Part shown: piece by piece, positions 1 through 57,016 of the stretch | Numbering within the stretch: position 1 is the first letter of the stretch | Layout: every line of letters starts with the position of its first letter | DNA from: Candidatus Hodarchaeota archaeon | GTDB taxonomy: Archaea; Asgardarchaeota; Heimdallarchaeia; Hodarchaeales; Hodarchaeaceae | Direction of reading: 5' to 3' | Length of the DNA: 57,016 nucleotides | Assembly: GCA_016840035.1 (NCBI GenBank) | Contig: JAEOTC010000029.1 | Coordinates: forward strand, 1 to 57,016 | Program-made: the position numbers and the translations under genes | The notes under the pieces: model-generated | The model's input: only the letters and a program-made list of their open reading frames with translations | What the model was told of the DNA's origin: nothing | Database searches by the model: none

Positions 1-100
1 CGAAATCTAATGTTCGGTCACTCATTCCAGTCTTCAAATCTACACGGTAGGTATAGCGTTTTCCAAGATGAACATCGCTTACAATAATGAGCTTTGCCAT
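1..100 (-). CDS. mre11: Mre11/SbcD-family DNA repair nuclease, N-terminus only (runs off the window edge)
   Basis: Not in the ORF track. Manual translation from ATG at 100 gives MAKLIIVSDVHLGKRYTYRVDLKTGMSDRTLDF, with the metallophosphoesterase motif I (SDxHLG), directly downstream of herA and nurA. Confidence 0.85.
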   Translation of the reverse strand, partial: MAKLIIVSDVHLGKRYTYRVDLKTGMSDRTLDF

Positions 101-133
101 TCTGATCAATTCACATATGAATAACTAAACCAT

Positions 134-1720
134 CTACTCGAACATGTTATCTTTTTCTTCATCGGACAAGGAGTCTAGGGAATCACGAATTTCTTCAGTT
201 GTGGTTCCAATATGCCATTTTTGCATCATTGTATTCTCGTTATATTCTAATACGTCCATTGCTGTTGGAGCACGGATTGCATCCCCAAACATAAGTACTG
301 TTCTTGGGGGCATCGCTCGAACAATAGCACGCCATGCAGCGGGATCAACAGGCCCTGTTAGGGCATTAATGATATCTTTAGGGTCAGTTAACGAAAGAAT
401 GAATCGATTGGCCAACTGAGATAAGATCTCAGTATCAATTTTTGATGGACGCTGATCTACCATTGCCAATACTAGGTTAAATTTTCTCATTTCCCGTGCA
501 AGTTTATCGAAAATGGTTAGATGTGAGATTTTAGGATCCAAGAATTTATGGGCTTCTTCAAGAAGTACTACTAGACGTGGAAGTTCACTCATATCAACCA
601 TTTGACTATATTTGGTATATAACCGACGAGAAATAATATTTGCTACAAATATATAGGCAAGCGGATTGGCGCCAAATTTTCCAAAATCAATTACAATATT
701 TTGACCTGATTGAATATATTTCATTATTTCATTTAGGTTTCCTTCATCAGATCTTACTACAAAAGACAGATTCTCCAGTCTACTGATTTTTCTGGTTAGT
801 GCATTTAGCGAGTTACGATTAATTCGACTTGGTAATTCCTCTAATTCTGCTGTAGCATTTATTGCATCGATTAATGATTGTGATTTTCCCCTTCTCCTGT
901 CAATTTCATAGATAATATCAATCATAGTAGATGTAAGATCATCAAATGCAACAATCAGATCCCCAGGTTCTATCTCATTTTCTCCAATTAAAAGTGCATC
1001 ATCAGGTTGAGTACTTGTACTCGGATCTAAACTCAACAAGGTGACTTGATTTTCAAAAAAGAACTTCAATCCTGGAGAATTATCAGCTCGTGATCTCCAT
1101 CCATATTCAGATTGCATATCAAATACTAGTACCTGTGACACATCAGTTTTAATTATATTTCCAAGGATTATTTTATTGAGAAAGGTTTTTCCTGAATGTG
1201 TACGGCCATAAATTCCGAAAGGAACTTCAACAAGTTTTTTGAAATCTATTGGGATCTCAAATCCTTCGATTCCCCTCATAGTTCCGACCGATTCCGTGTA
1301 TTCTGGTAAATCTGTTTGATAGACCCGTTGTACATCCATCTTATTTGCTAAACGTCCCATAGAAAAATAAGGTGGAAGGGTCTCAAATTCCAATGTTTTC
1401 AGGGTTGACCTGTCAATCATTTGCACACATTGCAGTTCTGCAATACTATAGAAGGTTCGGCCTCTTGAAGTATCGATAGTGCTCATGGGTATTGTATTAC
1501 GTAGCTTTTCGGCATTAGCTAACATTGTAACCGCATTACTCGTTGGAAATTGAATATCAGAAATTATAGAAAAGAAATCATACTTTTTTCCCTCTATTAC
1601 GGCTGGGAAACCAATTTTTACCTCTTCGCTATCTGTTCGAAGTTTTAGTTGAATAGAGCTACTTACAGCTCCAGAAATAACTTCACCTAAGGCTTCTTTG
1701 GATTCAATATCTTCAGTCAT
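134..1720 (-). CDS. herA: HerA bipolar DNA helicase/translocase (FtsK-HerA ATPase)
   Basis: N-terminal HAS-barrel-like region, Walker A GRTHSGKT, Walker B VVLLEEAH, EMRKF arginine finger, DQRP motif; lies between nurA and mre11. Confidence 0.9.
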   Translation of the reverse strand: MTEDIESKEALGEVISGAVSSSIQLKLRTDSEEVKIGFPAVIEGKKYDFFSIISDIQFPTSNAVTMLANAEKLRNTIPMSTIDTSRGRTFYSIAELQCVQMIDRSTLKTLEFETLPPYFSMGRLANKMDVQRVYQTDLPEYTESVGTMRGIEGFEIPIDFKKLVEVPFGIYGRTHSGKTFLNKIILGNIIKTDVSQVLVFDMQSEYGWRSRADNSPGLKFFFENQVTLLSLDPSTSTQPDDALLIGENEIEPGDLIVAFDDLTSTMIDIIYEIDRRRGKSQSLIDAINATAELEELPSRINRNSLNALTRKISRLENLSFVVRSDEGNLNEIMKYIQSGQNIVIDFGKFGANPLAYIFVANIISRRLYTKYSQMVDMSELPRLVVLLEEAHKFLDPKISHLTIFDKLAREMRKFNLVLAMVDQRPSKIDTEILSQLANRFILSLTDPKDIINALTGPVDPAAWRAIVRAMPPRTVLMFGDAIRAPTAMDVLEYNENTMMQKWHIGTTTEEIRDSLDSLSDEEKDNMFE

Positions 1721-1746
1721 TTACTAATCCTCTAAATAATTGTCTT

Positions 1747-2793
1747 TTATCTTGTTGTTTCGTCTAAATATCGATGAAATGGATCTTTTTCTAAGTTCTC
1801 ATGAGTAATCATATACTGTAGTAATTCATCTTCTGTAAAACCGAGTTGAATTCCAGCTTCAATTAATTCGCTGTTATACATATCTGGTACACGTCGTAAT
1901 AAAGCGGCAATTGTATGAGCATCAACAAGAGGAAATGGATACCCAGGGAATGTATTGATTTGGGAATAATAGGCCAAATGAGACATAATTGTGCTAATGT
2001 CTTCTTTTACTGGATTAAAAATATCTACACGAAATGTTTTGACAGGTTTTTCATGTAATTTTGCCAAATATGTCATCCCAATGGAGGGGAATTTCTGTTG
2101 AGATTTGGGTACTGTAGGGATTTCCATATACAACATTTTATGATTATTTCGAGCTATCTCTCGCATAACTGCTTCATCAGTAAGCTCTGATCCAAGCCAA
2201 CGGGTTATATTTCTCTTGGAAACTCCAATTAAGAAGTTGTTATTCTTCTTGCAGGCACTAAGGATATTTCGAATAGTGTCTTCAAACTCCTTTATCTGGA
2301 CGTAAGTCAAAGCACCATCCATTACAATCAAAGAATTACTGTTTTTACTTGCTAGTTCTTCCACCATCTTAAACTCTGACAGGGTACGAAGTAATGAGAG
2401 GGTTTCGTTAATAGGGTCTTTACGGCCGATAATTCTTTGTATTTCGTTGTGTAATTTCTTTGTGTCTTGATTGTATTCATGAATATTGGGAGTATCAGGC
2501 GCAATTAAAACCGCTTCATCGTTTGATCCTTGCGTTAAGATACGGATAGGAGGCGTTTTTCCCTTCTTATACTCATAAACTACATGAGCAGATCGAATGA
2601 TAGCAATACGAGCATTTAAATCTGGATTATTCCAGATCCATCGACTAGAGCCGTCAATGGCAATCATCTTAGGAGGGTCTTCTTGATAATTAAATTTATG
2701 TAACTTGATGGACTGTTCAGCTTCTGCCTGCTTGATTGCTCGCTTCTGTGTCATCTGGATATGTTTCAAGAAGTCATGAAAGGATTTTTTCAC
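1747..2793 (-). CDS. nurA: NurA 5'-3' nuclease
   Basis: IAIDGS, IVMDG and C-terminal GYPFPLVDAH motifs; GTG start with AGGAG upstream; adjacent to herA. Confidence 0.9.
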   Translation of the reverse strand: MKKSFHDFLKHIQMTQKRAIKQAEAEQSIKLHKFNYQEDPPKMIAIDGSSRWIWNNPDLNARIAIIRSAHVVYEYKKGKTPPIRILTQGSNDEAVLIAPDTPNIHEYNQDTKKLHNEIQRIIGRKDPINETLSLLRTLSEFKMVEELASKNSNSLIVMDGALTYVQIKEFEDTIRNILSACKKNNNFLIGVSKRNITRWLGSELTDEAVMREIARNNHKMLYMEIPTVPKSQQKFPSIGMTYLAKLHEKPVKTFRVDIFNPVKEDISTIMSHLAYYSQINTFPGYPFPLVDAHTIAALLRRVPDMYNSELIEAGIQLGFTEDELLQYMITHENLEKDPFHRYLDETTR

Positions 2794-2825
2794 TCTTTAT
2801 TACTCCTAACCCGATAAAAATCGTC

Positions 2826-2843
2826 CTACTAATAGTTTAGTAG
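2826..2843. promoter_or_regulatory. Inverted repeat CTACTAA-N4-TTAGTAG upstream of nurA, candidate operator
   Basis: Perfect 7-bp arms located 33-50 bp upstream of the nurA start. Confidence 0.3.
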
Positions 2844-3179
2844 TAATCAAACTTAATTCATAAGTTCTTCTTTTTAATCTTTCAGTATGCTCTAGTAAAA
2901 GTAATTATCGAAATATTTCTGTATTTCTTCGTACGAGCTATAATAAAATTAGGAATCTTTCAATCATTGACCATGTGACTTGATCTCTAGTGTGTTACTT
3001 AAGATTTGGAAACAATTGATAGAAGTATTATCTTGAAAGTTGTATTAAGGAGTTCTTGTTAATCTAAAACTCCACTAACTTTGAAAATTTCCTCCTTGTA
3101 TCTATTATTTTATAGGTTCATGGTAAAGTGGACTCCCACAACCCAATAATCTTAAAGTTTTAAATATTGAAATTTACCT

Positions 3180-4610
3180 ATGGCTCCGATCAACATGAAA
3201 GCGTTCACAAAACTCTTTGAACGCGAAGTTATTGACGTTATGAGAGATTCTAAAGTTCCTGGAATGTCTGTGCTAATAACACAAGATAATAAAGTAATTT
3301 ATGATCGTGGTTTCGGTTATCGAGATCTTGTAAAGCGGAAACCAGCAACAAGCGAAACTATTTACGGAATTGCTTCAATAACCAAGTCTATGACCTCTTT
3401 AGCCATTTTACAGTTACATCAAACAGGAAAATTAAATATTCACAACCCCATAACCGATTATCTACCTATTGATATAGAATTTAAGGAACAACCAATTACA
3501 CTCCATCATTTAATGAGTCATTCATCTGGTATGCCAAGTTTGGATACATATGCATTCATGATGATCAACCAAGGGTACCTGGCAAACATTCCTACTTTGC
3601 CATTGGGAACATGGGAAGATTTCTATACACTGATTTCGGAGGCCCAAAGCGAATTGATCTCTCCTCCTGATTCAAAATACTACTATTGGAATGGAGGATT
3701 TACATTACTTGGTCAAATAATTGAAAAAGTTACAGGAATGTCGTATGAGGAATATATGCAACAAAAAATTTTCAATAAGCTGGGAATGAATAGAAGTACA
3801 TTTTTTAGAGAAGATTTAGGGCGAGACTCTAATGTGTCCTCTGGTTATAACTATTCATTTGATGGTACTAATATAAAACGCGCCCCCTTACCTCATCTAT
3901 CAAGTCCATTCGTAGCAAGCGCTGGAGGACTCAATACCTCAGCTCAAGAGCTTTCAAACTACTTACAAATGCATTTAAATAAGGGAACCTTCAATGATAA
4001 TAAAATAATTGATGAAACACCTCTAGAAGAAATGTATAAGCCCCATAATAGACATTCAAAAGTGAAAAATACTGAATTTTATGGATATGATGGAAATACT
4101 ACGTCTCATTATGGGTATGGGTTAAATATCTACAAGAACTATTATGGAAACACTTTAATTACACACTATGGTTATAGTGGATTCTCTGGGGGAGTTGTTG
4201 GTATTATACCAGAATTAAACATTACTTATGTACAGTTGTATAACGTGGCATGGGTTCCCCCATACCTTGCTCATACTGCCTTTGTATCATTAATGGGGAA
4301 GAATCCAGAGAAAATAATGCCTTTCTACATTCGCCGAAAACTTTATGCTAAATTATGTGGTTCTTATGAAAACTATAAAGGAATTACAAAAATAACCATT
4401 GAAAAGAGAAATGGAATGCTATATTTAATTGATAAGAACTGGATGGATCCATTTATTTTCGTCTTAATCCCAAAAGATCTTTCAAACCCCGAGAGTATGA
4501 ATTTCTATACCATAACACCAGTTGGAACTTTGGATATTGAATTCGTTAAGCCTATCGATAAACCTCTGATTTGTGAGTATGAACGTCGAATTTTTCATAA
4601 AACCACCTGA
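3180..4610 (+). CDS. Cytoplasmic serine hydrolase of the beta-lactamase/PBP fold (CubicO/Pab87-like peptidase)
   Basis: SxxK (ASITK), YxN (YWN), LMSHSSG, HYG triad; C-terminal extra domain resembling the Pab87 oligomerisation domain; no signal peptide. Confidence 0.8.
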   Translation: MAPINMKAFTKLFEREVIDVMRDSKVPGMSVLITQDNKVIYDRGFGYRDLVKRKPATSETIYGIASITKSMTSLAILQLHQTGKLNIHNPITDYLPIDIEFKEQPITLHHLMSHSSGMPSLDTYAFMMINQGYLANIPTLPLGTWEDFYTLISEAQSELISPPDSKYYYWNGGFTLLGQIIEKVTGMSYEEYMQQKIFNKLGMNRSTFFREDLGRDSNVSSGYNYSFDGTNIKRAPLPHLSSPFVASAGGLNTSAQELSNYLQMHLNKGTFNDNKIIDETPLEEMYKPHNRHSKVKNTEFYGYDGNTTSHYGYGLNIYKNYYGNTLITHYGYSGFSGGVVGIIPELNITYVQLYNVAWVPPYLAHTAFVSLMGKNPEKIMPFYIRRKLYAKLCGSYENYKGITKITIEKRNGMLYLIDKNWMDPFIFVLIPKDLSNPESMNFYTITPVGTLDIEFVKPIDKPLICEYERRIFHKTT

Positions 4611-4636
4611 TTTGGAACAAAGGAGTTACCTTCTTA

Positions 4637-5914
4637 CTACTTTCTCTTTTTCCATAGTAAGACTAGGATAATTAAGGTCAGTTCAAGAGTAAGAAAGGGA
4701 GTTTGCCTGCTAGTTGTGTCAGTGCTACTTGATTGAAGTTCGGTTGTACTTGATGATGTATCAGATGTAGATACTTCAGATTCTGATGTTTCTGTGGATT
4801 CTGTTGTAGTGGTGACAGATACATCCGTTGTTGTTGGTGAAGTAGTTTTGGTGAGATTCCATGTTGGGAGACCGGCGGCTCCTCGTACTGCATTTGTTAC
4901 ATTTAATAGTCCATATCCGTAATCATTATCTTTTCCTGGAGTACCCATATCTGTGGCAGTAGAAGTAAGTATTGATCGTACGTCGCTGGGGGATAGACTC
5001 TGATTAATTGATTTCATAAGGGCAAAACAACCACTCACATGAGGTGCAGCAAAAGATGTTCCTGATGCTAATCTTCCATCTACGGGTGCAAGTCCTCCTC
5101 CTGGAGCACAAATCTCATTTTCAGATCCTGATCTAGAGAAATACGACTTAAGGCCATTGCCACTAATTGAGGATGTGGCTATGACCTCTGGAAACTTTCC
5201 TGGATATTGTACACCCGTGGTAGTGGGATCATCCCATGTATTTCCAGTAATCCCCACAACAACGATCCCCTCCATTAAAGCTCTTTGTAAAATCTGGTGA
5301 AAACTGGTAGGTGATGTACCATAATTCCAGATACTTAGATTTATGATGTCTGCACCCATGTTGATGGAATAATTGACTGCATTTACGATTTCTGGCCAAA
5401 AGCTTCCGTTAAAACCTCCAGTATCGTCTAGTATTCGAATATCCATTATCGAAACATTTGATGCAACTTCTTTTACCCAATTAGCTACATTTGTTCCATG
5501 CCAGTAGCTTCCAGATTCATAGGGGGCATTATCTGAGGTTACAAAATCCCACCCTAAATGATCATCAATAAAACCATTATTATCATCATCAATACCGTTT
5601 GTTGCATTCTCTGCTGAATTATTCCATGCCATTCCTTGTAAGTTTACTAATGAAAAATCAACTCCAGAATCAATAACTGCAACGATGATATCCTTAGATC
5701 CATTTGTTAGTTCCCAAGCTCCAGTTACACTAATAGATTCGAGATTCCAGCTCAATTGATTATTTGATATACGAATTTCATTTGTGCCTGCCTCATACGA
5801 TCTCATTTCACCTTTCTCGTGAGTAGAGACAAGAAAAATTGTTGAAGAAATAGTAAAAATTACTAATAAAATGATAGTCGCATTCTTTATGAACTTATTT
5901 TGGACTTTCATCAT
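4637..5914 (-). CDS. Secreted, surface-anchored S8 subtilisin-like serine protease
   Basis: Catalytic triad VAVIDSG / HGTNVA / SGTSFAAPHV; N-terminal hydrophobic signal; Thr/Ser-rich stalk, then TM and KKRK tail. Confidence 0.9.
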   Translation of the reverse strand: MMKVQNKFIKNATIILLVIFTISSTIFLVSTHEKGEMRSYEAGTNEIRISNNQLSWNLESISVTGAWELTNGSKDIIVAVIDSGVDFSLVNLQGMAWNNSAENATNGIDDDNNGFIDDHLGWDFVTSDNAPYESGSYWHGTNVANWVKEVASNVSIMDIRILDDTGGFNGSFWPEIVNAVNYSINMGADIINLSIWNYGTSPTSFHQILQRALMEGIVVVGITGNTWDDPTTTGVQYPGKFPEVIATSSISGNGLKSYFSRSGSENEICAPGGGLAPVDGRLASGTSFAAPHVSGCFALMKSINQSLSPSDVRSILTSTATDMGTPGKDNDYGYGLLNVTNAVRGAAGLPTWNLTKTTSPTTTDVSVTTTTESTETSESEVSTSDTSSSTTELQSSSTDTTSRQTPFLTLELTLIILVLLWKKRK

Positions 5915-5920
5915 CTTCTC

Positions 5921-7267
5921 TTATTTCTGATTAATATTATTTTTTCTTTTGCTTTTTAATATAAAAAAAACGGTTAGAATCATTTCTAATATGATTAGAT
6001 TCGTCGTTTGAACTGATGTAGTTGTAATAGTAGTTATAGTAGTAGTTGTTGTTAATCCTTCAGTTGCACTTGCAGTAGATGAAGTATTATCCCCATTAGG
6101 ATCGCTAGTAGAACCAGTTGTCTCCGTTGAAGATAGAGGGGGATCGGTTGCAGGGATAATATAACTTTGCATAAGTCCAAAGCCATATCCTAATAGAAAA
6201 GTCTCCTCATCACTGGTGAAGACAACTACTAAATCTTTCTCAGGAATTACATAGATGTTTTGACCATGCCATCCATGGGCTTGGATATGACGTATATCAG
6301 TTTTAGATAACCACCATAAATATCCATATGCATACTGGGCAGAATGAGTGATAGAAACATGTTCCATTATAGATTTTTTGACCCATTCTTCAGAGATTAA
6401 TTGTGTCTCCTCCCAGGATCCATTCTGTAACATTAAGAAACCAATCTTAGCCATATCACGTGAAGTTAAAGAAAGATAGGTCTCCCCCTGTGTAATCCCT
6501 TGAGGATCTTTACCCCAAGAGTAGTCAGTAATGTTGAGAGGAGAAAACAGATACTCCTCTGCAAAGCTTTCCATTGTGTCATTATAGACTGTTTGAATAA
6601 TGGCCGAGAGAAGGTGACAATTGCCACCATTATAATTAAAGAGTGTACCTGGTGAAGCTACCATGGGTTTATCAAGAATGTACTGAATCCAATCGTTTGA
6701 TGAATCCCTCATTTTTTTAAAGTCATTTAATGGATTATCATAAGCAACCCACCATTCTTCCCACTCTAAACCAGATGTCATTGTTAATAAGTGCTCTATT
6801 GTGATATTTTGCTTCATCGCATCTATATTCTGAAAGGTTTTATTTGGAAAAAAATCGACCACTGTTTGATTCGCACCTATTAAATATCCCTTATCTATCG
6901 CTATTCCAACTAATGTAGCCGTTATACTTTTTGTTACCGAATAAACCCAGTGAGGAATATTCTTTCTGCTTTCCACTCCGAAATATTCTTCTTCAACAAG
7001 GTATCCATTCCTTACAATTAGCATGGAGTGAATTTCTTTGTTAAAACGATCGATATATGATTTTAATGAACTAATTTTACTAGGATCCATATTCTGTTCG
7101 AGAAGAGTCGATACTGTCCAGTTTTCAGTTGGCCAAGGTATATTTTCAGAATAGCTATTATATTCATTTAGATTATCCGCTTTTAACACATAATCAGCTG
7201 GTGAAGCATAATTCACGAGTAGAATAACAAGAAGTAATAATCCTACTTTGAAGATCGATCTGCGCAT
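5921..7267 (-). CDS. Secreted, surface-anchored beta-lactamase-fold serine hydrolase (class C/NylB-like family)
   Basis: YSVTKS (SxxK), LLTMTSG, FNYN, AHGWHGQ; signal peptide; Thr-rich stalk, then TM and basic tail. Confidence 0.85.
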   Translation of the reverse strand: MRRSIFKVGLLLLVILLVNYASPADYVLKADNLNEYNSYSENIPWPTENWTVSTLLEQNMDPSKISSLKSYIDRFNKEIHSMLIVRNGYLVEEEYFGVESRKNIPHWVYSVTKSITATLVGIAIDKGYLIGANQTVVDFFPNKTFQNIDAMKQNITIEHLLTMTSGLEWEEWWVAYDNPLNDFKKMRDSSNDWIQYILDKPMVASPGTLFNYNGGNCHLLSAIIQTVYNDTMESFAEEYLFSPLNITDYSWGKDPQGITQGETYLSLTSRDMAKIGFLMLQNGSWEETQLISEEWVKKSIMEHVSITHSAQYAYGYLWWLSKTDIRHIQAHGWHGQNIYVIPEKDLVVVFTSDEETFLLGYGFGLMQSYIIPATDPPLSSTETTGSTSDPNGDNTSSTASATEGLTTTTTITTITTTSVQTTNLIILEMILTVFFILKSKRKNNINQK

Positions 7268-7287
7268 TCTTGAAGGTGAAAATCTTA

Positions 7288-8343
7288 CTATTCTACCTCA
7301 CCTTCTTTAACAAGGTTATTTACTTCTTTAAATCTGATGCATGCAACCAAGTGTGTCGGATCTGCTTCTAATAAGTCAGGATCAGTTTCTTTACATTTTT
7401 CTTCAGCATATATACATCTAGGATTGAATCTACATCCTTGAGGAAGGATTAGACCACTCGGAATCTCACCAACGATTGGAATCTCTTCAGTTCGAGTCGC
7501 TTCAGGATCAGGGTCAGGGACAGCCGAGATTAAAGCCTTCGTATAGGGATGCAAGGGATTATTGATAACATCCTCTGTTTTTCCTAGTTCCACTATTCGA
7601 CCTAAATACATCACTCCTATACGATCACACATATAACGAGCCAATGCTAGGTCATGAGTGATGAAAAGAAAGGCGGTTTGAAACTTTTTGACCAGATCCT
7701 TCATTATTCTCAAAACTCCTACCCTGATAGAAACATCTAGCATACTAACAGGCTCATCTGCAACAATAAAAGAAGGATTCAATGTGTAGGCACGAGCCAC
7801 TCCGACTCGTTGACGCATTCCTCCAGATAGCTCATGAGGATATCGGTCAAGGAAATCCTCTGTTTGTGGAAGTCCGACTGATTTAAGAGTCTCTTTAACT
7901 CTTTCAACAACTTCATCTTCACTGTTATATATCTTAAGTAACCTTAGTGGCTCTGCAATTGTGTCTAAAACACTAAAGCGAGGGCTTAAAGATTCGTAAG
8001 GATTTTGAAAAATAATTTGCATTTCTTTTCGTTTTGTCTTAATTTCACCTTCCGATAGTTGGGAAATATCTTCATTTCTGAAATTAATGACTCCACTAGT
8101 CGGTTCAATGAGTTTAAGTAGAAGTAATCCAACTGTTGTTTTTCCACAACCAGATTCGCCTACTAGTCCAAAAGTTTCTCCAGCAGAGATCTTAAAACTG
8201 ACTTTATCTACCGCGTGTACCTTTAAATCGATAGGTTCCTTACCTCGGTAAAAGAATTGTTCTCTTAGAGTTTGTGTAAGAGATTTTTTTAATGGGAAAT
8301 GCTTCACTAAATTAGTAACCTCAATTATTACATCCTGATTCAT
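7288..8343 (-). CDS. oppF: Oligopeptide/dipeptide ABC transporter ATP-binding subunit (OppF/DppF type)
   Basis: GESGCGKT, LSGGMRQR, ADEP, C-terminal HPYT...GCRFNPRC oligo_HPY domain. Confidence 0.9.
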   Translation of the reverse strand: MNQDVIIEVTNLVKHFPLKKSLTQTLREQFFYRGKEPIDLKVHAVDKVSFKISAGETFGLVGESGCGKTTVGLLLLKLIEPTSGVINFRNEDISQLSEGEIKTKRKEMQIIFQNPYESLSPRFSVLDTIAEPLRLLKIYNSEDEVVERVKETLKSVGLPQTEDFLDRYPHELSGGMRQRVGVARAYTLNPSFIVADEPVSMLDVSIRVGVLRIMKDLVKKFQTAFLFITHDLALARYMCDRIGVMYLGRIVELGKTEDVINNPLHPYTKALISAVPDPDPEATRTEEIPIVGEIPSGLILPQGCRFNPRCIYAEEKCKETDPDLLEADPTHLVACIRFKEVNNLVKEGEVE

Positions 8344-8366
8344 ACATTACACATCCTTTCATCGAT

Positions 8367-9317
8367 TTAGTATAAATGACAAGCAACATACCCATCTTTT
8401 CTACTATCGGTATACGCTGGATTTTTCTTTTTGCAAATATCCATAACTTTTGGACATCTTGGATGAAATCTGCATCCAGAGGGTGGAGTCAAAAGATCTG
8501 GTGGAGCTCCTTTTATCTCTTTGAGTTCCATCCTTGGACCAGTAAGACTAGGGAATGCGCTAAGGAGAGCTGCAGTATAAGGATGGAGGGGTTCTTTGAA
8601 GATATCTCGGTTCTCACCAAATTCTACCAATTTTCCAGCATACATGATTGCAGTTTTATCACATATCTCAGCAATGACGGACAGATCGTGAGTGATTATA
8701 ATCATTGATAATCCAAGTCGATCTTTCAAGCTTTTTACAGATTTAAGAACTTGAGACTGAACTATTACATCGAGAGCTGTCACTGGTTCATCAGCCATAA
8801 TAATATCCGGATTAGAAACTAAAGAAAGAGCAATCAATGCTCTCTGTTGCATTCCACCTGATAATTGATGAGGATAATCTCGAGCTCGTTCAGGATCAAT
8901 ACCAACACTTGTCAGGACATCAAAAACTCTATTGTATCCTTCCTCTTTAGAAACATCAGGTTCATGAATCTTAATTACTTCAAAAATTTGATTTCCAACT
9001 CTATGGACCGGATTTAAAGCATTCATTGCCCCTTGGAAAATCATAGAGATTTTGCTACCTCTGATATCCTTCATTTCTTTCTTGGATAACTTTCCAAGGT
9101 CTTTTGACTTGTAAGTAATATTTCCTTCAATTTTTCCTGGAGGTTGTATCATTCGCATGATTGATAGACATGTTGTGGTTTTACCACAACCAGATTCTCC
9201 TGCAAGACCAAGAGTTTGCTCTTTTTCTAATTTGAACGAAACGTCATCAACAGCTTTTACTATCCCCGCTCGAGTATAAAAGTACGTTTTGAGATTGTTA
9301 ACTTCGAGTAATACCAT
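8367..9317 (-). CDS. oppD: Oligopeptide/dipeptide ABC transporter ATP-binding subunit (OppD/DppD type)
   Basis: GESGCGKT, LSGGMQQR, ADEP, HPYT...GCRFHPRC. Confidence 0.9.
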   Translation of the reverse strand: MVLLEVNNLKTYFYTRAGIVKAVDDVSFKLEKEQTLGLAGESGCGKTTTCLSIMRMIQPPGKIEGNITYKSKDLGKLSKKEMKDIRGSKISMIFQGAMNALNPVHRVGNQIFEVIKIHEPDVSKEEGYNRVFDVLTSVGIDPERARDYPHQLSGGMQQRALIALSLVSNPDIIMADEPVTALDVIVQSQVLKSVKSLKDRLGLSMIIITHDLSVIAEICDKTAIMYAGKLVEFGENRDIFKEPLHPYTAALLSAFPSLTGPRMELKEIKGAPPDLLTPPSGCRFHPRCPKVMDICKKKNPAYTDSRKDGYVACHLY

Positions 9318-9321
9318 ATTC

Positions 9322-10293
9322 TCATCTCTTTCTTAGGCGAGGATTTACAATTGCATCTAATGCAATTCCAATGAACGCAAAGCTTATTCCAATAAGGGCA
9401 ATAAGAATTGCTGGCGGAAACATAAGCCACCATGCACCACGGGTGAATGCGGCTTCAGCTTGGGCAGTATTTAATATAAAGCCTAAAGACCAGTTAAGTG
9501 GATCACTAAATCCGAGGTAGGCTAAAAAAGCTTCAAAAAGAATTGCTTGACGCATCGCTGTGATCATCATGGTTATCATCAACGGGAACACATTTGGTAA
9601 AATGTGTTTGAATATTATGTAAGGTGTTGAAGCTCCCGCTGCTTTGGCACTCAGGACAAAAGTCCGTTCTTTAAGAGATAGCGCTTGTCCACGAATGAGA
9701 CGGGCTGAAACTGGCCAGTAAATAGCTACTATAAGAATAGCAGTGAGCTCCCATGTAGTAGTCCCTCCACCAATTTCTGGTACTGATGCTAACATCAATA
9801 ACAATGGTAATGGAGGTATTACTAAAATCACTTCAGAAATTCTCATGATAACTGCATCTACCTTTCCTCCAACATAAGCACTAGAAACACCAATAATTGT
9901 TCCTAAGAGAACAACAAATATACCAGATATGAATGCAACTGCGAGAGATACGCGGAGGCCGAAAAAGAGAAGTGTATAAACATCAAACCCAAGTTCAGTT
10001 GTACCAAAAGGATGATCTGAGAATGGATTCCAAAATGGACCAAGTTCGATAGTAGTAAACGGTATGGGGATGGTCCATACTCTAGGGTCCATACCTGATT
10101 CCTGAAGATTGATCTCGTCCGGGCCAGGAGGACCATAGGGAGTTAATCCGTCTGCTGTTATTGCTAGTACAATGAGAATTACTAAAATTACTATTCCGAT
10201 AACACCAAGCCGATTGGATTTATAGACTGTCCAAAACTTTTTCCAAGTCTTCCAACGTCTTTGTAGAGTTTTATTACTTTGTAATTTGTACAT
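9322..10293 (-). CDS. oppC: Oligopeptide ABC transporter permease (OppC/DppC type)
   Basis: HPFGTTELGFDV, EAA-like loop SAKAAGAS...HILPN, multiple TMs. Confidence 0.9.
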   Translation of the reverse strand: MYKLQSNKTLQRRWKTWKKFWTVYKSNRLGVIGIVILVILIVLAITADGLTPYGPPGPDEINLQESGMDPRVWTIPIPFTTIELGPFWNPFSDHPFGTTELGFDVYTLLFFGLRVSLAVAFISGIFVVLLGTIIGVSSAYVGGKVDAVIMRISEVILVIPPLPLLLMLASVPEIGGGTTTWELTAILIVAIYWPVSARLIRGQALSLKERTFVLSAKAAGASTPYIIFKHILPNVFPLMITMMITAMRQAILFEAFLAYLGFSDPLNWSLGFILNTAQAEAAFTRGAWWLMFPPAILIALIGISFAFIGIALDAIVNPRLRKR

Positions 10294-10304
10294 AATTCTA
10301 CCTC

Positions 10305-11501
10305 CTATGACCGTTGTACTCTAGGATCAATAACACTGTAAAGCACCTCGGCAATAACTAATCCTAATAGAGTTAGTGCAGTGATAATGATGAACGAACC
10401 CTGAACAAGATTGTAATCACTATTTAAAAGAGCGGTATAAATTAAATCCCCTGTTCCAGGATAAGAAAAGATTTGTTCGACTAGAATAGAGCCTCCAATG
10501 ATACTTCCAAAACTCATTCCAATATCTGTGACTACTGGAAGCATTGCATTTCTCATACAATGACCATAAAGGACCTCATTTTCGTCTAAACCCTTTGAAA
10601 TTGCTGTTTGAACGTAATCTTCAGTCAATACACCAATAATATTTCCTCTCATAAACCATCCATAGGCTAATACTCCGTATATAGTTAAAACGAGTATTGG
10701 AAGAAGGGCATGATGGAAAATATTCTGTAGTGTTGCAATTGAACCTTGATCTTCAATACCTGGTGTTTTACCTCCCGAAATTGGAAACCATAAATGCAAA
10801 TCCCCGTCTGAAAAATTGAGTGATATTAGTGTGAGGATTAGGCCAAGTAACACAACCAACCCAATTTTACTGGAAAATGATCTATCGAATTGCATCTTCT
10901 CCTTGAATGTCTTTCCTTTTCGTCGGTAAATTAATATGAAAATTATAACTAGGACTACTAGAGAGTAAAATATGGGGTATGGAATTTTCCAATCATTCTT
11001 TTCCGGATGTGCTTGGTACCCCAGAAAATAGATGAAAAAAATCCCAGTGAAAAATAATGGAGTTGCGTTTAAAATGAGGGAAGAGGTTACAAAAGTCGCA
11101 TCTAGTTTAGATGCACGACGCCAACCGATATAAGCTCCGATTAACACACCGATAATTGTTGAAAGGATTGTTGAGGTTCCTAAGATGAGTAAAGTCCACG
11201 GGAGTCTTTCCAGGATCAAATCACTTACTGGCCGTCCATGTTCAAACGAATAACCAAGATCCCCTCGAAAGATATTACTTAGATAAATAATGAATTGTTC
11301 TGGAATTGATTTATCTAATCCCCATTTTTTGATTAATACTTCTTTTTGTTCGTCAGTTATCCCATGATGTCCTGCAGGAGCAAAAACATTGACCGGATCG
11401 TTTTCAATTGCCCGATATAGGAGAAATACAAATGTGAGAGCGACAAAGAATGCAAATGCTGCAAAAAGAATTCTCTTACCAATGAAACCTAATGTACCCA
11501 T
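10305..11501 (-). CDS. oppB: Oligopeptide ABC transporter permease (OppB/DppB type)
   Basis: GLDKS...GDLGYS...RLPWT, EDYVQTAISKGL, EQIFSYPGTG; contains an extra two-helix insertion. Confidence 0.9.
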   Translation of the reverse strand: MGTLGFIGKRILFAAFAFFVALTFVFLLYRAIENDPVNVFAPAGHHGITDEQKEVLIKKWGLDKSIPEQFIIYLSNIFRGDLGYSFEHGRPVSDLILERLPWTLLILGTSTILSTIIGVLIGAYIGWRRASKLDATFVTSSLILNATPLFFTGIFFIYFLGYQAHPEKNDWKIPYPIFYSLVVLVIIFILIYRRKGKTFKEKMQFDRSFSSKIGLVVLLGLILTLISLNFSDGDLHLWFPISGGKTPGIEDQGSIATLQNIFHHALLPILVLTIYGVLAYGWFMRGNIIGVLTEDYVQTAISKGLDENEVLYGHCMRNAMLPVVTDIGMSFGSIIGGSILVEQIFSYPGTGDLIYTALLNSDYNLVQGSFIIITALTLLGLVIAEVLYSVIDPRVQRS

Positions 11502-11703
11502 AATATCTCAACCAATAAGCTAGAATTTGTGTTTTTAACAAGTTTTTCCAAGTGTTTATTTATTAATCCTTTCTTGTATATGTAGTATTTACCATAACCT
11601 ATTGAATACTGTGATAATTTCTAAAAAGAACCCGCTGAACTTACTCTTTTTAGAACCAATCTTTAATTCTATACGAGAATTTCCAAACATTACTTTAGGA
11701 ATA

Positions 11704-11731
11704 AAAAAAAGATGACACATTAAAAAAAAAT
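11704..11731 (-). terminator. Oligo-T archaeal terminator after the substrate-binding protein gene
   Basis: Two long T runs on the minus strand within 50 nt of the oppA stop. Confidence 0.5.
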
Positions 11732-11752
11732 AGGGGAGGAAGAAATGAAAAC

Positions 11753-13603
11753 TCATTTCTTATTCCGTTTTCTTTTGATGTATAGAGCCAGAGCTGAACC
11801 GAAAATCACGCTGACAAGAGTAAATCCACTAGAAGACTCACCTGGGACTGTAAGTATCGATGTGAGAATAACTGTTGTTCCAGATATCACGGTTTCGATA
11901 TATGTTGTCTCGTACGTGGTTTCAGTGATTTCAGTTGTTGGTTCGGCGATGTAATGGAGGTTCATCCAAGAATAGTAATTATTGGGTCCCGTATTATAAT
12001 CCATTAACCAGCCAGTAAACTCATCTACTCGGTAACAGGCAATCGCTTCGGACCAAAATAGTGGTAGATATGGTAAACTCTCACCAACAATTTTCTGTGC
12101 ATCACTTAGTAGCTCTTTTGCGTAGGAATCGTTAGCCGTTGTCACTGCTACTGATAAATCACTAACAGCTGTTCGATTGGCACCGCTCCATCCAATCAGG
12201 TTGATACTATCAGAACCCCACCAGCCATTTACATCGAACATCCATTTCATCCAAGAAGGATGGTGATCTGACCAAAATTCAATCCAATCCATGAAAGCCC
12301 AGTCATAATCATAGAGTTGACTTCCAGTGCCACCCATCCGATCCCAGAGAGTGGTGAAAATTGTAGGGTCAAGATTAAGTTGCACACCTATATTTGACAT
12401 CATTGCCTGGATCAAGTAAGCAGCTCTTGTTGAAGTTTCCCAGGTAGATACCCATGAGTAGTCAAAAACAAGTGGTGTCCCATTATCGGTTGTTCGAAGA
12501 CCTTCACCTGTGGTGGTATTCCATGTACCTAACCAACCCATACCGTCTAGAATCTCATTCGCTCTGGAAACGTTGAAATCGTATTTACGAACATTAGGCT
12601 CAAAATATGGACCATAAGCCATTGACATTCCCGATGTAGCTACTTCTCCACGACCTTCAAATGCATATTCTATCAATTCAGAGATATTAATTGCATGCAT
12701 AACCGCCTGTCTGAATCTGAGTTCGTTGTTTGGATACCGATATTGATTCATTGCAAGATAAAGTATATCATCAATAAGTGCATGATGAGTATCGATATCT
12801 GGATCCAGTTCTGCGAGAGTGATAAGATCCCTTGGGGGGTTAACCAAATGATCTACTTCACCAGTCTGCAGTTGAAAGAATGCCGTTTCAATAGAGTGGA
12901 TCATTTTAATGACTTTTTCAGCTAGATGAGTTCCTCCTTCTTGAAGATGATAATCTTCAAATCGCGAAAAGCGCCAGAAGTCTCCTGGTACATGTTCCTC
13001 ATATACCCAAGGTCCACATCCAATAAGTTCTGTATTGGTGAAAGTTGTGGGCTCTACTTGGCTCCAAATATGCTCCGGTACAATCCACCAGAGACCAATC
13101 TCTGCAAAGACATCAGCATGAGCTACCACATAGGAAAATGTAAAACTGATTGCAGTAGAATTGACCACACTGATATCTGTTGTCCAGTCATAAATCCAAC
13201 TTCTCCTTGTCAATGTTTCATTAACATCAGCCCAATACAATTGATGTGTGAAGTTAACATCTGAAATTGTTAAAGGTGTTCCATCATGCCAAAAAACGTC
13301 TTCTGCTATAGCAAAAGTCCAAGTCATTCCATCAGGACTTATATCCCATCCAGTTGCAAGACCAGAATTCGGAAAGTACTGATAATTCATATCTTGTCTT
13401 ATAAGTGGTTCGTAAATATGATTCATGATTCCTAAATCATATGAGGTACTCCAATAGAAAGGATTGAGAGAGCTAACATCATCATGCCACACTACAGTCA
13501 AAGTCCCACCTTTTGGAATTTGGTTTGTAAATGCCTGAGTATTGAAAGACATAAATGAAAGAATGACGAGACAAGCCATCAAATTTAATTTTTTATTTTT
13601 CAT
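11753..13603 (-). CDS. oppA: Peptide ABC transporter substrate-binding protein (SBP family 5) with C-terminal anchor
   Basis: GGTL...SLNP, WHDGTPLTISDVNFT, IGCGPW; signal peptide; Thr-rich stalk followed by SSGF-TM-KRKRNKK. Confidence 0.9.
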   Translation of the reverse strand: MKNKKLNLMACLVILSFMSFNTQAFTNQIPKGGTLTVVWHDDVSSLNPFYWSTSYDLGIMNHIYEPLIRQDMNYQYFPNSGLATGWDISPDGMTWTFAIAEDVFWHDGTPLTISDVNFTHQLYWADVNETLTRRSWIYDWTTDISVVNSTAISFTFSYVVAHADVFAEIGLWWIVPEHIWSQVEPTTFTNTELIGCGPWVYEEHVPGDFWRFSRFEDYHLQEGGTHLAEKVIKMIHSIETAFFQLQTGEVDHLVNPPRDLITLAELDPDIDTHHALIDDILYLAMNQYRYPNNELRFRQAVMHAINISELIEYAFEGRGEVATSGMSMAYGPYFEPNVRKYDFNVSRANEILDGMGWLGTWNTTTGEGLRTTDNGTPLVFDYSWVSTWETSTRAAYLIQAMMSNIGVQLNLDPTIFTTLWDRMGGTGSQLYDYDWAFMDWIEFWSDHHPSWMKWMFDVNGWWGSDSINLIGWSGANRTAVSDLSVAVTTANDSYAKELLSDAQKIVGESLPYLPLFWSEAIACYRVDEFTGWLMDYNTGPNNYYSWMNLHYIAEPTTEITETTYETTYIETVISGTTVILTSILTVPGESSSGFTLVSVIFGSALALYIKRKRNKK

Positions 13604-13656
13604 TTTGTTTACTCCAATAGAGTCATATTTTTGAAAATTCTTTAGAAATTTAATTT

Positions 13657-13685
13657 TTTACAGGATTATTGGAAATCCCTGTAAA
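13657..13685. promoter_or_regulatory. Inverted repeat TTTACAGG-N13-CCTGTAAA between divergent oppA and the Lrp gene
   Basis: Perfect 8-bp arms read directly from the sequence. Confidence 0.45.
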
Positions 13686-13820
13686 GTAGGGGAAGACGAA
13701 ACTTAGAGAAAGTAAAAATTTTTAAACTTTTCGTTAGATTTTAGTTAGTACAACAATTCCATCAGCCATATTTTGTAGGAAATGCAAGAATATTAATTTT
13801 ACCAGAAGGTTAATCCTAAT

Positions 13821-14342
13821 ATGAAGGAGAAAGATCCGAAAAAACCACTAGCAAAAGATAAAGGGTCAAAAAATAAAAAAAATACCCCACAAGGGCTCGA
13901 TGATCTAGATATCTCAATAATAAAAGAATTACAAAAGGACTGTCGAACACCTGTTCAGCTTATTGCCCAAAATGTTGAGGCTCCTGCTTCAACCGTGCAT
14001 TATAGATTGAAGCGTCTAGATGAACAGAATTTTATTAAAGGATATTATGCGGCGATTAATGCTGAGAAAGTAGAAAAGGACTATCTTACGATCATGCAAG
14101 TTAGAGCGTCGTATGGAAAGAATTATCATAATGAGATCGGCAGCCAGTTATCAGATCTACCAGGTGTATGGGCTGTATATTTTCTGTTAGGAGAATGGGA
14201 TTTTCTAGTTCTTACACGATCCAAAGACCGAAATGAATATATGAAACTACTTGAAGTAGTGATGTCCATGCCCGGTATTGAGCGAACTTCATCACTTGTT
14301 GTTGTTAAATTAATAAAAGAAGATCCTCGTATTGAACTATAA
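13821..14342 (+). CDS. Lrp/AsnC family transcriptional regulator
   Basis: LDDLDISIIKELQKDCR HTH, STVHYRLKRL, C-terminal RAM domain (GEWDFLV). Confidence 0.93.
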   Translation: MKEKDPKKPLAKDKGSKNKKNTPQGLDDLDISIIKELQKDCRTPVQLIAQNVEAPASTVHYRLKRLDEQNFIKGYYAAINAEKVEKDYLTIMQVRASYGKNYHNEIGSQLSDLPGVWAVYFLLGEWDFLVLTRSKDRNEYMKLLEVVMSMPGIERTSSLVVVKLIKEDPRIEL

Positions 14343-14405
14343 CAAATCAAACAATTAATTTTGATTATTTTGCAATTAGAAGACATTTACCTTTTAAGTC
14401 TTTGA

Positions 14406-15161
14406 TCACTGAGATGTAAATCCTCCATCTACTACAAAAACTCCACCGGTAACAAAAGAAGAATCATCAGAAGCTAAGAAGAGTGCAGTTTTCGCAATCT
14501 CTTCTGGCAATCCAAATCTTCCGAGAGGATATGCACCAGTTCTGGTTTTTCTTACAATCTTGGGATCCCCTTGTTTTTCAATAACTCTTTGTAACATTGG
14601 AGTTTCTATTGCACCAGGACAGATGCAATTAACACGTATCTTATCAGGTGCAAGTTCAACAGCCAGTGATTTTGTTAATGCCACGATTCCACCTTTGGAA
14701 GCAGAATAGACAGGTGAAAAAGATCCAACCAAAGCTGCTGCTGAAGAATTATTGATTATTGCCCCTCCTCCCCTTTTTCTCATTTCGGGAATAGCATATT
14801 TAGTACAGAGGAAGACAGATTTGAGATTAACATTGATTGTTCGATCCCATTCTTCCTCACAAGTATCTTCTAATTTTTTTACCACTTCAACTCCTGCATT
14901 ATTGAACAAGATGTCTATTGTGTTGAATCCCCTTGATCTCTTAATCAGATATTTAACATCTTCGGTATTGGAGATATCGGTTTTTATAAACAGTGCGGAA
15001 CTTCCTGATTTCCGGATCCTTTCAATAACTTTCTCTCCTTTTTCAGAATCAATATCAGCTCCAATTATATTCGCCCCTTCCTGAGCAAAAAGCACTGCCG
15101 TCGCATGGCCAATCCCATGACTAATTCCTGTTATTAATGCAGTTCTTCCAGTTAATTTCAT
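14406..15161 (-). CDS. Short-chain dehydrogenase/reductase (classical SDR)
   Basis: TGISHGIG, NNAG, YSASK, NCICPG, VDGG. Confidence 0.93.
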   Translation of the reverse strand: MKLTGRTALITGISHGIGHATAVLFAQEGANIIGADIDSEKGEKVIERIRKSGSSALFIKTDISNTEDVKYLIKRSRGFNTIDILFNNAGVEVVKKLEDTCEEEWDRTINVNLKSVFLCTKYAIPEMRKRGGGAIINNSSAAALVGSFSPVYSASKGGIVALTKSLAVELAPDKIRVNCICPGAIETPMLQRVIEKQGDPKIVRKTRTGAYPLGRFGLPEEIAKTALFLASDDSSFVTGGVFVVDGGFTSQ

Positions 15162-15167
15162 CTATAC

Positions 15168-15992
15168 TTATTCTTCCTGTTCTGTCCAAAATTTTGCAAT
15201 TTCAATTGGTGTAGCAAACCAAACGTTTTCTTTGGATTTCATAAACTTGATCAGATTCCCAAGCATTTTAGCTCTTGAAGGAACCCCAATAATTTGAGGG
15301 TGCATTGCTAACATGAAATAAAGGCCCTCTTCATATACAGCTTCAAATTCATCAGCCCAAATCTCATAAACTTTTCTATGACTATTAATTCCGCTTTGAT
15401 ATTCTAAAGCAGGGAAATAATTAAATCCAAAAAAAGGCCAATCGTCCAACATCCACCGAATAGGAAGTTCTATTATATCACCAGTATTTGTTTGAATTTT
15501 AAAAGGGATATCATCACCCATCATACTTGTATCATAAACTAAATCAAATTTACTAAGAAGGTCAAGGGTATTTTCGCTCAAATCAGCGGCAGGAGCTCGG
15601 TAACCCTGTGGTTTAAGACCTGTTATTCTTCTCAAAGCTTCAATTCCTTTTTCCATTTCGAGGTTTTCCTCTGAACGAGAACAGTTTGCGGGATTTTTAT
15701 GAGAATAACCATGATGACCAATTTCATGACCCGCTTTGTGGATACTAGAGATTGTATTGGGATATAAATCTGCTACTTCACCTGGAATGAAAAAACCAGC
15801 CCTAATCTTATGTTTTTTGAGTAATTTTAGGATTCTGGGGACTCCAACTTTCGGCCCATATGTTCCCTGTGAGAGAACTACTGGATTATCCCGCGTAATA
15901 TTATTTCGTCGCAAGATATTCCTCCAAGAAATCTCTGCATCAAGATCAAAGGTCAAGCAAACTACACATTGAGCTCCATCTTTCCATTTCAA
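15168..15992 (-). CDS. CE4 polysaccharide deacetylase-family amidohydrolase (PuuE/HpPgdA-like)
   Basis: LTFDLDAE, YGPKVGVPRIL, HEIGHHGYSH, GYRAP, MHPQIIG. Confidence 0.88.
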   Translation of the reverse strand: MKWKDGAQCVVCLTFDLDAEISWRNILRRNNITRDNPVVLSQGTYGPKVGVPRILKLLKKHKIRAGFFIPGEVADLYPNTISSIHKAGHEIGHHGYSHKNPANCSRSEENLEMEKGIEALRRITGLKPQGYRAPAADLSENTLDLLSKFDLVYDTSMMGDDIPFKIQTNTGDIIELPIRWMLDDWPFFGFNYFPALEYQSGINSHRKVYEIWADEFEAVYEEGLYFMLAMHPQIIGVPSRAKMLGNLIKFMKSKENVWFATPIEIAKFWTEQEE

Positions 15993-15995
15993 TTT

Positions 15996-17291
15996 TTATT
16001 CACCTTTAACACCGCACCAATCTAATGTAGTGGCAGCAATAACCTTCGCAACATTTATAGTTGAATCTATGGTTACTCGTTCATCGAATGAATGAATTCT
16101 CTCTGCCCAAGGGCCATAGACAACAGCTGGTGTTCCATGATGTACAAAATACCTTGTATCTAGTCCAGCAGAGCCTCCTGAAAATGATGGTTCTGCATTC
16201 GTTATATTTAATGAATGGTGGGCAATCATCTTAACCAGTGGATCATTTCTATCTTGTTCGTGGGGGCGCGCTCGCCAACCAAACCATTCGATAAGGGGTT
16301 TATGTTCCTTCAACCAAGGATCAGTAGTAGTCGCTTCAAAAACAGCAGTCTCAATTTGAGAAATAACGGTTTCTCGGGATTCACCAGGTGGCCATCCTAC
16401 CCTGCATTCAATTGTACATGTTCCTGGAACCGTGGATGGCCAATCTCCAGCATTAATAACCCCTATATTAATTGTTGTAGCTCTACTTTTCATAATTGAA
16501 TGCTGTTCCACGAGTGGATAACGGATAGTCCTTTGTCGTGTTTCATTAAGATCCTTTAATGCATTTAAAATGGGAAGGGTCTTTAGAATAGCATTTTCTC
16601 CAAAATGAGCAGTCGCTGCATGAGCAGTAAGTCCTGGAACAGTAACTCTGAAATACATAACTCCTGCACTAGCGAGGCCTATTACGTAATTACTGGGTTC
16701 AGGGATAATAGCAGCATCTGGTTTAGGTTTAATCATTCGTAGATATAAATTACCTCCAACTCCACCATCTTCTTCTTCAATTGTAGTTTCTACAAATAAA
16801 TCTCCATTTAAAATTATATTAGTTTCTCTTAATGCCTCAACGACAATAAGAAGAGCTGCTACACCAGCTTTCATATCCCCTGCACCCCTTCCATAGATGT
16901 AATTTCCTTCTACCTCTCCACCCCATGGATCTTTCGTCCAAGTTTCCAATGGTTCCGCACTTACAACATCAACATGACCACTCAGACACATAGATGGTCC
17001 TTTTCCCTCTCCTTTAACGGAAGCAAAGACATTAGGCCTTTGTTCATACCCATACTTTGTAAATGAAGTTGTTTCGAAGAAATCTTCATGGTTTCTTAAT
17101 TTTTTAATATCAGGATAAACTAGCTCACTCTCCATTCCTAGTGACTTGAGTTTTTTATGTAAAAATTGCTGTATATCTTTCTCTTCACCAGTAATACTAG
17201 GGATTTTTACTAAATCTTGAGTACATCGGATTAATGAATCACTGTTATCTTCTATCCATTTTAGTACATTATCTCTTTCTGAACTCATCAA
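15996..17291 (-). CDS. M20 ArgE/DapE-family deacylase
   Basis: SGHVDVV, GRGAGDMKAG, IEEE, IPEP, IHSFDE. Confidence 0.9.
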   Translation of the reverse strand: MMSSERDNVLKWIEDNSDSLIRCTQDLVKIPSITGEEKDIQQFLHKKLKSLGMESELVYPDIKKLRNHEDFFETTSFTKYGYEQRPNVFASVKGEGKGPSMCLSGHVDVVSAEPLETWTKDPWGGEVEGNYIYGRGAGDMKAGVAALLIVVEALRETNIILNGDLFVETTIEEEDGGVGGNLYLRMIKPKPDAAIIPEPSNYVIGLASAGVMYFRVTVPGLTAHAATAHFGENAILKTLPILNALKDLNETRQRTIRYPLVEQHSIMKSRATTINIGVINAGDWPSTVPGTCTIECRVGWPPGESRETVISQIETAVFEATTTDPWLKEHKPLIEWFGWRARPHEQDRNDPLVKMIAHHSLNITNAEPSFSGGSAGLDTRYFVHHGTPAVVYGPWAERIHSFDERVTIDSTINVAKVIAATTLDWCGVKGE

Positions 17292-17354
17292 ATATTTCCT
17301 CTATCAAATATTCCTTTACTCGATATAAAACTGAAATAATTCTTCCTTCTTTAA

Positions 17355-18419
17355 TTAGAAATCGTATTTTTCAAATTTTTTTCCATTATATGTCTTATGG
17401 GTTAATTCAATGTACCTATCTCCAGGGTATGCCGTCCACGACCATATAGTCCCATAGGGAACTTCCTGATCACTGAGAAAATATGAATTATCTTGACATA
17501 CCCCAATTTTAGATTCCAATTTATCTGATAACACTTCTTGAACATGAGATTTTGAGATTTCAGTATTTGATTGTGAATTAAACCAATTCTTGATCAAATT
17601 TAATCTAGGGACGCTAGTGATAGACCTTAATTCTTTGTTTTCATAAATCATGGTTTCTTGAGATCGAAAGTGATTTGTTACCACCGCAAATCCAGCTTCT
17701 GTTTTATCCACAACCATGACTCGCTTTGGAGTGGCTTCAACGTATGTGATTGCATCTGTCGAATCAGCAAGTAGATAATTATTCCCTCGGAAATGTGGTA
17801 CTCTTCGTAAAAAAGAGGTAGCTTCACTCACATTCCGACAGGTATCAAGAATCCATCTGACCACATAATGTAAAGCAACCCCTGCTGCATCTTCTGTATA
17901 GCCACGAATCGCAGTTACCGCAATAGCTAGACCTGATTCATTCAAACCTCCATATCGACCTACAAATAGATCGGTACCTGAAATACTTGCTAAGGCTTCT
18001 TCAGGATAACTTTTCCATAAAACAGAAAATTCAGCTACCCATTTATCCCAGTCATAATTCCTACAGAAAATCGTCCTCGCATTTTTTGTGAATCTCTTTG
18101 AAATGGCAAATATACTGCAACCCAATTGTGGATATTTTGTCAACGCAAGGGAAAATGCTCTCAAATGAGTATCATCATAATTGCCACCCTCGATTATTCC
18201 ATTCAACTCATCAATTAAATTTGGAGTATACTGCTTAACAGCCTTTTCACACTGATCAGCTAGTTTTAATCGGTCTTCAGTAAGAACAGGTGGAGAATAT
18301 CCAGATTGACGCAAATCTTTCCCCAGCGCAACTCCATTTTCATAATAATCTCCTTCAAATTTCCTTATTAACATATTCAGAGTTCCTGTTCTGCTTAAAT
18401 TCTGTCGATTTTCAGTCAA
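17355..18419 (-). CDS. C45-family Ntn hydrolase/acyltransferase (autoproteolytic)
   Basis: G|CS autocleavage site, RNYDW, GLNESGLA, TNHF. Confidence 0.85.
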   Translation of the reverse strand: MTENRQNLSRTGTLNMLIRKFEGDYYENGVALGKDLRQSGYSPPVLTEDRLKLADQCEKAVKQYTPNLIDELNGIIEGGNYDDTHLRAFSLALTKYPQLGCSIFAISKRFTKNARTIFCRNYDWDKWVAEFSVLWKSYPEEALASISGTDLFVGRYGGLNESGLAIAVTAIRGYTEDAAGVALHYVVRWILDTCRNVSEATSFLRRVPHFRGNNYLLADSTDAITYVEATPKRVMVVDKTEAGFAVVTNHFRSQETMIYENKELRSITSVPRLNLIKNWFNSQSNTEISKSHVQEVLSDKLESKIGVCQDNSYFLSDQEVPYGTIWSWTAYPGDRYIELTHKTYNGKKFEKYDF

Positions 18420-19299
18420 ACTCCCTGATATTCTTTTGTAGGGTCAGTTTGCCTAATTTTTTAAAAATCTCCCCGTCTGGTAAATTATTATATGGAGGAA
18501 ATTTACCTTCTATTGGTGAGTCTCTGAAGCTTTTCCAGAGGGGATTCAATCCATAGAATCCATGTTGACGTACCCAGCTTACTTTCTCAAAATCAATTAT
18601 TTCTGTCAGAATTTTCTCTTTTGAATCAGCTTTTTGAAGGACACGGCCTTCTGGGTCTACAAAAATTGATTCTCCTCCTCCTTGAGGACAAACAGCGTTG
18701 ATATTCAGAAAGTAACATTGAAACATAATAGCATGAGCTTGTGGAAGAATAACCTCTGCTGGACGGTCGGAAGTGCATGTAAGTGATGGTTGAAGTATAA
18801 CTTCAGCTCCCATCCAAGTAAGAGTCCTGAAAATTTCAGGAAACCATAAATCGTAGCAGATTACTATCCCAATGCGGCCAATATCGGGGATATCAAAAGT
18901 AACAAATTCCTCTCCCCAATCAATTTTCTCATGAGGCATCCAAGGGAATATTTTTCGATATTTCGCAACAATTTTCCCATCTGGATTGAACACAATAGAG
19001 GTATTAAAAATCTTAGATCCATCTTTTTCCATAAAAGATCCAGGTAATATCCAACATTCAAGACTTTTGGCTAATTCGGAAATTTTATCGGTAGTATCAT
19101 TAGGAATAGGTAGTGCAGACGTTTTATATCCATCTAGACCGTAATGTTGGAGAAATAGTTCCCCAGTAAATATCAAATCAACCCAAGGATAACTTTTTTT
19201 TTGTATACGGGCAATCTTCATGAATTTCTTGAGATTATTATCTTCATTGACATAATCTTTTTCCAGCTGAAGTCCAGCAATACCTAATTTCCTTGACAA
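18412..19299 (-). CDS. Carbon-nitrogen hydrolase (nitrilase/amidase superfamily)
   Basis: Catalytic E (TGELF), K (YRKIFP) and C (ICYDLWFPE). Confidence 0.9.
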   Translation of the reverse strand: MSRKLGIAGLQLEKDYVNEDNNLKKFMKIARIQKKSYPWVDLIFTGELFLQHYGLDGYKTSALPIPNDTTDKISELAKSLECWILPGSFMEKDGSKIFNTSIVFNPDGKIVAKYRKIFPWMPHEKIDWGEEFVTFDIPDIGRIGIVICYDLWFPEIFRTLTWMGAEVILQPSLTCTSDRPAEVILPQAHAIMFQCYFLNINAVCPQGGGESIFVDPEGRVLQKADSKEKILTEIIDFEKVSWVRQHGFYGLNPLWKSFRDSPIEGKFPPYNNLPDGEIFKKLGKLTLQKNIREFD

Positions 19300-19312
19300 A
19301 CTCTATCACCGG

Positions 19313-20608
19313 CTAGAGTTGTTTTAATATTTCTTCCATTTTTACTAGAACTGTACTGGCTTGTTGTTCTGTGATACATAGAGGTGGTTGTAATCGAAGA
19401 ACGTTGGTATGAATTCCACCCAAACCAATAATAATTCCATTCTTTAGTAATAATGAAACAGCTTCTTTAGCTTTTTTAACAGCCGGTTCTTTGGTAGATC
19501 TGTTTTTAACCAATTCTATACCAATCATCAAGCCTAATCCACGTACATCTCCGATGATGTCAAATTTCTGCTGATACTCTTTGAGTTGGGTTAAGAAGAA
19601 TTTGCCAACTTTTGCAGAATTTTCGATCAATCCTTCATCCTGAAGTAGATTGATGTTTTCTAATGCAACCGCACTACTAACGGGGTTACCACCGTACGTT
19701 GAAAAGAAATCTCCCGCTTCTACACAGTTTGCAATATCCGAATTAGCTATTACAGCACCTATAGGCATACCACCTCCTAATCCTTTTGCCATAGTGACCA
19801 GATCGGGTTTTAGATCCCAATGTTCGAAAGAAAACATTTTACCTGTTCGTCCAAACCCACTCTGTACCTCATCTGCAATGAATGGGATCTGATAATCAGC
19901 TAAGATCTTCTGTAACTTCTTATAGTAACCTGCAGGAGGTACGATAATGCCTCCTTCTCCTAAGACGGGTTCCATAATAAAAGCAGCAACATCTCCAGCA
20001 GTGTGTCGATTTATAGTATCCTCCACTCTTTCAGCAGTCTCTTCCGCACATTCTTCCTCAGAGAGCCGTGACCTATAACAATATGGAACCGGGGCGTGAA
20101 CAACCCCAGGTGTATTTGCATAGGATCCAAATCCCTTTTTATATTTAGCTTGCCCAGTTAAACTAAATGCAACACCTAATCTGCCATGAAAAGAACACTC
20201 AAGCGCAATTAATGCAGCTCCAGTCTTTCCCCTCGAAAACGCGTATTTTTTAACTAATTTAACAGCGTTATCAACGGCTTCAGTTCCACTGTTACATAGA
20301 TAGGTGTGCTGAAGATTCGCTGGTGTGATTTTAGCCAATTTTTCTACCAATAGCGTTTGGGGAACATTAAAGAAAACCCCAGAAGTGTGAACAAGCTTAG
20401 ACATTTGTTTAGTTGCAGCAGCTACTAATCTCTCTGGAGCATGTCCTGCATTAGTGACGGCTATGCCAGCAAAACAATCAATATACTCCTTACCCTCCAT
20501 ATCCTTAAGAACTGCACCTTTTCCTTCTGTTAATACGACTTCTTTCCGAGTATACCCCTGTAAATAGTATTGTTTATCTTTTTTAATAATCTCATCGGAT
20601 TTTACCAT
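19313..20608 (-). CDS. Class-III PLP aminotransferase (omega/beta-amino acid or acetylornithine type)
   Basis: NSGTEA, SFHGR, FIADEVQSGFGRTG, MAKGLGGG, STYGGNP; start placed at ATG 20608 behind GGAGA. Confidence 0.9.
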   Translation of the reverse strand: MVKSDEIIKKDKQYYLQGYTRKEVVLTEGKGAVLKDMEGKEYIDCFAGIAVTNAGHAPERLVAAATKQMSKLVHTSGVFFNVPQTLLVEKLAKITPANLQHTYLCNSGTEAVDNAVKLVKKYAFSRGKTGAALIALECSFHGRLGVAFSLTGQAKYKKGFGSYANTPGVVHAPVPYCYRSRLSEEECAEETAERVEDTINRHTAGDVAAFIMEPVLGEGGIIVPPAGYYKKLQKILADYQIPFIADEVQSGFGRTGKMFSFEHWDLKPDLVTMAKGLGGGMPIGAVIANSDIANCVEAGDFFSTYGGNPVSSAVALENINLLQDEGLIENSAKVGKFFLTQLKEYQQKFDIIGDVRGLGLMIGIELVKNRSTKEPAVKKAKEAVSLLLKNGIIIGLGGIHTNVLRLQPPLCITEQQASTVLVKMEEILKQL

Positions 20609-20758
20609 ACTTATATCTCCTAAGATATATTGATAATGGTTTTTCAAAGTTGATCAGAAATACCTAGATATTCTCTAAAAAAACTTTTATATTTTGCGTT
20701 TTTTCATAACAATACATTATCCACTTCATTTTTTCTTCAAAACTAAGGAGTAATACTC

Positions 20759-22243
20759 TTGACTAGACAAGTATTGGACATCATGAATGGGGAGGTTGTT
20801 ATTCCTCAGAATTATATAAATGGAAAATGGGTTACATCTGAGACTGAGATTTTTAAGGATGTTTTTAACCCTTCAAAAGATGAAATCATTGCAAAAACTC
20901 CAATGAGTACATCCAACGAAACTATCCAGTGTATTAAGGCAGCTAAAAAAGCTTTTGAGCGCTGGCGTCGAACTCCTGCTCAAACACGGATTAGGTATTT
21001 GTATAGGATTCGCGATTCATTTGAGGAGAATTTTGAAGAACTCTCCAAAATATTGACTATAGAACAAGGGAAGGTAATTGACGAATCACGGGGGGAGTAT
21101 AGACGTGCTATTGAAAATATTGAAATTGCTGCAAGTGTTCCCATTTTACAACAAGGATACAATATGGAAGACATTGCTTCGGGTATAGATGAAATGGTGA
21201 TTAAACAACCACTAGGAGTATTCTTTTGTGTTGCTCCTTTCAATTTTCCAGGAATGGTTCCATCTTGGTTCTGGCCATATGCCATTGCAACTGGAAATAC
21301 GTATATAGTTAAACCCTCTGAGCAAGTTCCCTTAAGTATGACAAGACAATTTGAATTAATTGAAGAAGCAGGACTTCCTAGAGGAGTACTCAATATGATG
21401 CATGGGGGTGCGGAGGTTGTGAATACCTTAATAGAAAGTCCTGATACGATTGGTATGTCTTTTGTAGGATCCACTAGTGTAGGCGAACTTCTTTATAAGA
21501 AGTGTGGAGAGTTCAAAAAACGTGCTCAGGTTCAAGGAGGAGCAAAGAACTTTATTACTGTTATGCCCGATGTAGATATCAAACGAACCATTCCAAATCT
21601 CATGACATCTTTTTATGGATGTACAGGACAACGATGTTTGAGTGGAGCTGTGTTACTAGCTGTAGGGGACGTTTATGAACCCCTCAAGATAGCTGTAGTT
21701 GATGCTGCGAAGAAACTAACAGTTGGATATGGACTCGATGAAACAAACCAAATGGGTCCTTTAGCATCAAGAAATGGGTATGATAAAGTTTTAGGATATA
21801 TTCAATCAGGAACCGATGAAGGTGGGGATTTGATTTTAGATGGAAGAGATTTAAAGATACCCGATTATCCTAATGGTTATTTTATTGGGCCGACCATCTT
21901 TGATAAAGTTAATCCAGATATGACAATTGCTCGTGAAGAGATTTTTGGTCCTGTAATGTCTATTATCCCTGTCCAAGATCTTGATGAGGCTATCGACATC
22001 ATTCATAATAATCCTTACGGGAATGCATCCTCCTTGTTTACTTCTAGTGGTAAAACAGCAAGAGAGTACCAATATCGTGTTAATGCGGGAAATATAGGTA
22101 TTAACGTTGGGATAGCTGCACCTATCGCTTCGTTTCCGTTTTCTGGAATGAAAGATTCTTTTTTGGGGGATCTTCATGGCCAAGGACGTGACTCAATAAA
22201 TTTCTTCACAGAGAATAAAGTGGTTATAACTCGGTGGTTTTGA
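20759..22243 (+). CDS. mmsA: CoA-acylating (methyl)malonate-semialdehyde dehydrogenase
   Basis: PFNFPGMVP, KPSEQVP, SFVGST, GGAKN, GQRCLS, EEIFGP, GINVGIAAP, FLGDLHGQG - typical of ALDH6/MmsA/IolA. Confidence 0.88.
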   Translation: MTRQVLDIMNGEVVIPQNYINGKWVTSETEIFKDVFNPSKDEIIAKTPMSTSNETIQCIKAAKKAFERWRRTPAQTRIRYLYRIRDSFEENFEELSKILTIEQGKVIDESRGEYRRAIENIEIAASVPILQQGYNMEDIASGIDEMVIKQPLGVFFCVAPFNFPGMVPSWFWPYAIATGNTYIVKPSEQVPLSMTRQFELIEEAGLPRGVLNMMHGGAEVVNTLIESPDTIGMSFVGSTSVGELLYKKCGEFKKRAQVQGGAKNFITVMPDVDIKRTIPNLMTSFYGCTGQRCLSGAVLLAVGDVYEPLKIAVVDAAKKLTVGYGLDETNQMGPLASRNGYDKVLGYIQSGTDEGGDLILDGRDLKIPDYPNGYFIGPTIFDKVNPDMTIAREEIFGPVMSIIPVQDLDEAIDIIHNNPYGNASSLFTSSGKTAREYQYRVNAGNIGINVGIAAPIASFPFSGMKDSFLGDLHGQGRDSINFFTENKVVITRWF

Positions 22244-22264
22244 TTTTCCTGAGGTGATTTTGAC

Positions 22265-22696
22265 GTGGTACTCGCTACACTTGGAGCTGTATTAAATTTT
22301 GCTCTACAACTGGAAGAAAGAACCTCAAGTTGGTATGCTACGTTGCTAGAACACAGTAATGATGAAAATGTTCAAGAAATAAGTGAAAGATTAAGAAAGT
22401 TAAGTAATGGACGGATTATAGTTCTTAAGCGATTACGGAGTGAAAATGTGACTGAAATGATTCTAGAACCTATCTATGGATTAGATAGTGCAAACTATAC
22501 TATTCCTGAAAATCAGATTGATGATATTTCTAACCCCCTTTTTAAGGTAACAGCCGAAGGGATTGAGCTCTGTTTGAAGTCATTTTATAAAGCAGCAGCC
22601 AAAAAGATTGACTTCCTTAGTGAGGTTGCCTATGCATTTGAAGATCTTGCTGACGAGGTATCGGAAAATATCGAATCTATCCAATTGTTGCAATGA
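22265..22696 (+). CDS. Ferritin/rubrerythrin-like four-helix protein (degenerate)
   Basis: ALQLEE...WY and GIE...FY...LADE helical pattern; GTG start behind GAGGTGA. Confidence 0.6.
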   Translation: MVLATLGAVLNFALQLEERTSSWYATLLEHSNDENVQEISERLRKLSNGRIIVLKRLRSENVTEMILEPIYGLDSANYTIPENQIDDISNPLFKVTAEGIELCLKSFYKAAAKKIDFLSEVAYAFEDLADEVSENIESIQLLQ

Positions 22697-22717
22697 ACTT
22701 TGAAGGATGTTAATCAA

Positions 22718-23653
22718 ATGAAACTTGGATGTTATATGCCTACATTTGGTGGATGGATTGGTAATGTTGGTGTAGAAGAACCTGAAATTTCTTATAGTAA
22801 TGTGAAATCTTCAGCTATTCTTGCAGAAAGTGTAGGTCTTGATTCCATATGGGTTGCTGATCATCTTCTTAATCCATTAAAAGGAGAACATGAGAAGTGT
22901 CTTGAAGCGTGGACTATTCTAACTGCATTAGGAGTACTTACACAGCGTGTAAAAATCGCTCATACAACCTTGTGTCAGGGATTTAGATATCCAGCTGTTT
23001 TAGCTAAAATGGCCACTACATTGATGGAAATATCTAAGGATCGTTTTATCCTTTCCATTGGCGCAGGTTGGTATAAACGAGAGTTTGAGTCATATGGTAT
23101 TCCTTGGTATGAACATGATGAACGAGTCGCTCAAACTGAAGAACAGCTTCAGATAATCAAGTCCCTTTGGACAAAAGAAAAGACAGATTTCGAGGGAGAT
23201 TATTATTCCATTAAGGAAGGGCGTCTCTATCCAAAACCAGGTGAGATCCCTCAAATTTGGTATGGAGGTGAGTCAGAAGCATCAAAACGGCTAGTAATTA
23301 GAAATGCTGATGTATGGCTAATGTATGATTCTTCACCAGCCAATGTTCGTAAAAAGATAAAAGAAATTCTCCCTCAACTCAAGAAAAAGAAACTAAAATA
23401 TGCTGTTTCTACACATATCGTTCCTGGTGACACGGATAAGACTGCTTTTCAAAGATTAGAATGGCTTACCCAAGGTAATGTTGAAGCCAAGGATCGAATC
23501 TCGAGATTAGGGATTGTTGGTTCTCCTCAAACTATCAAAGAAAAACTGCTGGAATATGCAGATACAGGCCTCGATCACTTATTGCTTAAATTCAGTAATA
23601 CTACTGAAGATCTTTCATTTTTAAGAGATATGCTATCCAAATGGGAGTCGTAA
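22718..23653 (+). CDS. Luciferase-like (LLM) flavin/F420-dependent oxidoreductase
   Basis: WVADH, EAWTIL, RYPAVLAKMATT, IGAGWYKREF, WYGG, VGSP. Confidence 0.88.
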   Translation: MKLGCYMPTFGGWIGNVGVEEPEISYSNVKSSAILAESVGLDSIWVADHLLNPLKGEHEKCLEAWTILTALGVLTQRVKIAHTTLCQGFRYPAVLAKMATTLMEISKDRFILSIGAGWYKREFESYGIPWYEHDERVAQTEEQLQIIKSLWTKEKTDFEGDYYSIKEGRLYPKPGEIPQIWYGGESEASKRLVIRNADVWLMYDSSPANVRKKIKEILPQLKKKKLKYAVSTHIVPGDTDKTAFQRLEWLTQGNVEAKDRISRLGIVGSPQTIKEKLLEYADTGLDHLLLKFSNTTEDLSFLRDMLSKWES

Positions 23654-23657
23654 ATAT

Positions 23658-25262
23658 ATGTATCCAGATTTGATTTTATATAATGGAAAAATAATTAGTT
23701 TGGATAAGGAAAATTCCATCGTGGAGGCTGTTGCCATAAAATTCGGCTATATCGTCAAAGTAGGAACAAATGATGATATTTTAAATACAGAGGGATCATT
23801 AACACAAAAAATAGATCTCAAGGGGAAAACCCTTATTCCAGGACTCATTGATTCTCATTCTCATATGATTGCTTCTGGAATAGCTAGATTAATTTATGTT
23901 GATTTGAGTGAAGAAGCGGGAGTAAGGAGTATAAAGGATCTCCAGGAAAAATTAGGGGAAAGAGTGAATGAGACTCCAGAGGGAGAGTGGATTTTTGGAT
24001 ATCAAGAAGACGATGCTAAGCTGATAGAAAAACGACACCCTACTAGACAAGAACTAGATACAATTTCAACCAAACATCCAATTCTCATCACTACAGTAGG
24101 AGGACATTTTTGGATCGCAAATACGAAAGCATTCGACTCGGGAAACGTAACCAAAGATACACCTGATCCTGTAGGAGGAAAATTCGATCGTGATTCTCAA
24201 ACAGGAGAATTAACAGGTGGTTTTCACGAAAAAGCACTCAATTTAATTCGTAATTCAGAGGATCCTCCCTACTCTCGAGAATTAGCTCAAAAAGGTGCTT
24301 TTCAGATCTTACAGGAATGTGCTGCTTTAGGATTGACAACTATCTATGATACAGTTGAAGCTTCTCACATTAGAGCAGTTTTAGATCTTAAGAATCAAGG
24401 TACTCTCCCAATTAGAGTAAGAATGGATGCTAATATTGAATTAATTACTAATTTAGATGAAGTGGGGATATATCGAGGATTTGGAGATGATTGGCTTAGG
24501 CTTTGTGGTCTTAAATATTTTTTCGATGGTGCTATCTCAGCTAGAACCGCTGCAGTATCAGAACCGTATCTCAATAAGCCTAATTTTTTTGGTGTAATGG
24601 CTACGACAAGGGAAATTGCCCAGAAGATTCTAGAAGCAGCGTATCAGAAAGGATATCGAATCTCAGCCCATGCAAATGGTGATCGTGCAATCGATCTTTT
24701 TCTCGATATAATGGAAGAACTTCAAGGAAAATATCCGAGGGATGATCCTCGGAATCGAGATATTCATTGTACAGTTGTGAACCCAAGAATTATATCCAGA
24801 ATCAAAAAACTGGGTATACTTCCAACAATATTTGGCCCCTATCCATACTATCATGGAGATAAACTCATTCCTGCATTCGGCGAAAAACGATTGGAATGGA
24901 TGTTTGCTGCTAGGTCTTTTCTTGACTCAAACATTATTCTTAGTGCTCATTCTGACCATCCATGTGCCCCGAATTCTCCACTAATGGCAATTCATTCTTT
25001 AGTAAATCGTAAAACTAAGATGGGAAAAAATATTGGCAGTACACAAAAAATCTCCGTTCAAGAAGCATTGCGCTTATACACGATTAATGCTGCTTATCAC
25101 TCCTTCGATGAGGAGAAGTTAGGGACGATTGAAGAAGGTAAGTTGGCAGATTTTGTGCTTTTGGGGGAAGATATATTACATATAGATGAATCAAAAATTA
25201 AGGATATTCCAATAGAAATGACATTCGTCGGTGGTAAGATCGTCTATCAGAAATTAAATTAA
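23658..25262 (+). CDS. YtcJ-like metal-dependent amidohydrolase (Amidohydro_3)
   Basis: PGLIDSHSH, KYFFDG, HANGD, HSDHP, GTIEEGKLADFV. Confidence 0.9.
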   Translation: MYPDLILYNGKIISLDKENSIVEAVAIKFGYIVKVGTNDDILNTEGSLTQKIDLKGKTLIPGLIDSHSHMIASGIARLIYVDLSEEAGVRSIKDLQEKLGERVNETPEGEWIFGYQEDDAKLIEKRHPTRQELDTISTKHPILITTVGGHFWIANTKAFDSGNVTKDTPDPVGGKFDRDSQTGELTGGFHEKALNLIRNSEDPPYSRELAQKGAFQILQECAALGLTTIYDTVEASHIRAVLDLKNQGTLPIRVRMDANIELITNLDEVGIYRGFGDDWLRLCGLKYFFDGAISARTAAVSEPYLNKPNFFGVMATTREIAQKILEAAYQKGYRISAHANGDRAIDLFLDIMEELQGKYPRDDPRNRDIHCTVVNPRIISRIKKLGILPTIFGPYPYYHGDKLIPAFGEKRLEWMFAARSFLDSNIILSAHSDHPCAPNSPLMAIHSLVNRKTKMGKNIGSTQKISVQEALRLYTINAAYHSFDEEKLGTIEEGKLADFVLLGEDILHIDESKIKDIPIEMTFVGGKIVYQKLN

Positions 25263-25275
25263 CAGATGGTTGATT

Positions 25276-26241
25276 ATGAACATGACTAGTCAGATTAAAT
25301 CAAACGACAACACAAAAATAAATCCAAAAACCTCTTATCGAGAACCAATTTTAAAGTTTGACTTTCCTGGTGTAAGAATAGGGATAGGTGAATATGAGGA
25401 GGGGCCGACTGGATGTACAGTATTTCATTTTAAGAAAAGAGTTAAAATGGTTTCAGATATACGTGGTGGCGCACCTGGAGTGGTGGGAGCACATCTAAAT
25501 CAAGTTGATACCGTTACTTTTGCAGGTGGAAGTCTTCTTGGATATGAAGCGATTACAGGTGTGAATGCAGAAGTATTACAAGCTAATGATTATAAACTGG
25601 ATTGGGAATCAGTTCCTCTCGGAGCTGGAGCAATTATCTGGGACTTTCCAGGGCGTACTAATACTGTGTACCCTGATAAAGCCCTGGGTAGAGCCGCATT
25701 ACGTAGTGCGAAAGAAAACGTATTTCCGTTGGGAAATCAGGGAGCTGGTAAATCTGCTACAGTGGGAAAATTTTTGGATTTTTCTTATCATGAGCCTGGA
25801 GGACAAGGTGGAGCTTTTGCTCAATTTGGTGAAGTGAAAATTTTAGTATTTACTGTTGTCAATGCTCTAGGTTCTCTATACAATAGAAAAGGAGAAATTG
25901 TGCGAGGTCATTTTAATCAGAAGGAAGGCACTAGAATCGATGTTTCTGAAGCGATTAAGACATGGGCTAGATATAAGGACCAAACACAAAAAGGAAATAC
26001 AACTCTTACCTTAGCAATTACTAATCAAAAATTCCCGTCTCGATATGAATTTCAACAAGTATCTCGACAAATTCATGTCTCAATGGCGAGAGCAATTCAG
26101 CCTTTCCATCATCTAGATGATGGTGATGTATTTCTCCTGGCTAGCACCGAAGAGGTATTCGACAAACAGCTTACCTCGGGTGCTTTTGGTGTTTTAGCTG
26201 GAGAGCTTGCTTGGGATGCAATTTTGACATGTTTTGAATGA
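25276..26241 (+). CDS. nylC: NylC-like endo-amidase (6-aminohexanoate-oligomer hydrolase family; S58/P1, Thr nucleophile)
   Basis: Blocks recalled from NylC: LKFDFPGV, YEEGPTG, DIRGGA, VYPDKALGRAAL, GN|TT autocleavage site, IQPFH..DGD, ELAWDAIL. Confidence 0.8.
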   Translation: MNMTSQIKSNDNTKINPKTSYREPILKFDFPGVRIGIGEYEEGPTGCTVFHFKKRVKMVSDIRGGAPGVVGAHLNQVDTVTFAGGSLLGYEAITGVNAEVLQANDYKLDWESVPLGAGAIIWDFPGRTNTVYPDKALGRAALRSAKENVFPLGNQGAGKSATVGKFLDFSYHEPGGQGGAFAQFGEVKILVFTVVNALGSLYNRKGEIVRGHFNQKEGTRIDVSEAIKTWARYKDQTQKGNTTLTLAITNQKFPSRYEFQQVSRQIHVSMARAIQPFHHLDDGDVFLLASTEEVFDKQLTSGAFGVLAGELAWDAILTCFE

Positions 26242-26334
26242 ATAAAGTATAATTGGTCAATGAAAAGAAAATAAGTAAAGAATGAATTTGTATAACTGTT
26301 TGAATGTATGTTATGTGTTAAAGGAGTATTTAAG

Positions 26335-27483
26335 ATGAAATTTGATAAGATTATGATCATTGGACTTGTGGTTTTACTGCTTTCACCTGTTGCTATATTA
26401 CTTTCAATCAATGAGCATTTTGTACTCGAAAACCAGTACTCAATAACTGACTATCGATCTAGAGGAATTGTTGTTGAAAATGGAGTTGCTTACATTGCAG
26501 GTGATAATGTACTAGAAGCCGTCAGTATAGATGATCCTAATTTTATGTTCCAATTCGGTAAAATAGAAACGCAAGGAGATATTGTTGGTCTCTTCAAATC
26601 GGGAAATTTGGTGTACTTACCCTATGAAACTGGTGGATTTACAATTATTGATGTTACCAATGTTCTAAATCTTATTTCTGTTGGAAATTACTCTAGCAGT
26701 TCAACAATCTGGGATATCTTCGTTTCTGGAACTAAAGCTTATTTACCTGTTGCAGATGCGGGTTTAGACATTGTGGATGTGACAAACCCAAGTAATATTT
26801 CATTGGTGGGTAGCTATCATGATGGGTCGAACGGTACAGATAGAATATTCGTCGAAGGATCCATTGCATATTTAGGGGAAGCTTCTAATGGACTCAAAAT
26901 CATAGATATTTCTAATTCCTCGAATCCTCAACTCCTAGGACAGTATGATAAAAATATTCGTGATATCTTTGTAAAAGACAATATTGCGTATCTAGCTTTA
27001 ACTGATGGTCTTGAATTCTCAGGTGTAGAAATTGTTGACATGGAGGATCCTACAGATCCAAAACTACTGTCAAGAATAGAAATACCAACGTATGACATAT
27101 TTGTAAAGAATGAATTTGTTTACATACCAGTAAAGTATGAACAGCTTGTGGTTTACGATATTAGTAAGTTAGAGTCGCCTCGTAGAGTTGGACAATATCC
27201 TTTTCCCTCAAAATATCCAGTATCGCGTGGAAACATAGTTTTTAGCCTTGAGAATCGTATTTACTTATGTACTCAAAATCTAAATATCATCAATCAAGAA
27301 CTGACAAAACTTGATCTTAGTGATAACGGGATAAGGACAACCATTTTGGTGGCTTTTCTCGGTGTAATTGTTATACTAATTAGTCTTTATCGTGATCGTT
27401 CAGAGAAGAATAGCATTGATTATTATCTAAAACTCTATAAGGCGAAAAAAGCAAAATTAAAACATCAGGATAATATTCAGTAA
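26335..27483 (+). CDS. Membrane-anchored LVIVD-repeat beta-propeller protein
   Basis: Repeated AYL/AYI...GLxIVDV(T/S)NP units; N-terminal and C-terminal TM segments; start at ATG 26335 behind AAGGAG. Confidence 0.85.
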   Translation: MKFDKIMIIGLVVLLLSPVAILLSINEHFVLENQYSITDYRSRGIVVENGVAYIAGDNVLEAVSIDDPNFMFQFGKIETQGDIVGLFKSGNLVYLPYETGGFTIIDVTNVLNLISVGNYSSSSTIWDIFVSGTKAYLPVADAGLDIVDVTNPSNISLVGSYHDGSNGTDRIFVEGSIAYLGEASNGLKIIDISNSSNPQLLGQYDKNIRDIFVKDNIAYLALTDGLEFSGVEIVDMEDPTDPKLLSRIEIPTYDIFVKNEFVYIPVKYEQLVVYDISKLESPRRVGQYPFPSKYPVSRGNIVFSLENRIYLCTQNLNIINQELTKLDLSDNGIRTTILVAFLGVIVILISLYRDRSEKNSIDYYLKLYKAKKAKLKHQDNIQ

Positions 27484-27502
27484 TATGACAATTATCTTAT
27501 CG

Positions 27503-28609
27503 TCACAATCGACATTTAGCGAAAATTTCTTGAACCTCTGACTGGGGTAAAGCATGAACAGTGTTTCCGTTTATTCCTGTCATCGTTTTTGCATTTATAA
27601 GGGCATTAATTATAGCTTCTTCCGTTGCTTCAGCAACCGCTTTGAAAAAGGGGGTTAAATACATATCAGACAATGATTCAACCGTTTTAACTCTGGATTT
27701 ACTGGGATCTACAATAAGATTCGCAGTGGAGAATCCTAAAAATAAATCACCCGATGTATGGCCTCCATATCCCCCTATTCGAGCTAAACCGGCAGTTATC
27801 CGTTTGACTAAACGTTTCAATTGATAAGGGAGTAGTGGGGCATCGGTAGCTGCAATAACTATTATGGAACCGTTTTCTTGTTTTTCTGTATCAAGACGAG
27901 GTTGTTTTATCTGAATTTCAGGTTTATAATCACTGATTTCCTTCCCAACTGGAACTCCGTTTATGGTGAAGTGTTCCCTTTTCCCATAATTTGTCTGAAC
28001 GCAGAGACCAATAGTGTACTCTGAGACTCTACGTGAGCTGGTACCAAAACCACCCTTGAAGCCGTGACATATATTTCCAGTAGCACCACCTACACTTCCC
28101 TCCATGACTTTTCCTCCCTTTGCTTTATCACAGGCTAAAAAAACATGTTCCTTCTTAATATGGAATCCATTAATATCATTTAATAATCCGTCATAAGTCT
28201 CTGCAACCACGGGTAGACTCCAAAAAATGGGATCAGTGTAAAAATTATTATCAATTCTCCACTGGATTATTGCATCTCTCACGACGCCTACACTATGTGT
28301 ATTTGTAAGACATATTGGTCCTTTAAGTTGACCTGATTCATTTACCCAATGACTACCAGTCATCTCGCCATTTCCATTATAAGAGAAAAGAGCAGCATAT
28401 ACTTTATCAGGATTTTTTCCTGTGGGAAAAATAGCAGTAACTCCAGTTCGTATTGGACCTTTACCGACTTTTAGTTCTCCTTCTCCCTCAATCAAGGTGC
28501 AATGTCCAACTTCAACTCCCTTGACATCAGAAATCGAATTATATTTACCAGTTGTTCCTTCAAAAGGAATCCCAAGATCACGTGCCTTCATAGCGGTCAA
28601 ATGTGACAT
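27503..28609 (-). CDS. dmpA: DmpA/BapA-family aminopeptidase (S58/P1; L-aminopeptidase/D-amidase or beta-peptidyl aminopeptidase)
   Basis: ARDLGI, RTGVTAI, NGNGEMTG, PVVAETYDG, G|SIIVIAATDAPL autocleavage site, SGDLFLGFST. Confidence 0.88.
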   Translation of the reverse strand: MSHLTAMKARDLGIPFEGTTGKYNSISDVKGVEVGHCTLIEGEGELKVGKGPIRTGVTAIFPTGKNPDKVYAALFSYNGNGEMTGSHWVNESGQLKGPICLTNTHSVGVVRDAIIQWRIDNNFYTDPIFWSLPVVAETYDGLLNDINGFHIKKEHVFLACDKAKGGKVMEGSVGGATGNICHGFKGGFGTSSRRVSEYTIGLCVQTNYGKREHFTINGVPVGKEISDYKPEIQIKQPRLDTEKQENGSIIVIAATDAPLLPYQLKRLVKRITAGLARIGGYGGHTSGDLFLGFSTANLIVDPSKSRVKTVESLSDMYLTPFFKAVAEATEEAIINALINAKTMTGINGNTVHALPQSEVQEIFAKCRL

Positions 28610-28689
28610 ATGTGTTTTAGAATTTTCTCATTCAATTTAATCAATAATTATTTCCTGACCTTCACGGTCTTAAGCAAAAACCTAAATCA

Positions 28690-29922
28690 ATGTCCAAAAT
28701 TCTGAAATTGACGATCATGACGAGTTTAGATTCACGTAAACAAAAGGAAAAAGCCTTTAAAAAAGGAAAGATCTCTCTAGCTGTCGATAAATCAGTGTAT
28801 AAACGTTTTTCCGAGCGAGATATGATTTTTGCACGGGTAATGTGGGATGAAAGCTATTCAGGATATCGACGAGCGATTAATGAGAAAGAAGAGACTAAAA
28901 TGGGCATGAAAGGTTATAGTCAAGAGGGTTACGCTGCAATGAATGCTGCGTGGATGGTTCATGATACTTTTCGTCAGGCCTTTTCATGGGAAAACCCAAA
29001 ACAGGCTCCAACATCACTTACTCAATCTACAATCAAACCTAAAAGATTTAAGTCCTCTGACTTAGAAAAAAACTCAAAAATCGTAAAAAGAATAGCTAAC
29101 GTTTATGGAGCATGTGATGTTGGCATAACAGAACTAGATCCAGATCATCCATATCTTTACACTCATGATCGAATGAACAATGAAATAAATTTCCCAGAGG
29201 GAGTAAAATACGCTATCGTAATGCTTATTCAGATGGATTATCAGGCTTTGAAAACCTCACCAGCTTTGCCATCTAGTATCACAACAGGGAATGGATACTC
29301 CCGAATGGCTTTTGCAATCGCAGGTATGGCTGATTTTTTGCGAAATCTTGGATATCAGGCAATACCTGCTGGAAATGATACCGGAATTTCTGTTCCATTA
29401 GCTATTCAGGCAGGTTTAGGTCAAGTGGGAAGAAATGGTTTATTGATTAATCCGAAATATGGACAATCGGTACGGATTTGCAAAGTTTATACTGACTTTC
29501 CAATGAAAATTGACCAACCAATCGATTTTGGTGTACACCAGTTCTGTAGAGTGTGTAAGAAGTGTGCTAAGTATTGTCCAAGTCAAAGCATTCTCTATGA
29601 TGATGATCCAACTTGGGAAAGTCCTTGGAACAGTGTTTCGAATAATAATGGATCCTATAAGCATTATGTTAATGTAGAGACATGCTACGAATTTTGGGTA
29701 AAAAATTCAACAGATTGTTCAAACTGTATGCGGGTTTGTCCATTTACAAAACCTCCTGGAATTGCACATGATATTGCACGATTCTTTATCAAATATTTTC
29801 CATTTTTGGATCCTCTGTGGCTTCGATTGGATAATTTGATGGCGTATCTACCTTGGTGGCGATATGGAAAGAAAGATGATGCGTTGAAATTCTGGAAGGG
29901 AAAAAAGTATCTGGGAAAATAA
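28690..29922 (+). CDS. Reductive dehalogenase-family protein (cobalamin, 2x Fe-S), without Tat signal
   Basis: GACDVGI, RNLGYQAIP, AIQAGLGQVGRNGLLINPKYG, CRVCKKCAKYCP (CX2CX2CX3CP), CYEFW...CSNCMRVCPF. Confidence 0.8.
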   Translation: MSKILKLTIMTSLDSRKQKEKAFKKGKISLAVDKSVYKRFSERDMIFARVMWDESYSGYRRAINEKEETKMGMKGYSQEGYAAMNAAWMVHDTFRQAFSWENPKQAPTSLTQSTIKPKRFKSSDLEKNSKIVKRIANVYGACDVGITELDPDHPYLYTHDRMNNEINFPEGVKYAIVMLIQMDYQALKTSPALPSSITTGNGYSRMAFAIAGMADFLRNLGYQAIPAGNDTGISVPLAIQAGLGQVGRNGLLINPKYGQSVRICKVYTDFPMKIDQPIDFGVHQFCRVCKKCAKYCPSQSILYDDDPTWESPWNSVSNNNGSYKHYVNVETCYEFWVKNSTDCSNCMRVCPFTKPPGIAHDIARFFIKYFPFLDPLWLRLDNLMAYLPWWRYGKKDDALKFWKGKKYLGK

Positions 29923-29948
29923 TCACAAATTTTGAAGGAGAAACTTGC

Positions 29949-30938
29949 GTGAAAATCCTTTTTTGCCATCGTGTAAGACCTGTTTTAAGAAAACACTATC
30001 GTGAATCATTACCAGAAGAGATTGACTTAATATTTCCAGAGGATTTGTCTGATTCATCATTAATTCAATTAGCACCGGAAATAGAAATTGCAGTTGGATA
30101 TAAATTTTCAAAAGAATTCTTAGATGCAGCAAAAATTCTTAAGCATATTCAAATTCCTTGGACTGGAGCTGAGACATTGAACTTCGAATTATTAAAGAAA
30201 TATCCTAATGTAACTATTTCGAATTCACATTCCAATAGTTTGGCAATAGCTGAGCATGCCGTAGCACTATTATTATCCGCTGCAAAAAAAATTGTTTACA
30301 GAGATGCAGCTATGCGAAAGAATGATTGGTCAACTCGTTATAATGACGTAACCTCTCATTGGTTAACAGGAAAAACTCTCGGAATCATTGGGTATGGGGC
30401 TATTGGCAGTAAGGTTGCCCGTATGATGAAACGAGGATTTGAGATGCAAATCCTAGGAATTAAGAGAAATCCCACCGCTGTTCTCCCTGAAGATGTCGTC
30501 TTTATGGGTACACTCAACGACTTAGATTATGTATTAACAAATTCCGATTATATTTTAATTGCCTTACCTTTAACTCCTGAAACAAAAGGATTGATACAAG
30601 AAAGAGAACTGACACTCCTGAAACCAAATGTTGTACTAGTGAACATTGGAAGGGGGGAGGTTATCAACGAGCAGGACTTATATGAATTCATTAAGAAATC
30701 TAAATTAGCAACTGTAGGGTCGGATGTTTGGTACAATTACCCGAAGAATAAAAAGAAGCCAGTAGTGCAACAGAATTATCCTTTTGAAGAATTACCCTAT
30801 GTAATACTTAGTCCTCATTCTGCTTTTAAAGTGGAATCCCGCGAGATACCATTTGCAAAGGATACAGTTAGTAATTTGAACGCAATTTACAACGGTGAAG
30901 AACCAATAAACCAAATTAAGTTAGAAAATGAATATTAA
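29949..30938 (+). CDS. D-2-hydroxyacid dehydrogenase (NAD-binding)
   Basis: AIAEHA, GIIGYGAIG, LPLTPET, VNIGRG, SDVW, SPH. Confidence 0.9.
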   Translation: MKILFCHRVRPVLRKHYRESLPEEIDLIFPEDLSDSSLIQLAPEIEIAVGYKFSKEFLDAAKILKHIQIPWTGAETLNFELLKKYPNVTISNSHSNSLAIAEHAVALLLSAAKKIVYRDAAMRKNDWSTRYNDVTSHWLTGKTLGIIGYGAIGSKVARMMKRGFEMQILGIKRNPTAVLPEDVVFMGTLNDLDYVLTNSDYILIALPLTPETKGLIQERELTLLKPNVVLVNIGRGEVINEQDLYEFIKKSKLATVGSDVWYNYPKNKKKPVVQQNYPFEELPYVILSPHSAFKVESREIPFAKDTVSNLNAIYNGEEPINQIKLENEY

Positions 30939-30997
30939 AGTATTAAAAAAAGGCACAACAGAAAAGAAAGAAGAAGTAGAAGGTGGATTGTTATTTT

Positions 30998-32137
30998 TTA
31001 GATGGTTAAGTTCTCTTCTGTTGATCCATCGAAGATATGGATACGACTCATATCGAAAACAAGGTCGAAATCAGTACCAACACGAGCTTTCGTACCAGTG
31101 TTTACTCGTGCATTGAAATCAATGGAATCGACATTAACTGCCAGAAAAATATCTGATCCATAGTTTTCTCGAACCATTACCTTTACAGACACTGTATTAG
31201 CGGAACTTGGGTTCAGAGCAAACTCTCGATCTTCAATATCTTCTGGACGAATACCCAGAACTACCTCATCCGGATTTGTTGCATTTTTGATAACTTTGGT
31301 AGCCATATCTGTTGGTAAATCCAGACTAAATGCAGAGGTTACAAAAGTATCTCCTTCTAATTTACCTGAAATGAAGTTCATAGACGGTGAACCAATAAAA
31401 CCTGCAACAAATTTATTGACGGGTTTATCATACACTTCCTCAGGAGTCCCGATTTGCTGGAAAATTCCATCATTCATACAAGCTATTCGATCTCCTAAGG
31501 TCATCGCCTCTGCTTGATCGTGTGTAACATATATTGTTGTGACACCAAGTTCGATTTGTAGACGTTTGAGTTCAGTTCGCATATGAGCCCTGAGCTTTGC
31601 ATCAAGATTTGACAAAGGTTCGTCCATTAGAAAGACCTTTGGTTCACGGACAATTGCTCTTCCCATTGCTACCCGTTGTTGTTGACCCCCGCTTAATTCA
31701 CTAGGTTTCCGCTCTAAAAGATCAGGGATTTTTAAAATCTCGGCTGCTCTTTGAACTTTGGCCTCTACTTCGGCATGACGGAGTTTACGGGGAACAGCTT
31801 TAGGATCGTCTTTATCCACCAAAATCTTACGTGCTTTTAACCCAAACCCAATATTGTCCCGAACATTCATATGGGGATATAAGGCATAGTTTTGAAAGAC
31901 CATGGCGATATCACGGTCCTTTGCAGGAACAGTGTTCACCACTTTCTCATCGATATAGACCACACCAGAGGTTACTTCCTCTAAGCCGGCAACACATCGC
32001 ATAGCAGTGCTCTTCCCACATCCAGAGGGACCGACAAAGACAACAAGTTCTTTATCTGCGATGTCTATGTTAATATTATCTAATACTAGTTTTTCACTAA
32101 ATTGTTTTACAACATTTTTCATTTTTACTTGTGCCAT
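30998..32137 (-). CDS. malK: Carbohydrate ABC transporter ATP-binding subunit (MalK/UgpC/MsmX type)
   Basis: GPSGCGKS, VFQNYALYPHM, LSGGQQQR, DEPLSNLDAKLR, C-terminal TOBE domain. Confidence 0.93.
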   Translation of the reverse strand: MAQVKMKNVVKQFSEKLVLDNINIDIADKELVVFVGPSGCGKSTAMRCVAGLEEVTSGVVYIDEKVVNTVPAKDRDIAMVFQNYALYPHMNVRDNIGFGLKARKILVDKDDPKAVPRKLRHAEVEAKVQRAAEILKIPDLLERKPSELSGGQQQRVAMGRAIVREPKVFLMDEPLSNLDAKLRAHMRTELKRLQIELGVTTIYVTHDQAEAMTLGDRIACMNDGIFQQIGTPEEVYDKPVNKFVAGFIGSPSMNFISGKLEGDTFVTSAFSLDLPTDMATKVIKNATNPDEVVLGIRPEDIEDREFALNPSSANTVSVKVMVRENYGSDIFLAVNVDSIDFNARVNTGTKARVGTDFDLVFDMSRIHIFDGSTEENLTI

Positions 32138-32155
32138 AGAACCACCTTCTAATTC

Positions 32156-34480
32156 TTATCCTTTTAATCCTTCTACAGACACACCACGCTTAATATAATC
32201 TTGTGCCAAAAATAAAATCACAAAAATAGGAACAACAATAACTGTAGCTAGTGCTAAAACAACCCCTACTTGTTCTAATAGTTCTGAATTGATTCTGTAC
32301 ATACCTATTGGCAGAGTCCTTAATAATAAGTAATTACTACTATTTTCTAGAAGTAATAAGGGCCACATAAAGGAGTTCCAATTCCCAATAATATTTATGA
32401 TAAACATTACCGATAAAACAGGGATTGATAACGGAAGAACAATTTTCCTGAAAATTTGGAACTCTGAATAGCCATCAATACGGGCTGCGTCAAGATAGTC
32501 ATCAGGTATTCCACGCATGAATTCCGTACACAAAAAGATACTGAAAGGTTGTATTAAAAATGGTAAGACAACTCCCATCAATGATCCTACAAATCCCATT
32601 CGATCTAATTCTAAGTACAGAGGAATTACTTGAACGTATGGAGGTACCATCTGTATCGCAATTGTTAAAGTGAATAATAATCGTCTTCCGACAAATTCGC
32701 GTTTGGCTAGGACATATCCTGCCATAGCTGAGAATATTACTAGAAAAACCGTAACCAAACCAGCAGCGACAATTGAGTTGAATAACCAAGTCCCTACTTG
32801 GTATGTATCAGGGGTAGTATAATCTGTTCGTACGAGCCCGAATATTTGGGCATAATTTTGAGTCGTAAAGGGATCAGGAAGGAGTCCTTGAGATAGAAAA
32901 TCAACTCGATTCTGACCTTCAGTCTGAAAGCTATTTTTTAACATCCAAATAAAGGGGACAATCATTACTACCGCAATAGAAACAGCAAGGGCATTTATCA
33001 GAAGGGTTGAGGATATAATCCTCCAACTACGACCTTTTCTAACCTGTGCTACTCCCCACACGATTGCAACAACAATCAAGGCTATAACTATTCCAATTAG
33101 AAATAGCGGAAATGCTGGAAATACAAATCTTAGGATTGGATCTTGTTTCCAATTCAGTTGGTAAGGGTCTCCGTATAGATCCTGAAAAGTATCCGGATTT
33201 AAATAAAGTGTAATTGCGGCGAGAATTGCACCAATAACAATCACTTGAATATACAATTTGTATTCTACAATTCGATCGGCAGTTGTACCAAGTTTATTTC
33301 GTGAATCATATACATAGAGAAATAATGTATACAAAATGAGAATAATTACAAACACTAGTAATGTTATTACAAGTGCAGGTTGAATTATTCGGACTATTGA
33401 TTCATCGGTAGGACTTACTGGAATAATACCCCGGAATATCTGACGGACAGCATCCAGAAATACATCAAAGCTGTCTCGGAGAGCGATGACCATATTATCA
33501 ATGAACTTAAATGGTTCAAAGATTATTAATGCTATCAACCAAGGCAGATTTATTATAATAAATGCTAATCGACTAATTAGACCTTGAATAACAATTGCAT
33601 CTAGTAGTGGTAATACAATAATAATCAATAGAAACATTAGAAGAATGTTCTTAAAGGTAAAATTTACTTGTACCCTCTCTTTAAAAACAGTAAGAACATC
33701 AGATTGCGTTACACTCGCAAAGACAATTATCCAAAGTATTGAAATACCAAGAAGTCCAACTATAAGTGCTAACATAATCAAAGTGGGTTCTAGGTTTACC
33801 ATATTTGCAATTATATTAGTGTAGTTCGAATCGATAACTGAACAAAATAGCACGATGACTGAGATTAGAACAAAGACTGTCTTCTTCCAAGGAAAGACCT
33901 CTGAAAGCGTTGTTCCCTTTCTTGATACAAGCTCCTCTTGAATATCTGAATATAACCAGAATAATAAAATCAAAATTAAGATAGCTGCTCCTAACCAAGT
34001 AAAATCAGTCGAAAAAGGAATTACTAGTAATGCAATAGCCAATCTTCTTGGGGTAAGAAGAGATTTAATGGATCCAGATGATAGATAAGAGAATATTTTG
34101 AAGCACGAGTAAAGGATAATGAGGGGTGTTACAAAATATATCAATGCTAGAATATATCCTGTCTGCCTAAATATGTCAAAATCTAGTCCAAGTAAAGATT
34201 GGAAATAGAAATCATACATTGCCTGGAAGAAAAGTATAAATCGGGTAATCCCAATATCAGCAAGCTCAAAAAAACTAGCAAGATACGTATCACCAATAGT
34301 CCGAATTGCGTTTGTCCATAGATTTATTGCTGATTCGAAAAGCGAGTAAGTATCAATTCTACGACTTGGAGAAAGTGTCAGTACTAGAGAAATTAAAAAT
34401 AATAATGAAAGGATTACTTTTTTGTTTGCTTCCAGCAAATTGATTATTCTTGATGTAGTTTGTTTGCTGTCTGATTCCAT
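32156..34480 (-). CDS. Carbohydrate ABC permease, MalG type, with approx. 480-aa extra N-terminal multi-TM region
   Basis: C-terminal MalG core (FNS...MAGYVLAK, YLDAARIDG, WNSFMWP); start at ATG 34480 behind GGAGG. Confidence 0.85.
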   Translation of the reverse strand: MESDSKQTTSRIINLLEANKKVILSLLFLISLVLTLSPSRRIDTYSLFESAINLWTNAIRTIGDTYLASFFELADIGITRFILFFQAMYDFYFQSLLGLDFDIFRQTGYILALIYFVTPLIILYSCFKIFSYLSSGSIKSLLTPRRLAIALLVIPFSTDFTWLGAAILILILLFWLYSDIQEELVSRKGTTLSEVFPWKKTVFVLISVIVLFCSVIDSNYTNIIANMVNLEPTLIMLALIVGLLGISILWIIVFASVTQSDVLTVFKERVQVNFTFKNILLMFLLIIIVLPLLDAIVIQGLISRLAFIIINLPWLIALIIFEPFKFIDNMVIALRDSFDVFLDAVRQIFRGIIPVSPTDESIVRIIQPALVITLLVFVIILILYTLFLYVYDSRNKLGTTADRIVEYKLYIQVIVIGAILAAITLYLNPDTFQDLYGDPYQLNWKQDPILRFVFPAFPLFLIGIVIALIVVAIVWGVAQVRKGRSWRIISSTLLINALAVSIAVVMIVPFIWMLKNSFQTEGQNRVDFLSQGLLPDPFTTQNYAQIFGLVRTDYTTPDTYQVGTWLFNSIVAAGLVTVFLVIFSAMAGYVLAKREFVGRRLLFTLTIAIQMVPPYVQVIPLYLELDRMGFVGSLMGVVLPFLIQPFSIFLCTEFMRGIPDDYLDAARIDGYSEFQIFRKIVLPLSIPVLSVMFIINIIGNWNSFMWPLLLLENSSNYLLLRTLPIGMYRINSELLEQVGVVLALATVIVVPIFVILFLAQDYIKRGVSVEGLKG

Positions 34481-34484
34481 AGTC

Positions 34485-36518
34485 TTAACCTCCAACACCT
34501 AATTCCACCTTTTCTTGCTTAAATAGACTAGGTAGCATCTTTCGTTTCTTTATTTGAGGGACAATTATCGGTGCTAATATCATCAATAGACCTATTATGA
34601 GGAAAATCAACCCAAAAGCCAGTGAGGGTATCTTAATACTTGCTATAGTAAAAGGCGTTGACCCAAATCCTCTTTTACTTATTGTACTATAGCCATTAGC
34701 TAAATAAAAGGGAGCAATGAACAATATGAAGAACCCAGCTTTTCGTAAGTCTTTCATATCTCGTTCTAGTTCTTTTCGTATAATAATTGAAGTATAAAGG
34801 TAATAAAGACCTACAACAAATGTAAGGAATAGGAAAAATACATCATAGGTTAACCAATCTAATGTAAAGCCCAGTGATTTGGGTGGGACCTCAATAATTG
34901 CAGAAGTTCTGTTTGAGGGGACGGAAAACATGATTGCAAGTAAACTAAAGATCGGAAACATCTTTAACGTGTTTTTCATCTCCATTCGACCCAATAGACC
35001 TAAATAAGCTGTCATTCCAAAGATGAAATAGCCTACAGTAGAAGCAAAGGTCATTACTGTGGGTGAGGTATAATTTCCTATTAAATAAACTGCTAAGGTT
35101 TGACTCCCGCCAAAATTAGCAACATCTAAACCATATAATTCTTGGAAAACAAGCCATCCATTTATCAATTCAAGGATGATAACTACTCCTAGTGGACCTT
35201 TTAACATAGGAATAGTAATGTTCTTAAATTTAGACCAGCTACCATGACCATCAATATCAGCAGCCTCATATAAAGAGTCTGGTATAGATTTTAATCCAGC
35301 AAGAAGAATTAGAACATTGAATCCTACTCTTCGCCAGATACTCATGATGGCAACACTTTCCATTAAGTAATCGGAAATCCAACTAATGTTTTCGCTTACT
35401 TTATTAGCGGGTACTAAACCTAAAGTAATGATATTCAAGATTCCATAAATTCCATCTAAGATCCCAGCTACACTAAAGTCTATACCAGTTAAATCCGTAA
35501 TTAAGGGAAGATTTATTGTTAAATTAAATAATGAAGTAAGAAAACCTCCTCTTGCATCAAATACAACACGCCCCCAGATAACGGAGACTACAAGGATACT
35601 TGTTACGACAGGCATGTAAAAAATAGTGGTATAAGCGTTTTCACCTTTGAGGAATTTGGAGTTTAATAAGACTGAGAGAAATAGGGATACAATGACAACT
35701 CCAGGTACGAAGAGAATAACATAATAGATGTTATTATCCAATGCGTTTTGAAATAGATTAGCATTTGAAGAATGTGAAAACAACTCAAGGAAATTATCCA
35801 CCCCGATGAATATAGGACTTTGATTTTGTAGTCCTCCAAAGAGTGCATGAAGAGTCCAGAGAAGAGGATCGACTTCATAATCGACTGGAGTAAACGCAGG
35901 ATTTTCTCCAAGTGGAAATGTCTCAGGGTAGGAAAATAGAGTGATATAAAAGCCTCGGAGTATTGGCACAACATATGTAAATACGAGGAAAAGAAGAGCG
36001 GGAATAATAAGTATGTAAGGAAGTTTATTTTTCCTTATTTCTCCAGAAACTCTTTGTTTGAGAGAGAGTTCTTGAGTCTTTCCCTGTGAAGTAGTATAGG
36101 CAATTAATCCAAGAATTCCAAGGGGGAAGGTCAATATAGATCCAATTAACCATGATGTTCGTCCAGGAGTTTCTCCTCCAGCATCAAAGGGTTTCTCAAT
36201 ACTTCGTATACTCCCATAAAGAAGGAGAGCGGCTCCGAAAAAAGTAAAAAGCGTGATTGTTAGATGTGCTGTCTCCTCTGCACCCACAAGAGCAATTCCA
36301 TTATAATACCATTGAGCAACATCTGGAATAATTGAGACAAAAGTTGACAAACCGAGGATTTCAATCCATCCATACAGTAAATATCCTACTGGAAAGAAAT
36401 ATCCCATGATTCCAAATGAACCTGCTAGAAAGTAAAACAGTATCAGTATCATTGGTATTATACCGTTAATAAATGCTAGTTGTTGTGACCTTGACTTCAT
36501 ATCTTCCCAGAGCTTCAT
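34485..36518 (-). CDS. Carbohydrate ABC permease, MalF type, with N- and C-terminal extra TM regions
   Basis: PYILIIPA, FIGVDNF, IFYMPVV, LAGLKSIPDSLYEAADIDG...FKNITIPML. Confidence 0.85.
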   Translation of the reverse strand: MKLWEDMKSRSQQLAFINGIIPMILILFYFLAGSFGIMGYFFPVGYLLYGWIEILGLSTFVSIIPDVAQWYYNGIALVGAEETAHLTITLFTFFGAALLLYGSIRSIEKPFDAGGETPGRTSWLIGSILTFPLGILGLIAYTTSQGKTQELSLKQRVSGEIRKNKLPYILIIPALLFLVFTYVVPILRGFYITLFSYPETFPLGENPAFTPVDYEVDPLLWTLHALFGGLQNQSPIFIGVDNFLELFSHSSNANLFQNALDNNIYYVILFVPGVVIVSLFLSVLLNSKFLKGENAYTTIFYMPVVTSILVVSVIWGRVVFDARGGFLTSLFNLTINLPLITDLTGIDFSVAGILDGIYGILNIITLGLVPANKVSENISWISDYLMESVAIMSIWRRVGFNVLILLAGLKSIPDSLYEAADIDGHGSWSKFKNITIPMLKGPLGVVIILELINGWLVFQELYGLDVANFGGSQTLAVYLIGNYTSPTVMTFASTVGYFIFGMTAYLGLLGRMEMKNTLKMFPIFSLLAIMFSVPSNRTSAIIEVPPKSLGFTLDWLTYDVFFLFLTFVVGLYYLYTSIIIRKELERDMKDLRKAGFFILFIAPFYLANGYSTISKRGFGSTPFTIASIKIPSLAFGLIFLIIGLLMILAPIIVPQIKKRKMLPSLFKQEKVELGVGG

Positions 36519-36638
36519 TTAATCATCCTTCTTTAATTTCTAATGAATTAATGACCATTAAACTATGTATTTAATAAATATTATGAAATCTGTACGATTT
36601 TTCTTTGTTCGTAAACAACAAATAGAGCAATAAGAGTT

Positions 36639-36655
36639 AAAAAAAAAGAAAAAAG
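36639..36655 (-). terminator. Oligo-T terminator after the sugar-binding protein gene
   Basis: Two T runs on the minus strand just after the SBP stop. Confidence 0.5.
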
Positions 36656-36665
36656 AGGGAGGAGT

Positions 36666-38144
36666 TTATTTTCTCCTGCGAATGAATCTAACAGATCCTA
36701 GTAGGCCTACTAATAGTAATACAGATGCAATAGTAAATCCAGGAGCGGCAGTAGGTTCATCAACTTTCAAATAGTATACTTGAATAGCTGCTGCCATACT
36801 GTCAAGAGCTTCTTGGGCTTTAGCAGTGTATTGTGCATCAGTATATCCTGCATTCCATGTAATACCATTAAGAGCTGCAAGATAACCAGGAATCATAACG
36901 TCAGAGTGAACTGAGAGCCATTTTGGATGTTGTTTACCCCAGGGGTAAGCATAACTCTGAGATTCAATGTGAGTTACGAAGTTAGATCTGTTGTCGTGGG
37001 CTGAGAACCATGGTTTGTCTTTTAGACTGGTTCGCACGGGAATCCGCCAGGCTTGATTTAGCCAGTTGTCCACGGTTTTCATTTGGTGTTCATCTTCAAG
37101 AAGTTCTTGAGCTAACACTGCGGCATCAGCTGCATTGGCTGCATCAGATGGGACTAGAGAAATTCCACCACCAGTGATAGTAGAACGAACTCCATCAGAT
37201 GATTTGGGCATAGGAATAGCTTTGAAGTTTTCTAAACCTGCACCTTCGAAAATGCTGGTACCCCAAGGACCACAAAGAACCATGGCGGCTTCACCATTAC
37301 CAAAGACTGTGTTGGCTTCACCACCACCGTCAGTTTCAACTGTGTCTGGGACCCAACCTTCACCTTTCATTTTAAGGTAAGCAGCAAATCCTTCAACATT
37401 GAGAGTTCCATTAACTCCATACATACCATCGTCATCCCAGGGGAAGACTGTGGCTGGATCGGAACGAGAATCAATGAAATTGTCAGTTGAACCGAACATA
37501 TAATTCATATATGCAAGATCTGATTGTGATTTACCTACCATTGCGAAAGGTGTAATACCTTCACCGTCAAGGGTTTCACAGGCATCTAGCCAACCGTCTA
37601 ATGTATCAACATCAGCTGCGGTGAGACCTGCGGCTGTGAAGTTATCCGTATTGATATAGGGGAGAATTGATTGTCCAAAGAAGGGTAGTGCAAATACTTT
37701 ATCACCTGTACCATCTCCTTTTTCAAGGTCTAAAATGGACCACCAACCATCTGGAATATCATCAACCCAACCTGCACGGTCATCAGCCCAATCGGCGACT
37801 TCATCGGCAAAATTATGGAAGATTCCAAAGTCTGCAAATTCTGTATACCAGTCTTGGGTAACTAGAAGTAAATCAGGGTAATTTTTGGCTGCAAATCGAG
37901 AAAATAATTGTACACGGTCGCTTGGACCGCCACCTACGACTGTATATTCAAAGTCGTAGTCACCTGCAATGGAGCTATTGTCAATCATTGATTTAATGAT
38001 CTTTCCACGAGGATGATCAAGACCCCATGGAATGACTACCTCAAAAGTATCTGCAGTGGGCTTTGCCACTGTAGATGATGCGCTGAGGGAGGCAAACAAT
38101 AGAGCACCAAGTGTTATTGCGAAAACTATTTTTGCTTTCTTCAT
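36666..38144 (-). CDS. Sugar ABC transporter substrate-binding protein (SBP family 1) with PGF-CTERM-like anchor
   Basis: Signal peptide; PDL, FALPF, FGNGEAAMVLCGPW, GGGISL; C-terminal APGF-TM-RRRK. Confidence 0.9.
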   Translation of the reverse strand: MKKAKIVFAITLGALLFASLSASSTVAKPTADTFEVVIPWGLDHPRGKIIKSMIDNSSIAGDYDFEYTVVGGGPSDRVQLFSRFAAKNYPDLLLVTQDWYTEFADFGIFHNFADEVADWADDRAGWVDDIPDGWWSILDLEKGDGTGDKVFALPFFGQSILPYINTDNFTAAGLTAADVDTLDGWLDACETLDGEGITPFAMVGKSQSDLAYMNYMFGSTDNFIDSRSDPATVFPWDDDGMYGVNGTLNVEGFAAYLKMKGEGWVPDTVETDGGGEANTVFGNGEAAMVLCGPWGTSIFEGAGLENFKAIPMPKSSDGVRSTITGGGISLVPSDAANAADAAVLAQELLEDEHQMKTVDNWLNQAWRIPVRTSLKDKPWFSAHDNRSNFVTHIESQSYAYPWGKQHPKWLSVHSDVMIPGYLAALNGITWNAGYTDAQYTAKAQEALDSMAAAIQVYYLKVDEPTAAPGFTIASVLLLVGLLGSVRFIRRRK

Positions 38145-38613
38145 GTATTTTTTTCACCTAAATAGGTTTATTTTTTCATGCTCCTTATAGCACCTGAATA
38201 AGGGCTTAAAGAGGTGTTTCGACCCGATACGGAGTTTAAATCTTTTGCCCCACATGTATCGTAAATATGGGTGCTAGGAAATGTCTTGTTTTTTTATTTA
38301 GGTCTTTGAAATTTATGTTCAACAAATTCTGACTAATTCGAGACGGAGTAGATCAATCTAAGCTAAATGCGAAAATAAACAAATGTGAGAACTAAACGCG
38401 TTTTTCACCCGCATTGGACATTATGATTTATCACTCTAAGTAGTAGGGTGAATTCACAATAATGAGGGCAATTTTCTTTCTTCAGATACTTTAGATATTG
38501 AGGTTTATTGATTTTTCATCCGATTTTTTTGAAAAAAAGGTTAAGTAACAGGGTGAGAATTCTAGTTATTACCTTAAAATCTCAAATAATGCCACATAGG
38601 GTTGAGTATTACA

Positions 38614-39978
38614 ATGAAAATAGCTATGGTTCATTTTAGAGTGGGAGAACTTGACGGTGTTTCGTTAGAAATGGATAAATGGAAATTGGTTCTTGAAGAG
38701 AAATTCAATCATGGAGTTGTCTATCTTGCTGGTTCTTTAGGACAAAGTGTGGGGTATGAGATTTCAGAGTTTTCACTAGACTTCGGTCCAGCACTCGATA
38801 TTCGTACCCGAGCCTTTTCCGAATCCCTTACCAAGGAACAAGAAATGCGTTTAGATGCTGATATTCGTACTCTTGTTGATGAAATTAAACCTAAGATTCT
38901 AGAATTTATTGACAAGTATAATATTCAAGGATTTATTCCTAATAACATGTTTAGTTTACCTCTAAACATACCTGCCTCATTGGCCTTATTAGAAGTCATT
39001 CGTGAAACAGGTATTCCTACAATTAGTCATAATCACGATTTTACTTGGGAAAGAACTGCCTATACACCGAGTTGCTCATTGATTGAAAACTATATGAATG
39101 AATATTTTCCCCCATCGATTCCCCATATCTCTCATGCTGTAATCAACTCTCTTGCTCAGGATTACTTAAAGAAATACAAAAACATTGAGTCTATTGTCGT
39201 ACCAAATGTCTTTTATTTCGAGGAACCAGATTGGGTCAAAGATGAGTATAATGCGGATATAAGAACCGCGCTTGATGTTTCAAAAACTGATATCCTTGTC
39301 CTGCAAGCAACTCGTATCGTTGAGAGAAAGGGGATCGAATTAATAATCGATGTGTTAACGAAGCTGAATAGCCAAGAATTTCGCAGAAAACTATCGTCGA
39401 AACCTTTATATGATGGTCGCTCGTTTACTGAGAAAGATAAAATTGTTTTGGTTATGCCCAATCTTATTGAAGATGATGCTTATAAGGAAAAATTGGAAAG
39501 AAAGTGTAAGGAACTTAATGTTGAATTTAGATTTTGTAATGACATTTTTGCCCATCAACGTTCGACAGGAGATAAGCAAGAGAAGATATACAGCTTATGG
39601 GATATCTACTCACACTCTGATATTGTATCATATCCTAGTTTAGTTGAAGGATGGGGAAATCAATTTTTAGAGGCCGTAAAGGCCAAAATTCCGATCATTA
39701 TTTTTGAGTATGATGTTTATAAGCAGGATATCGGTACACTTGGATTTAAAACAATAACTCTTGGATCAGTTATTAAATCGCGTGATAACCTAGGTTTGGT
39801 AACTGTGGACGAGAAAATGTTGGAAAAAGCTGCTTCTGAAACAATCGAGATTCTTCATGATACATCCCTCAGAGAGAAAGTGGTAAAAGAGAATTTTGAC
39901 ATTGGGCTTGAAGAGCTTTCTATTACTGCACTCTCAAAGTATGTTAAAAAATTACTTCTCTCTGCTGGTCTAGATTAG
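38614..39978 (+). CDS. GT4 glycosyltransferase, mannosylglucosylglycerate synthase (MggS)-like
   Basis: MKIAMVHFR..ELDGVSLEMDKWK, NNMFSL, HNHDFTWER, VVPNV, LQATRIVERKGIE, YPSLVEGWGNQFLEA - resembles Thermotoga MggS as recalled. Confidence 0.75.
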   Translation: MKIAMVHFRVGELDGVSLEMDKWKLVLEEKFNHGVVYLAGSLGQSVGYEISEFSLDFGPALDIRTRAFSESLTKEQEMRLDADIRTLVDEIKPKILEFIDKYNIQGFIPNNMFSLPLNIPASLALLEVIRETGIPTISHNHDFTWERTAYTPSCSLIENYMNEYFPPSIPHISHAVINSLAQDYLKKYKNIESIVVPNVFYFEEPDWVKDEYNADIRTALDVSKTDILVLQATRIVERKGIELIIDVLTKLNSQEFRRKLSSKPLYDGRSFTEKDKIVLVMPNLIEDDAYKEKLERKCKELNVEFRFCNDIFAHQRSTGDKQEKIYSLWDIYSHSDIVSYPSLVEGWGNQFLEAVKAKIPIIIFEYDVYKQDIGTLGFKTITLGSVIKSRDNLGLVTVDEKMLEKAASETIEILHDTSLREKVVKENFDIGLEELSITALSKYVKKLLLSAGLD

Positions 39979-39983
39979 GATTC

Positions 39984-41135
39984 CTAAATGATTGACTTAA
40001 TATATTCCTTAAATTTCGTCATTTGCCTCTCACGATTATGATGATCTAGCACTAGTTTCTGGCCATGAATTCCCATTTTTTTCCGACTAATCGGATCAGA
40101 TTCCATTCTCAAAATGGCGTTTACGAGATGATCAACATTTTCTGGATTAACCAAGTACCCAGTATAACCATCTTTGACAATTTCAGCTATTCCACCGATA
40201 TTTGAGGAGATCACGGGAATTGATAGGGCAAGAGCTTCTAATAGAACATTGGGAAGCCCTTCTTTCGTGATACTAGGAAGAATCACAAAATCACAGATTA
40301 CATAATAATCTGCAGGATCGGGTGTAAACGGAATAAAAGTAACATTCATTTCTATATTGCGTTTTTTAACCATTTTTTTCAATTTGGTTTCATCTGGTCC
40401 ATCTCCAACAATTAATAGATGAATCTTTGGTAGATGATCGATCTTTATATTTTCAATAGCTTTTAGTAAAACTTCTTGCCCCTTACGATGTTCTAGCGAG
40501 CCAAAGCAACCCAAAATTGGTGTAGCTTCAGACAATCGGCTTTCTAAAAGCATATTCTTAGGTTTTCTTTTCTTGAAGTACCTTAAATCAATACCCTGAT
40601 AGATCTGTCGGATCTTTTTTTCAGGAATATTATAGTTAGTGATTAGAGATTGAAAAATCGTTTTTGTTATAGCTATTACTCCTGAATTCGAAAGCTGATC
40701 TGGAAGATAATATTGTCGGATGTAGCTGGGTACAATGGTACCTGTTTTGGTCAAAAGAATTGTTGGAATACCCATTGCTTGAATACATTTCGCCGAGAAT
40801 ATAGAAACGTGATAATTATTTCTAGGAGGGTGAACAGTGCATATGGCCACTTTGCAGTGTTGTAATGCCTCTCCCCAGAGTTTCATATACCTTTCTGAGT
40901 TAATCGAGATATCTAAATAATCATATAATACTAAATTTTGCAGGGTACATATTTTTTTACATTCGTCGGCAATTCGACCATTTTTTGGTGTAATAACTGT
41001 TATTTTCCATTTTTGGTCAAGAAAAAATCGTATTGCGTCTATTACCCATAGCTGGGTTCCTCCATATAACTCAGTATCTTCAATGAAAGCAATGTGCATA
41101 CAGGATTCAGGTGGAGGAGGAGATATTTTAACCAT
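39984..41135 (-). CDS. GT4 (GT-B fold) glycosyltransferase
   Basis: YGGTQ, IYQGID, HRKGQ, VGDGP, EGLPNVLLEA. Confidence 0.88.
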   Translation of the reverse strand: MVKISPPPPESCMHIAFIEDTELYGGTQLWVIDAIRFFLDQKWKITVITPKNGRIADECKKICTLQNLVLYDYLDISINSERYMKLWGEALQHCKVAICTVHPPRNNYHVSIFSAKCIQAMGIPTILLTKTGTIVPSYIRQYYLPDQLSNSGVIAITKTIFQSLITNYNIPEKKIRQIYQGIDLRYFKKRKPKNMLLESRLSEATPILGCFGSLEHRKGQEVLLKAIENIKIDHLPKIHLLIVGDGPDETKLKKMVKKRNIEMNVTFIPFTPDPADYYVICDFVILPSITKEGLPNVLLEALALSIPVISSNIGGIAEIVKDGYTGYLVNPENVDHLVNAILRMESDPISRKKMGIHGQKLVLDHHNRERQMTKFKEYIKSII

Positions 41136-41201
41136 AGTTCAATTAGTGGAATTATTAGTTTTCTAAGATCTACCAGTAAGAACAAGGTGTTTGCGCGACT
41201 G

Positions 41202-43067
41202 ATGGTAATTCCCGAACAAAAAAAAGCGGAAATAACTAAGAAATTGAAGATTCTATACGGAAACCAAGCAAAATCACTTTTTACTGATATAGAACAACTT
41301 TTTGAGAATCATCTAAAGAATATCTCTATTTTATACTCTGATAGTGGAGAAAGAGTAGCCAGTAAAGTGAAATGCTCAAAAAACGATATTATTCTAAATA
41401 CTTATGCTGATTCCATTCAAGATGAGAGTTATTCCCCTTTAGAAACATTAAGTAATTTTTCAAGAAAGTACATACAGCCCATAATTAATGGATGTCATAT
41501 ATTACCGTTTTATAAATGGGATACTGACAGAGGTTTCTCTGTGTTGGATTATTATTCTGTGGATCCTCGAAATGGTTCGTGGGAACAGTTTAGCGAATTA
41601 AAAAACTCATTTGATGTGTTAATGGTAGATTGCGTTTTAAACCACGCCTCTCTTGACAATCCCATTGTACAAGGTTCACTCAAAGATGAGGGTCAATATC
41701 GTAATTTTGTCATTACATATTCTGATGAAGACAAACCAAGTGAGGAAGACCAACTCAAAATTACGCGAGCTCGTCCTTATCCAGTATTAACGAGATATTA
41801 TGTTGTAGAAGTGGAGAAAAAACGTTTAGCAATATTTAATAAACCTTTAGATGGAAATATACTGAAAAAAGGATGGGTGTGGACTACTTTTAGTCGTGCT
41901 AACAACCCTGACGGTACCGTTGCCACTAGGCAGGTTGATTTAAATTTTAAAAATCCGAAAGTATTCTTAGAAATTGTTAAACTACTTTTATTCTACATTT
42001 CAAAGGGTGCAACTTGGATTCGACTCGATGCGATCGGATACTTATGGAAAAATGTGGGAACTAGTTGCCTGCATTTACCTGAAACTCATCTCTTCATCGA
42101 AGTAATTTCAGAACTGTTTAATGGCTTAGAGTCAATGGACATTGTACTAATTAGCGAGGTTAATGAACCTCAGGAACGAGCACTCCAGTATCTTGGCTCT
42201 GTTAAAGGTCAAAAATCGGATATGATATATCTTTTCACCCACTTTCCTCTAGCAGTCCATGCAGTACTTACTGGAACGGCCAAGTATTATAATAAATGGC
42301 TTCCATCATTAAAAATTGCTTCTGGACGACTTTTTGTAAGCGTATTAGGAACACACGATGGTATGGGGATGAAACCCATTGGTAATTGGCTACCTGAAGT
42401 GGAAAAGCACAAATTACAACAGATTCTACTGCATGATCATGATGCTCTAGCAAATTATGCACGACTCCCAGGAGGGGATACGATAGTATACGAACTATGC
42501 GCTACTCCTTGGAACTTCATCAATAAAGACCAATCGGAACCGGACTTTCTAACGAACTTAAATCGATATTTAGCAGTTTTAGCACTTGGATTGATGATCA
42601 AAGGAGTGCCTTCCATCTATATTAACGGATTACTAGGAATCACCAACAATAAGGAAAAATTAGACGAAAATAGGACAATAAATCGCCAAGTACTTTATGC
42701 TAAAGAGCTTAATATAGAGCTAAATAATAAAAATTCTCAAATGTCCCTTCTAATGTCAGAAGTTCTGAAATTAATTGCAATACGGAAGGGGGAAGAAGCC
42801 TTTGACCTCGATGGCACGTTTGAAGTTTTAGATCTCAATCCAACTGTAGTTTCAGTACTATTATCGGATAAGACCTCCACTAAGAAGCTGATCGCTATGG
42901 TGAATGTCTCAAATTTTAAACAAGAGATATTTGTTGACTGTTCTCAACTCGGATTTAATCAAGAATTGCTATTCGATGTAATTACAAAGAATCCATTAAA
43001 AATTCCCGCTCAAGGTACAAAATTAAGCATCAAATTAGCTCCATATCAAATAAGTTGGCTGCGATAG
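41202..43067 (+). CDS. GH13_18 sugar phosphorylase (glucosylglycerate/sucrose phosphorylase-like)
   Basis: TYADS, HILPFY..DRGFSVLDY, DCVLNH, WTTFS...QVDLNF, RLDAIGYLWK, SEVN, THDG; start moved to ATG 41202 to avoid overlap with the divergent gene. Confidence 0.85.
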   Translation: MVIPEQKKAEITKKLKILYGNQAKSLFTDIEQLFENHLKNISILYSDSGERVASKVKCSKNDIILNTYADSIQDESYSPLETLSNFSRKYIQPIINGCHILPFYKWDTDRGFSVLDYYSVDPRNGSWEQFSELKNSFDVLMVDCVLNHASLDNPIVQGSLKDEGQYRNFVITYSDEDKPSEEDQLKITRARPYPVLTRYYVVEVEKKRLAIFNKPLDGNILKKGWVWTTFSRANNPDGTVATRQVDLNFKNPKVFLEIVKLLLFYISKGATWIRLDAIGYLWKNVGTSCLHLPETHLFIEVISELFNGLESMDIVLISEVNEPQERALQYLGSVKGQKSDMIYLFTHFPLAVHAVLTGTAKYYNKWLPSLKIASGRLFVSVLGTHDGMGMKPIGNWLPEVEKHKLQQILLHDHDALANYARLPGGDTIVYELCATPWNFINKDQSEPDFLTNLNRYLAVLALGLMIKGVPSIYINGLLGITNNKEKLDENRTINRQVLYAKELNIELNNKNSQMSLLMSEVLKLIAIRKGEEAFDLDGTFEVLDLNPTVVSVLLSDKTSTKKLIAMVNVSNFKQEIFVDCSQLGFNQELLFDVITKNPLKIPAQGTKLSIKLAPYQISWLR

Positions 43068-43087
43068 TTGGAAACAAAGGTTGATCA

Positions 43088-44296
43088 GTGATGAAGAAAC
43101 CAGTGATAATAATTCCATCATATTGGACAAAAGGTGATCTAACCAAAGAAGATGCTGTTTATGATCATCCTACTGATCTTTTACTCCCCCGAGAAACACT
43201 TTCAAAAACTCTAAAGAGTCTAGAGATCATTTCTGATGATTTTGATACTATTGTTATTGGATGTCCTGTTAGGTCAAATATTGGCTTAGAAATGGATAAA
43301 GCAATCATTCAGATAATAAGGGATGCAAATTTGTCGTTTACGACGAAATATTTTGGTTATAATGAGTATAATTTACTTAAAACTTATATAGAGAAGGAAT
43401 TCCATCTAAAGGATTCTAAACTAATTTCGAACACGGGTTACGGAAACGTCCGTAATCTCTGTTTGCTCCTCCCCCAATTATTTGGCTATGAAGTCGTTAT
43501 TCTAATTGATGATGATGAGCTCGTTACCGACCGATTATTTGTGAGGAGAGCTATAGAATTCGTCGGAAAAAAGGTTCGAGATAAAGTTCTCGGACTAATT
43601 GTTGGATTTTATAAAAATCTCGATGATTCAATATTCATAGATGAAACAAAAATTCCTTGGTGGCGTTTAGTTTGGGAGAAGGAAAAATTAATGAATGAAG
43701 CGTTTCAAAGCGTCATGGATAACCATTCTGAGCGCTTGGTACAAACCCCATTCGCCTTTGGCGGTAATATGGTTATTCACAAAAGCTGTTGGGAAATTGT
43801 TCCATTTGACCCTTTGATTAAAAGAGGAGAGGATATGGATTACTTGCGAAATGTTCAATACTTCGGATTTACAGCCAGATTGGATAAGGAACTTTTCATT
43901 GTCCATGATCCCCCAAAAGTTTCAGAAAACCCCGAGATCAAGTTTAAGCAAGATATTCATCGCTTCCTCTATTCCCAGTATAAACTAAAGCATATGAAAA
44001 TCAATCCCTCATTGTTTGATCCATATCCTGGATATTTTCTAAATCAAATTGAAGGTAAAATTATCTTAACAGAGGTTCTCAATTATATCTACCATAATAG
44101 CGAAATTCTTTTTGAGATCACTAATATCAATCATTTTATTGACAAAATTGCGAATATCGATTTATATCTCAATCAGATTCAAAAAGAATGCCAAGAACTC
44201 AGTGGATCCTATATTATATTTCAAAATCGGTGGAAATCATTAATGAAAATTCTTGGAAGTCTTAAAGCACCTAAAAATATTGTTTTACGCATTTAA
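43088..44296 (+). CDS. Putative GT-A-fold glycosyltransferase of unknown specificity
   Basis: IIIPSY, GYGNVRN, LIDDDE (DxD), FGGNMVI, RGEDMDY. Confidence 0.65.
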   Translation: MMKKPVIIIPSYWTKGDLTKEDAVYDHPTDLLLPRETLSKTLKSLEIISDDFDTIVIGCPVRSNIGLEMDKAIIQIIRDANLSFTTKYFGYNEYNLLKTYIEKEFHLKDSKLISNTGYGNVRNLCLLLPQLFGYEVVILIDDDELVTDRLFVRRAIEFVGKKVRDKVLGLIVGFYKNLDDSIFIDETKIPWWRLVWEKEKLMNEAFQSVMDNHSERLVQTPFAFGGNMVIHKSCWEIVPFDPLIKRGEDMDYLRNVQYFGFTARLDKELFIVHDPPKVSENPEIKFKQDIHRFLYSQYKLKHMKINPSLFDPYPGYFLNQIEGKIILTEVLNYIYHNSEILFEITNINHFIDKIANIDLYLNQIQKECQELSGSYIIFQNRWKSLMKILGSLKAPKNIVLRI

Positions 44297-44314
44297 AAAT
44301 CAATTGCTGATGAA

Positions 44315-44992
44315 TTACCCGTAGATTTTGTAGGAAAATTTAGTAATCCTATAGTTCAATAATACTTGGTTAAATAGGAATAATACTAGAAAGATGATAT
44401 AGATTAAGTTAATTGACTCGTTATTTGAAAGAGCCTCTTGTCCTACGATTAAAGAGAAGGTTTCTAGGAACCAATAGATGACAATACAGATTCCTAATCC
44501 TATATGAATTGCAATCTTTACATTGCGAACAATAAACTTCGTTTCTTTTTCATTCAAAGAGATTTTCCAGTAGATTATGATCCATGTTACCAATAGGCTA
44601 TAAAAGATTAACCAGGATAAACTATATATTGTAGAAAATAGTGGTTTAAAATCTGCACTAATCAATCCGATTGGGGGAAGTAACATTCCAATGATAAGTG
44701 TAATTGATAAAAATACTGATATTCTTGCCCAAAGACCGAGATACGATTGAGAATATTTTTCTAGGGTAATTATCGGTGGAGAAGCACTTGTTAACAGATA
44801 TAAACTCAAGGATAGACAGCTAAATCCTAGAAGTAATCCCCAATGAACCCCCGTCTGTAGTAAAGACATTAATGAAGGTGCAACAACTATTATTCTCAAG
44901 AGAGTCAGTGATAATCTATAAAATTCAGTGAGAAGCAATATACTTGCCCCTACATAAAATATTAGTCTAGTCCAAGCAATTTCGCTTTTCAT
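44315..44992 (-). CDS. Hypothetical multi-pass membrane protein (about 6 TM)
   Basis: Alternating hydrophobic helices; no recognised motif. Confidence 0.6.
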   Translation of the reverse strand: MKSEIAWTRLIFYVGASILLLTEFYRLSLTLLRIIVVAPSLMSLLQTGVHWGLLLGFSCLSLSLYLLTSASPPIITLEKYSQSYLGLWARISVFLSITLIIGMLLPPIGLISADFKPLFSTIYSLSWLIFYSLLVTWIIIYWKISLNEKETKFIVRNVKIAIHIGLGICIVIYWFLETFSLIVGQEALSNNESINLIYIIFLVLFLFNQVLLNYRITKFSYKIYG

Positions 44993-45093
44993 CTAATCAC
45001 AATTTTTTTCTTAGAGTAAATCCCAAGAAAAGATTACTTTAGAATTCCATAATTAATAAGGAAGAATTGAAAATATCCCTTTCTAACATTTTC

Positions 45094-47322
45094 CTAAATT
45101 CTAACAACCAATTCAGCAGGTAACTCCAGCCTAAATTCATTACCCTTTTCTTCCTCGGGCGTAATAAATAATTTACCTTTGTAATACTGGGCGATAACGG
45201 AAGCAAGAGTCAAACCACTATAATGGCCTAAACTCTCCCATTCTTCTGTTACAGCTTGGGAAATTCGTTTTGATAAGTCTAAAGGTAAAGGTTTAGTCTC
45301 CTTGTCCTGTATTTTGAGGATGAACTTTGAACCCTCAAAGATCCATTCGCATGAAACGGTTACCATCTTATTTATCGATTGAGAAATATAAACAAATATT
45401 TCTGATAGTAATTCTTCAAAATTTTCGTCAATTAGGACAAATATCCCTAAATCTTCACAAACAATCTCTACCGACATTCCATATATCGCCGCAGTATTTC
45501 TAACTGTTTTCCAGAGAGATGTTTGTTTGAACGAAGCCGATTTTGAGCTGATATCAGACTGTAACACAGAATATATTTTATCAACTCTATCAATAGTTTT
45601 AGAAGCTCGTTCACAGATATTAATTATATTCTGCATATCTGTTCTAGTTTTCTTACCATTAGTTTGCCCTAGTAATTCCAAAGCAAAGGTTATTTTTTGT
45701 AAATCATTTTTTATGAAATGAGATTGCATGGTATGATATAATTCTTCCTCTCGTTTTACCTTCTTTAATTTTTCCTCAATCTCAAGTCTTTCAGTAAGAT
45801 CTGTGGATACACATAAGACTCCGTTGAATTTATTGTCGTCTGTGAAAAGTGGAGTGGCGGTGATCTTCACTGGTACTTTTTTATTCTCCTTAGTTTTCAT
45901 AAACGATTCATATGTGCTTGATATACCAAGTGGACGTTTTTCAGTCTCTCTAATTGATTCATCCAACGATTCATCTGGTGCGAACGCAGTCCAGTGCTTA
46001 CCCAAGATTTCCTCCTCCGAATATCCTATTAATTCCGCTCCTTTAGGATTGACGAAAATGATGTTTCCTCTGTAATCCTCGAGAAAAACTGCTTCTTCCA
46101 TTCTTTCCACAAGCATTCGATACTTCTTTTCACTCACTTTTAGAGCATCCTCAATTATTTTTCGATCAGTGATGTCTATGGAAGTATTACAGAGAGCATA
46201 TGGTTTCCCGTTTTCGTCTTTCAGAAGGAATTTTGTAGCAAGATAATTTCGCCCAGTGGTTGCTCCAACCTCCTCAAATTGCCTTGCTTCTCCCTCAGAA
46301 AGAACAGTTTTTTCGTTTTCCTCCCATAATTCAACATAACGATTTTTGAATAATTCGTTGGGAGTTTTTCCTATTACTTCCTCATGTTTTAACCCAGTAC
46401 GTTCATACCAGACCTTATTCACAAATAGAAATCGACCTTCCAGATCACGGGTATACACTGCATTAGGAGAGTTGTCAAACATGTCTTGCAGTTGTTGTTT
46501 AGTTCTACTTACAGCCTTTTGGGCTTTTATTCTATCAGTGATATCACTAGAAATTATTCCCAATCCACTACCTACTTTAAATGCTCTCACTGAGAGGTTC
46601 CGTTCCCCGAATGTAGGATGAGTTACAATATTATCAACCTGAACAGGAATACCAGTTCTTAAACACTCTTGGTATTTTGAATATCTCTCGCTTCCAGCCA
46701 TATCAGGCACTAGCTCAGTAATATGTTTGTTTAACAGGTCTCCCTTCATTGTACCCTCTGGAAATCTCTTCACACCTGCTTTGTTAGTATCTAGCAATCT
46801 AAGATCAGAATCAAATAAAAAATATCCATCAGGAGACGCTTCAATAAATGATGAAATCTTTTTTTCCAATAAAGCCCGTTCAGAGATGTCACGAATGACG
46901 ACTAAATCTGCATTTGACCCTTGGAATTTAATAAGTCTAGCATTTATCTCGACAACAATTAAATCACCATCACTTTTTTTCAGAAAGATTTCATAAACAG
47001 AAGGGACTGAATCACCTTTTATCCGTTTATCGTAGCGCTCTCGCACAATAGGAAGTACGAGAGGATGGACATATTCAGTAAAGGGTGTTCCTATTGCTTC
47101 GATTACTTTAAATCCAAGCATCGCCTCTAAACGCCTATTCGCATATTTAATCAAACCTTCCTGAATAATAACTATACCATCATTTGCTTCTTCTGCGATA
47201 GTTTGAAATTTAATAAATTCTTTATTCAGAGAAGAGATATTTTCTTCTAATTCTTTGATCCGAAATCTAGAATCCTTTAACTCCTTTATGAGTTCAGCTT
47301 GAGATTTATTTATGTCATGCAT
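45094..47322 (-). CDS. Multi-PAS sensor with degenerate histidine-kinase-like C-terminus
   Basis: N-terminal coiled coil, four PAS/PAC repeats ending DISER/DITDR/DITDR/DLTER, H-box SHFIKNDL, G2-like SGLTLA...GNEFRLELP. Confidence 0.85.
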   Translation of the reverse strand: MHDINKSQAELIKELKDSRFRIKELEENISSLNKEFIKFQTIAEEANDGIVIIQEGLIKYANRRLEAMLGFKVIEAIGTPFTEYVHPLVLPIVRERYDKRIKGDSVPSVYEIFLKKSDGDLIVVEINARLIKFQGSNADLVVIRDISERALLEKKISSFIEASPDGYFLFDSDLRLLDTNKAGVKRFPEGTMKGDLLNKHITELVPDMAGSERYSKYQECLRTGIPVQVDNIVTHPTFGERNLSVRAFKVGSGLGIISSDITDRIKAQKAVSRTKQQLQDMFDNSPNAVYTRDLEGRFLFVNKVWYERTGLKHEEVIGKTPNELFKNRYVELWEENEKTVLSEGEARQFEEVGATTGRNYLATKFLLKDENGKPYALCNTSIDITDRKIIEDALKVSEKKYRMLVERMEEAVFLEDYRGNIIFVNPKGAELIGYSEEEILGKHWTAFAPDESLDESIRETEKRPLGISSTYESFMKTKENKKVPVKITATPLFTDDNKFNGVLCVSTDLTERLEIEEKLKKVKREEELYHTMQSHFIKNDLQKITFALELLGQTNGKKTRTDMQNIINICERASKTIDRVDKIYSVLQSDISSKSASFKQTSLWKTVRNTAAIYGMSVEIVCEDLGIFVLIDENFEELLSEIFVYISQSINKMVTVSCEWIFEGSKFILKIQDKETKPLPLDLSKRISQAVTEEWESLGHYSGLTLASVIAQYYKGKLFITPEEEKGNEFRLELPAELVVRI

Positions 47323-47521
47323 AATGAAAAAGATCCTGAATGCCGAAAAACCAATTGTTTCGGTCTACAAATGAGAGAAAGGAAGAGTTAAATATTGTAT
47401 CCTAACATATTCTCTCACACGAAAACTCCTAGTCCTAATTTCTAAAAAAACCCTTCCAAATGCTCCCCCTATAAAGAAAGAATATAATCATCTTGTTCTT
47501 TATATGGAGAGTAATGATATT

Positions 47522-48697
47522 TCACGTTATTGTTTCCTCAAATGTTAAGGAAACAATCATCTCTTTAACATTAGCGGTAGAAATGCCAAAATTTTCAAAT
47601 AAAACACCAAGACCTGACTTAACAAAGAGATTAAGATCTAATATTTCTCCTGAAGTGATTATTGAGGTAAATTTTTGATCAAAGGCAAGAGAAAAACGTT
47701 CTATCGAATCTCTAAGATATGAATTAGCTTGAGGGGTAAGAATTAGGGCAATGAAGGATGCTCGGGTTTCTAACATTAATCGATATTTGTTTTTCATCAA
47801 GACTTCAGCGATAGGAGATGATGATTTAATCGATTCTGACATTAACATTGTGATCGCAACAACCGCTCCCGAAAATAAAGTCTCATTAATATAATGTACA
47901 TTCTCTTTGAAATCGAAATGGAAAAGCGGAATTCCGTTCAAGTTTGTAACGAGAATTTTATCTGCTTTTCGACGATTATAATGACTATACTGGTGTGTTC
48001 TTCCAAAGGAATATGTGAGTACAACATATCCGATTAAAATCATTCCTCTTAATAAAGATTCTGTGATTAAGAATGGACCATCAATGAAGAAGAGAGTAAT
48101 AAGTGCTAATATTAATGGAATGAATAAAATTATACTTACACTTACCACCATGATAATTAGTTGTCCTCTTTGAGTGATCCAAACATCTTTTAGACCTCTG
48201 CGCAATGTGGAAATTGCTAAAACGCCTAAAATTCCCCCAAATAGATTTAAAAACAATGATGTCGGCGAATCAAGGCTTTGAAAATACATTTGTTCCTCAA
48301 TCAACCAATTCGCTTGAGGAATGGCATATAGGATGAAAATTCCTGCGACTGTGGTTAAGATTGTAGCAATCATTTGTTGTTGTGTAAGTAATGTTTCATG
48401 TTCAAAATATTCGAAGACTAGAAGCAAAAAATAGAGAGAAATAATCGAACATAGTAAATCAAGCGTCTGAATATATTGGAACAGATTTAAATCTACCTCT
48501 GAAAGGAACATACCACTAATGTTTAATCCATTAGAAGCAAGATTCGTTATCAGAGCGAGAAGTAGAACAATTAGGATTCGTGAATATTCTGATCTTAAAT
48601 ACTTCCGTGCAACGAAATAAATCAGAGATAGTTCGAATACAAGGATCACAAGTTGAATAACTATAGTCCAGGTAACTTCAGATGTAAACAAAGGCAT
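47522..48697 (-). CDS. 7-TM membrane protein with C-terminal longin-like domain
   Basis: Seven hydrophobic segments, then ILVTNLNGIPLFHFDF...ETLFSGAVVAITMLMSE...LRDSIERFSLAFDQKF, the pattern typical of Asgard longin-like domains. Confidence 0.7.
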   Translation of the reverse strand: MPLFTSEVTWTIVIQLVILVFELSLIYFVARKYLRSEYSRILIVLLLALITNLASNGLNISGMFLSEVDLNLFQYIQTLDLLCSIISLYFLLLVFEYFEHETLLTQQQMIATILTTVAGIFILYAIPQANWLIEEQMYFQSLDSPTSLFLNLFGGILGVLAISTLRRGLKDVWITQRGQLIIMVVSVSIILFIPLILALITLFFIDGPFLITESLLRGMILIGYVVLTYSFGRTHQYSHYNRRKADKILVTNLNGIPLFHFDFKENVHYINETLFSGAVVAITMLMSESIKSSSPIAEVLMKNKYRLMLETRASFIALILTPQANSYLRDSIERFSLAFDQKFTSIITSGEILDLNLFVKSGLGVLFENFGISTANVKEMIVSLTFEETIT

Positions 48698-48905
48698 TTT
48701 TTTCTACCTTTTGGAATTATTCCAATTATTAAGACACGATCAGGATGAATCTTATAGATTTAAGACAAGTTCATTGAATGACAAAACCGAATATTCATAC
48801 TATTTAAATCAATAACAAATGTGAAGATTTCACTATTGAGGAAGTTTTGTTGTCACATCTGAGTTTTTTGATGAATCTAAAGAAAAGATAAAACAACAAG
48901 AACAT

Positions 48906-48950
48906 AAAAATGTCAAGAATGTTCAAAATATCAAAAATGTTCGTAATGCT
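48906..48950. repeat. Five degenerate 9-bp tandem units (AAAAATGTC AAGAATGTT CAAAATATC AAAAATGTT CGTAATGCT)
   Basis: AAT core recurs at an exact 9-bp period (48909, 48918, 48927, 48936, 48945). Confidence 0.55.
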
Positions 48951-48999
48951 AAGTCCATAACTAATTTTCGGAATGAGAAATCAGGATAAGCGTGTTTCG

Positions 49000-50409
49000 C
49001 TAAAAATGATGATGATATTGTTTATCTAATTCTTTATCAACTCTTGAGAAACCATGAGCTCCAAAAAATTCCCTTTGAGCCTGAATAAGATTTGTGGATA
49101 AGTTTCGAGAACGATACCCATCAAAATAAGCAAGAGTTGATGAAAAACCTGGGATAGGAATTCCAGAGATTACAGCAAGAGTTACAACTTCACGCCAAGC
49201 TTTTTGATTTTCTTCTAGAGTCTTGATGAAATATGGATCTAATAATAGATTCGGGAGGTCGGGTTTTTCTTCATATATTGTTTTGATTCGATCAAGAAAT
49301 TGAGCACGAATTATGCATCCTCCCCGCCAGATTGCCGCTATCTTTCCTAAGTTTAACTCCCAATTGTATTGCGTTGAGGCAATACGAAGTAAAGAAAATC
49401 CTTGTGAGTATGCACAAAGTGTAGCCACAAATAAGCCCCTCTCAACAATTTTGACTAAAGGAGAATTTTCATTTTCTACCTGCCATTCAGGACCTGATAG
49501 AAGATGGGAAGCATGAACTCGCTCGGTTTTAATCCCTGAAAGATAACGAGCAAAAACTGCCTCTGATATACTCGGGATAGGGACTCCAAGTTCCAAGGCA
49601 TTTTCAACGGTCCATTTTCCGGTTCCTTTTTGAGATGCATTATCTGCAATGATATCGATAATTGGTTTTCCAGTTTCAGGATCAATGGATGAAAGGATCT
49701 TCTCAGTAATTTGAATCAAATAAGAATTCAAATCCCCTGCTTGCCATTCTTCGAAGATTTTTGATAATTCATTAGAACCTAACCTTAATAGATTTTTCAG
49801 AATAGAATATGCTTCTGCGATTAATTGCATTACTGCATATTCAATTCCATTGTGAACCATTTTTACGAAATGTCCAGCCCCGTCTGAACCTATATAAGTA
49901 CAACAACGGTCTCCATTCACTGTAGCTGCGATTGTAAGGAGTATAGGTTTTATTTTTTCCCATGCGATCTTTGAACCACCTGGCATAATTGAGGGACCAT
50001 TTAAAGCTCCTTCTTCTCCTCCAGAAATCCCCACTCCCATAAAATGATAACCCTTATCTTTTAAATTACTATATCTCCTTTGAGTATCTTTGAAATTCGA
50101 ATTTCCACCATCTATTATTAGATCATCAGGATCGAGATATTTTTCTAACTCACCAATAATTTGATCAACAGGATTTCCAGCTTTTACCATTAAAATTATT
50201 TTTCGTGGTTTTTTTAAACTCTCAACTAAGTCTACAAGCCTATCGTAACCTTTAATATTCTTGTAATCCCCAAATAGGTCCAGAAATTCATCCTTTGTTT
50301 CTACTGTTCTATTGAAAACTCCTACTGAAAATCCATTTCGTTCAATATTTAGAGCAAGGTTTTGTCCCATAACAGCTAAACCAATTAAACCGATATCACT
50401 TTTCTCCAT
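49000..50409 (-). CDS. gnd: 6-phosphogluconate dehydrogenase, decarboxylating, NADP-dependent (long form)
   Basis: GLIGLAVMG, FNRT, MVKAG, DGGNS, SGGEEGA, KMVHNGIEY, QKGTGKWT, QAQREFFGAH. Confidence 0.95.
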   Translation of the reverse strand: MEKSDIGLIGLAVMGQNLALNIERNGFSVGVFNRTVETKDEFLDLFGDYKNIKGYDRLVDLVESLKKPRKIILMVKAGNPVDQIIGELEKYLDPDDLIIDGGNSNFKDTQRRYSNLKDKGYHFMGVGISGGEEGALNGPSIMPGGSKIAWEKIKPILLTIAATVNGDRCCTYIGSDGAGHFVKMVHNGIEYAVMQLIAEAYSILKNLLRLGSNELSKIFEEWQAGDLNSYLIQITEKILSSIDPETGKPIIDIIADNASQKGTGKWTVENALELGVPIPSISEAVFARYLSGIKTERVHASHLLSGPEWQVENENSPLVKIVERGLFVATLCAYSQGFSLLRIASTQYNWELNLGKIAAIWRGGCIIRAQFLDRIKTIYEEKPDLPNLLLDPYFIKTLEENQKAWREVVTLAVISGIPIPGFSSTLAYFDGYRSRNLSTNLIQAQREFFGAHGFSRVDKELDKQYHHHF

Positions 50410-50414
50410 AATCT

Positions 50415-51695
50415 TCACAAAGCTGAATTAATAGTTTCGTTCGTAATCCACAAACCTAGAGAAGGATTTCTAATGAAATAAATACTCTCACCAGAGGAAA
50501 GAGAATTATATCCTTCATTAAGGGCTTCTAGTGAGTAATCTGATTGTACTTCTGAAATTGTTTGATAATTGAAATTCACTGCTAGAATCTCTTCTTCTGA
50601 TAATGTATCAGTACAATACGTTACCTTAAATCGATTGTCAGTTGATCCATGTATTAAATGAGCCGCTGCCGAAAGATTATTCCTCAAATCAAGGTTCCTC
50701 TCTGTTAAATCGAGTATTTTAGCAGTATGTATATATCCATATTTACGAATGAGTGTATCAATTTTTTTATCTTCCCCAAAGCGTTTCAAACCTGGAGCTA
50801 CTATGAAAAGCTCGCCATTTTCCTTAATAGCCATTCTTGTTCTGTAAATGGCCTTATTTCCAACCCAAGTACTTTTATATTCTCTTGGATCAAGAAAAAC
50901 GACAATTTTATCCAAAGGTTTCTTTATTCTAAATATATTGATCTTTTGACTTAATTCGGCAGCTTTTCTAAAGGGGGTGTCCTTTTCTCCACAGAATAAC
51001 CCAAAAATCGAGTTATTACCTTCATTATCAATTTGAGTAACAGTATTCACATAAATGATTGGTAGATGTTCTAAATACTCCTCATATGCAAAATCAAATA
51101 AAGCTCTTACAGGGTTTTCAATTCTCCCCATAATTCGCTCCATCCCATAGCAGGCTCCTAAAAAGTGACTCTTGTTTATGATATCGCTACCTCCTGTCCC
51201 CACCAGAATATTTTTATAACCGTTTGCCATCCCGGCAACTTCGTGAGGTACAACTTGGCCTACTGAAATAATTAGATCAAAATTTTCCTTTAAATGCCTA
51301 CTAATTTCGATATCAATGGGATATTTGACTTTCTCTTCCGATATTTCCTTCACAAATTCTGAAGGTATAGTACCTAGTTTTACAACTCCATTTCGCCAAT
51401 CGTGAGTAATAAACGCCTTTTTAGGAACTGTCCCAAACATAATCTGTCTTTCTTCTTCTGTTAAAGGGCTATGGGTTCCCAACGCTGGGAGGATTGACAC
51501 TTCAGTTTGATCTTTCATTTTATTAAAGAGAATTTCCGTTAACCTGCCCGCGTTTGAATGAAAACGAGTAAAATCAGGAGGTATAATGAGTACTCTAGTT
51601 AATTTATTATCGTAATCATCTACTAGATTCTGGAGGAATACTTGCATCTGGGTATCAGATATATCTTCTTTTTGTCGAATTAACTCGGAATACAA
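50415..51695 (-). CDS. LarA-superfamily (DUF2088) nickel-pincer epimerase, GntE-like D-mannonate/D-gluconate 2-epimerase
   Basis: PPDFTRFHS, PALGTH, HDWR, VVPHEVAGMANG.KN; sits between an FGGY kinase and gnd. Confidence 0.75.
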   Translation of the reverse strand: MYSELIRQKEDISDTQMQVFLQNLVDDYDNKLTRVLIIPPDFTRFHSNAGRLTEILFNKMKDQTEVSILPALGTHSPLTEEERQIMFGTVPKKAFITHDWRNGVVKLGTIPSEFVKEISEEKVKYPIDIEISRHLKENFDLIISVGQVVPHEVAGMANGYKNILVGTGGSDIINKSHFLGACYGMERIMGRIENPVRALFDFAYEEYLEHLPIIYVNTVTQIDNEGNNSIFGLFCGEKDTPFRKAAELSQKINIFRIKKPLDKIVVFLDPREYKSTWVGNKAIYRTRMAIKENGELFIVAPGLKRFGEDKKIDTLIRKYGYIHTAKILDLTERNLDLRNNLSAAAHLIHGSTDNRFKVTYCTDTLSEEEILAVNFNYQTISEVQSDYSLEALNEGYNSLSSGESIYFIRNPSLGLWITNETINSAL

Positions 51696-51701
51696 TCCTT
51701 C

Positions 51702-53264
51702 TTATTCCTCCAGTTCTTTTTCCGATACAATGATGTCAAACTTTGAAGGAGTCTTATAAATGTTCAAATACTGTGAATATATGTCTTCTAGAGTATTAGA
51801 GATCTCCCCTTGTATGGGTTTTACAGAATCATGGGTTTCAAGCTTGGGAACAGCATTGATTACATTCAGTTTAGCAAGGGATCTCATAGCAGTGGCCCAT
51901 GCAACTGATTGCTCTTTTTTCATAATTACGACGTCTAGATTAATTAATGTTGCTAGGATGGCCAAGAATAAGGGACTTTTACGTGCAATTAAGCCTGTTA
52001 ATCGTAGTTCCTTGATTTTATTTTTTAAAAAAATAGTGTCAAAATTATGACGGAACATATTGGAAATCCCAATGATGAGTGAGATATACAGATTAATTGG
52101 TTCTAGGTCATCAAAACTTTTCAATACGAATCCTCCCTTAATTTTACCCCTCCCTTGAGGTCCTCGTGGTTCTCCTTCTATATAAGGAAAGAATATTGGT
52201 AATGAAATAAAATCCAGATTGAAATCTTCATTTTTAGGATCAAAGACATTTCCTCCTTCTTCCTCAAGTTTTTTAATATTTAATTGACCAATATTCGTGA
52301 TGTAGTTACGGAATTTTCCTTTAAAATTGGTAGCTAGCCAGTTAAATGAGGTTCCAACATTATTAAAAGGGATTAATTCAATCCAAGATTGTTTATCAAT
52401 ATGAATACACTGAATTAAGCGACTGTGGTACGTGGATTTTGGGTTATGTCTCCATCTTCGTAAAGCACCCGTTGAGCTCGCTGAACCAATGATCACATCC
52501 TCTCTTCTCCCTTCTGTTGCCCAAAAAGCGTCTATACCATCAATTGTCCCAGCCACAATTTCAGAATTTCGTAATAGAGGCATTTTTTCTAATTCTTGTT
52601 TTAATGGAAGTACTGATCCGAGTGGGATAATTTTCGGAAGAATTGATCTTTGTATTCCGAGTTGATCAATAAGATCCCAATCCCAATCTTCTCTTCCTAG
52701 TGAGTACATTCCTGTATATGAGGCATTAGGAAGTGTAGAAAATATTTCATTAACTGAGGTATTAGAGAAATTCCAGGTTAGAAAATCATTGATTGATGTG
52801 ATCTTGAAACAATCATCTAACTTATTCTCCTCCACTATTTTTAACAATTGAACATAAGGTAGTGCTCCACTAAACATACTCCCAGTTTTATTCTGAAAAT
52901 CGTGATTCAATTTTACTACGTAATCATGAGCACCAGTGTAAGCATATGTGTATGCTAAATCTAATGGTAATCCTTCTTCTGAAACTAGCACAAGAGAGGG
53001 ACCTATGCTTGATACACTTAAAGAATGGACTCGGATGTTCTCCAAGTTACGATTTAGTCTTATTAGCATACTTTGGATTGTTTCCCAAAGTACTTGAAGA
53101 TTTATTCGTCTCTCCTTATTCCAAACTTGGTGTTTTTGATTATTCACCTGAAAATACGGTCTGATTAGTCGTTTAATAGTATTACCTTTAATATCTAGTA
53201 ACAATAACCTGGTACCTGAAGTACCTACATCAATACCTATACAAGCATCAATTAAAGCAGGCAT
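51702..53264 (-). CDS. FGGY-family carbohydrate kinase, probable gluconokinase
   Basis: IGIDVGTSG, NASYTGMY, GTIDG, FPYIEGEP, LTG; co-oriented upstream of the epimerase and gnd. Confidence 0.75.
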   Translation of the reverse strand: MPALIDACIGIDVGTSGTRLLLLDIKGNTIKRLIRPYFQVNNQKHQVWNKERRINLQVLWETIQSMLIRLNRNLENIRVHSLSVSSIGPSLVLVSEEGLPLDLAYTYAYTGAHDYVVKLNHDFQNKTGSMFSGALPYVQLLKIVEENKLDDCFKITSINDFLTWNFSNTSVNEIFSTLPNASYTGMYSLGREDWDWDLIDQLGIQRSILPKIIPLGSVLPLKQELEKMPLLRNSEIVAGTIDGIDAFWATEGRREDVIIGSASSTGALRRWRHNPKSTYHSRLIQCIHIDKQSWIELIPFNNVGTSFNWLATNFKGKFRNYITNIGQLNIKKLEEEGGNVFDPKNEDFNLDFISLPIFFPYIEGEPRGPQGRGKIKGGFVLKSFDDLEPINLYISLIIGISNMFRHNFDTIFLKNKIKELRLTGLIARKSPLFLAILATLINLDVVIMKKEQSVAWATAMRSLAKLNVINAVPKLETHDSVKPIQGEISNTLEDIYSQYLNIYKTPSKFDIIVSEKELEE

Positions 53265-53421
53265 CAAAATCAGAAACCAATTAGAACTGAGTTATATCAA
53301 TTATAGTACAAGCTCTATTCTAAAGATTATAAAAGTTGCTTGTCTTTGTGCGATGTTTCTTCAGAGAAAATTATTCTTACAAAGTTGAAATAAGAGCAAA
53401 TTTTCTGAAAAGATTTAAGAT

Positions 53422-53586
53422 TCATATATTTGCCATTTCTTGGTTTTCAGAGGCAATTTTGATCATACCCATAGTTAACCAAAAAACGAAAGCAAAAAAT
53501 AAGGTTATTTCTTGAAAAAAGAATCCGTAAAAAGTCAAAATAATGCCTAAAACACCTATAATGGAATTTAATTGGTTTAGATTCAT
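53422..53586 (-). CDS. Small two-TM membrane protein (54 aa)
   Basis: MNLNQLNSIIGVLGIILTFYGFFFQEITLFFAFVFWLTMGMIKI...; ATG preceded by AGTGA; follows the ABC-2 permease. Confidence 0.5.
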   Translation of the reverse strand: MNLNQLNSIIGVLGIILTFYGFFFQEITLFFAFVFWLTMGMIKIASENQEMANI

Positions 53587-53624
53587 TTTTTCACTTCTAA
53601 AATGTAAAAAAAAAGAGGAGAGAG

Positions 53625-54365
53625 TTATAGTATTGCAGCTTTTCTTTGGAACAGGAGAATACCGAGTGCAATACCTCCTATACCCCATAGTGCAATGGAT
53701 AATAAAGGTAGTCCAATTGCTGCAATGCTAGAGTTACCAAAGGTCATTACTTCCCTCATTGCCTCAACTGCAAGCGAAGTTGGCAAGAGCTCAACCAAGG
53801 GTTCATCCATAAATGCACCACCAAGGAATTGGAGGGGTAATATAACAAACCAAGCTAAACCACCAGCAGAGCTAGCATTCTTAATGAAGGATGCTAATAT
53901 CAAACCAAAGCCAAGAGAAGTTATTGTGACCATGAAGGGAATGAAGAATAGGAAAAATAGATTTCCATCTGGATGATAATTTATTCCTAGGAAGTATCCT
54001 ACAATAAGTAAGATAACAATTTGAAAAGCACCAACTATTGCCTGAGAGACAAGTCCTGAGATGAGGATAATCTTTCGTGTTACGGGAGTTGTTGTTAATC
54101 TTTGTAGGGTACCTGATTCTTTTTCTTCTGCAAGATGGGCAGTTAATTGTGAAATAATAACTACTGGGCCGGTTATTAACAATCCAGGAGCCATTATTGT
54201 AAGGACCTCAGGCCCATACGCAAAAGTAAGAAGAACCACGAAAAGTAATGGATAACCCAGAAGCCAAACGAGTTGAGCTTTGTCTCTAATCATAGATTTG
54301 AAATTCTTTACAACTAAATACTTTAATTGATTTGATTTTTCAGTACCAATAAATAATGTATTCAA
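53625..54365 (-). CDS. ABC-2 type exporter permease
   Basis: EKESGTLQRLTTTPV, six TMs, LPTSLAVEAMR. Confidence 0.9.
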   Translation of the reverse strand: MNTLFIGTEKSNQLKYLVVKNFKSMIRDKAQLVWLLGYPLLFVVLLTFAYGPEVLTIMAPGLLITGPVVIISQLTAHLAEEKESGTLQRLTTTPVTRKIILISGLVSQAIVGAFQIVILLIVGYFLGINYHPDGNLFFLFFIPFMVTITSLGFGLILASFIKNASSAGGLAWFVILPLQFLGGAFMDEPLVELLPTSLAVEAMREVMTFGNSSIAAIGLPLLSIALWGIGGIALGILLFQRKAAIL

Positions 54366-55309
54366 CTGCGTAGCCTCCTGCCAGTTAAGTCAATAAATAC
54401 ATCTTCCAGTGTATTTGCTCGAACAGAAATATCATACATTTCTACCTTAACAGCATCCATGATTTCCGAGATCCGTCGTAATCCACCGAGTGCATTTAGG
54501 ACTACTCTTTGTTTTCCTAAATTCTTGCCCGAACGAACGAAATCCAAACTTCTTGCCCTTTCAATGATATCTAGTCTCATTTCAGGATTAGAAATTTTGA
54601 ATTCGATATTATCGCCTTCACCAAGTCTCCCTTTCAAGTCTTGAGGAGTACCAGTTGCAATAATTTTTCCATGATCGATTATTGTGAGAGCATCTGAAAG
54701 ATCGTCAGCTTCTTCCATACTATGGGTAGTCAGGATAATTGTGCTATTTCTCTCTTGGAAATTTTTAATGAAATCCCAGACTACACGTCGTGATTGAGGA
54801 TCTAAACCTGCAGTTGGTTCATCGAAGAATAAAAGTTCAGGTTCATGGATAACTGACATAAGGACATTCAATCTTCGCTTCATACCTCCAGAATATGTCT
54901 TGGATAAGGAATCAGCTCGATCTAGTAAATTCATTCGACCTAAGAGTTCATCAGTTCGTTCTTTGTAGACCGTTTTGGGAATTCCGTGCATTTGTGCAAT
55001 AAGATGAATGTTTTCTCTAGCGGTAAGTCGGGGGTAGATAACTAATTCTTGGGGACATACTCCAATGCGCTTCTTGATTTCCTTTCTATCCTTTAGGAGA
55101 TCATATCCGAGAATGGTAGCGTTTCCACTTGTTGGATATAAGATAGTAGATAACATGCGGATAGTGGTAGACTTTCCAGCACCGTTTGGTCCTAATACTC
55201 CAAATAGCGATCCTTTTGGGATTTTAAGATCAATACCATCAACAGCATGAATTTCATCAAAATATTTTTTCAAATTGTGAGTTTCAATTGCATATTCCAA
55301 TTTTTTCAC
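54362..55309 (-). CDS. ABC-2 exporter ATP-binding subunit (DrrA-like)
   Basis: GPNGAGKST, YSGGMKRR, DEPTAGLDPQSR, TTHSMEEA, LEDVF. Confidence 0.92.
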   Translation of the reverse strand: MKKLEYAIETHNLKKYFDEIHAVDGIDLKIPKGSLFGVLGPNGAGKSTTIRMLSTILYPTSGNATILGYDLLKDRKEIKKRIGVCPQELVIYPRLTARENIHLIAQMHGIPKTVYKERTDELLGRMNLLDRADSLSKTYSGGMKRRLNVLMSVIHEPELLFFDEPTAGLDPQSRRVVWDFIKNFQERNSTIILTTHSMEEADDLSDALTIIDHGKIIATGTPQDLKGRLGEGDNIEFKISNPEMRLDIIERARSLDFVRSGKNLGKQRVVLNALGGLRRISEIMDAVKVEMYDISVRANTLEDVFIDLTGRRLRS

Positions 55310-55318
55310 CGATTGTTT

Positions 55319-55350
55319 TTATTTGGTTATTCACCATTTCAACCAAATAA
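55319..55350. promoter_or_regulatory. Perfect 10-bp inverted repeat TTATTTGGTT-N12-AACCAAATAA in the leader of the exporter operon
   Basis: Arms read directly from the sequence; located 10 nt upstream of the GTG start. Confidence 0.45.
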
Positions 55351-55401
55351 CTCTTGAAATCACCTCCTTATAAGATAAGGCTAGTTTCTGCGGTGCCAAA
55401 T

Positions 55402-55452
55402 GGCTTGTACGGCAATTCTGCTTGTTTTTCAAGCAACTTTGCACCACAAGCA
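55402..55452. promoter_or_regulatory. Three abutting 17-bp TTG-N5-CAA palindromic boxes, candidate operator array
   Basis: GGCTTGTACGGCAATTC / TGCTTGTTTTTCAAGCA / ACTTTGCACCACAAGCA at an exact 17-bp period. Confidence 0.6.
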
Positions 55453-55492
55453 ATGTTTTGGATTAATAAAGTCGACAGCTAAGTAAGAACCT

Positions 55493-56173
55493 ATGAGTGA
55501 AACATCTATCTCGAAAGAGGAAATTAAACAATTACTTTTTTTTATGAACAGAATCAAAGCGTTCGAAAAAACATTCGTTGTCCAAAAAAATACGATGACT
55601 AGATTAATATGGGGACTCCTTTTAGTAGGTGCAGGTATCCTCGATTTTGTGATTAGACAAATGGCCTATCAGGTTGAGAATTCGGAGAATCTTACCCTTG
55701 TACCGTGGATAATTGCGATTTTCTCTGGTTTGATCTTTCAAATTTTTTCTGATCGTCATATTACTAATATATATAGCTGGCAGAAATCTAAGGAAGAAGA
55801 AAATACAGGAACAACGTTTATTTCGCTCGGGTTCATTCTTATTGGAGTGATTATTGTAATGACTAGTACTCCTGATCTTTACTTTCTTACTTTTCCTATT
55901 ATTTGTCTTTTCGTGGGATTTTTAACACTGGTAACTGATAATCGATATTTTAAAGAGAATGAAGAAATATTAAACGTAAAACATCTTTTCTTTATTCCCA
56001 GCGTTTGTGTTATCCTCGCCGTAGTACTGCTCCTTATCTTTATGATTGACAAATCAAACATCGTCTTCAGTAGTGTGATCTTCGGTTGTGGTTTTGGTGG
56101 TAGCTTCAGTTTAATTGCTTTTTGGAATAGAAAGAAGGTCATTATGTATATTGAGCAAACGGATCTCGACTAG
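55493..56173 (+). CDS. Hypothetical six-TM membrane protein co-transcribed with the wHTH regulator
   Basis: Six hydrophobic segments and an N-terminal amphipathic helix. Confidence 0.7.
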   Translation: MSETSISKEEIKQLLFFMNRIKAFEKTFVVQKNTMTRLIWGLLLVGAGILDFVIRQMAYQVENSENLTLVPWIIAIFSGLIFQIFSDRHITNIYSWQKSKEEENTGTTFISLGFILIGVIIVMTSTPDLYFLTFPIICLFVGFLTLVTDNRYFKENEEILNVKHLFFIPSVCVILAVVLLLIFMIDKSNIVFSSVIFGCGFGGSFSLIAFWNRKKVIMYIEQTDLD

Positions 56174-56221
56174 TTCAGCGAAAACATAAAAACTCTAAAG
56201 CTTCCAAATCTTTCGATTGAT

Positions 56222-56557
56222 GTGACACCTGATCTTTCTGAAGAAAACCAACTTAAGACAATTTTAGAGGTGGATAGTGATATCCATAACCCAGCACGAA
56301 TGTCTGTCTTAATGTTCCTCCTTCCCCGAGGTCGGGCAACCTTTACATTGATCCAAAAGTGTCTTGAATTAACTTCGGGTAATCTTTCTTCTCATATAAA
56401 GAAATTACAAGTAAAAGGATATGTCGAAGTCAAAAAAACTTTTATTGATTTAAAACCTACCACTGAAGTCTATATCAGTCCTAAAGGAAGAAATTCCATT
56501 ATTGAATATGCAACAAATCTATCAAACGTGTTCCAAAATATGTTAGACGAGATTTAA
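56222..56557 (+). CDS. Winged-helix transcriptional regulator (MarR/ArsR-like, HTH_34 type)
   Basis: IHNPARMSVL, LTSGNLSSHIKKL...GYVEVKK.F...KPTT. Confidence 0.88.
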   Translation: MTPDLSEENQLKTILEVDSDIHNPARMSVLMFLLPRGRATFTLIQKCLELTSGNLSSHIKKLQVKGYVEVKKTFIDLKPTTEVYISPKGRNSIIEYATNLSNVFQNMLDEI

Positions 56558-56678
56558 TGATTTTTCGTTTAATTAAACAACTTTTTGACCTTATAGAGTC
56601 TCGTGAAAACTAAATTCTGCTGGTAGAAATATAAAAAGGAATCAAAAATATTTGATTCCGATTTAGTTAATTTGTAGT

Positions 56679-57016
56679 TTAATTACGCTTTCTTCTTCGA
56701 CGATAGATTATACCAGCAAATATAGCAAGTAACCAAGGAAATAGGTCAAAAGAGGTATCATCTTCGGTGGTTTCAGGGATGGTTGTCTGTGTTGTCTCTG
56801 TTGTAGTTTCTTCTGTTGTGGGGTGTGCAACTTCAAATTCTACTACTTTCTCTGCTGAAAATCCTAACTCATCAGTAGCATTAAGAGTTATTTTTACCAA
56901 ATCACCATCATTGAAATTCCCTAATACCTTGGTATAACTAGAATAGTCGTCTACTGCAGGATCAAGTGTGTAAACATCGGGAGTACCTTCATTCACCACA
57001 ACTGATAAATTTACAC
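56679..57016 (-). CDS. C-terminal part of a surface protein with Thr-rich stalk and TM/basic sorting tail (5' end outside the window)
   Basis: Frame is open to the window edge; Ig-like beta segment, TTEETTTETTQTT, TSF-TM-RRRRKRN. Confidence 0.8.
   Translation of the reverse strand, partial: VNLSVVVNEGTPDVYTLDPAVDDYSSYTKVLGNFNDGDLVKITLNATDELGFSAEKVVEFEVAHPTTEETTTETTQTTIPETTEDDTSFDLFPWLLAIFAGIIYRRRRKRN

Follow-up and report, generated by a model that had tools for sequence, protein, structure and literature searches.

A 27-kb stretch of a marine-sediment Heimdallarchaeon, lying in the 57,016-nucleotide window (the whole stretch of DNA analysed), encodes ten amide-cutting hydrolases together with an Opp importer, an Lrp regulator, a class-III aminotransferase (AT3) and the semialdehyde dehydrogenase MmsA (Table 1). 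It appears to be a genuine, modular locus for scavenging unusual peptides, not one fixed pathway, and is best described as a constant funnel and importer fed by interchangeable hydrolases. Judging from gene content and neighbourhoods, we give roughly even odds (about 0.5) that it is a modular atypical-peptide/amide utilisation locus built on a conserved beta-amino-acid funnel. Family calls were made with Pfam and NCBIfam profiles (written as score > cut-off), and loci in relatives were collected with AT3 as the anchor, Opp being counted within 10 kb.

Table 1. Features of the locus, with profile matches, motifs and closest solved relatives.
Feature	Position	Strand	Description	Profiles and motifs
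Cytoplasmic Pab87/CubicO-type S12 serine peptidase	3180..4610	+	beta-lactamase fold + C-terminal Pab87 octamerisation domain; no TM segment predicted	PF00144 194 bits; PF13969 (Pab87_oct) 41.9 bits, cut-off 27; S66xxK, YxN, HxG
Secreted/anchored S8 subtilase	4637..5914	-	last gene of Opp operon; N-terminal hydrophobic segment	PF00082 118 bits; triad D82/H139/S287
Surface beta-lactamase-fold serine hydrolase (predicted)	5921..7267	-	signal peptide + C-terminal TM anchor (TM segments at residues 1 and 418); closest solved relative Lsa45	PF00144 110 bits; S110xxK, Y176xN
OppF, OppD, OppC, OppB	7288..11501	-	two ATPases + two permeases, Opp/Dpp-type ABC importer; intergenic gaps 4-23 bp	ABC_tran + oligo_HPY x2, BPD_transp_1 x2, OppC_N
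Family-5 substrate-binding protein (SBP)	11753..13603	-	signal peptide + C-terminal TM anchor (TM at residue 591)	SBP_bac_5 198 bits; reaches no NCBIfam equivalog cut-off
Lrp/AsnC (FFRP) regulator	13821..14342	+	divergent from SBP gene, 217 bp between	HTH_AsnC, AsnC_trans_reg
SDR oxidoreductase	14406..15161	-	last gene of AT3 operon	adh_short_C2 224 bits
CE4 (NodB-fold) deacetylase-family amidase	15168..15992	-	closest solved relative 3rxz, 186 bits; single copy in genome	PF01522 83 bits
M20 ArgE/DapE-family deacylase/dipeptidase	15996..17291	-		TIGR01910 284.8 > 217.6
C45 Ntn autoproteolytic acyltransferase/hydrolase	17355..18419	-	no solved relative found	NF040521 180 > 85; processing site G100/C101 (cleavage between)
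Nitrilase-superfamily amidase (CN hydrolase)	18412..19299	-	8-bp overlap with C45 gene; closest solved relative Nit2 omega-amidase, 100 bits	PF00795 110 bits; K116, C148
Class-III (omega-type) aminotransferase AT3	19313..20647	-	first gene of amidase operon, divergent from MmsA	PF00202 384 bits; reaches no NCBIfam equivalog cut-off
Divergent promoter region AT3/MmsA	20648..20758	.	111 bp, from gene coordinates	
CoA-acylating (methyl)malonate-semialdehyde dehydrogenase MmsA	20759..22243	+		TIGR01722 499.8 > 448.5
u143, ferritin-like four-helix-bundle protein	22265..22696	+	143 aa	no Pfam family
Luciferase-like (LLM; F420- or FMN-dependent) oxidoreductase	22700..23653	+		PF00296 184 bits; reaches no NCBIfam cut-off
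YtcJ-like Amidohydro_3 metal amidohydrolase	23658..25262	+	structural relatives limited to uncharacterised Pyrococcus proteins	PF07969 316 bits; H67xH69
NylC-type Ntn (S58/P1) endo-amidase homologue	25270..26241	+	E 7e-62 to NylC chains	weak Pfam S58; GN243/T244T autocleavage site
LVIVD-repeat surface protein (predicted)	26308..27483	+	signal peptide + C-terminal TM anchor (TM segments at residues 6 and 339)	PF08309 95.6 bits
DmpA/BapA-family (S58) aminopeptidase	27503..28609	-	E-93 to DmpA 1B65 and BapA 3N2W	PF03576 365 bits; processing site G247/S248
Reductive-dehalogenase-family Fe-S protein	28690..29922	+	no amidase	TIGR02486 223 > 160

Gene content and clustering

The ten hydrolases, importer, regulator, aminotransferase and MmsA, all listed by an earlier note made from the sequence, were borne out by the profiles and motifs, with catalytic or autoprocessing motifs intact in 10/10 hydrolases upon motif inspection. 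The PuuE label it had put on the CE4 protein was rejected, the match to TIGR03212 (98.9 bits) falling far below the cut-off of 424.6. The SDR, the 143-aa ferritin-like protein, the LLM oxidoreductase and the LVIVD surface protein lie in the same range, outside its list. The genes form three tight operons, with spacing of -8 to 66 bp inside them, and three single genes (Pab87-like, Lrp and DmpA). Operon 1 comprises SBP-OppBCDF, the anchored beta-lactamase-fold hydrolase and the S8 protease, all carrying signals for export or anchoring; operon 2 reads AT3-CN hydrolase-C45-M20-CE4-SDR; and operon 3, divergent from it, reads MmsA-u143-LLM-YtcJ-NylC-like-LVIVD.

Genome-wide, 33 places in 4.3 Mb are homologous to the ten hydrolases, and 10 of these fall inside the 26.7 kb. 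This clustering is far beyond chance (Poisson P ~3e-14, or ~6e-8 assuming 150 such genes, in a post hoc test). Contigs assembled separately from three marine-sediment DNA runs span positions 13297-18783, 17240-20140 and 20569-22900; these independent contigs bridge the key junctions, which rules out an assembly chimera there. With no GC anomaly across the locus, no tRNA at it and no flanking repeats around it, the locus counts as a gene cluster and not as a demonstrable mobile island. Comparison of the promoter regions of the locus revealed no common operator motif, which counts against the utilisation-locus reading.

A recurrent core with changing hydrolases

Synteny across relatives, which the earlier note had named as a check, held for part of the gene set. 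The core of Opp, AT3 and MmsA, with or without u143, recurs in Heimdallarchaeota MAG contigs: AT3 adjoins MmsA and u143 in 11/12 Heimdallarchaeota loci, Opp lies within 10 kb of the core in at least 7 Heimdall loci (L031, L033, L034, L037, L038, L040 and L041), and OppD/F orthologues (52-69%) stand beside MmsA-AT3 in 7. AT3 orthologues (56-72%) are confined to Heimdall, Thor and other Asgard MAGs, and the relatives are named Candidatus Heimdallarchaeota, in agreement with the Asgard setting given earlier. Within the core, MmsA and u143 form an obligate pair, u143 lying directly downstream in 42/47 metagenome loci, with the other 5 cut by contig ends. The u143 family spans more than 1000 clusters without any Pfam domain, and its AlphaFold model (pLDDT 90.7) resembles TM1526 (1vjx; TM-score 0.78). 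Lrp orthologues sit directly beside MmsA-u143 in G016 (64%) and L080 (59%). Against a fixed core, AT3 in Thorarchaeota loci has no MmsA within 10 kb.

The hydrolases beside the core vary by locus among DmpA, NylC-like, YtcJ, Pab87, S8, S9, FmdA and M20 proteins. L031, on a single strand, reads Opp-regulator-MmsA-u143-AT3-NylC-like-YtcJ-FmdA/AmdA-S9, with DmpA and two S8 genes coming after; the Thor-like locus L080 reads MmsA-u143-Lrp-AT3-M20-CN hydrolase-M28. DmpA is co-directional and directly paired with AT3, next to MmsA-u143, in L036, L041 and L122, and lies within 7 kb of AT3 in L031, L034 and L037. NylC-like orthologues (54-58%) stand beside AT3 in L031, L035 and L040, and YtcJ-like ones (63-69%) occur in L031, L034 and L039. 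Pab87-like orthologues (49-50%) adjoin Opp in L041 and G024, the anchored beta-lactamase-fold enzyme recurs in L034 (54%) and L038 (39%), and S8 genes, often paired, in L031, L035 and L037-L040. In Thorarchaeota loci and L080 the CN hydrolase and AT3 have M20 orthologues (55-61%) as neighbours, and in Thor loci CN hydrolase orthologues (59-64%) lie beside AT3 and M20.

Other genes did not follow the core. The best relatives of C45 are only 35-37% identical and unlinked to other locus genes, with no linked orthologue among 40 relatives searched; CE4, LLM and LVIVD are likewise not conserved with it, and these four, together with the reductive-dehalogenase gene, are accessory or unrelated. The CE4-SDR pair (73%/70%) adjoins DmpA in G016, and the SDR recurs at 73% in the Thor locus L042. 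In G016 an LLM orthologue (53%) lies after MmsA-u143-Lrp, and L084 has a 33% relative after u143; the LVIVD protein has no orthologue in the related loci compared. Reading the 27 kb as a single complete route, as had been proposed, is overstated given these accessory genes and the closed same-genus genome G016, which carries the modules scattered over three distant places, with a decayed Opp operon next to AT3.

Proposed assignment of the core to beta-amino acids

MmsA matches Bacillus subtilis MSDH (1T90) at E 2e-127 with the Arg-Cys dyad kept, and lacks the Glu of the ELGGK-equivalent motif. Elsewhere, including in the genus-mate G002, MmsA-u143 ends canonical reductive pyrimidine clusters of PreA (NF006183 449 > 335), dihydropyrimidinase (TIGR02033 494 > 393), CN hydrolase and class-III aminotransferase, and the MmsA of the locus is 73-76% identical to that of such clusters. 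The YtcJ-like protein matches the dihydropyrimidinase profile TIGR02033 at only E 8.5e-6. Because the pair closes these clusters, MmsA-u143 can be anchored to the oxidation of beta-alanine or 3-aminoisobutyrate, the predicted substrates being the derived C3 semialdehydes; a beta-amino-acid reading of the locus is therefore favoured, and to this extent the earlier atypical-amide proposal is partly supported. Against it, AT3 has solved relatives with similar scores among ornithine and GABA transaminases and class-III-fold racemases.

Alternatively, normal peptides may account for much of the flux, because in most organisms the S8, M20, M28 and S9 enzymes serve as ordinary L-peptidases. Under the favoured beta-amino-acid reading, detrital or cell-wall peptides would be trimmed by the surface S8 and anchored S12-like hydrolases, and oligopeptides or oligoamides imported via SBP and Opp. 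The S8 protein, one beta-lactamase-fold enzyme, the SBP and the LVIVD protein are predicted surface proteins, in line with the surface stage already suggested. Cytoplasmic enzymes tolerating non-alpha/non-L bonds would then free the residues: the NylC-like endo-amidase, the DmpA beta/D-aminopeptidase and the Pab87-type D-peptidase, alongside the YtcJ, M20, CN-hydrolase, C45 and CE4 deacylases/amidases. AT3 would transaminate beta-alanine/3-aminoisobutyrate to malonate/methylmalonate semialdehyde, which MmsA with its ferritin-like companion u143 would convert to acetyl-/propionyl-CoA. Control of the divergent promoters probably falls to the Lrp-type regulator, in response to an amino acid that it senses.

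Comparison with known systems

An omega-transaminase and an MSDH make up the beta-alanine pathway of Pseudomonas sp. AAC (PMC4907197). DmpA-family enzymes free N-terminal beta-alanine; the beta-alanyl aminopeptidase activity of P. aeruginosa needs BapF, whose gene lies within a regulator-permease-bapF operon (PMC13344977). The DmpA of the locus is a candidate beta-alanyl/D-alanyl aminopeptidase.

The closest archaeal precedent, overlooked by the earlier note, is the Pyrococcus Pab87/BAR D-peptide locus, where Pab87 acts on D-amino-acid peptides and has an aminotransferase, an aminoacylase and a Dpp transporter as neighbours (PMC2651629), with a BAR/FFRP cluster (PMC13628549). The parallel drawn earlier with bacterial nylB/nylC/nylD/nylE holds solely at NylC, to which the locus homologue aligns over 309 residues (3AXG) with the DGD block kept. 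In contrast, the aldehyde dehydrogenase belongs with the CoA-acylating MSDH enzymes and not with the adipate-semialdehyde dehydrogenases of NylE type, and the anchored beta-lactamase-fold enzyme is only weakly like NylB (52-73 bits) and scores better against other proteins.

The reductive-dehalogenase-family gene is probably outside the pathway; it accompanies DmpA within the genus (G001, G002 and G017), in G002 with a sugar-ABC flank.

Gene content and organization of the cluster

The window spans the entire 57-kb contig C98 of a 4.3-Mb metagenome-assembled genome (MAG G000; 293 contigs, approximately 87% complete). Open reading frame listing combined with Pfam and NCBIfam scans recovered all gene families that the earlier note had reported, each where it had been placed, and the genes are arranged in 3 operons and 3 single genes, with operons 2 and 3 divergent and separated by 111 bp. 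All 10 hydrolases retain their catalytic or self-processing motifs. N-terminal hydrophobic signals are predicted on the S8 protease, the second beta-lactamase-fold protein, the family 5 substrate-binding protein (SBP), and the LVIVD-repeat protein; the last three, but not S8, also carry predicted C-terminal anchors, and the remaining hydrolases look cytoplasmic by the same predictions. Two points of the original description required correction: the CE4 protein falls short of the PuuE cut-off (98.9 versus 424.6 bits) and does not qualify as PuuE, and the last gene of the described range encodes a reductive-dehalogenase-family protein (RDH) and no amidase. Comparison of 4 promoter regions yielded no convincing common operator, only two 10-mers, one of which is a ribosome-binding-site-like AGGAG stretch.

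Separately assembled contigs from 3 sediment sequencing runs span key junctions of the window, which are therefore no assembly artefact. Apparent joints in these per-run contigs involved 20–21 bases on one side only and were read as other organisms or repeats. Near-identical DNA was found only in marine-sediment metagenome runs, namely 4 DNA runs of one study, with no RNA run among the matches. The window was also checked for signatures of a mobile island; because it lacks a tRNA, flanking direct repeats, and any GC or compositional shift, the "island" of the earlier note should be read as a gene cluster. At a related locus (L031), a serine-recombinase (resolvase) gene borders an S8 pair at the locus edge, which faintly suggests that such loci are mobile in part.

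On its left side, the cluster is bordered by a HerA-NurA DNA-end-resection gene pair. On the right, the signal-less RDH gene adjoins the DmpA gene or lies within approximately 4 kb of it in 4 genomes of the genus (elsewhere at G001:C32, G002:C14, and G017:C63), a proximity that may reflect inherited synteny or a functional link.

Positions of the genes and operons of the cluster, of the contigs bridging its junctions, and of features in related loci
Feature	Sequence	Position	Strand	Content
HerA-NurA pair	window	134-2793	minus	
Pab87-like hydrolase	window	3180-4610		single gene
Operon 1	window	13603 to 4637	minus	SBP, OppB, OppC, OppD, OppF, beta-lactamase-fold hydrolase, S8 protease; gaps after SBP 4-23 bp
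Opp importer	window	7288-11501	minus	OppF/D/C/B
Lrp-type regulator	window	13821-14342		single gene
Operon 2	window	20647 to 14406	minus	AT3, CN hydrolase, C45, M20, CE4, SDR; gaps -8 to 63 bp
AT3	window	19313-20647	minus	class-III aminotransferase
Operon 3	window	20759 to 27483	plus	MmsA, u143, LLM, YtcJ-type Amidohydro_3, NylC-like, LVIVD-repeat protein; gaps 3-66 bp
MmsA	window	20759-22243	plus	
u143	window	22265-22696	plus	143-aa ferritin-like protein
LLM	window	22700-23653	plus	luciferase-like (F420/FMN) oxidoreductase
NylC-like hydrolase	window	25270-26241	plus	
DmpA	window	27503-28609	minus	single gene
RDH	window	28690-29922	plus	
Per-run contig bridge	window	13297-18783		Lrp-CN hydrolase
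Per-run contig bridge	window	17240-20140		M20-AT3
Per-run contig bridge	window	20569-22900		AT3-LLM
Post-OppF gene, ~730 aa	L031	5874-8066		
Post-OppF gene, ~730 aa	L034	4555-6726		
Post-OppF gene, ~730 aa	L037	5862-8051		
Post-OppF gene, ~730 aa	L038	4676-6871		
Post-OppF gene, ~730 aa	L040	4615-6867		
Serine recombinase	L031	20526-21275	minus	
OppB fragment	L032 (G016)	7127-7741	minus	204-aa N-terminal part
Corrinoid protein and methyltransferase	L042	17413-19442	plus	
Reductive pyrimidine cluster	L072	3432-10420		

Closest relatives of the hydrolases

The NylC-like protein aligns with the nylon hydrolase NylC (3AXG), an endo-type 6-aminohexanoate-oligomer hydrolase of the S58/P1 Ntn group, at an E value of 7.3e-62 (residues 12–320 against 35–352). 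NylC cleaves itself between Asn266 and Thr267 in the sequence GNTT, generating an N-terminal Thr nucleophile (PMC6021441), and the aligned G-N243|T244-T of the archaeal protein indicates that the predicted autocleavage site is conserved. The DmpA gene product (S58; PF03576, 365 bits) is equally close to DmpA (1B65, E 2.8e-93) and BapA (3N2W, E 5.5e-93), and carries the motif E-N-G247|S248-I-I, in which predicted Gly|Ser self-processing would supply the Ser nucleophile; we take this site to correspond to G249|S250 of DmpA. The Pab87-like protein combines a PF00144 domain (194 bits) with a PF13969 octamerization (lipocalin) domain (41.9, above the cut-off of 27), and its SxxK, YxN, and HxG motifs lie at residues 66, 169, and 329. 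Nit2 omega-amidase is the best solved relative of the CN hydrolase (100 bits), and the anchored beta-lactamase-fold protein matches Lsa45 (128 bits), with weak similarity to NylB (52–73 bits). The solved relatives of the YtcJ-type protein are uncharacterized Pyrococcus structures only, with no characterized D-aminoacylase among them, and a search for solved relatives of C45 returned none.

A probable terminal module for beta-amino acids

MmsA scores 499.8 against TIGR01722 (cut-off 448.5), the profile for CoA-acylating methylmalonate/malonate-semialdehyde dehydrogenase (MSDH), and its 10 best solved relatives are all of the MSDH type. In the alignment with 1T90, QRC of the window protein is paired with ERC and GGAKN with TGAKN, so that the Arg-Cys dyad is retained and the ELGGK-equivalent motif lacks the Glu; we presume these to be, respectively, the catalytic Cys following Arg and the site of an absent general base. 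The solved relatives of AT3 include ornithine and GABA transaminases and class-III-fold racemases with similar scores (270 bits for the best match and 252 bits for the BAR racemase 9wrf), which do not separate racemase from transaminase.

The third member of the group, u143, is predicted to form a four-helix ferritin-like bundle (pLDDT 90.7; TM-score 0.78 to TM1526). It belongs to a family of more than 1000 sequence clusters that has no Pfam entry and is often named "rubrerythrin" in JGI annotations. A search anchored on u143 retrieved 80 metagenome loci, 47 of them at least 5 kb long; the relatives (loci L058-L137) are 128–145 aa in length and share the invariant block R-E-N-x-T-E-M-I-L-E-P-I. 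The gene lies directly 3' of MmsA in 42 of the 47 longer loci, with the other 5 placed at a contig end, and MmsA is upstream of u143 in every locus in which upstream DNA is present (42/42). This constant position suggests that u143 is a previously unrecognized MmsA accessory protein. A predicted complex of MmsA with u143, for which controls were not run, scored 0.01. The LLM gene recurs immediately after MmsA-u143 in G016, a closed genome of the same genus (L021, 53% identity), and an LLM-type gene also lies 3' of the pair in a pyrimidine-type cluster (L084, 33% identity).

The MmsA-u143 pair is likewise part of canonical reductive pyrimidine clusters (L072; also L060, L064, L077, L084, L132, and G002:C93), which encode dihydropyrimidinase (TIGR02033, 494 against a cut-off of 393), CN hydrolase of the beta-ureidopropionase type, class-III aminotransferase, PreA (NF006183, 449 against 335), MmsA, and u143. 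Such clusters are common in sediment metagenome contigs and occur in the genus-mate G002. Since the window MmsA is 73–76% identical to MmsA of these clusters (73% in L072, where u143 is 41% identical), MmsA-u143 together with a class-III aminotransferase can be read as a terminal module for beta-alanine or 3-aminoisobutyrate, and the assignment of this putative funnel is well supported. Judging from the predicted gene functions, Asgard archaea join the MmsA-u143-aminotransferase module either to pyrimidine-ring enzymes or to Opp and peptide/amide hydrolases.

Synteny across Asgard archaea

Conservation of the cluster, which the earlier note had proposed to test across Heimdallarchaeia MAGs, depended on the gene followed: it was absent with C45 as the anchor and was recovered for the core with AT3. 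The best C45 matches in 40 relatives are 35–37% identical and lie away from the other genes of the cluster; being distant and unlinked, they make C45 uninformative for the core. Anchoring on DmpA and MmsA led to a related cluster in G024, which belongs to another family, with DmpA, M20, YtcJ (69% identity), anchored beta-lactamase-fold protein (54%), AT3 (71%), MmsA (70%), u143, Opp, and Pab87-like protein (50%). Among 185,579 species genomes searched with AT3, orthologues of 56–72% identity were confined to Asgard MAGs; the genomes sharing the locus are named Candidatus Heimdallarchaeota, and the closed genome G016 is CP070760.1.

AT3 adjoins MmsA and u143 in 11 of 12 Heimdall loci, and Opp lies within 10 kb of this core in at least 7. 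The hydrolases beside the core differ from locus to locus, including DmpA (6 loci), NylC-like (3), YtcJ (3), anchored beta-lactamase-fold (2), and Pab87-like (2) proteins, as well as S8 pairs, S9, FmdA/AmdA, and M20. In L031, 14 genes from SBP through an S9 peptidase lie on one strand, and in L036, L041, and L122, a co-directional AT3-DmpA pair adjoins MmsA-u143, which is a putative minimal "beta-aminopeptidase, transaminase, MSDH" module. A gene of approximately 730 aa follows OppF in 5 Heimdall loci; the L031 copy, which was scanned, contains TPR repeats and an ArsR-type HTH, in place of which the window carries the Lrp-type regulator.

Thorarchaeotal loci have the order Opp, BPL_N, AT3, M28, CN hydrolase (59–64%), M20 (55–61%), and M28, and in L080, MmsA-u143-Lrp is joined to AT3-M20-CN hydrolase. 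Comparison of the Heimdall and Thorarchaeotal neighbor sets indicates that the window unites both and adds C45, CE4-SDR, LLM, and LVIVD. A B12-binding corrinoid protein and an MtmB-family methyltransferase are encoded a few kilobases from one Thorarchaeotal AT3-M28-CN hydrolase-M20 module (L042).

Within the genus, the modules are separated in G016 (CE4-SDR-DmpA at 1.61 Mb, MmsA-u143-Lrp-LLM at 0.77 Mb, and AT3 at 1.34 Mb), where AT3 is accompanied by SBP and an N-terminal OppB fragment, and the importer operon looks decayed. An intein-bearing MCM gene is located 3 kb from this site. G002 shares only the right flank, comprising DmpA, RDH, 2-hydroxyacid dehydrogenase, and sugar ABC genes.

Functional model and alternative explanations

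We propose, with a probability of about 0.5, that the locus couples an importer and hydrolases to a beta-amino-acid funnel in 6 steps. The S8 protease and the anchored S12-like hydrolase would trim substrates at the cell surface, and the products would enter through Opp. In the cytoplasm, the NylC-like, DmpA, Pab87-like, YtcJ, M20, CN hydrolase, C45, and CE4 proteins would cut bonds that ordinary peptidases handle poorly; AT3 would transaminate the freed beta-alanine or 3-aminoisobutyrate, and MmsA with u143 would oxidize the product to acetyl- or propionyl-CoA, with the Lrp-type protein as a likely controller. The proposed link between DmpA and the funnel draws support from the operons of relatives and from the known activity of DmpA/BapF (PMC13344977); the parts given to the remaining hydrolases are inferred, as is any single substrate class. 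Of the original proposal, the beta-amino-acid funnel and the linkage of importer and hydrolases hold, given the core synteny and the MmsA-u143 pairs of the pyrimidine clusters, whereas the nylon logic is not supported, and nor is a complete route, with C45 unlinked in relatives and the modules of G016 dispersed.

Parallels to this arrangement exist in Pseudomonas aeruginosa, in which the bapF operon (PA1484-1486) encodes a DmpA-family beta-alanyl aminopeptidase with a transporter and a regulator (PMC13344977), and in the beta-alanine pathway of omega-transaminase and malonate-semialdehyde dehydrogenase (PMC4907197), in which transamination is followed by MmsA-type oxidation. In Pseudomonas, however, the peptidase operon is apart from the catabolic genes, a permease replaces Opp, and both the ferritin-like partner and the battery of additional amidases are missing.

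Alternatively, the locus might serve general protein and peptide necromass, with Opp and ordinary peptidases supplying L-amino acids, no special link to non-standard amides, and AT3-MmsA dealing only with by-products such as aspartate-derived beta-alanine or valine-derived methylmalonate semialdehyde. We consider this unlikely: the variable neighbors are mostly of the S8, M20, M28, and S9 families, SBP is a generic family 5 protein matching no equivalog, and the Thorarchaeotal loci combine AT3 with M28/M20 and Opp in the absence of MmsA, but the recurrent partners DmpA/BapA, NylC, and Pab87 (PMC2651629) have characterized members acting on beta-, D-, or omega-amino-acid amides, and the direct AT3-DmpA operon adjoins MmsA-u143 in 3 loci.

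Salvage of D-peptides from peptidoglycan debris appears distinctly less probable. Here the Pab87-like, DmpA, and beta-lactamase-fold enzymes would release D-amino acids, AT3 would be a BAR-like racemase, and the Lrp/FFRP protein a DARP-like sensor. The model is the Pab87 (CubicO) and BAR/DARP locus of Pyrococcus abyssi and Pyrococcus horikoshii, which is likewise archaeal and also holds a Pab87-type S12 D-peptidase, a peptide ABC importer, a class-III-fold PLP enzyme, an amidohydrolase-type deacylase, and an Lrp/FFRP regulator (PMC2651629; PMC13628549). Its proposed role is the use of environmental D-amino-acid peptides, Pab87 being surrounded by aminotransferase, D-aminoacylase, and Dpp transporter genes (PMC2651629), and BAR is under an FFRP that answers to D-amino acid (PMC13628549). 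The window contains this gene set, with a Pab87 homologue that includes the octamerization domain, the Opp importer, a class-III-fold PLP enzyme scoring nearly as well against BAR as against its best match, and an FFRP regulator in one neighborhood. DmpA-family enzymes, moreover, include D-Ala amidases/esterases. A racemase, however, would leave unexplained why AT3 almost always stands beside MmsA-u143 in Heimdall loci and why MmsA-u143 is associated with a class-III aminotransferase in pyrimidine clusters; the YtcJ matches provide no characterized D-aminoacylase, and Pab87 orthologues occur in only 2 related loci. The Pyrococcus operon, whose PLP enzyme is a proven racemase whereas AT3 is paired with an MSDH, also lacks the MmsA-u143 funnel, DmpA, NylC-like, C45, CE4, and CN hydrolase genes, and surface hydrolases. 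Judging by their locus tags, PH0138/PH0140 presumably adjoin the Pab87 orthologue PH0142/0143.

A variant nucleobase or cyclic-amide (pyrimidine, hydantoin, or lactam) cluster, in which LLM, YtcJ, CE4, CN hydrolase, and M20 would open rings and strip carbamoyl groups, AT3 and MmsA would burn the resulting beta-alanine, and Opp would be merely adjacent, is very unlikely. In its favor, MmsA-u143, a divergent class-III aminotransferase, and an adjacent CN hydrolase are common to the window and the reductive pyrimidine clusters (L060, L072, L077, and G002:C93), LLM follows u143 again in G016 and L084, and the CN-hydrolase and M20 families each contain beta-ureidopropionases. However, no PreA was detected in the window or in G000 (approximately 87% complete), dihydropyrimidinase is absent from the window (the best G000 gene, on another contig, is 39% identical), and YtcJ falls far below the dihydropyrimidinase cut-off (TIGR02033, E 8.5e-6). 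Identity to the pyrimidine-cluster types is low, at 38% for the window aminotransferase and 30% for the window CN hydrolase; the locus has no nucleobase transporter, and its feeders are peptidases/amidases and Opp, whose synteny with the core is seen in many loci.

A fortuitous neighborhood of unrelated small operons without common function has a slimmer chance still. The dispersal of the G016 modules to 3 places, the non-conserved accessory genes, and the missing shared operator would fit it, but the clustering is far above chance: homologues of the 10 hydrolases occupy 33 places genome-wide, 10 of them within 26.7 kb (Poisson P approximately 3e-14, or 6e-8 assuming 150 comparable genes, in a post hoc test), and the same combinations are found again in numerous independent MAG contigs, among them the 14-gene co-directional array of L031.

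Finally, a natural counterpart of the nylB/nylC/nylD/nylE pathway of Arthrobacter/Paenarthrobacter for long omega-amino-acid oligomers, the logic invoked in the earlier note, is highly implausible, for although the NylC homologue is strong and keeps its Asn|Thr site, AT3 belongs to the class-III family (as does NylD) and is accompanied, downstream of amide hydrolysis, by an aldehyde dehydrogenase, and a beta-lactamase-fold hydrolase has distant NylB matches, the sole aldehyde dehydrogenase is a predicted CoA-acylating, decarboxylating MSDH for C3 semialdehydes and not of the NylE type, Lsa45 outscores NylB, NylC-like genes occur in only 3 related loci, and the host is an archaeon of anaerobic sediment without a link to synthetic polymers.

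Novelty and implications

Several parts of the importer-hydrolase-funnel arrangement are of known kinds, namely Opp-linked peptidase clusters, the Pab87 locus, the bapF operon, and the omega-transaminase and MSDH pathway for beta-alanine (PMC4907197). New are the way these parts are combined, the modular fashion in which the combination recurs in Asgard archaea, the setting it provides for NylC-type enzymes, and the obligate pairing of MmsA with u143. Literature searches on NylC with archaea and on Heimdall with DmpA or NylC found no description of such a Heimdallarchaeia locus, and a paper on nylonase diversity contained nothing matching terms for native or natural function, native substrate, genomic context, neighborhood, or archaea.

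More broadly, it is conceivable, although doubtful at present, that Heimdall- and Thorarchaeota live on diagenetically altered or non-ribosomal peptides with a high content of beta-alanine and D-residues by means of modular loci, in which NylC and DmpA types would have the cutting of beta- and omega-amino-acid amide bonds as their natural task and would supply a dedicated AT3-MmsA funnel, with u143 as a ferritin-like subunit that works with MmsA. For Asgard archaea, usually described as "peptide fermenters," the genomic context suggests a narrower niche in the beta-alanine- and D-residue-containing peptide debris of marine sediments, and it offers a hypothesis for what NylC-type nylon hydrolases do in nature. 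It also defines a small ferritin-like family as the constant companion of MmsA in Asgard-type clusters, with the accessory role of u143 likewise a hypothesis from gene context. The DmpA, NylC-like, YtcJ, and Pab87-like proteins form a compact set of candidate enzymes for beta-peptide and polyamide biocatalysis.

Follow-up and report, generated by a model that had tools for sequence, protein, structure and literature searches.

The native function of NylC-type enzymes, which are the foremost candidates for recycling nylon with enzymes, was described as undetermined in a study of diverse NylC homologues, whose authors found no clue in the gene neighbourhoods (PMC11601465). A gene resembling nylC occurs in Candidatus Hodarchaeota archaeon (GCA_016840035.1, contig JAEOTC010000029.1), and the stretch that carries it, positions 1 to 57,016 of the contig, is referred to here as the window. 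The locus raises the question what a relative of a nylon hydrolase does in an archaeon and whether its gene context points to a substrate. The archaeal host, as proposed in an earlier note made from the DNA alone, was borne out by the names of the best homologues and by the related genomes (Heimdallarchaeia/Hodarchaeales). Hodarchaeales isolates have been reported (bioRxiv 10.1101/2025.02.26.640444). A contaminated or chimeric contig was considered and rejected, since GC content is uniform along the window and other Heimdall genomes contain the same cluster.

Homology, fold and catalytic residues

The gene is a single open frame on the plus strand (25270/25276-26241); translation from the ATG at 25276 gives 321 aa, and a TTG at 25270 is a possible alternative start. 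The frame and all motif blocks quoted in the earlier note are present in the translation, namely FDFPGV (residues 28-33), YEEGPTG (40-46), VYPDKALGRAAL (131-142), G-N-T-T (240-243) and QPFHHLDDGD (275-284). A phmmer search against PDB sequences matched NylC (3axg) with 212 bits and an E value of 7.5e-62 over query residues 10-318. Other matches were Nyl12 (188 bits, E 2.6e-54), Nyl50 (99 bits, E 2.2e-27) and ThnT (39 bits, E 6e-9), and DmpA and BapA were not listed at E≤0.01. As NylC reference for BLASTP, a near-identical orthologue was taken from a degenerate motif scan of genome contigs (762 bits over 355 aa against 3axg); it is 41% identical to the archaeal protein over 317 aa (E 2e-71). 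The Pfam profile PF03576 (Peptidase_S58) scored 48.2 bits at residues 29-297, above the family cutoff of 23.9, and the closest homologues carry the public-record name P1 family peptidase. An AF2 model (pLDDT 85.9) gave Foldseek TM scores of 0.90-0.92 to NylC structures, 0.79 to Nyl50, 0.72 to ThnT and about 0.6 to BapA/DmpA. Judged from its sequence, the likeness to NylC is far beyond chance, and the protein is placed in the NylC subfamily of the self-cleaving Ntn amidases (P1/S58), nearer to NylC than to DmpA/BapA or ThnT.

The BLASTP alignment pairs G240-N241-T242-T243 with NylC G265-N266-T267-T268. The predicted self-cleavage site N241|T242 (codons 25996..26001, plus strand) thereby aligns with N266/T267 of NylC, and T242 would become the N-terminal nucleophile of the beta chain; cleavage there would give an alpha chain 1-241 (~27 kDa) and a beta chain 242-321 (~9 kDa). 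The role of Thr267 in NylC has been described, and Lys189 and Asn219 are presumed catalytic (PMC6021441). Their counterparts are K165 (25768-25770) and N196 (25861-25863), both on the plus strand. Conservation was assessed in a 25-sequence alignment of the Asgard clade, in which N241, T242, K165 and N196 are all invariant, and in an 18-sequence mixed alignment, in which T242 and N196 are invariant and N241 and K165 nearly so. D282-G283-D284 (26119..26127, plus strand), invariant in both alignments, corresponds to NylC Asp306-Gly-Asp308, which we take to have a role in autoprocessing. The kinship with NylC proposed in the earlier note is agreed upon by phmmer, BLASTP and Foldseek, and the N|T site and the catalytic residues are intact in the residue alignment.

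NylC itself (6-aminohexanoate-oligomer endohydrolase, EC 3.5.1.117; from Arthrobacter/Paenarthrobacter sp. KI72 plasmid pOAD2, Agromyces and Kocuria; 3axg, 5y0m, 7yu1) shares the fold, the G-N|T-T site, the Thr267, Lys189, Asn219 and Asp306/Asp308 positions and similar predicted chain sizes with the archaeal protein. NylC assembles its alpha-beta heterodimers into a doughnut-shaped tetramer. NylC Tyr146, which is presumably important for NylC activity, is replaced by Trp122 in the archaeal protein, suggesting that substrate contacts differ from those of NylC; the position is variable in the 18-sequence family alignment. Tyr146 is an interface residue of NylC (PMC6021441). A second exchange is Trp110 for NylC Phe134, and F134W is reported as an activity-raising mutation of NylC (PMC13015463). 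The archaeal protein lacks an 11-residue insert near the C terminus as well as about 25 N-terminal residues of NylC (query residue 10 corresponds to NylC residue 35), so that the extension of approx. 30 aa claimed earlier was roughly right. Diverse homologues of ~320 aa without this extension can hydrolyse nylons, as exemplified by the metagenomic, PA6/PA66-active Nyl12 and Nyl50 (9z0a, 9cxr), which belong to the same subfamily as the Asgard protein and were chosen and assayed at 65-75 °C (PMC11601465, PMC13015463). The N terminus of the archaeal protein is hydrophilic with no signal-peptide-like stretch visible, suggesting a cytoplasmic location.

Position within a large family

The family is common, with more than 4000 matches in one homologue search and 172 clusters at 50% identity (E≤1e-30) in another. 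The NylC-like gene occurs in seven genomes out of 400 from Asgard archaea, and all 21 further genomes from the genus of the host lack it. The closest metagenomic relatives (P0003-P0009), among them one on a 150-kb Hodarchaeales contig, are 60-67% identical. To call the protein a close homologue of NylC, as the earlier note did, was overstated: at 41% identity NylC ranks 239th among 309 sampled relatives of the NylC-like protein, which in turn ranks 215th among 301 sampled relatives of NylC, and about 200 sampled homologues from bacteria lie closer to NylC than the Asgard protein does.

The copies from all seven Asgard genomes fall into one clade with 99% support in both FastTree (30 rows) and IQ-TREE (25 rows) trees. 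This clade is Heimdallarchaeia-specific and deep, its members being 41-68% identical and drawn from three families. NylC and its orthologues (12 or 5 rows) form a clade of their own, with full support and a long stem, and the archaeal protein lies outside this orthologue clade (EC 3.5.1.117) in the FastTree and IQ-TREE trees. FastTree and the quick IQ-TREE search placed the NylC group away from the Asgard clade; a sister relationship of the two was not rejected in an AU test (p 0.61), the constrained tree being slightly better. The earlier note had proposed to distinguish clustering with NylC from clustering with generic S58 proteins; the trees returned a separate, well-supported Asgard clade, both a sister position to the NylC group and a place apart from it being compatible with the tree data.

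The suggestion that the protein is a candidate polyamide-degrading biocatalyst is reasonable, though ordinary, given that, in a panel of 95 diverse NylC homologues, about 40% were active on nylon and this activity did not follow phylogeny (PMC11601465). As a biocatalyst, the Asgard protein is one candidate among thousands and shows no sign of special stability.

Gene context in the window and in other genomes

The NylC-like gene is part of a plus-strand run with gaps of 3-66 bp (20759..27483), whose members were assigned with Pfam, NCBIfam and PDB searches. The run opens with a CoA-acylating (methyl)malonate-semialdehyde dehydrogenase (MMSDH; 20759-22243), which scores 499.8 bits against TIGR01722 (cutoff 448.5) and has MMSDH enzymes as all ten of its best PDB matches. 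There follow a small protein of 143 aa (22265-22696) with a weak ferritin-like lead and no Pfam or NCBIfam match, a luciferase-like oxidoreductase (22700-23653), an Amidohydro_3 protein with uncharacterised PDB relatives (23658-25262), the NylC-like gene and an LVIVD repeat protein (26308-27483). A minus-strand run (14406..20647) diverges from it and is headed by a class-III omega-aminotransferase (19313-20647), with 111 bp between the starts of the aminotransferase and MMSDH genes. Behind the aminotransferase lie a CN-hydrolase (18412-19299), a C45 Ntn acyltransferase/hydrolase (17355-18419), an M20 ArgE/DapE-type deacylase (15996-17291), a CE4 deacetylase (15168-15992) and an SDR (14406-15161). 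The best PDB matches of the aminotransferase are GABA/ornithine-type omega-aminotransferases, at 270 bits vs 252 bits for a racemase, and by sequence the enzyme is inseparable from GABA/ornithine aminotransferases or archaeal class-III-fold amino-acid racemases.

On the other side of the NylC-like gene lies a DmpA/BapA-type beta-aminopeptidase paralogue of the P1/S58 family (27503-28609, minus strand), which matches DmpA (1b65, E 2.8e-93) and BapA (3n2w, E 5.5e-93). The two proteins are only marginally alignable (BLASTP E 0.023) and score 365 and 48 bits, respectively, against the S58 profile. The NylC-like protein is thus not a DmpA/BapA-type enzyme, and the paralogue, 1.26 kb away, is distinct from it, as had been noticed earlier. 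A further minus-strand run (5921..13603, assigned with Pfam and PDB) encodes an Opp/Dpp-type ABC transporter with an SBP_bac_5 protein (11753-13603), two permeases (10305-11501 and 9322-10293) and two ATPases (8367-9317 and 7288-8343). A PF00144 serine hydrolase (5921-7267), whose solved relatives include NylB, lies 20 bp downstream of the Opp genes; it shares 23% identity with a genuine NylB', and the SxxK and Tyr motifs of the two line up.

This arrangement recalls that around nylC, near which an Opp-type transporter and a PF00144 hydrolase are also encoded: in Leucobacter and relatives, real nylC is found downstream of an opp operon and upstream of nylB'. The presence of NylC-like and NylB-like proteins, an omega-aminotransferase, an aldehyde dehydrogenase and Opp in one window mirrors the nyl pathway and, together with the homology to NylC, might be taken to mean that the locus is truly adapted to man-made nylon or 6-aminohexanoate oligomers, like NylC on pOAD2. 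We consider such an adaptation extremely improbable. The dehydrogenase is of the CoA-acylating C3 type and not an adipate-semialdehyde dehydrogenase, the NylB-like protein is far from NylB', the GC content of the gene (0.40) is near that of the window (0.365), the Asgard clade is deep, with members of three families, and nylon activity is widespread without selection for it (PMC11601465).

The window's neighbours were searched in other Asgard genomes by tblastn. The NylC-like gene occurs beside a class-III omega-aminotransferase in six of the seven Asgard genomes that carry it; an aminotransferase 58-72% identical to that of the window directly adjoins it in G046, G073, G080, G056 and G089. 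The aminotransferase is paired divergently with MMSDH in all seven genomes but G089, where the contig ends. Genes for MMSDH, the small ferritin-like protein, Amidohydro_3, DmpA-like, M20 and CN-hydrolase proteins and Opp are present in varying order and orientation, and the DmpA-like genes form a set with 62-74% identity. The LVIVD, luciferase-like oxidoreductase and reductive-dehalogenase-like genes of the window locus are not conserved in the other clusters. Since the NylC-like proteins at these loci are 41-59% identical to that of the window and come from three Asgard families, the linkage goes beyond synteny shared through recent descent. An MMSDH match with E≤1e-120 was found in 7/7 Asgard genomes with the NylC-like gene vs 7/58 relatives without it; its identity is 68-73% in five genomes and 51% on the contig-end fragment of G089.

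The aminotransferase and MMSDH genes form a conserved divergent pair in at least ten Heimdall genomes, and the amidase slot beside the aminotransferase is variable, being taken, where the NylC-like gene is absent, by a DmpA-like gene in G051 and G060 and by NylB-like PF00144 and Amidohydro_3 genes in G024. NylC-like, DmpA/BapA-like and NylB-like hydrolases are in this way tied to one aminotransferase/MMSDH pair and a peptide importer. The earlier expectation that the native gene context might be informative was well founded, in that this pair, amidases and Opp recur in the Asgard loci.

The exception is G072, in which the NylC-like gene lies on another contig than the aminotransferase/MMSDH pair, next to an M14 carboxypeptidase, a patatin and two Amidohydro_1 genes. 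A copy among ordinary peptidases would suit a broad peptide-recycling locus, in which the NylC-like enzyme trims ordinary or D-residue peptides such as cell-wall debris, the class-III enzyme is a racemase or general transaminase, and MMSDH is incidental, serving valine or beta-alanine housekeeping. In line with this, the clusters or their surroundings contain an Opp-type transporter, S8 subtilases and peptidases of the M20 and M14 families, DmpA is also an L-aminopeptidase/D-Ala amidase with relatives named D-aminopeptidases, and class-III-fold racemases come close to aminotransferases in their scores against the neighbour enzyme (PDB; NF045634). On the other hand, the conserved divergent aminotransferase/MMSDH pair with the amidase slot directly attached to it speaks against peptide scavenging, and the recurring amidase types are those with characterised members preferring beta, omega or D substrates. 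To our knowledge, no characterised NylC-subfamily enzyme is an alpha-peptidase. On balance, peptide recycling appears rather unlikely to be the role of the locus.

Outside the Asgard archaea, the Asgard-type context was absent from all of the roughly 115 bacterial loci for which 6 kb or more of sequence was available. Their recurrent neighbours are housekeeping genes (NAD kinase, RecN, TlyA/FtsJ, NusB, polyprenyl synthase, GYD and pseudouridine genes); the neighbours were clustered after a GC3 filter, and the counts are non-independent as the genomes are closely related. A metagenome scan retrieved mostly soil bacterial contigs with ~50% identity, none with homologues of the window's neighbours, and added no Asgard loci. 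Because the bacterial neighbours are unrelated and mostly housekeeping, the cluster may reflect a lineage-specific use and not the ancestral function of the family.

A putative route for beta- and omega-aminoacyl amides

We lean, by a modest degree of confidence, towards the NylC-like protein as a cytoplasmic self-processing amidase for imported beta/omega-aminoacyl amides, and the locus as a natural counterpart of the nylon-oligomer pathway. The precursor would cut itself between N241 and T242, and the freed T242, aided by K165 and N196, would act as the nucleophile in the hydrolysis of amide bonds. Small amide oligomers or peptides would be imported by the Opp-type ABC transporter, and the NylC-like enzyme would be one of several interchangeable amidases for non-alpha-peptide bonds, next to the DmpA/BapA-like, NylB-like PF00144, Amidohydro_3, M20 and CN-hydrolase proteins. 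Together, these amidases would release a beta- or omega-amino acid, most likely beta-alanine or 3-aminoisobutyrate, which the adjacent class-III aminotransferase would convert to the semialdehyde and MMSDH to acetyl- or propionyl-CoA; the latter enzyme could instead have a role in valine or inositol catabolism. Any activity of the NylC-like protein on nylon oligomers would be a promiscuous side activity.

In the nylon route, NylA, NylB and NylC deliver 6-aminohexanoate to the aminotransferase NylD1, which is followed by the adipate-semialdehyde dehydrogenase NylE1 (PMC6752018). The Asgard locus would follow the same logic as Opp, NylC and NylB leading to NylD and NylE, with an endo-amidase and other amidases, an omega-aminotransferase and a semialdehyde dehydrogenase, for a natural and probably C3 substrate. 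Unlike those of the nylon route, the Asgard genes form a physical cluster that is conserved in archaea, and the NylC-like gene is chromosomal; its coupling is to a CoA-acylating MMSDH, a type that points to C3 amino acids, and not to an adipate-semialdehyde dehydrogenase as with NylC. The characterised substrate group of NylC and NylB is 6-aminohexanoyl, and BapA, BapF and DmpA act on N-terminal beta-alanyl and other beta-aminoacyl groups (PMC13344977, PMC9235088). The latter enzymes (3n2w, 1b65) share the peptidase family P1/S58 and the self-processing principle with the NylC-like protein, although BapA/DmpA form a distant subfamily with a serine nucleophile (BapA S250, title of 3n5i) and are exo-acting on N-terminal beta-residues.

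It is possible, and we put it forward tentatively, that the Heimdallarchaeia cluster as a whole encodes a natural route by which beta-peptide-like or oligo-(beta/omega-aminoacyl) amides, a nylon-3-type substrate, are broken down. If so, it would reveal the native substrate class of the NylC-type nylon hydrolases and the beta-aminopeptidases, and the man-made nylon-oligomer pathway would have re-created a pre-existing natural design. The short list of substrates for the NylC-like enzyme comprises beta-alanyl and 3-aminoisobutyryl amides and oligomers as well as pantothenate-type amides.

The last of these substrates leads to a special case of the amidase reading, the breakdown of coenzyme-A fragments, in which the enzyme would act like ThnT on pantetheine- or pantothenate-type amides and the beta-alanine released would pass to the aminotransferase and MMSDH. 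ThnT (3tm1, 3s3u), a pantetheine hydrolase according to the title of 3tm1, comes next in structural likeness behind the nylon hydrolases; it has the same fold and a self-cleaving Thr nucleophile and cleaves the amide of a beta-alanine-containing compound. A pathway ending at beta-alanine fits MMSDH, and the neighbourhood includes genes for a 2-hydroxyacid dehydrogenase and an SDR. Yet at 419 aa and 24-26% identity, and with a biosynthetic context (thienamycin), ThnT differs from the Asgard protein, which scores 212 bits against NylC and 39 bits against ThnT; no recognisable pantoate-catabolic genes were identified, and the Opp-type transporter suggests oligomeric substrates. We regard this special case as improbable.

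ThnT and ArgJ also exemplify Ntn enzymes that work in synthesis, acyltransferases belong to the same fold superfamily, and in vitro BapA and DmpA can make peptide bonds (PMC9235088). That the NylC-like protein serves in biosynthesis or acyl transfer is nevertheless very improbable, as its neighbours are importers, hydrolases and catabolic dehydrogenases, and the examined 4.6-31 kb region contains no synthetases, NRPS or PKS genes. The window also offers a candidate regulator: an Lrp/AsnC-type gene assigned by Pfam (13821..14342, plus strand) lies between the transporter and the amidase operon, and a 64% identical copy adjoins MMSDH in G016.

A NylC-subfamily amidase in an archaeon

The NylC-like ORF is one open frame on the plus strand, from an ATG at 25276 (alternative TTG at 25270) to 26241, and encodes 321 residues from the ATG. 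Every sequence block quoted in the earlier note is present in the translation of 25276-26241: FDFPGV (residues 28-33), YEEGPTG (40-46), VYPDKALGRAAL (131-142), GNTT (240-243) and QPFHHLDDGD (275-284). The inspected N-terminal sequence is hydrophilic and showed no signal-peptide-like stretch. The top-scoring PDB sequences, with E values from 7.5e-62 to 1.3e-59, were exclusively NylC entries, followed by the metagenomic homologues Nyl12 (2.6e-54) and Nyl50 (2.2e-27) and the pantetheine hydrolase ThnT (6e-9). An AlphaFold2 model (pLDDT 85.9, pTM 0.89) matched NylC structures with TM 0.90-0.92 at 37-38% identity, compared with 0.79 for Nyl50, 0.72 for ThnT and about 0.6 for the beta-aminopeptidases BapA and DmpA. 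Thus, the protein is a NylC-subfamily amidase in an archaeon, as had been proposed. It is also distinct from the DmpA/BapA-like protein encoded 1.26 kb away on the opposite strand (27503-28609, minus), in agreement with the earlier reading: the two are barely alignable (BLASTP E 0.023), and the Pfam model Peptidase_S58 scores 48 bits for the NylC-like and 365 bits for the DmpA-like protein.

Genes of the NylC group were located by a short degenerate motif scan. One in Leucobacter (L095:4200-5267) is essentially NylC, scoring 762 bits against PDB 3axg across its full 355 residues, and the window protein is 41% identical to it over 317 residues (BLASTP). In this alignment N266/T267 of NylC correspond to N241/T242, K189 to K165, N219 to N196 and D306/D308 to D282/D284, and two family alignments show little or no variation at these conserved positions. 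Thr267 is the nucleophile of NylC, and Lys189 and Asn219 are presumed catalytic residues (PMC6021441). Tyr146 and Phe134 of NylC are changed to W122 and W110, respectively. W110 (codon 25603-25605) is nearly invariant across the Asgard clade, and F134W is a reported activity-improving mutation of NylC (PMC13015463). NylC is longer at the N terminus and, close to the C terminus, has an 11-residue insert; the window protein lacks both. Because most family members are about 315-330 residues long, the N-terminal extension is a special feature of the NylC group; its absence had been noted correctly, and its size, about 25 residues, roughly agrees with the approx. 30 given in the earlier note.

Family size and phylogeny

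A word-index search, in which 8000 candidates were scored, gave at least 4002 homologues at E<=0.001. The best match, from Hodarchaeales, was 67% identical, and many bacterial homologues from Chloroflexota, Actinomycetota, Cyanobacteria and Poribacteria reached 50-53%. An exhaustive HMMER search of 1.84 billion 50%-identity representatives yielded 2027 matches at E<=1e-3 and 172 at E<=1e-30. Relatives are publicly annotated as 'P1 family peptidase' or '6-aminohexanoate-oligomer endohydrolase', and the window enzyme is a newly found member of a known, populous family. Among the papers searched, none connected NylC-type enzymes with archaea.

Within the sample, soil actinobacterial homologues share as much as 51% identity with NylC (86% for P0229, a 264-residue fragment), and members of the Asgard clade only 37-45%. 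The window protein ranks 215 of 301 among NylC's matches, and NylC 239 of 309 among those of the window protein. With these identities and mutual ranks, the term 'close homologue' used in the earlier note is too strong. Trees were built from the query's best matches and the NylC group, with no outgroup, using FastTree (214 sequences) and a quick IQ-TREE run (LG+C20 PMSF, 86 sequences). Both contained one clade (support 99) with all seven Asgard-genome copies and metagenomic proteins, some of them named Hodarchaeales or Heimdallarchaeota, and set the NylC group apart from it, fully supported and with a long stem. The proposed comparison with NylC gave a separate clade, yet a tree constrained to unite the two groups was slightly more likely (p-AU 0.61). 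Our claim is limited to the NylC group and the Asgard clade belonging to the same subfamily but to different clades.

The suggestion of a candidate polyamide-degrading biocatalyst is reasonable. Because about 40% of 95 diverse NylC homologues were active on nylon, in assays run at 65-75 C (PMC11601465), nylon activity of the window enzyme, predicted from homology, is plausible but nothing special. The window, with a GC content of 0.365, gave no sign of thermostability in the enzyme.

Gene neighbourhood and its conservation

The window is an entire contig of a 4.3-Mb, 87%-complete genome. The NylC-like gene was present in 3 of 61 relatives, this genome included, and in none of 21 other species of the same genus; across the phylum it occurred in 7 of 400 genomes from three families. 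In Asgard archaea this accessory gene is rare.

The region at 4.6-31 kb is dense in C-N hydrolases and also holds an S8 protease. A five-gene Opp/Dpp-type ABC transporter (7288-13603, minus) has a PF00144 serine hydrolase gene (5921-7267, minus) 20 bp downstream of its ATPase gene. Among proteins of solved structure, one relative of this serine hydrolase is NylB, which hydrolyses the 6-aminohexanoate dimer (E 1e-13 to 1e-19). Compared with a verified NylB', the window's PF00144 protein shows 23% identity, and the Ser-x-x-Lys and Tyr motifs line up. An Lrp-type regulator lies between the transporter and a minus-strand run of SDR, CE4, M20, C45, CN-hydrolase and class-III aminotransferase genes (14406-20647). 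Divergent from this, 111 bp apart, a plus-strand run with gaps of 3-66 bp (20759-27483) encodes methylmalonate-semialdehyde dehydrogenase (MMSDH), a 143-residue ferritin-like protein, a luciferase-like oxidoreductase, Amidohydro_3, the NylC-like enzyme (13 bp after the Amidohydro_3 stop) and an LVIVD protein. The aldehyde dehydrogenase scores above the curated TIGR01722 threshold for CoA-acylating MMSDH, and its ten best PDB matches are all MMSDH.

Two side observations concern genes of the window. The CN-hydrolase directly after the aminotransferase (18412-19299, minus) has Nit2, an omega-amidase, as its closest solved structure (E 1.3e-27); aminotransferase plus omega-amidase is the classical 'transaminate, then deamidate' pairing, and the pair occurs again in the Asgard genome G089 (L092:1038-1922). 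A reductive-dehalogenase-family protein with two 4Fe-4S motifs (28690-29922, plus; 223 bits for TIGR02486, whose cutoff is 160) is encoded next to a D-2-hydroxyacid dehydrogenase; conservation of this gene does not extend to the other Heimdall clusters examined.

The window's neighbours were compared with every homologous locus by tblastn. G073 and G046 have, in this order, the ferritin-like gene, the divergent MMSDH-aminotransferase pair and the NylC-like gene. G080 has MMSDH, ferritin-like, aminotransferase, NylC-like, Amidohydro_3 and, further on, DmpA-like genes, with Opp genes nearby; G056 has aminotransferase, NylC-like and Amidohydro_3 genes and, further on, a DmpA-like gene. In G089, which belongs to another family and whose NylC-like protein is only 41% identical to the window's, aminotransferase, NylC-like, DmpA-like, M20, CN-hydrolase and Opp binding protein genes lie on one strand throughout. 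In G072 the NylC-like gene has M14, patatin and two Amidohydro_1 genes as neighbours and is on a different contig from the pair; the genome retains the pair, with a PF00144 gene at a distance of 3 kb. Each of the seven Asgard genomes carrying the NylC-like gene has an MMSDH match (E<=1e-120), compared with 7 of 58 relatives lacking it; because the genomes are kin, this comparison does not amount to a formal statistical test. MMSDH identity is 68-73% in five of the seven and 51% in G089 (a contig-end fragment).

Heimdall genomes that have the pair without the NylC-like gene carry another amidase at the same position: a DmpA-like gene directly after the aminotransferase (G051, G060), or PF00144 and Amidohydro_3 genes (G024). 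In G053 a DmpA-like gene is found at a distance of 4 kb. The G024 PF00144 copy (L133:11147-12376), between aminotransferase and Amidohydro_3, is 54% identical to the window's. Among 78 loci from bacterial genomes and 80 from metagenomes, about 115 of them at least 6 kb long, no window neighbours were found save two distant aminotransferases, and the recurrent neighbours were housekeeping genes. This agrees with a published remark that the gene surroundings of NylC homologues offer no clue (PMC11601465). The earlier observation is real and its interpretation partly borne out: the family is ordinary, but the native context, a conserved aminotransferase/MMSDH and amidase cluster in Asgard genomes, is informative.

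A 124-145-residue protein without a Pfam or NCBIfam family follows MMSDH in the window (22265-22696, plus) and in seven of the further Heimdall loci examined (L088:1218-1616, L089:6449-6835, L090:12233-12628, L132:8689-8997, L133:15357-15776, L135:11933-12325, L136:10582-10998); in G080 (L090) it sits between MMSDH and aminotransferase. A weak Ferritin_2 match (E 0.017-0.026) and a ferritin-like nearest protein-atlas cluster (score 0.95) are the sole leads. In G080 the match to the Amidohydro_3 orthologue (L090:8267-9864) is split over two reading frames, with overlapping segments at 8267-8743 and 8686-9864; the gene is either a frameshifted pseudogene or misassembled. Three genomes of genus g8 have more distant DmpA-like paralogues (43-44% identical), each with a single in-frame stop (G049:C180:18097-19137, TGA; G036:C151:1311-2354, TGA; G032:C97:147-1190, TAA); these may be decaying copies or sequencing errors.

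Proposed role and the nylon-oligomer pathway

The conserved unit consists of an importer and a variable amidase set, then an omega-aminotransferase and a CoA-acylating C3 semialdehyde dehydrogenase. The cluster is worth keeping because a concrete hypothesis follows from it on the native role of two enzyme groups without known natural substrate. Transamination converts beta-alanine to malonate semialdehyde and 3-aminoisobutyrate to methylmalonate semialdehyde, from which MMSDH forms acetyl- and propionyl-CoA. The recurring amidase types are those whose characterised members cleave non-alpha amide bonds. NylC and NylB act on 6-aminohexanoyl amides. BapA, BapF and DmpA release N-terminal beta-alanyl and other beta-aminoacyl residues (PMC13344977, PMC9235088), and the substrate of ThnT is pantetheine (title of PDB 3tm1).

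From the conserved linkage we infer the substrate class. Imported oligo-amides or peptides with beta (or other omega) amino acids would be hydrolysed inside the cell by the NylC-like enzyme, and the products would feed the aminotransferase and then MMSDH. This is the most economical reading, but it has weak points: sequence does not set the aminotransferase apart from GABA/ornithine aminotransferases or class-III-fold racemases, MMSDH serves other metabolism too, and the linkage is seen only in one archaeal lineage.

The proposed intracellular funnel would mirror the order of steps in the nylon-oligomer route, NylC/NylB to NylD1 to NylE1 (PMC6752018). In Leucobacter and other Microbacteriaceae, too, the real nylC stands after oppBCDF and before nylB' (L095:1303-7059; also L094, L096, L100-L102, L105-L107 and L109). 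The arrangement occurs in several Leucobacter species on chromosome and plasmid contigs, with two motif matches on the plasmid contig, and the Leucobacter genes are almost identical to those for KI72 NylC and NylB' (812 bits over 392 residues against 1wyc for the latter). Near-identical NylC/NylB' genes were also found in Microbacterium, Pseudolysinimonas and Microcella MAGs; the 2.3-kb contig L104, binned as Gemmatimonadota, is probably a binning error.
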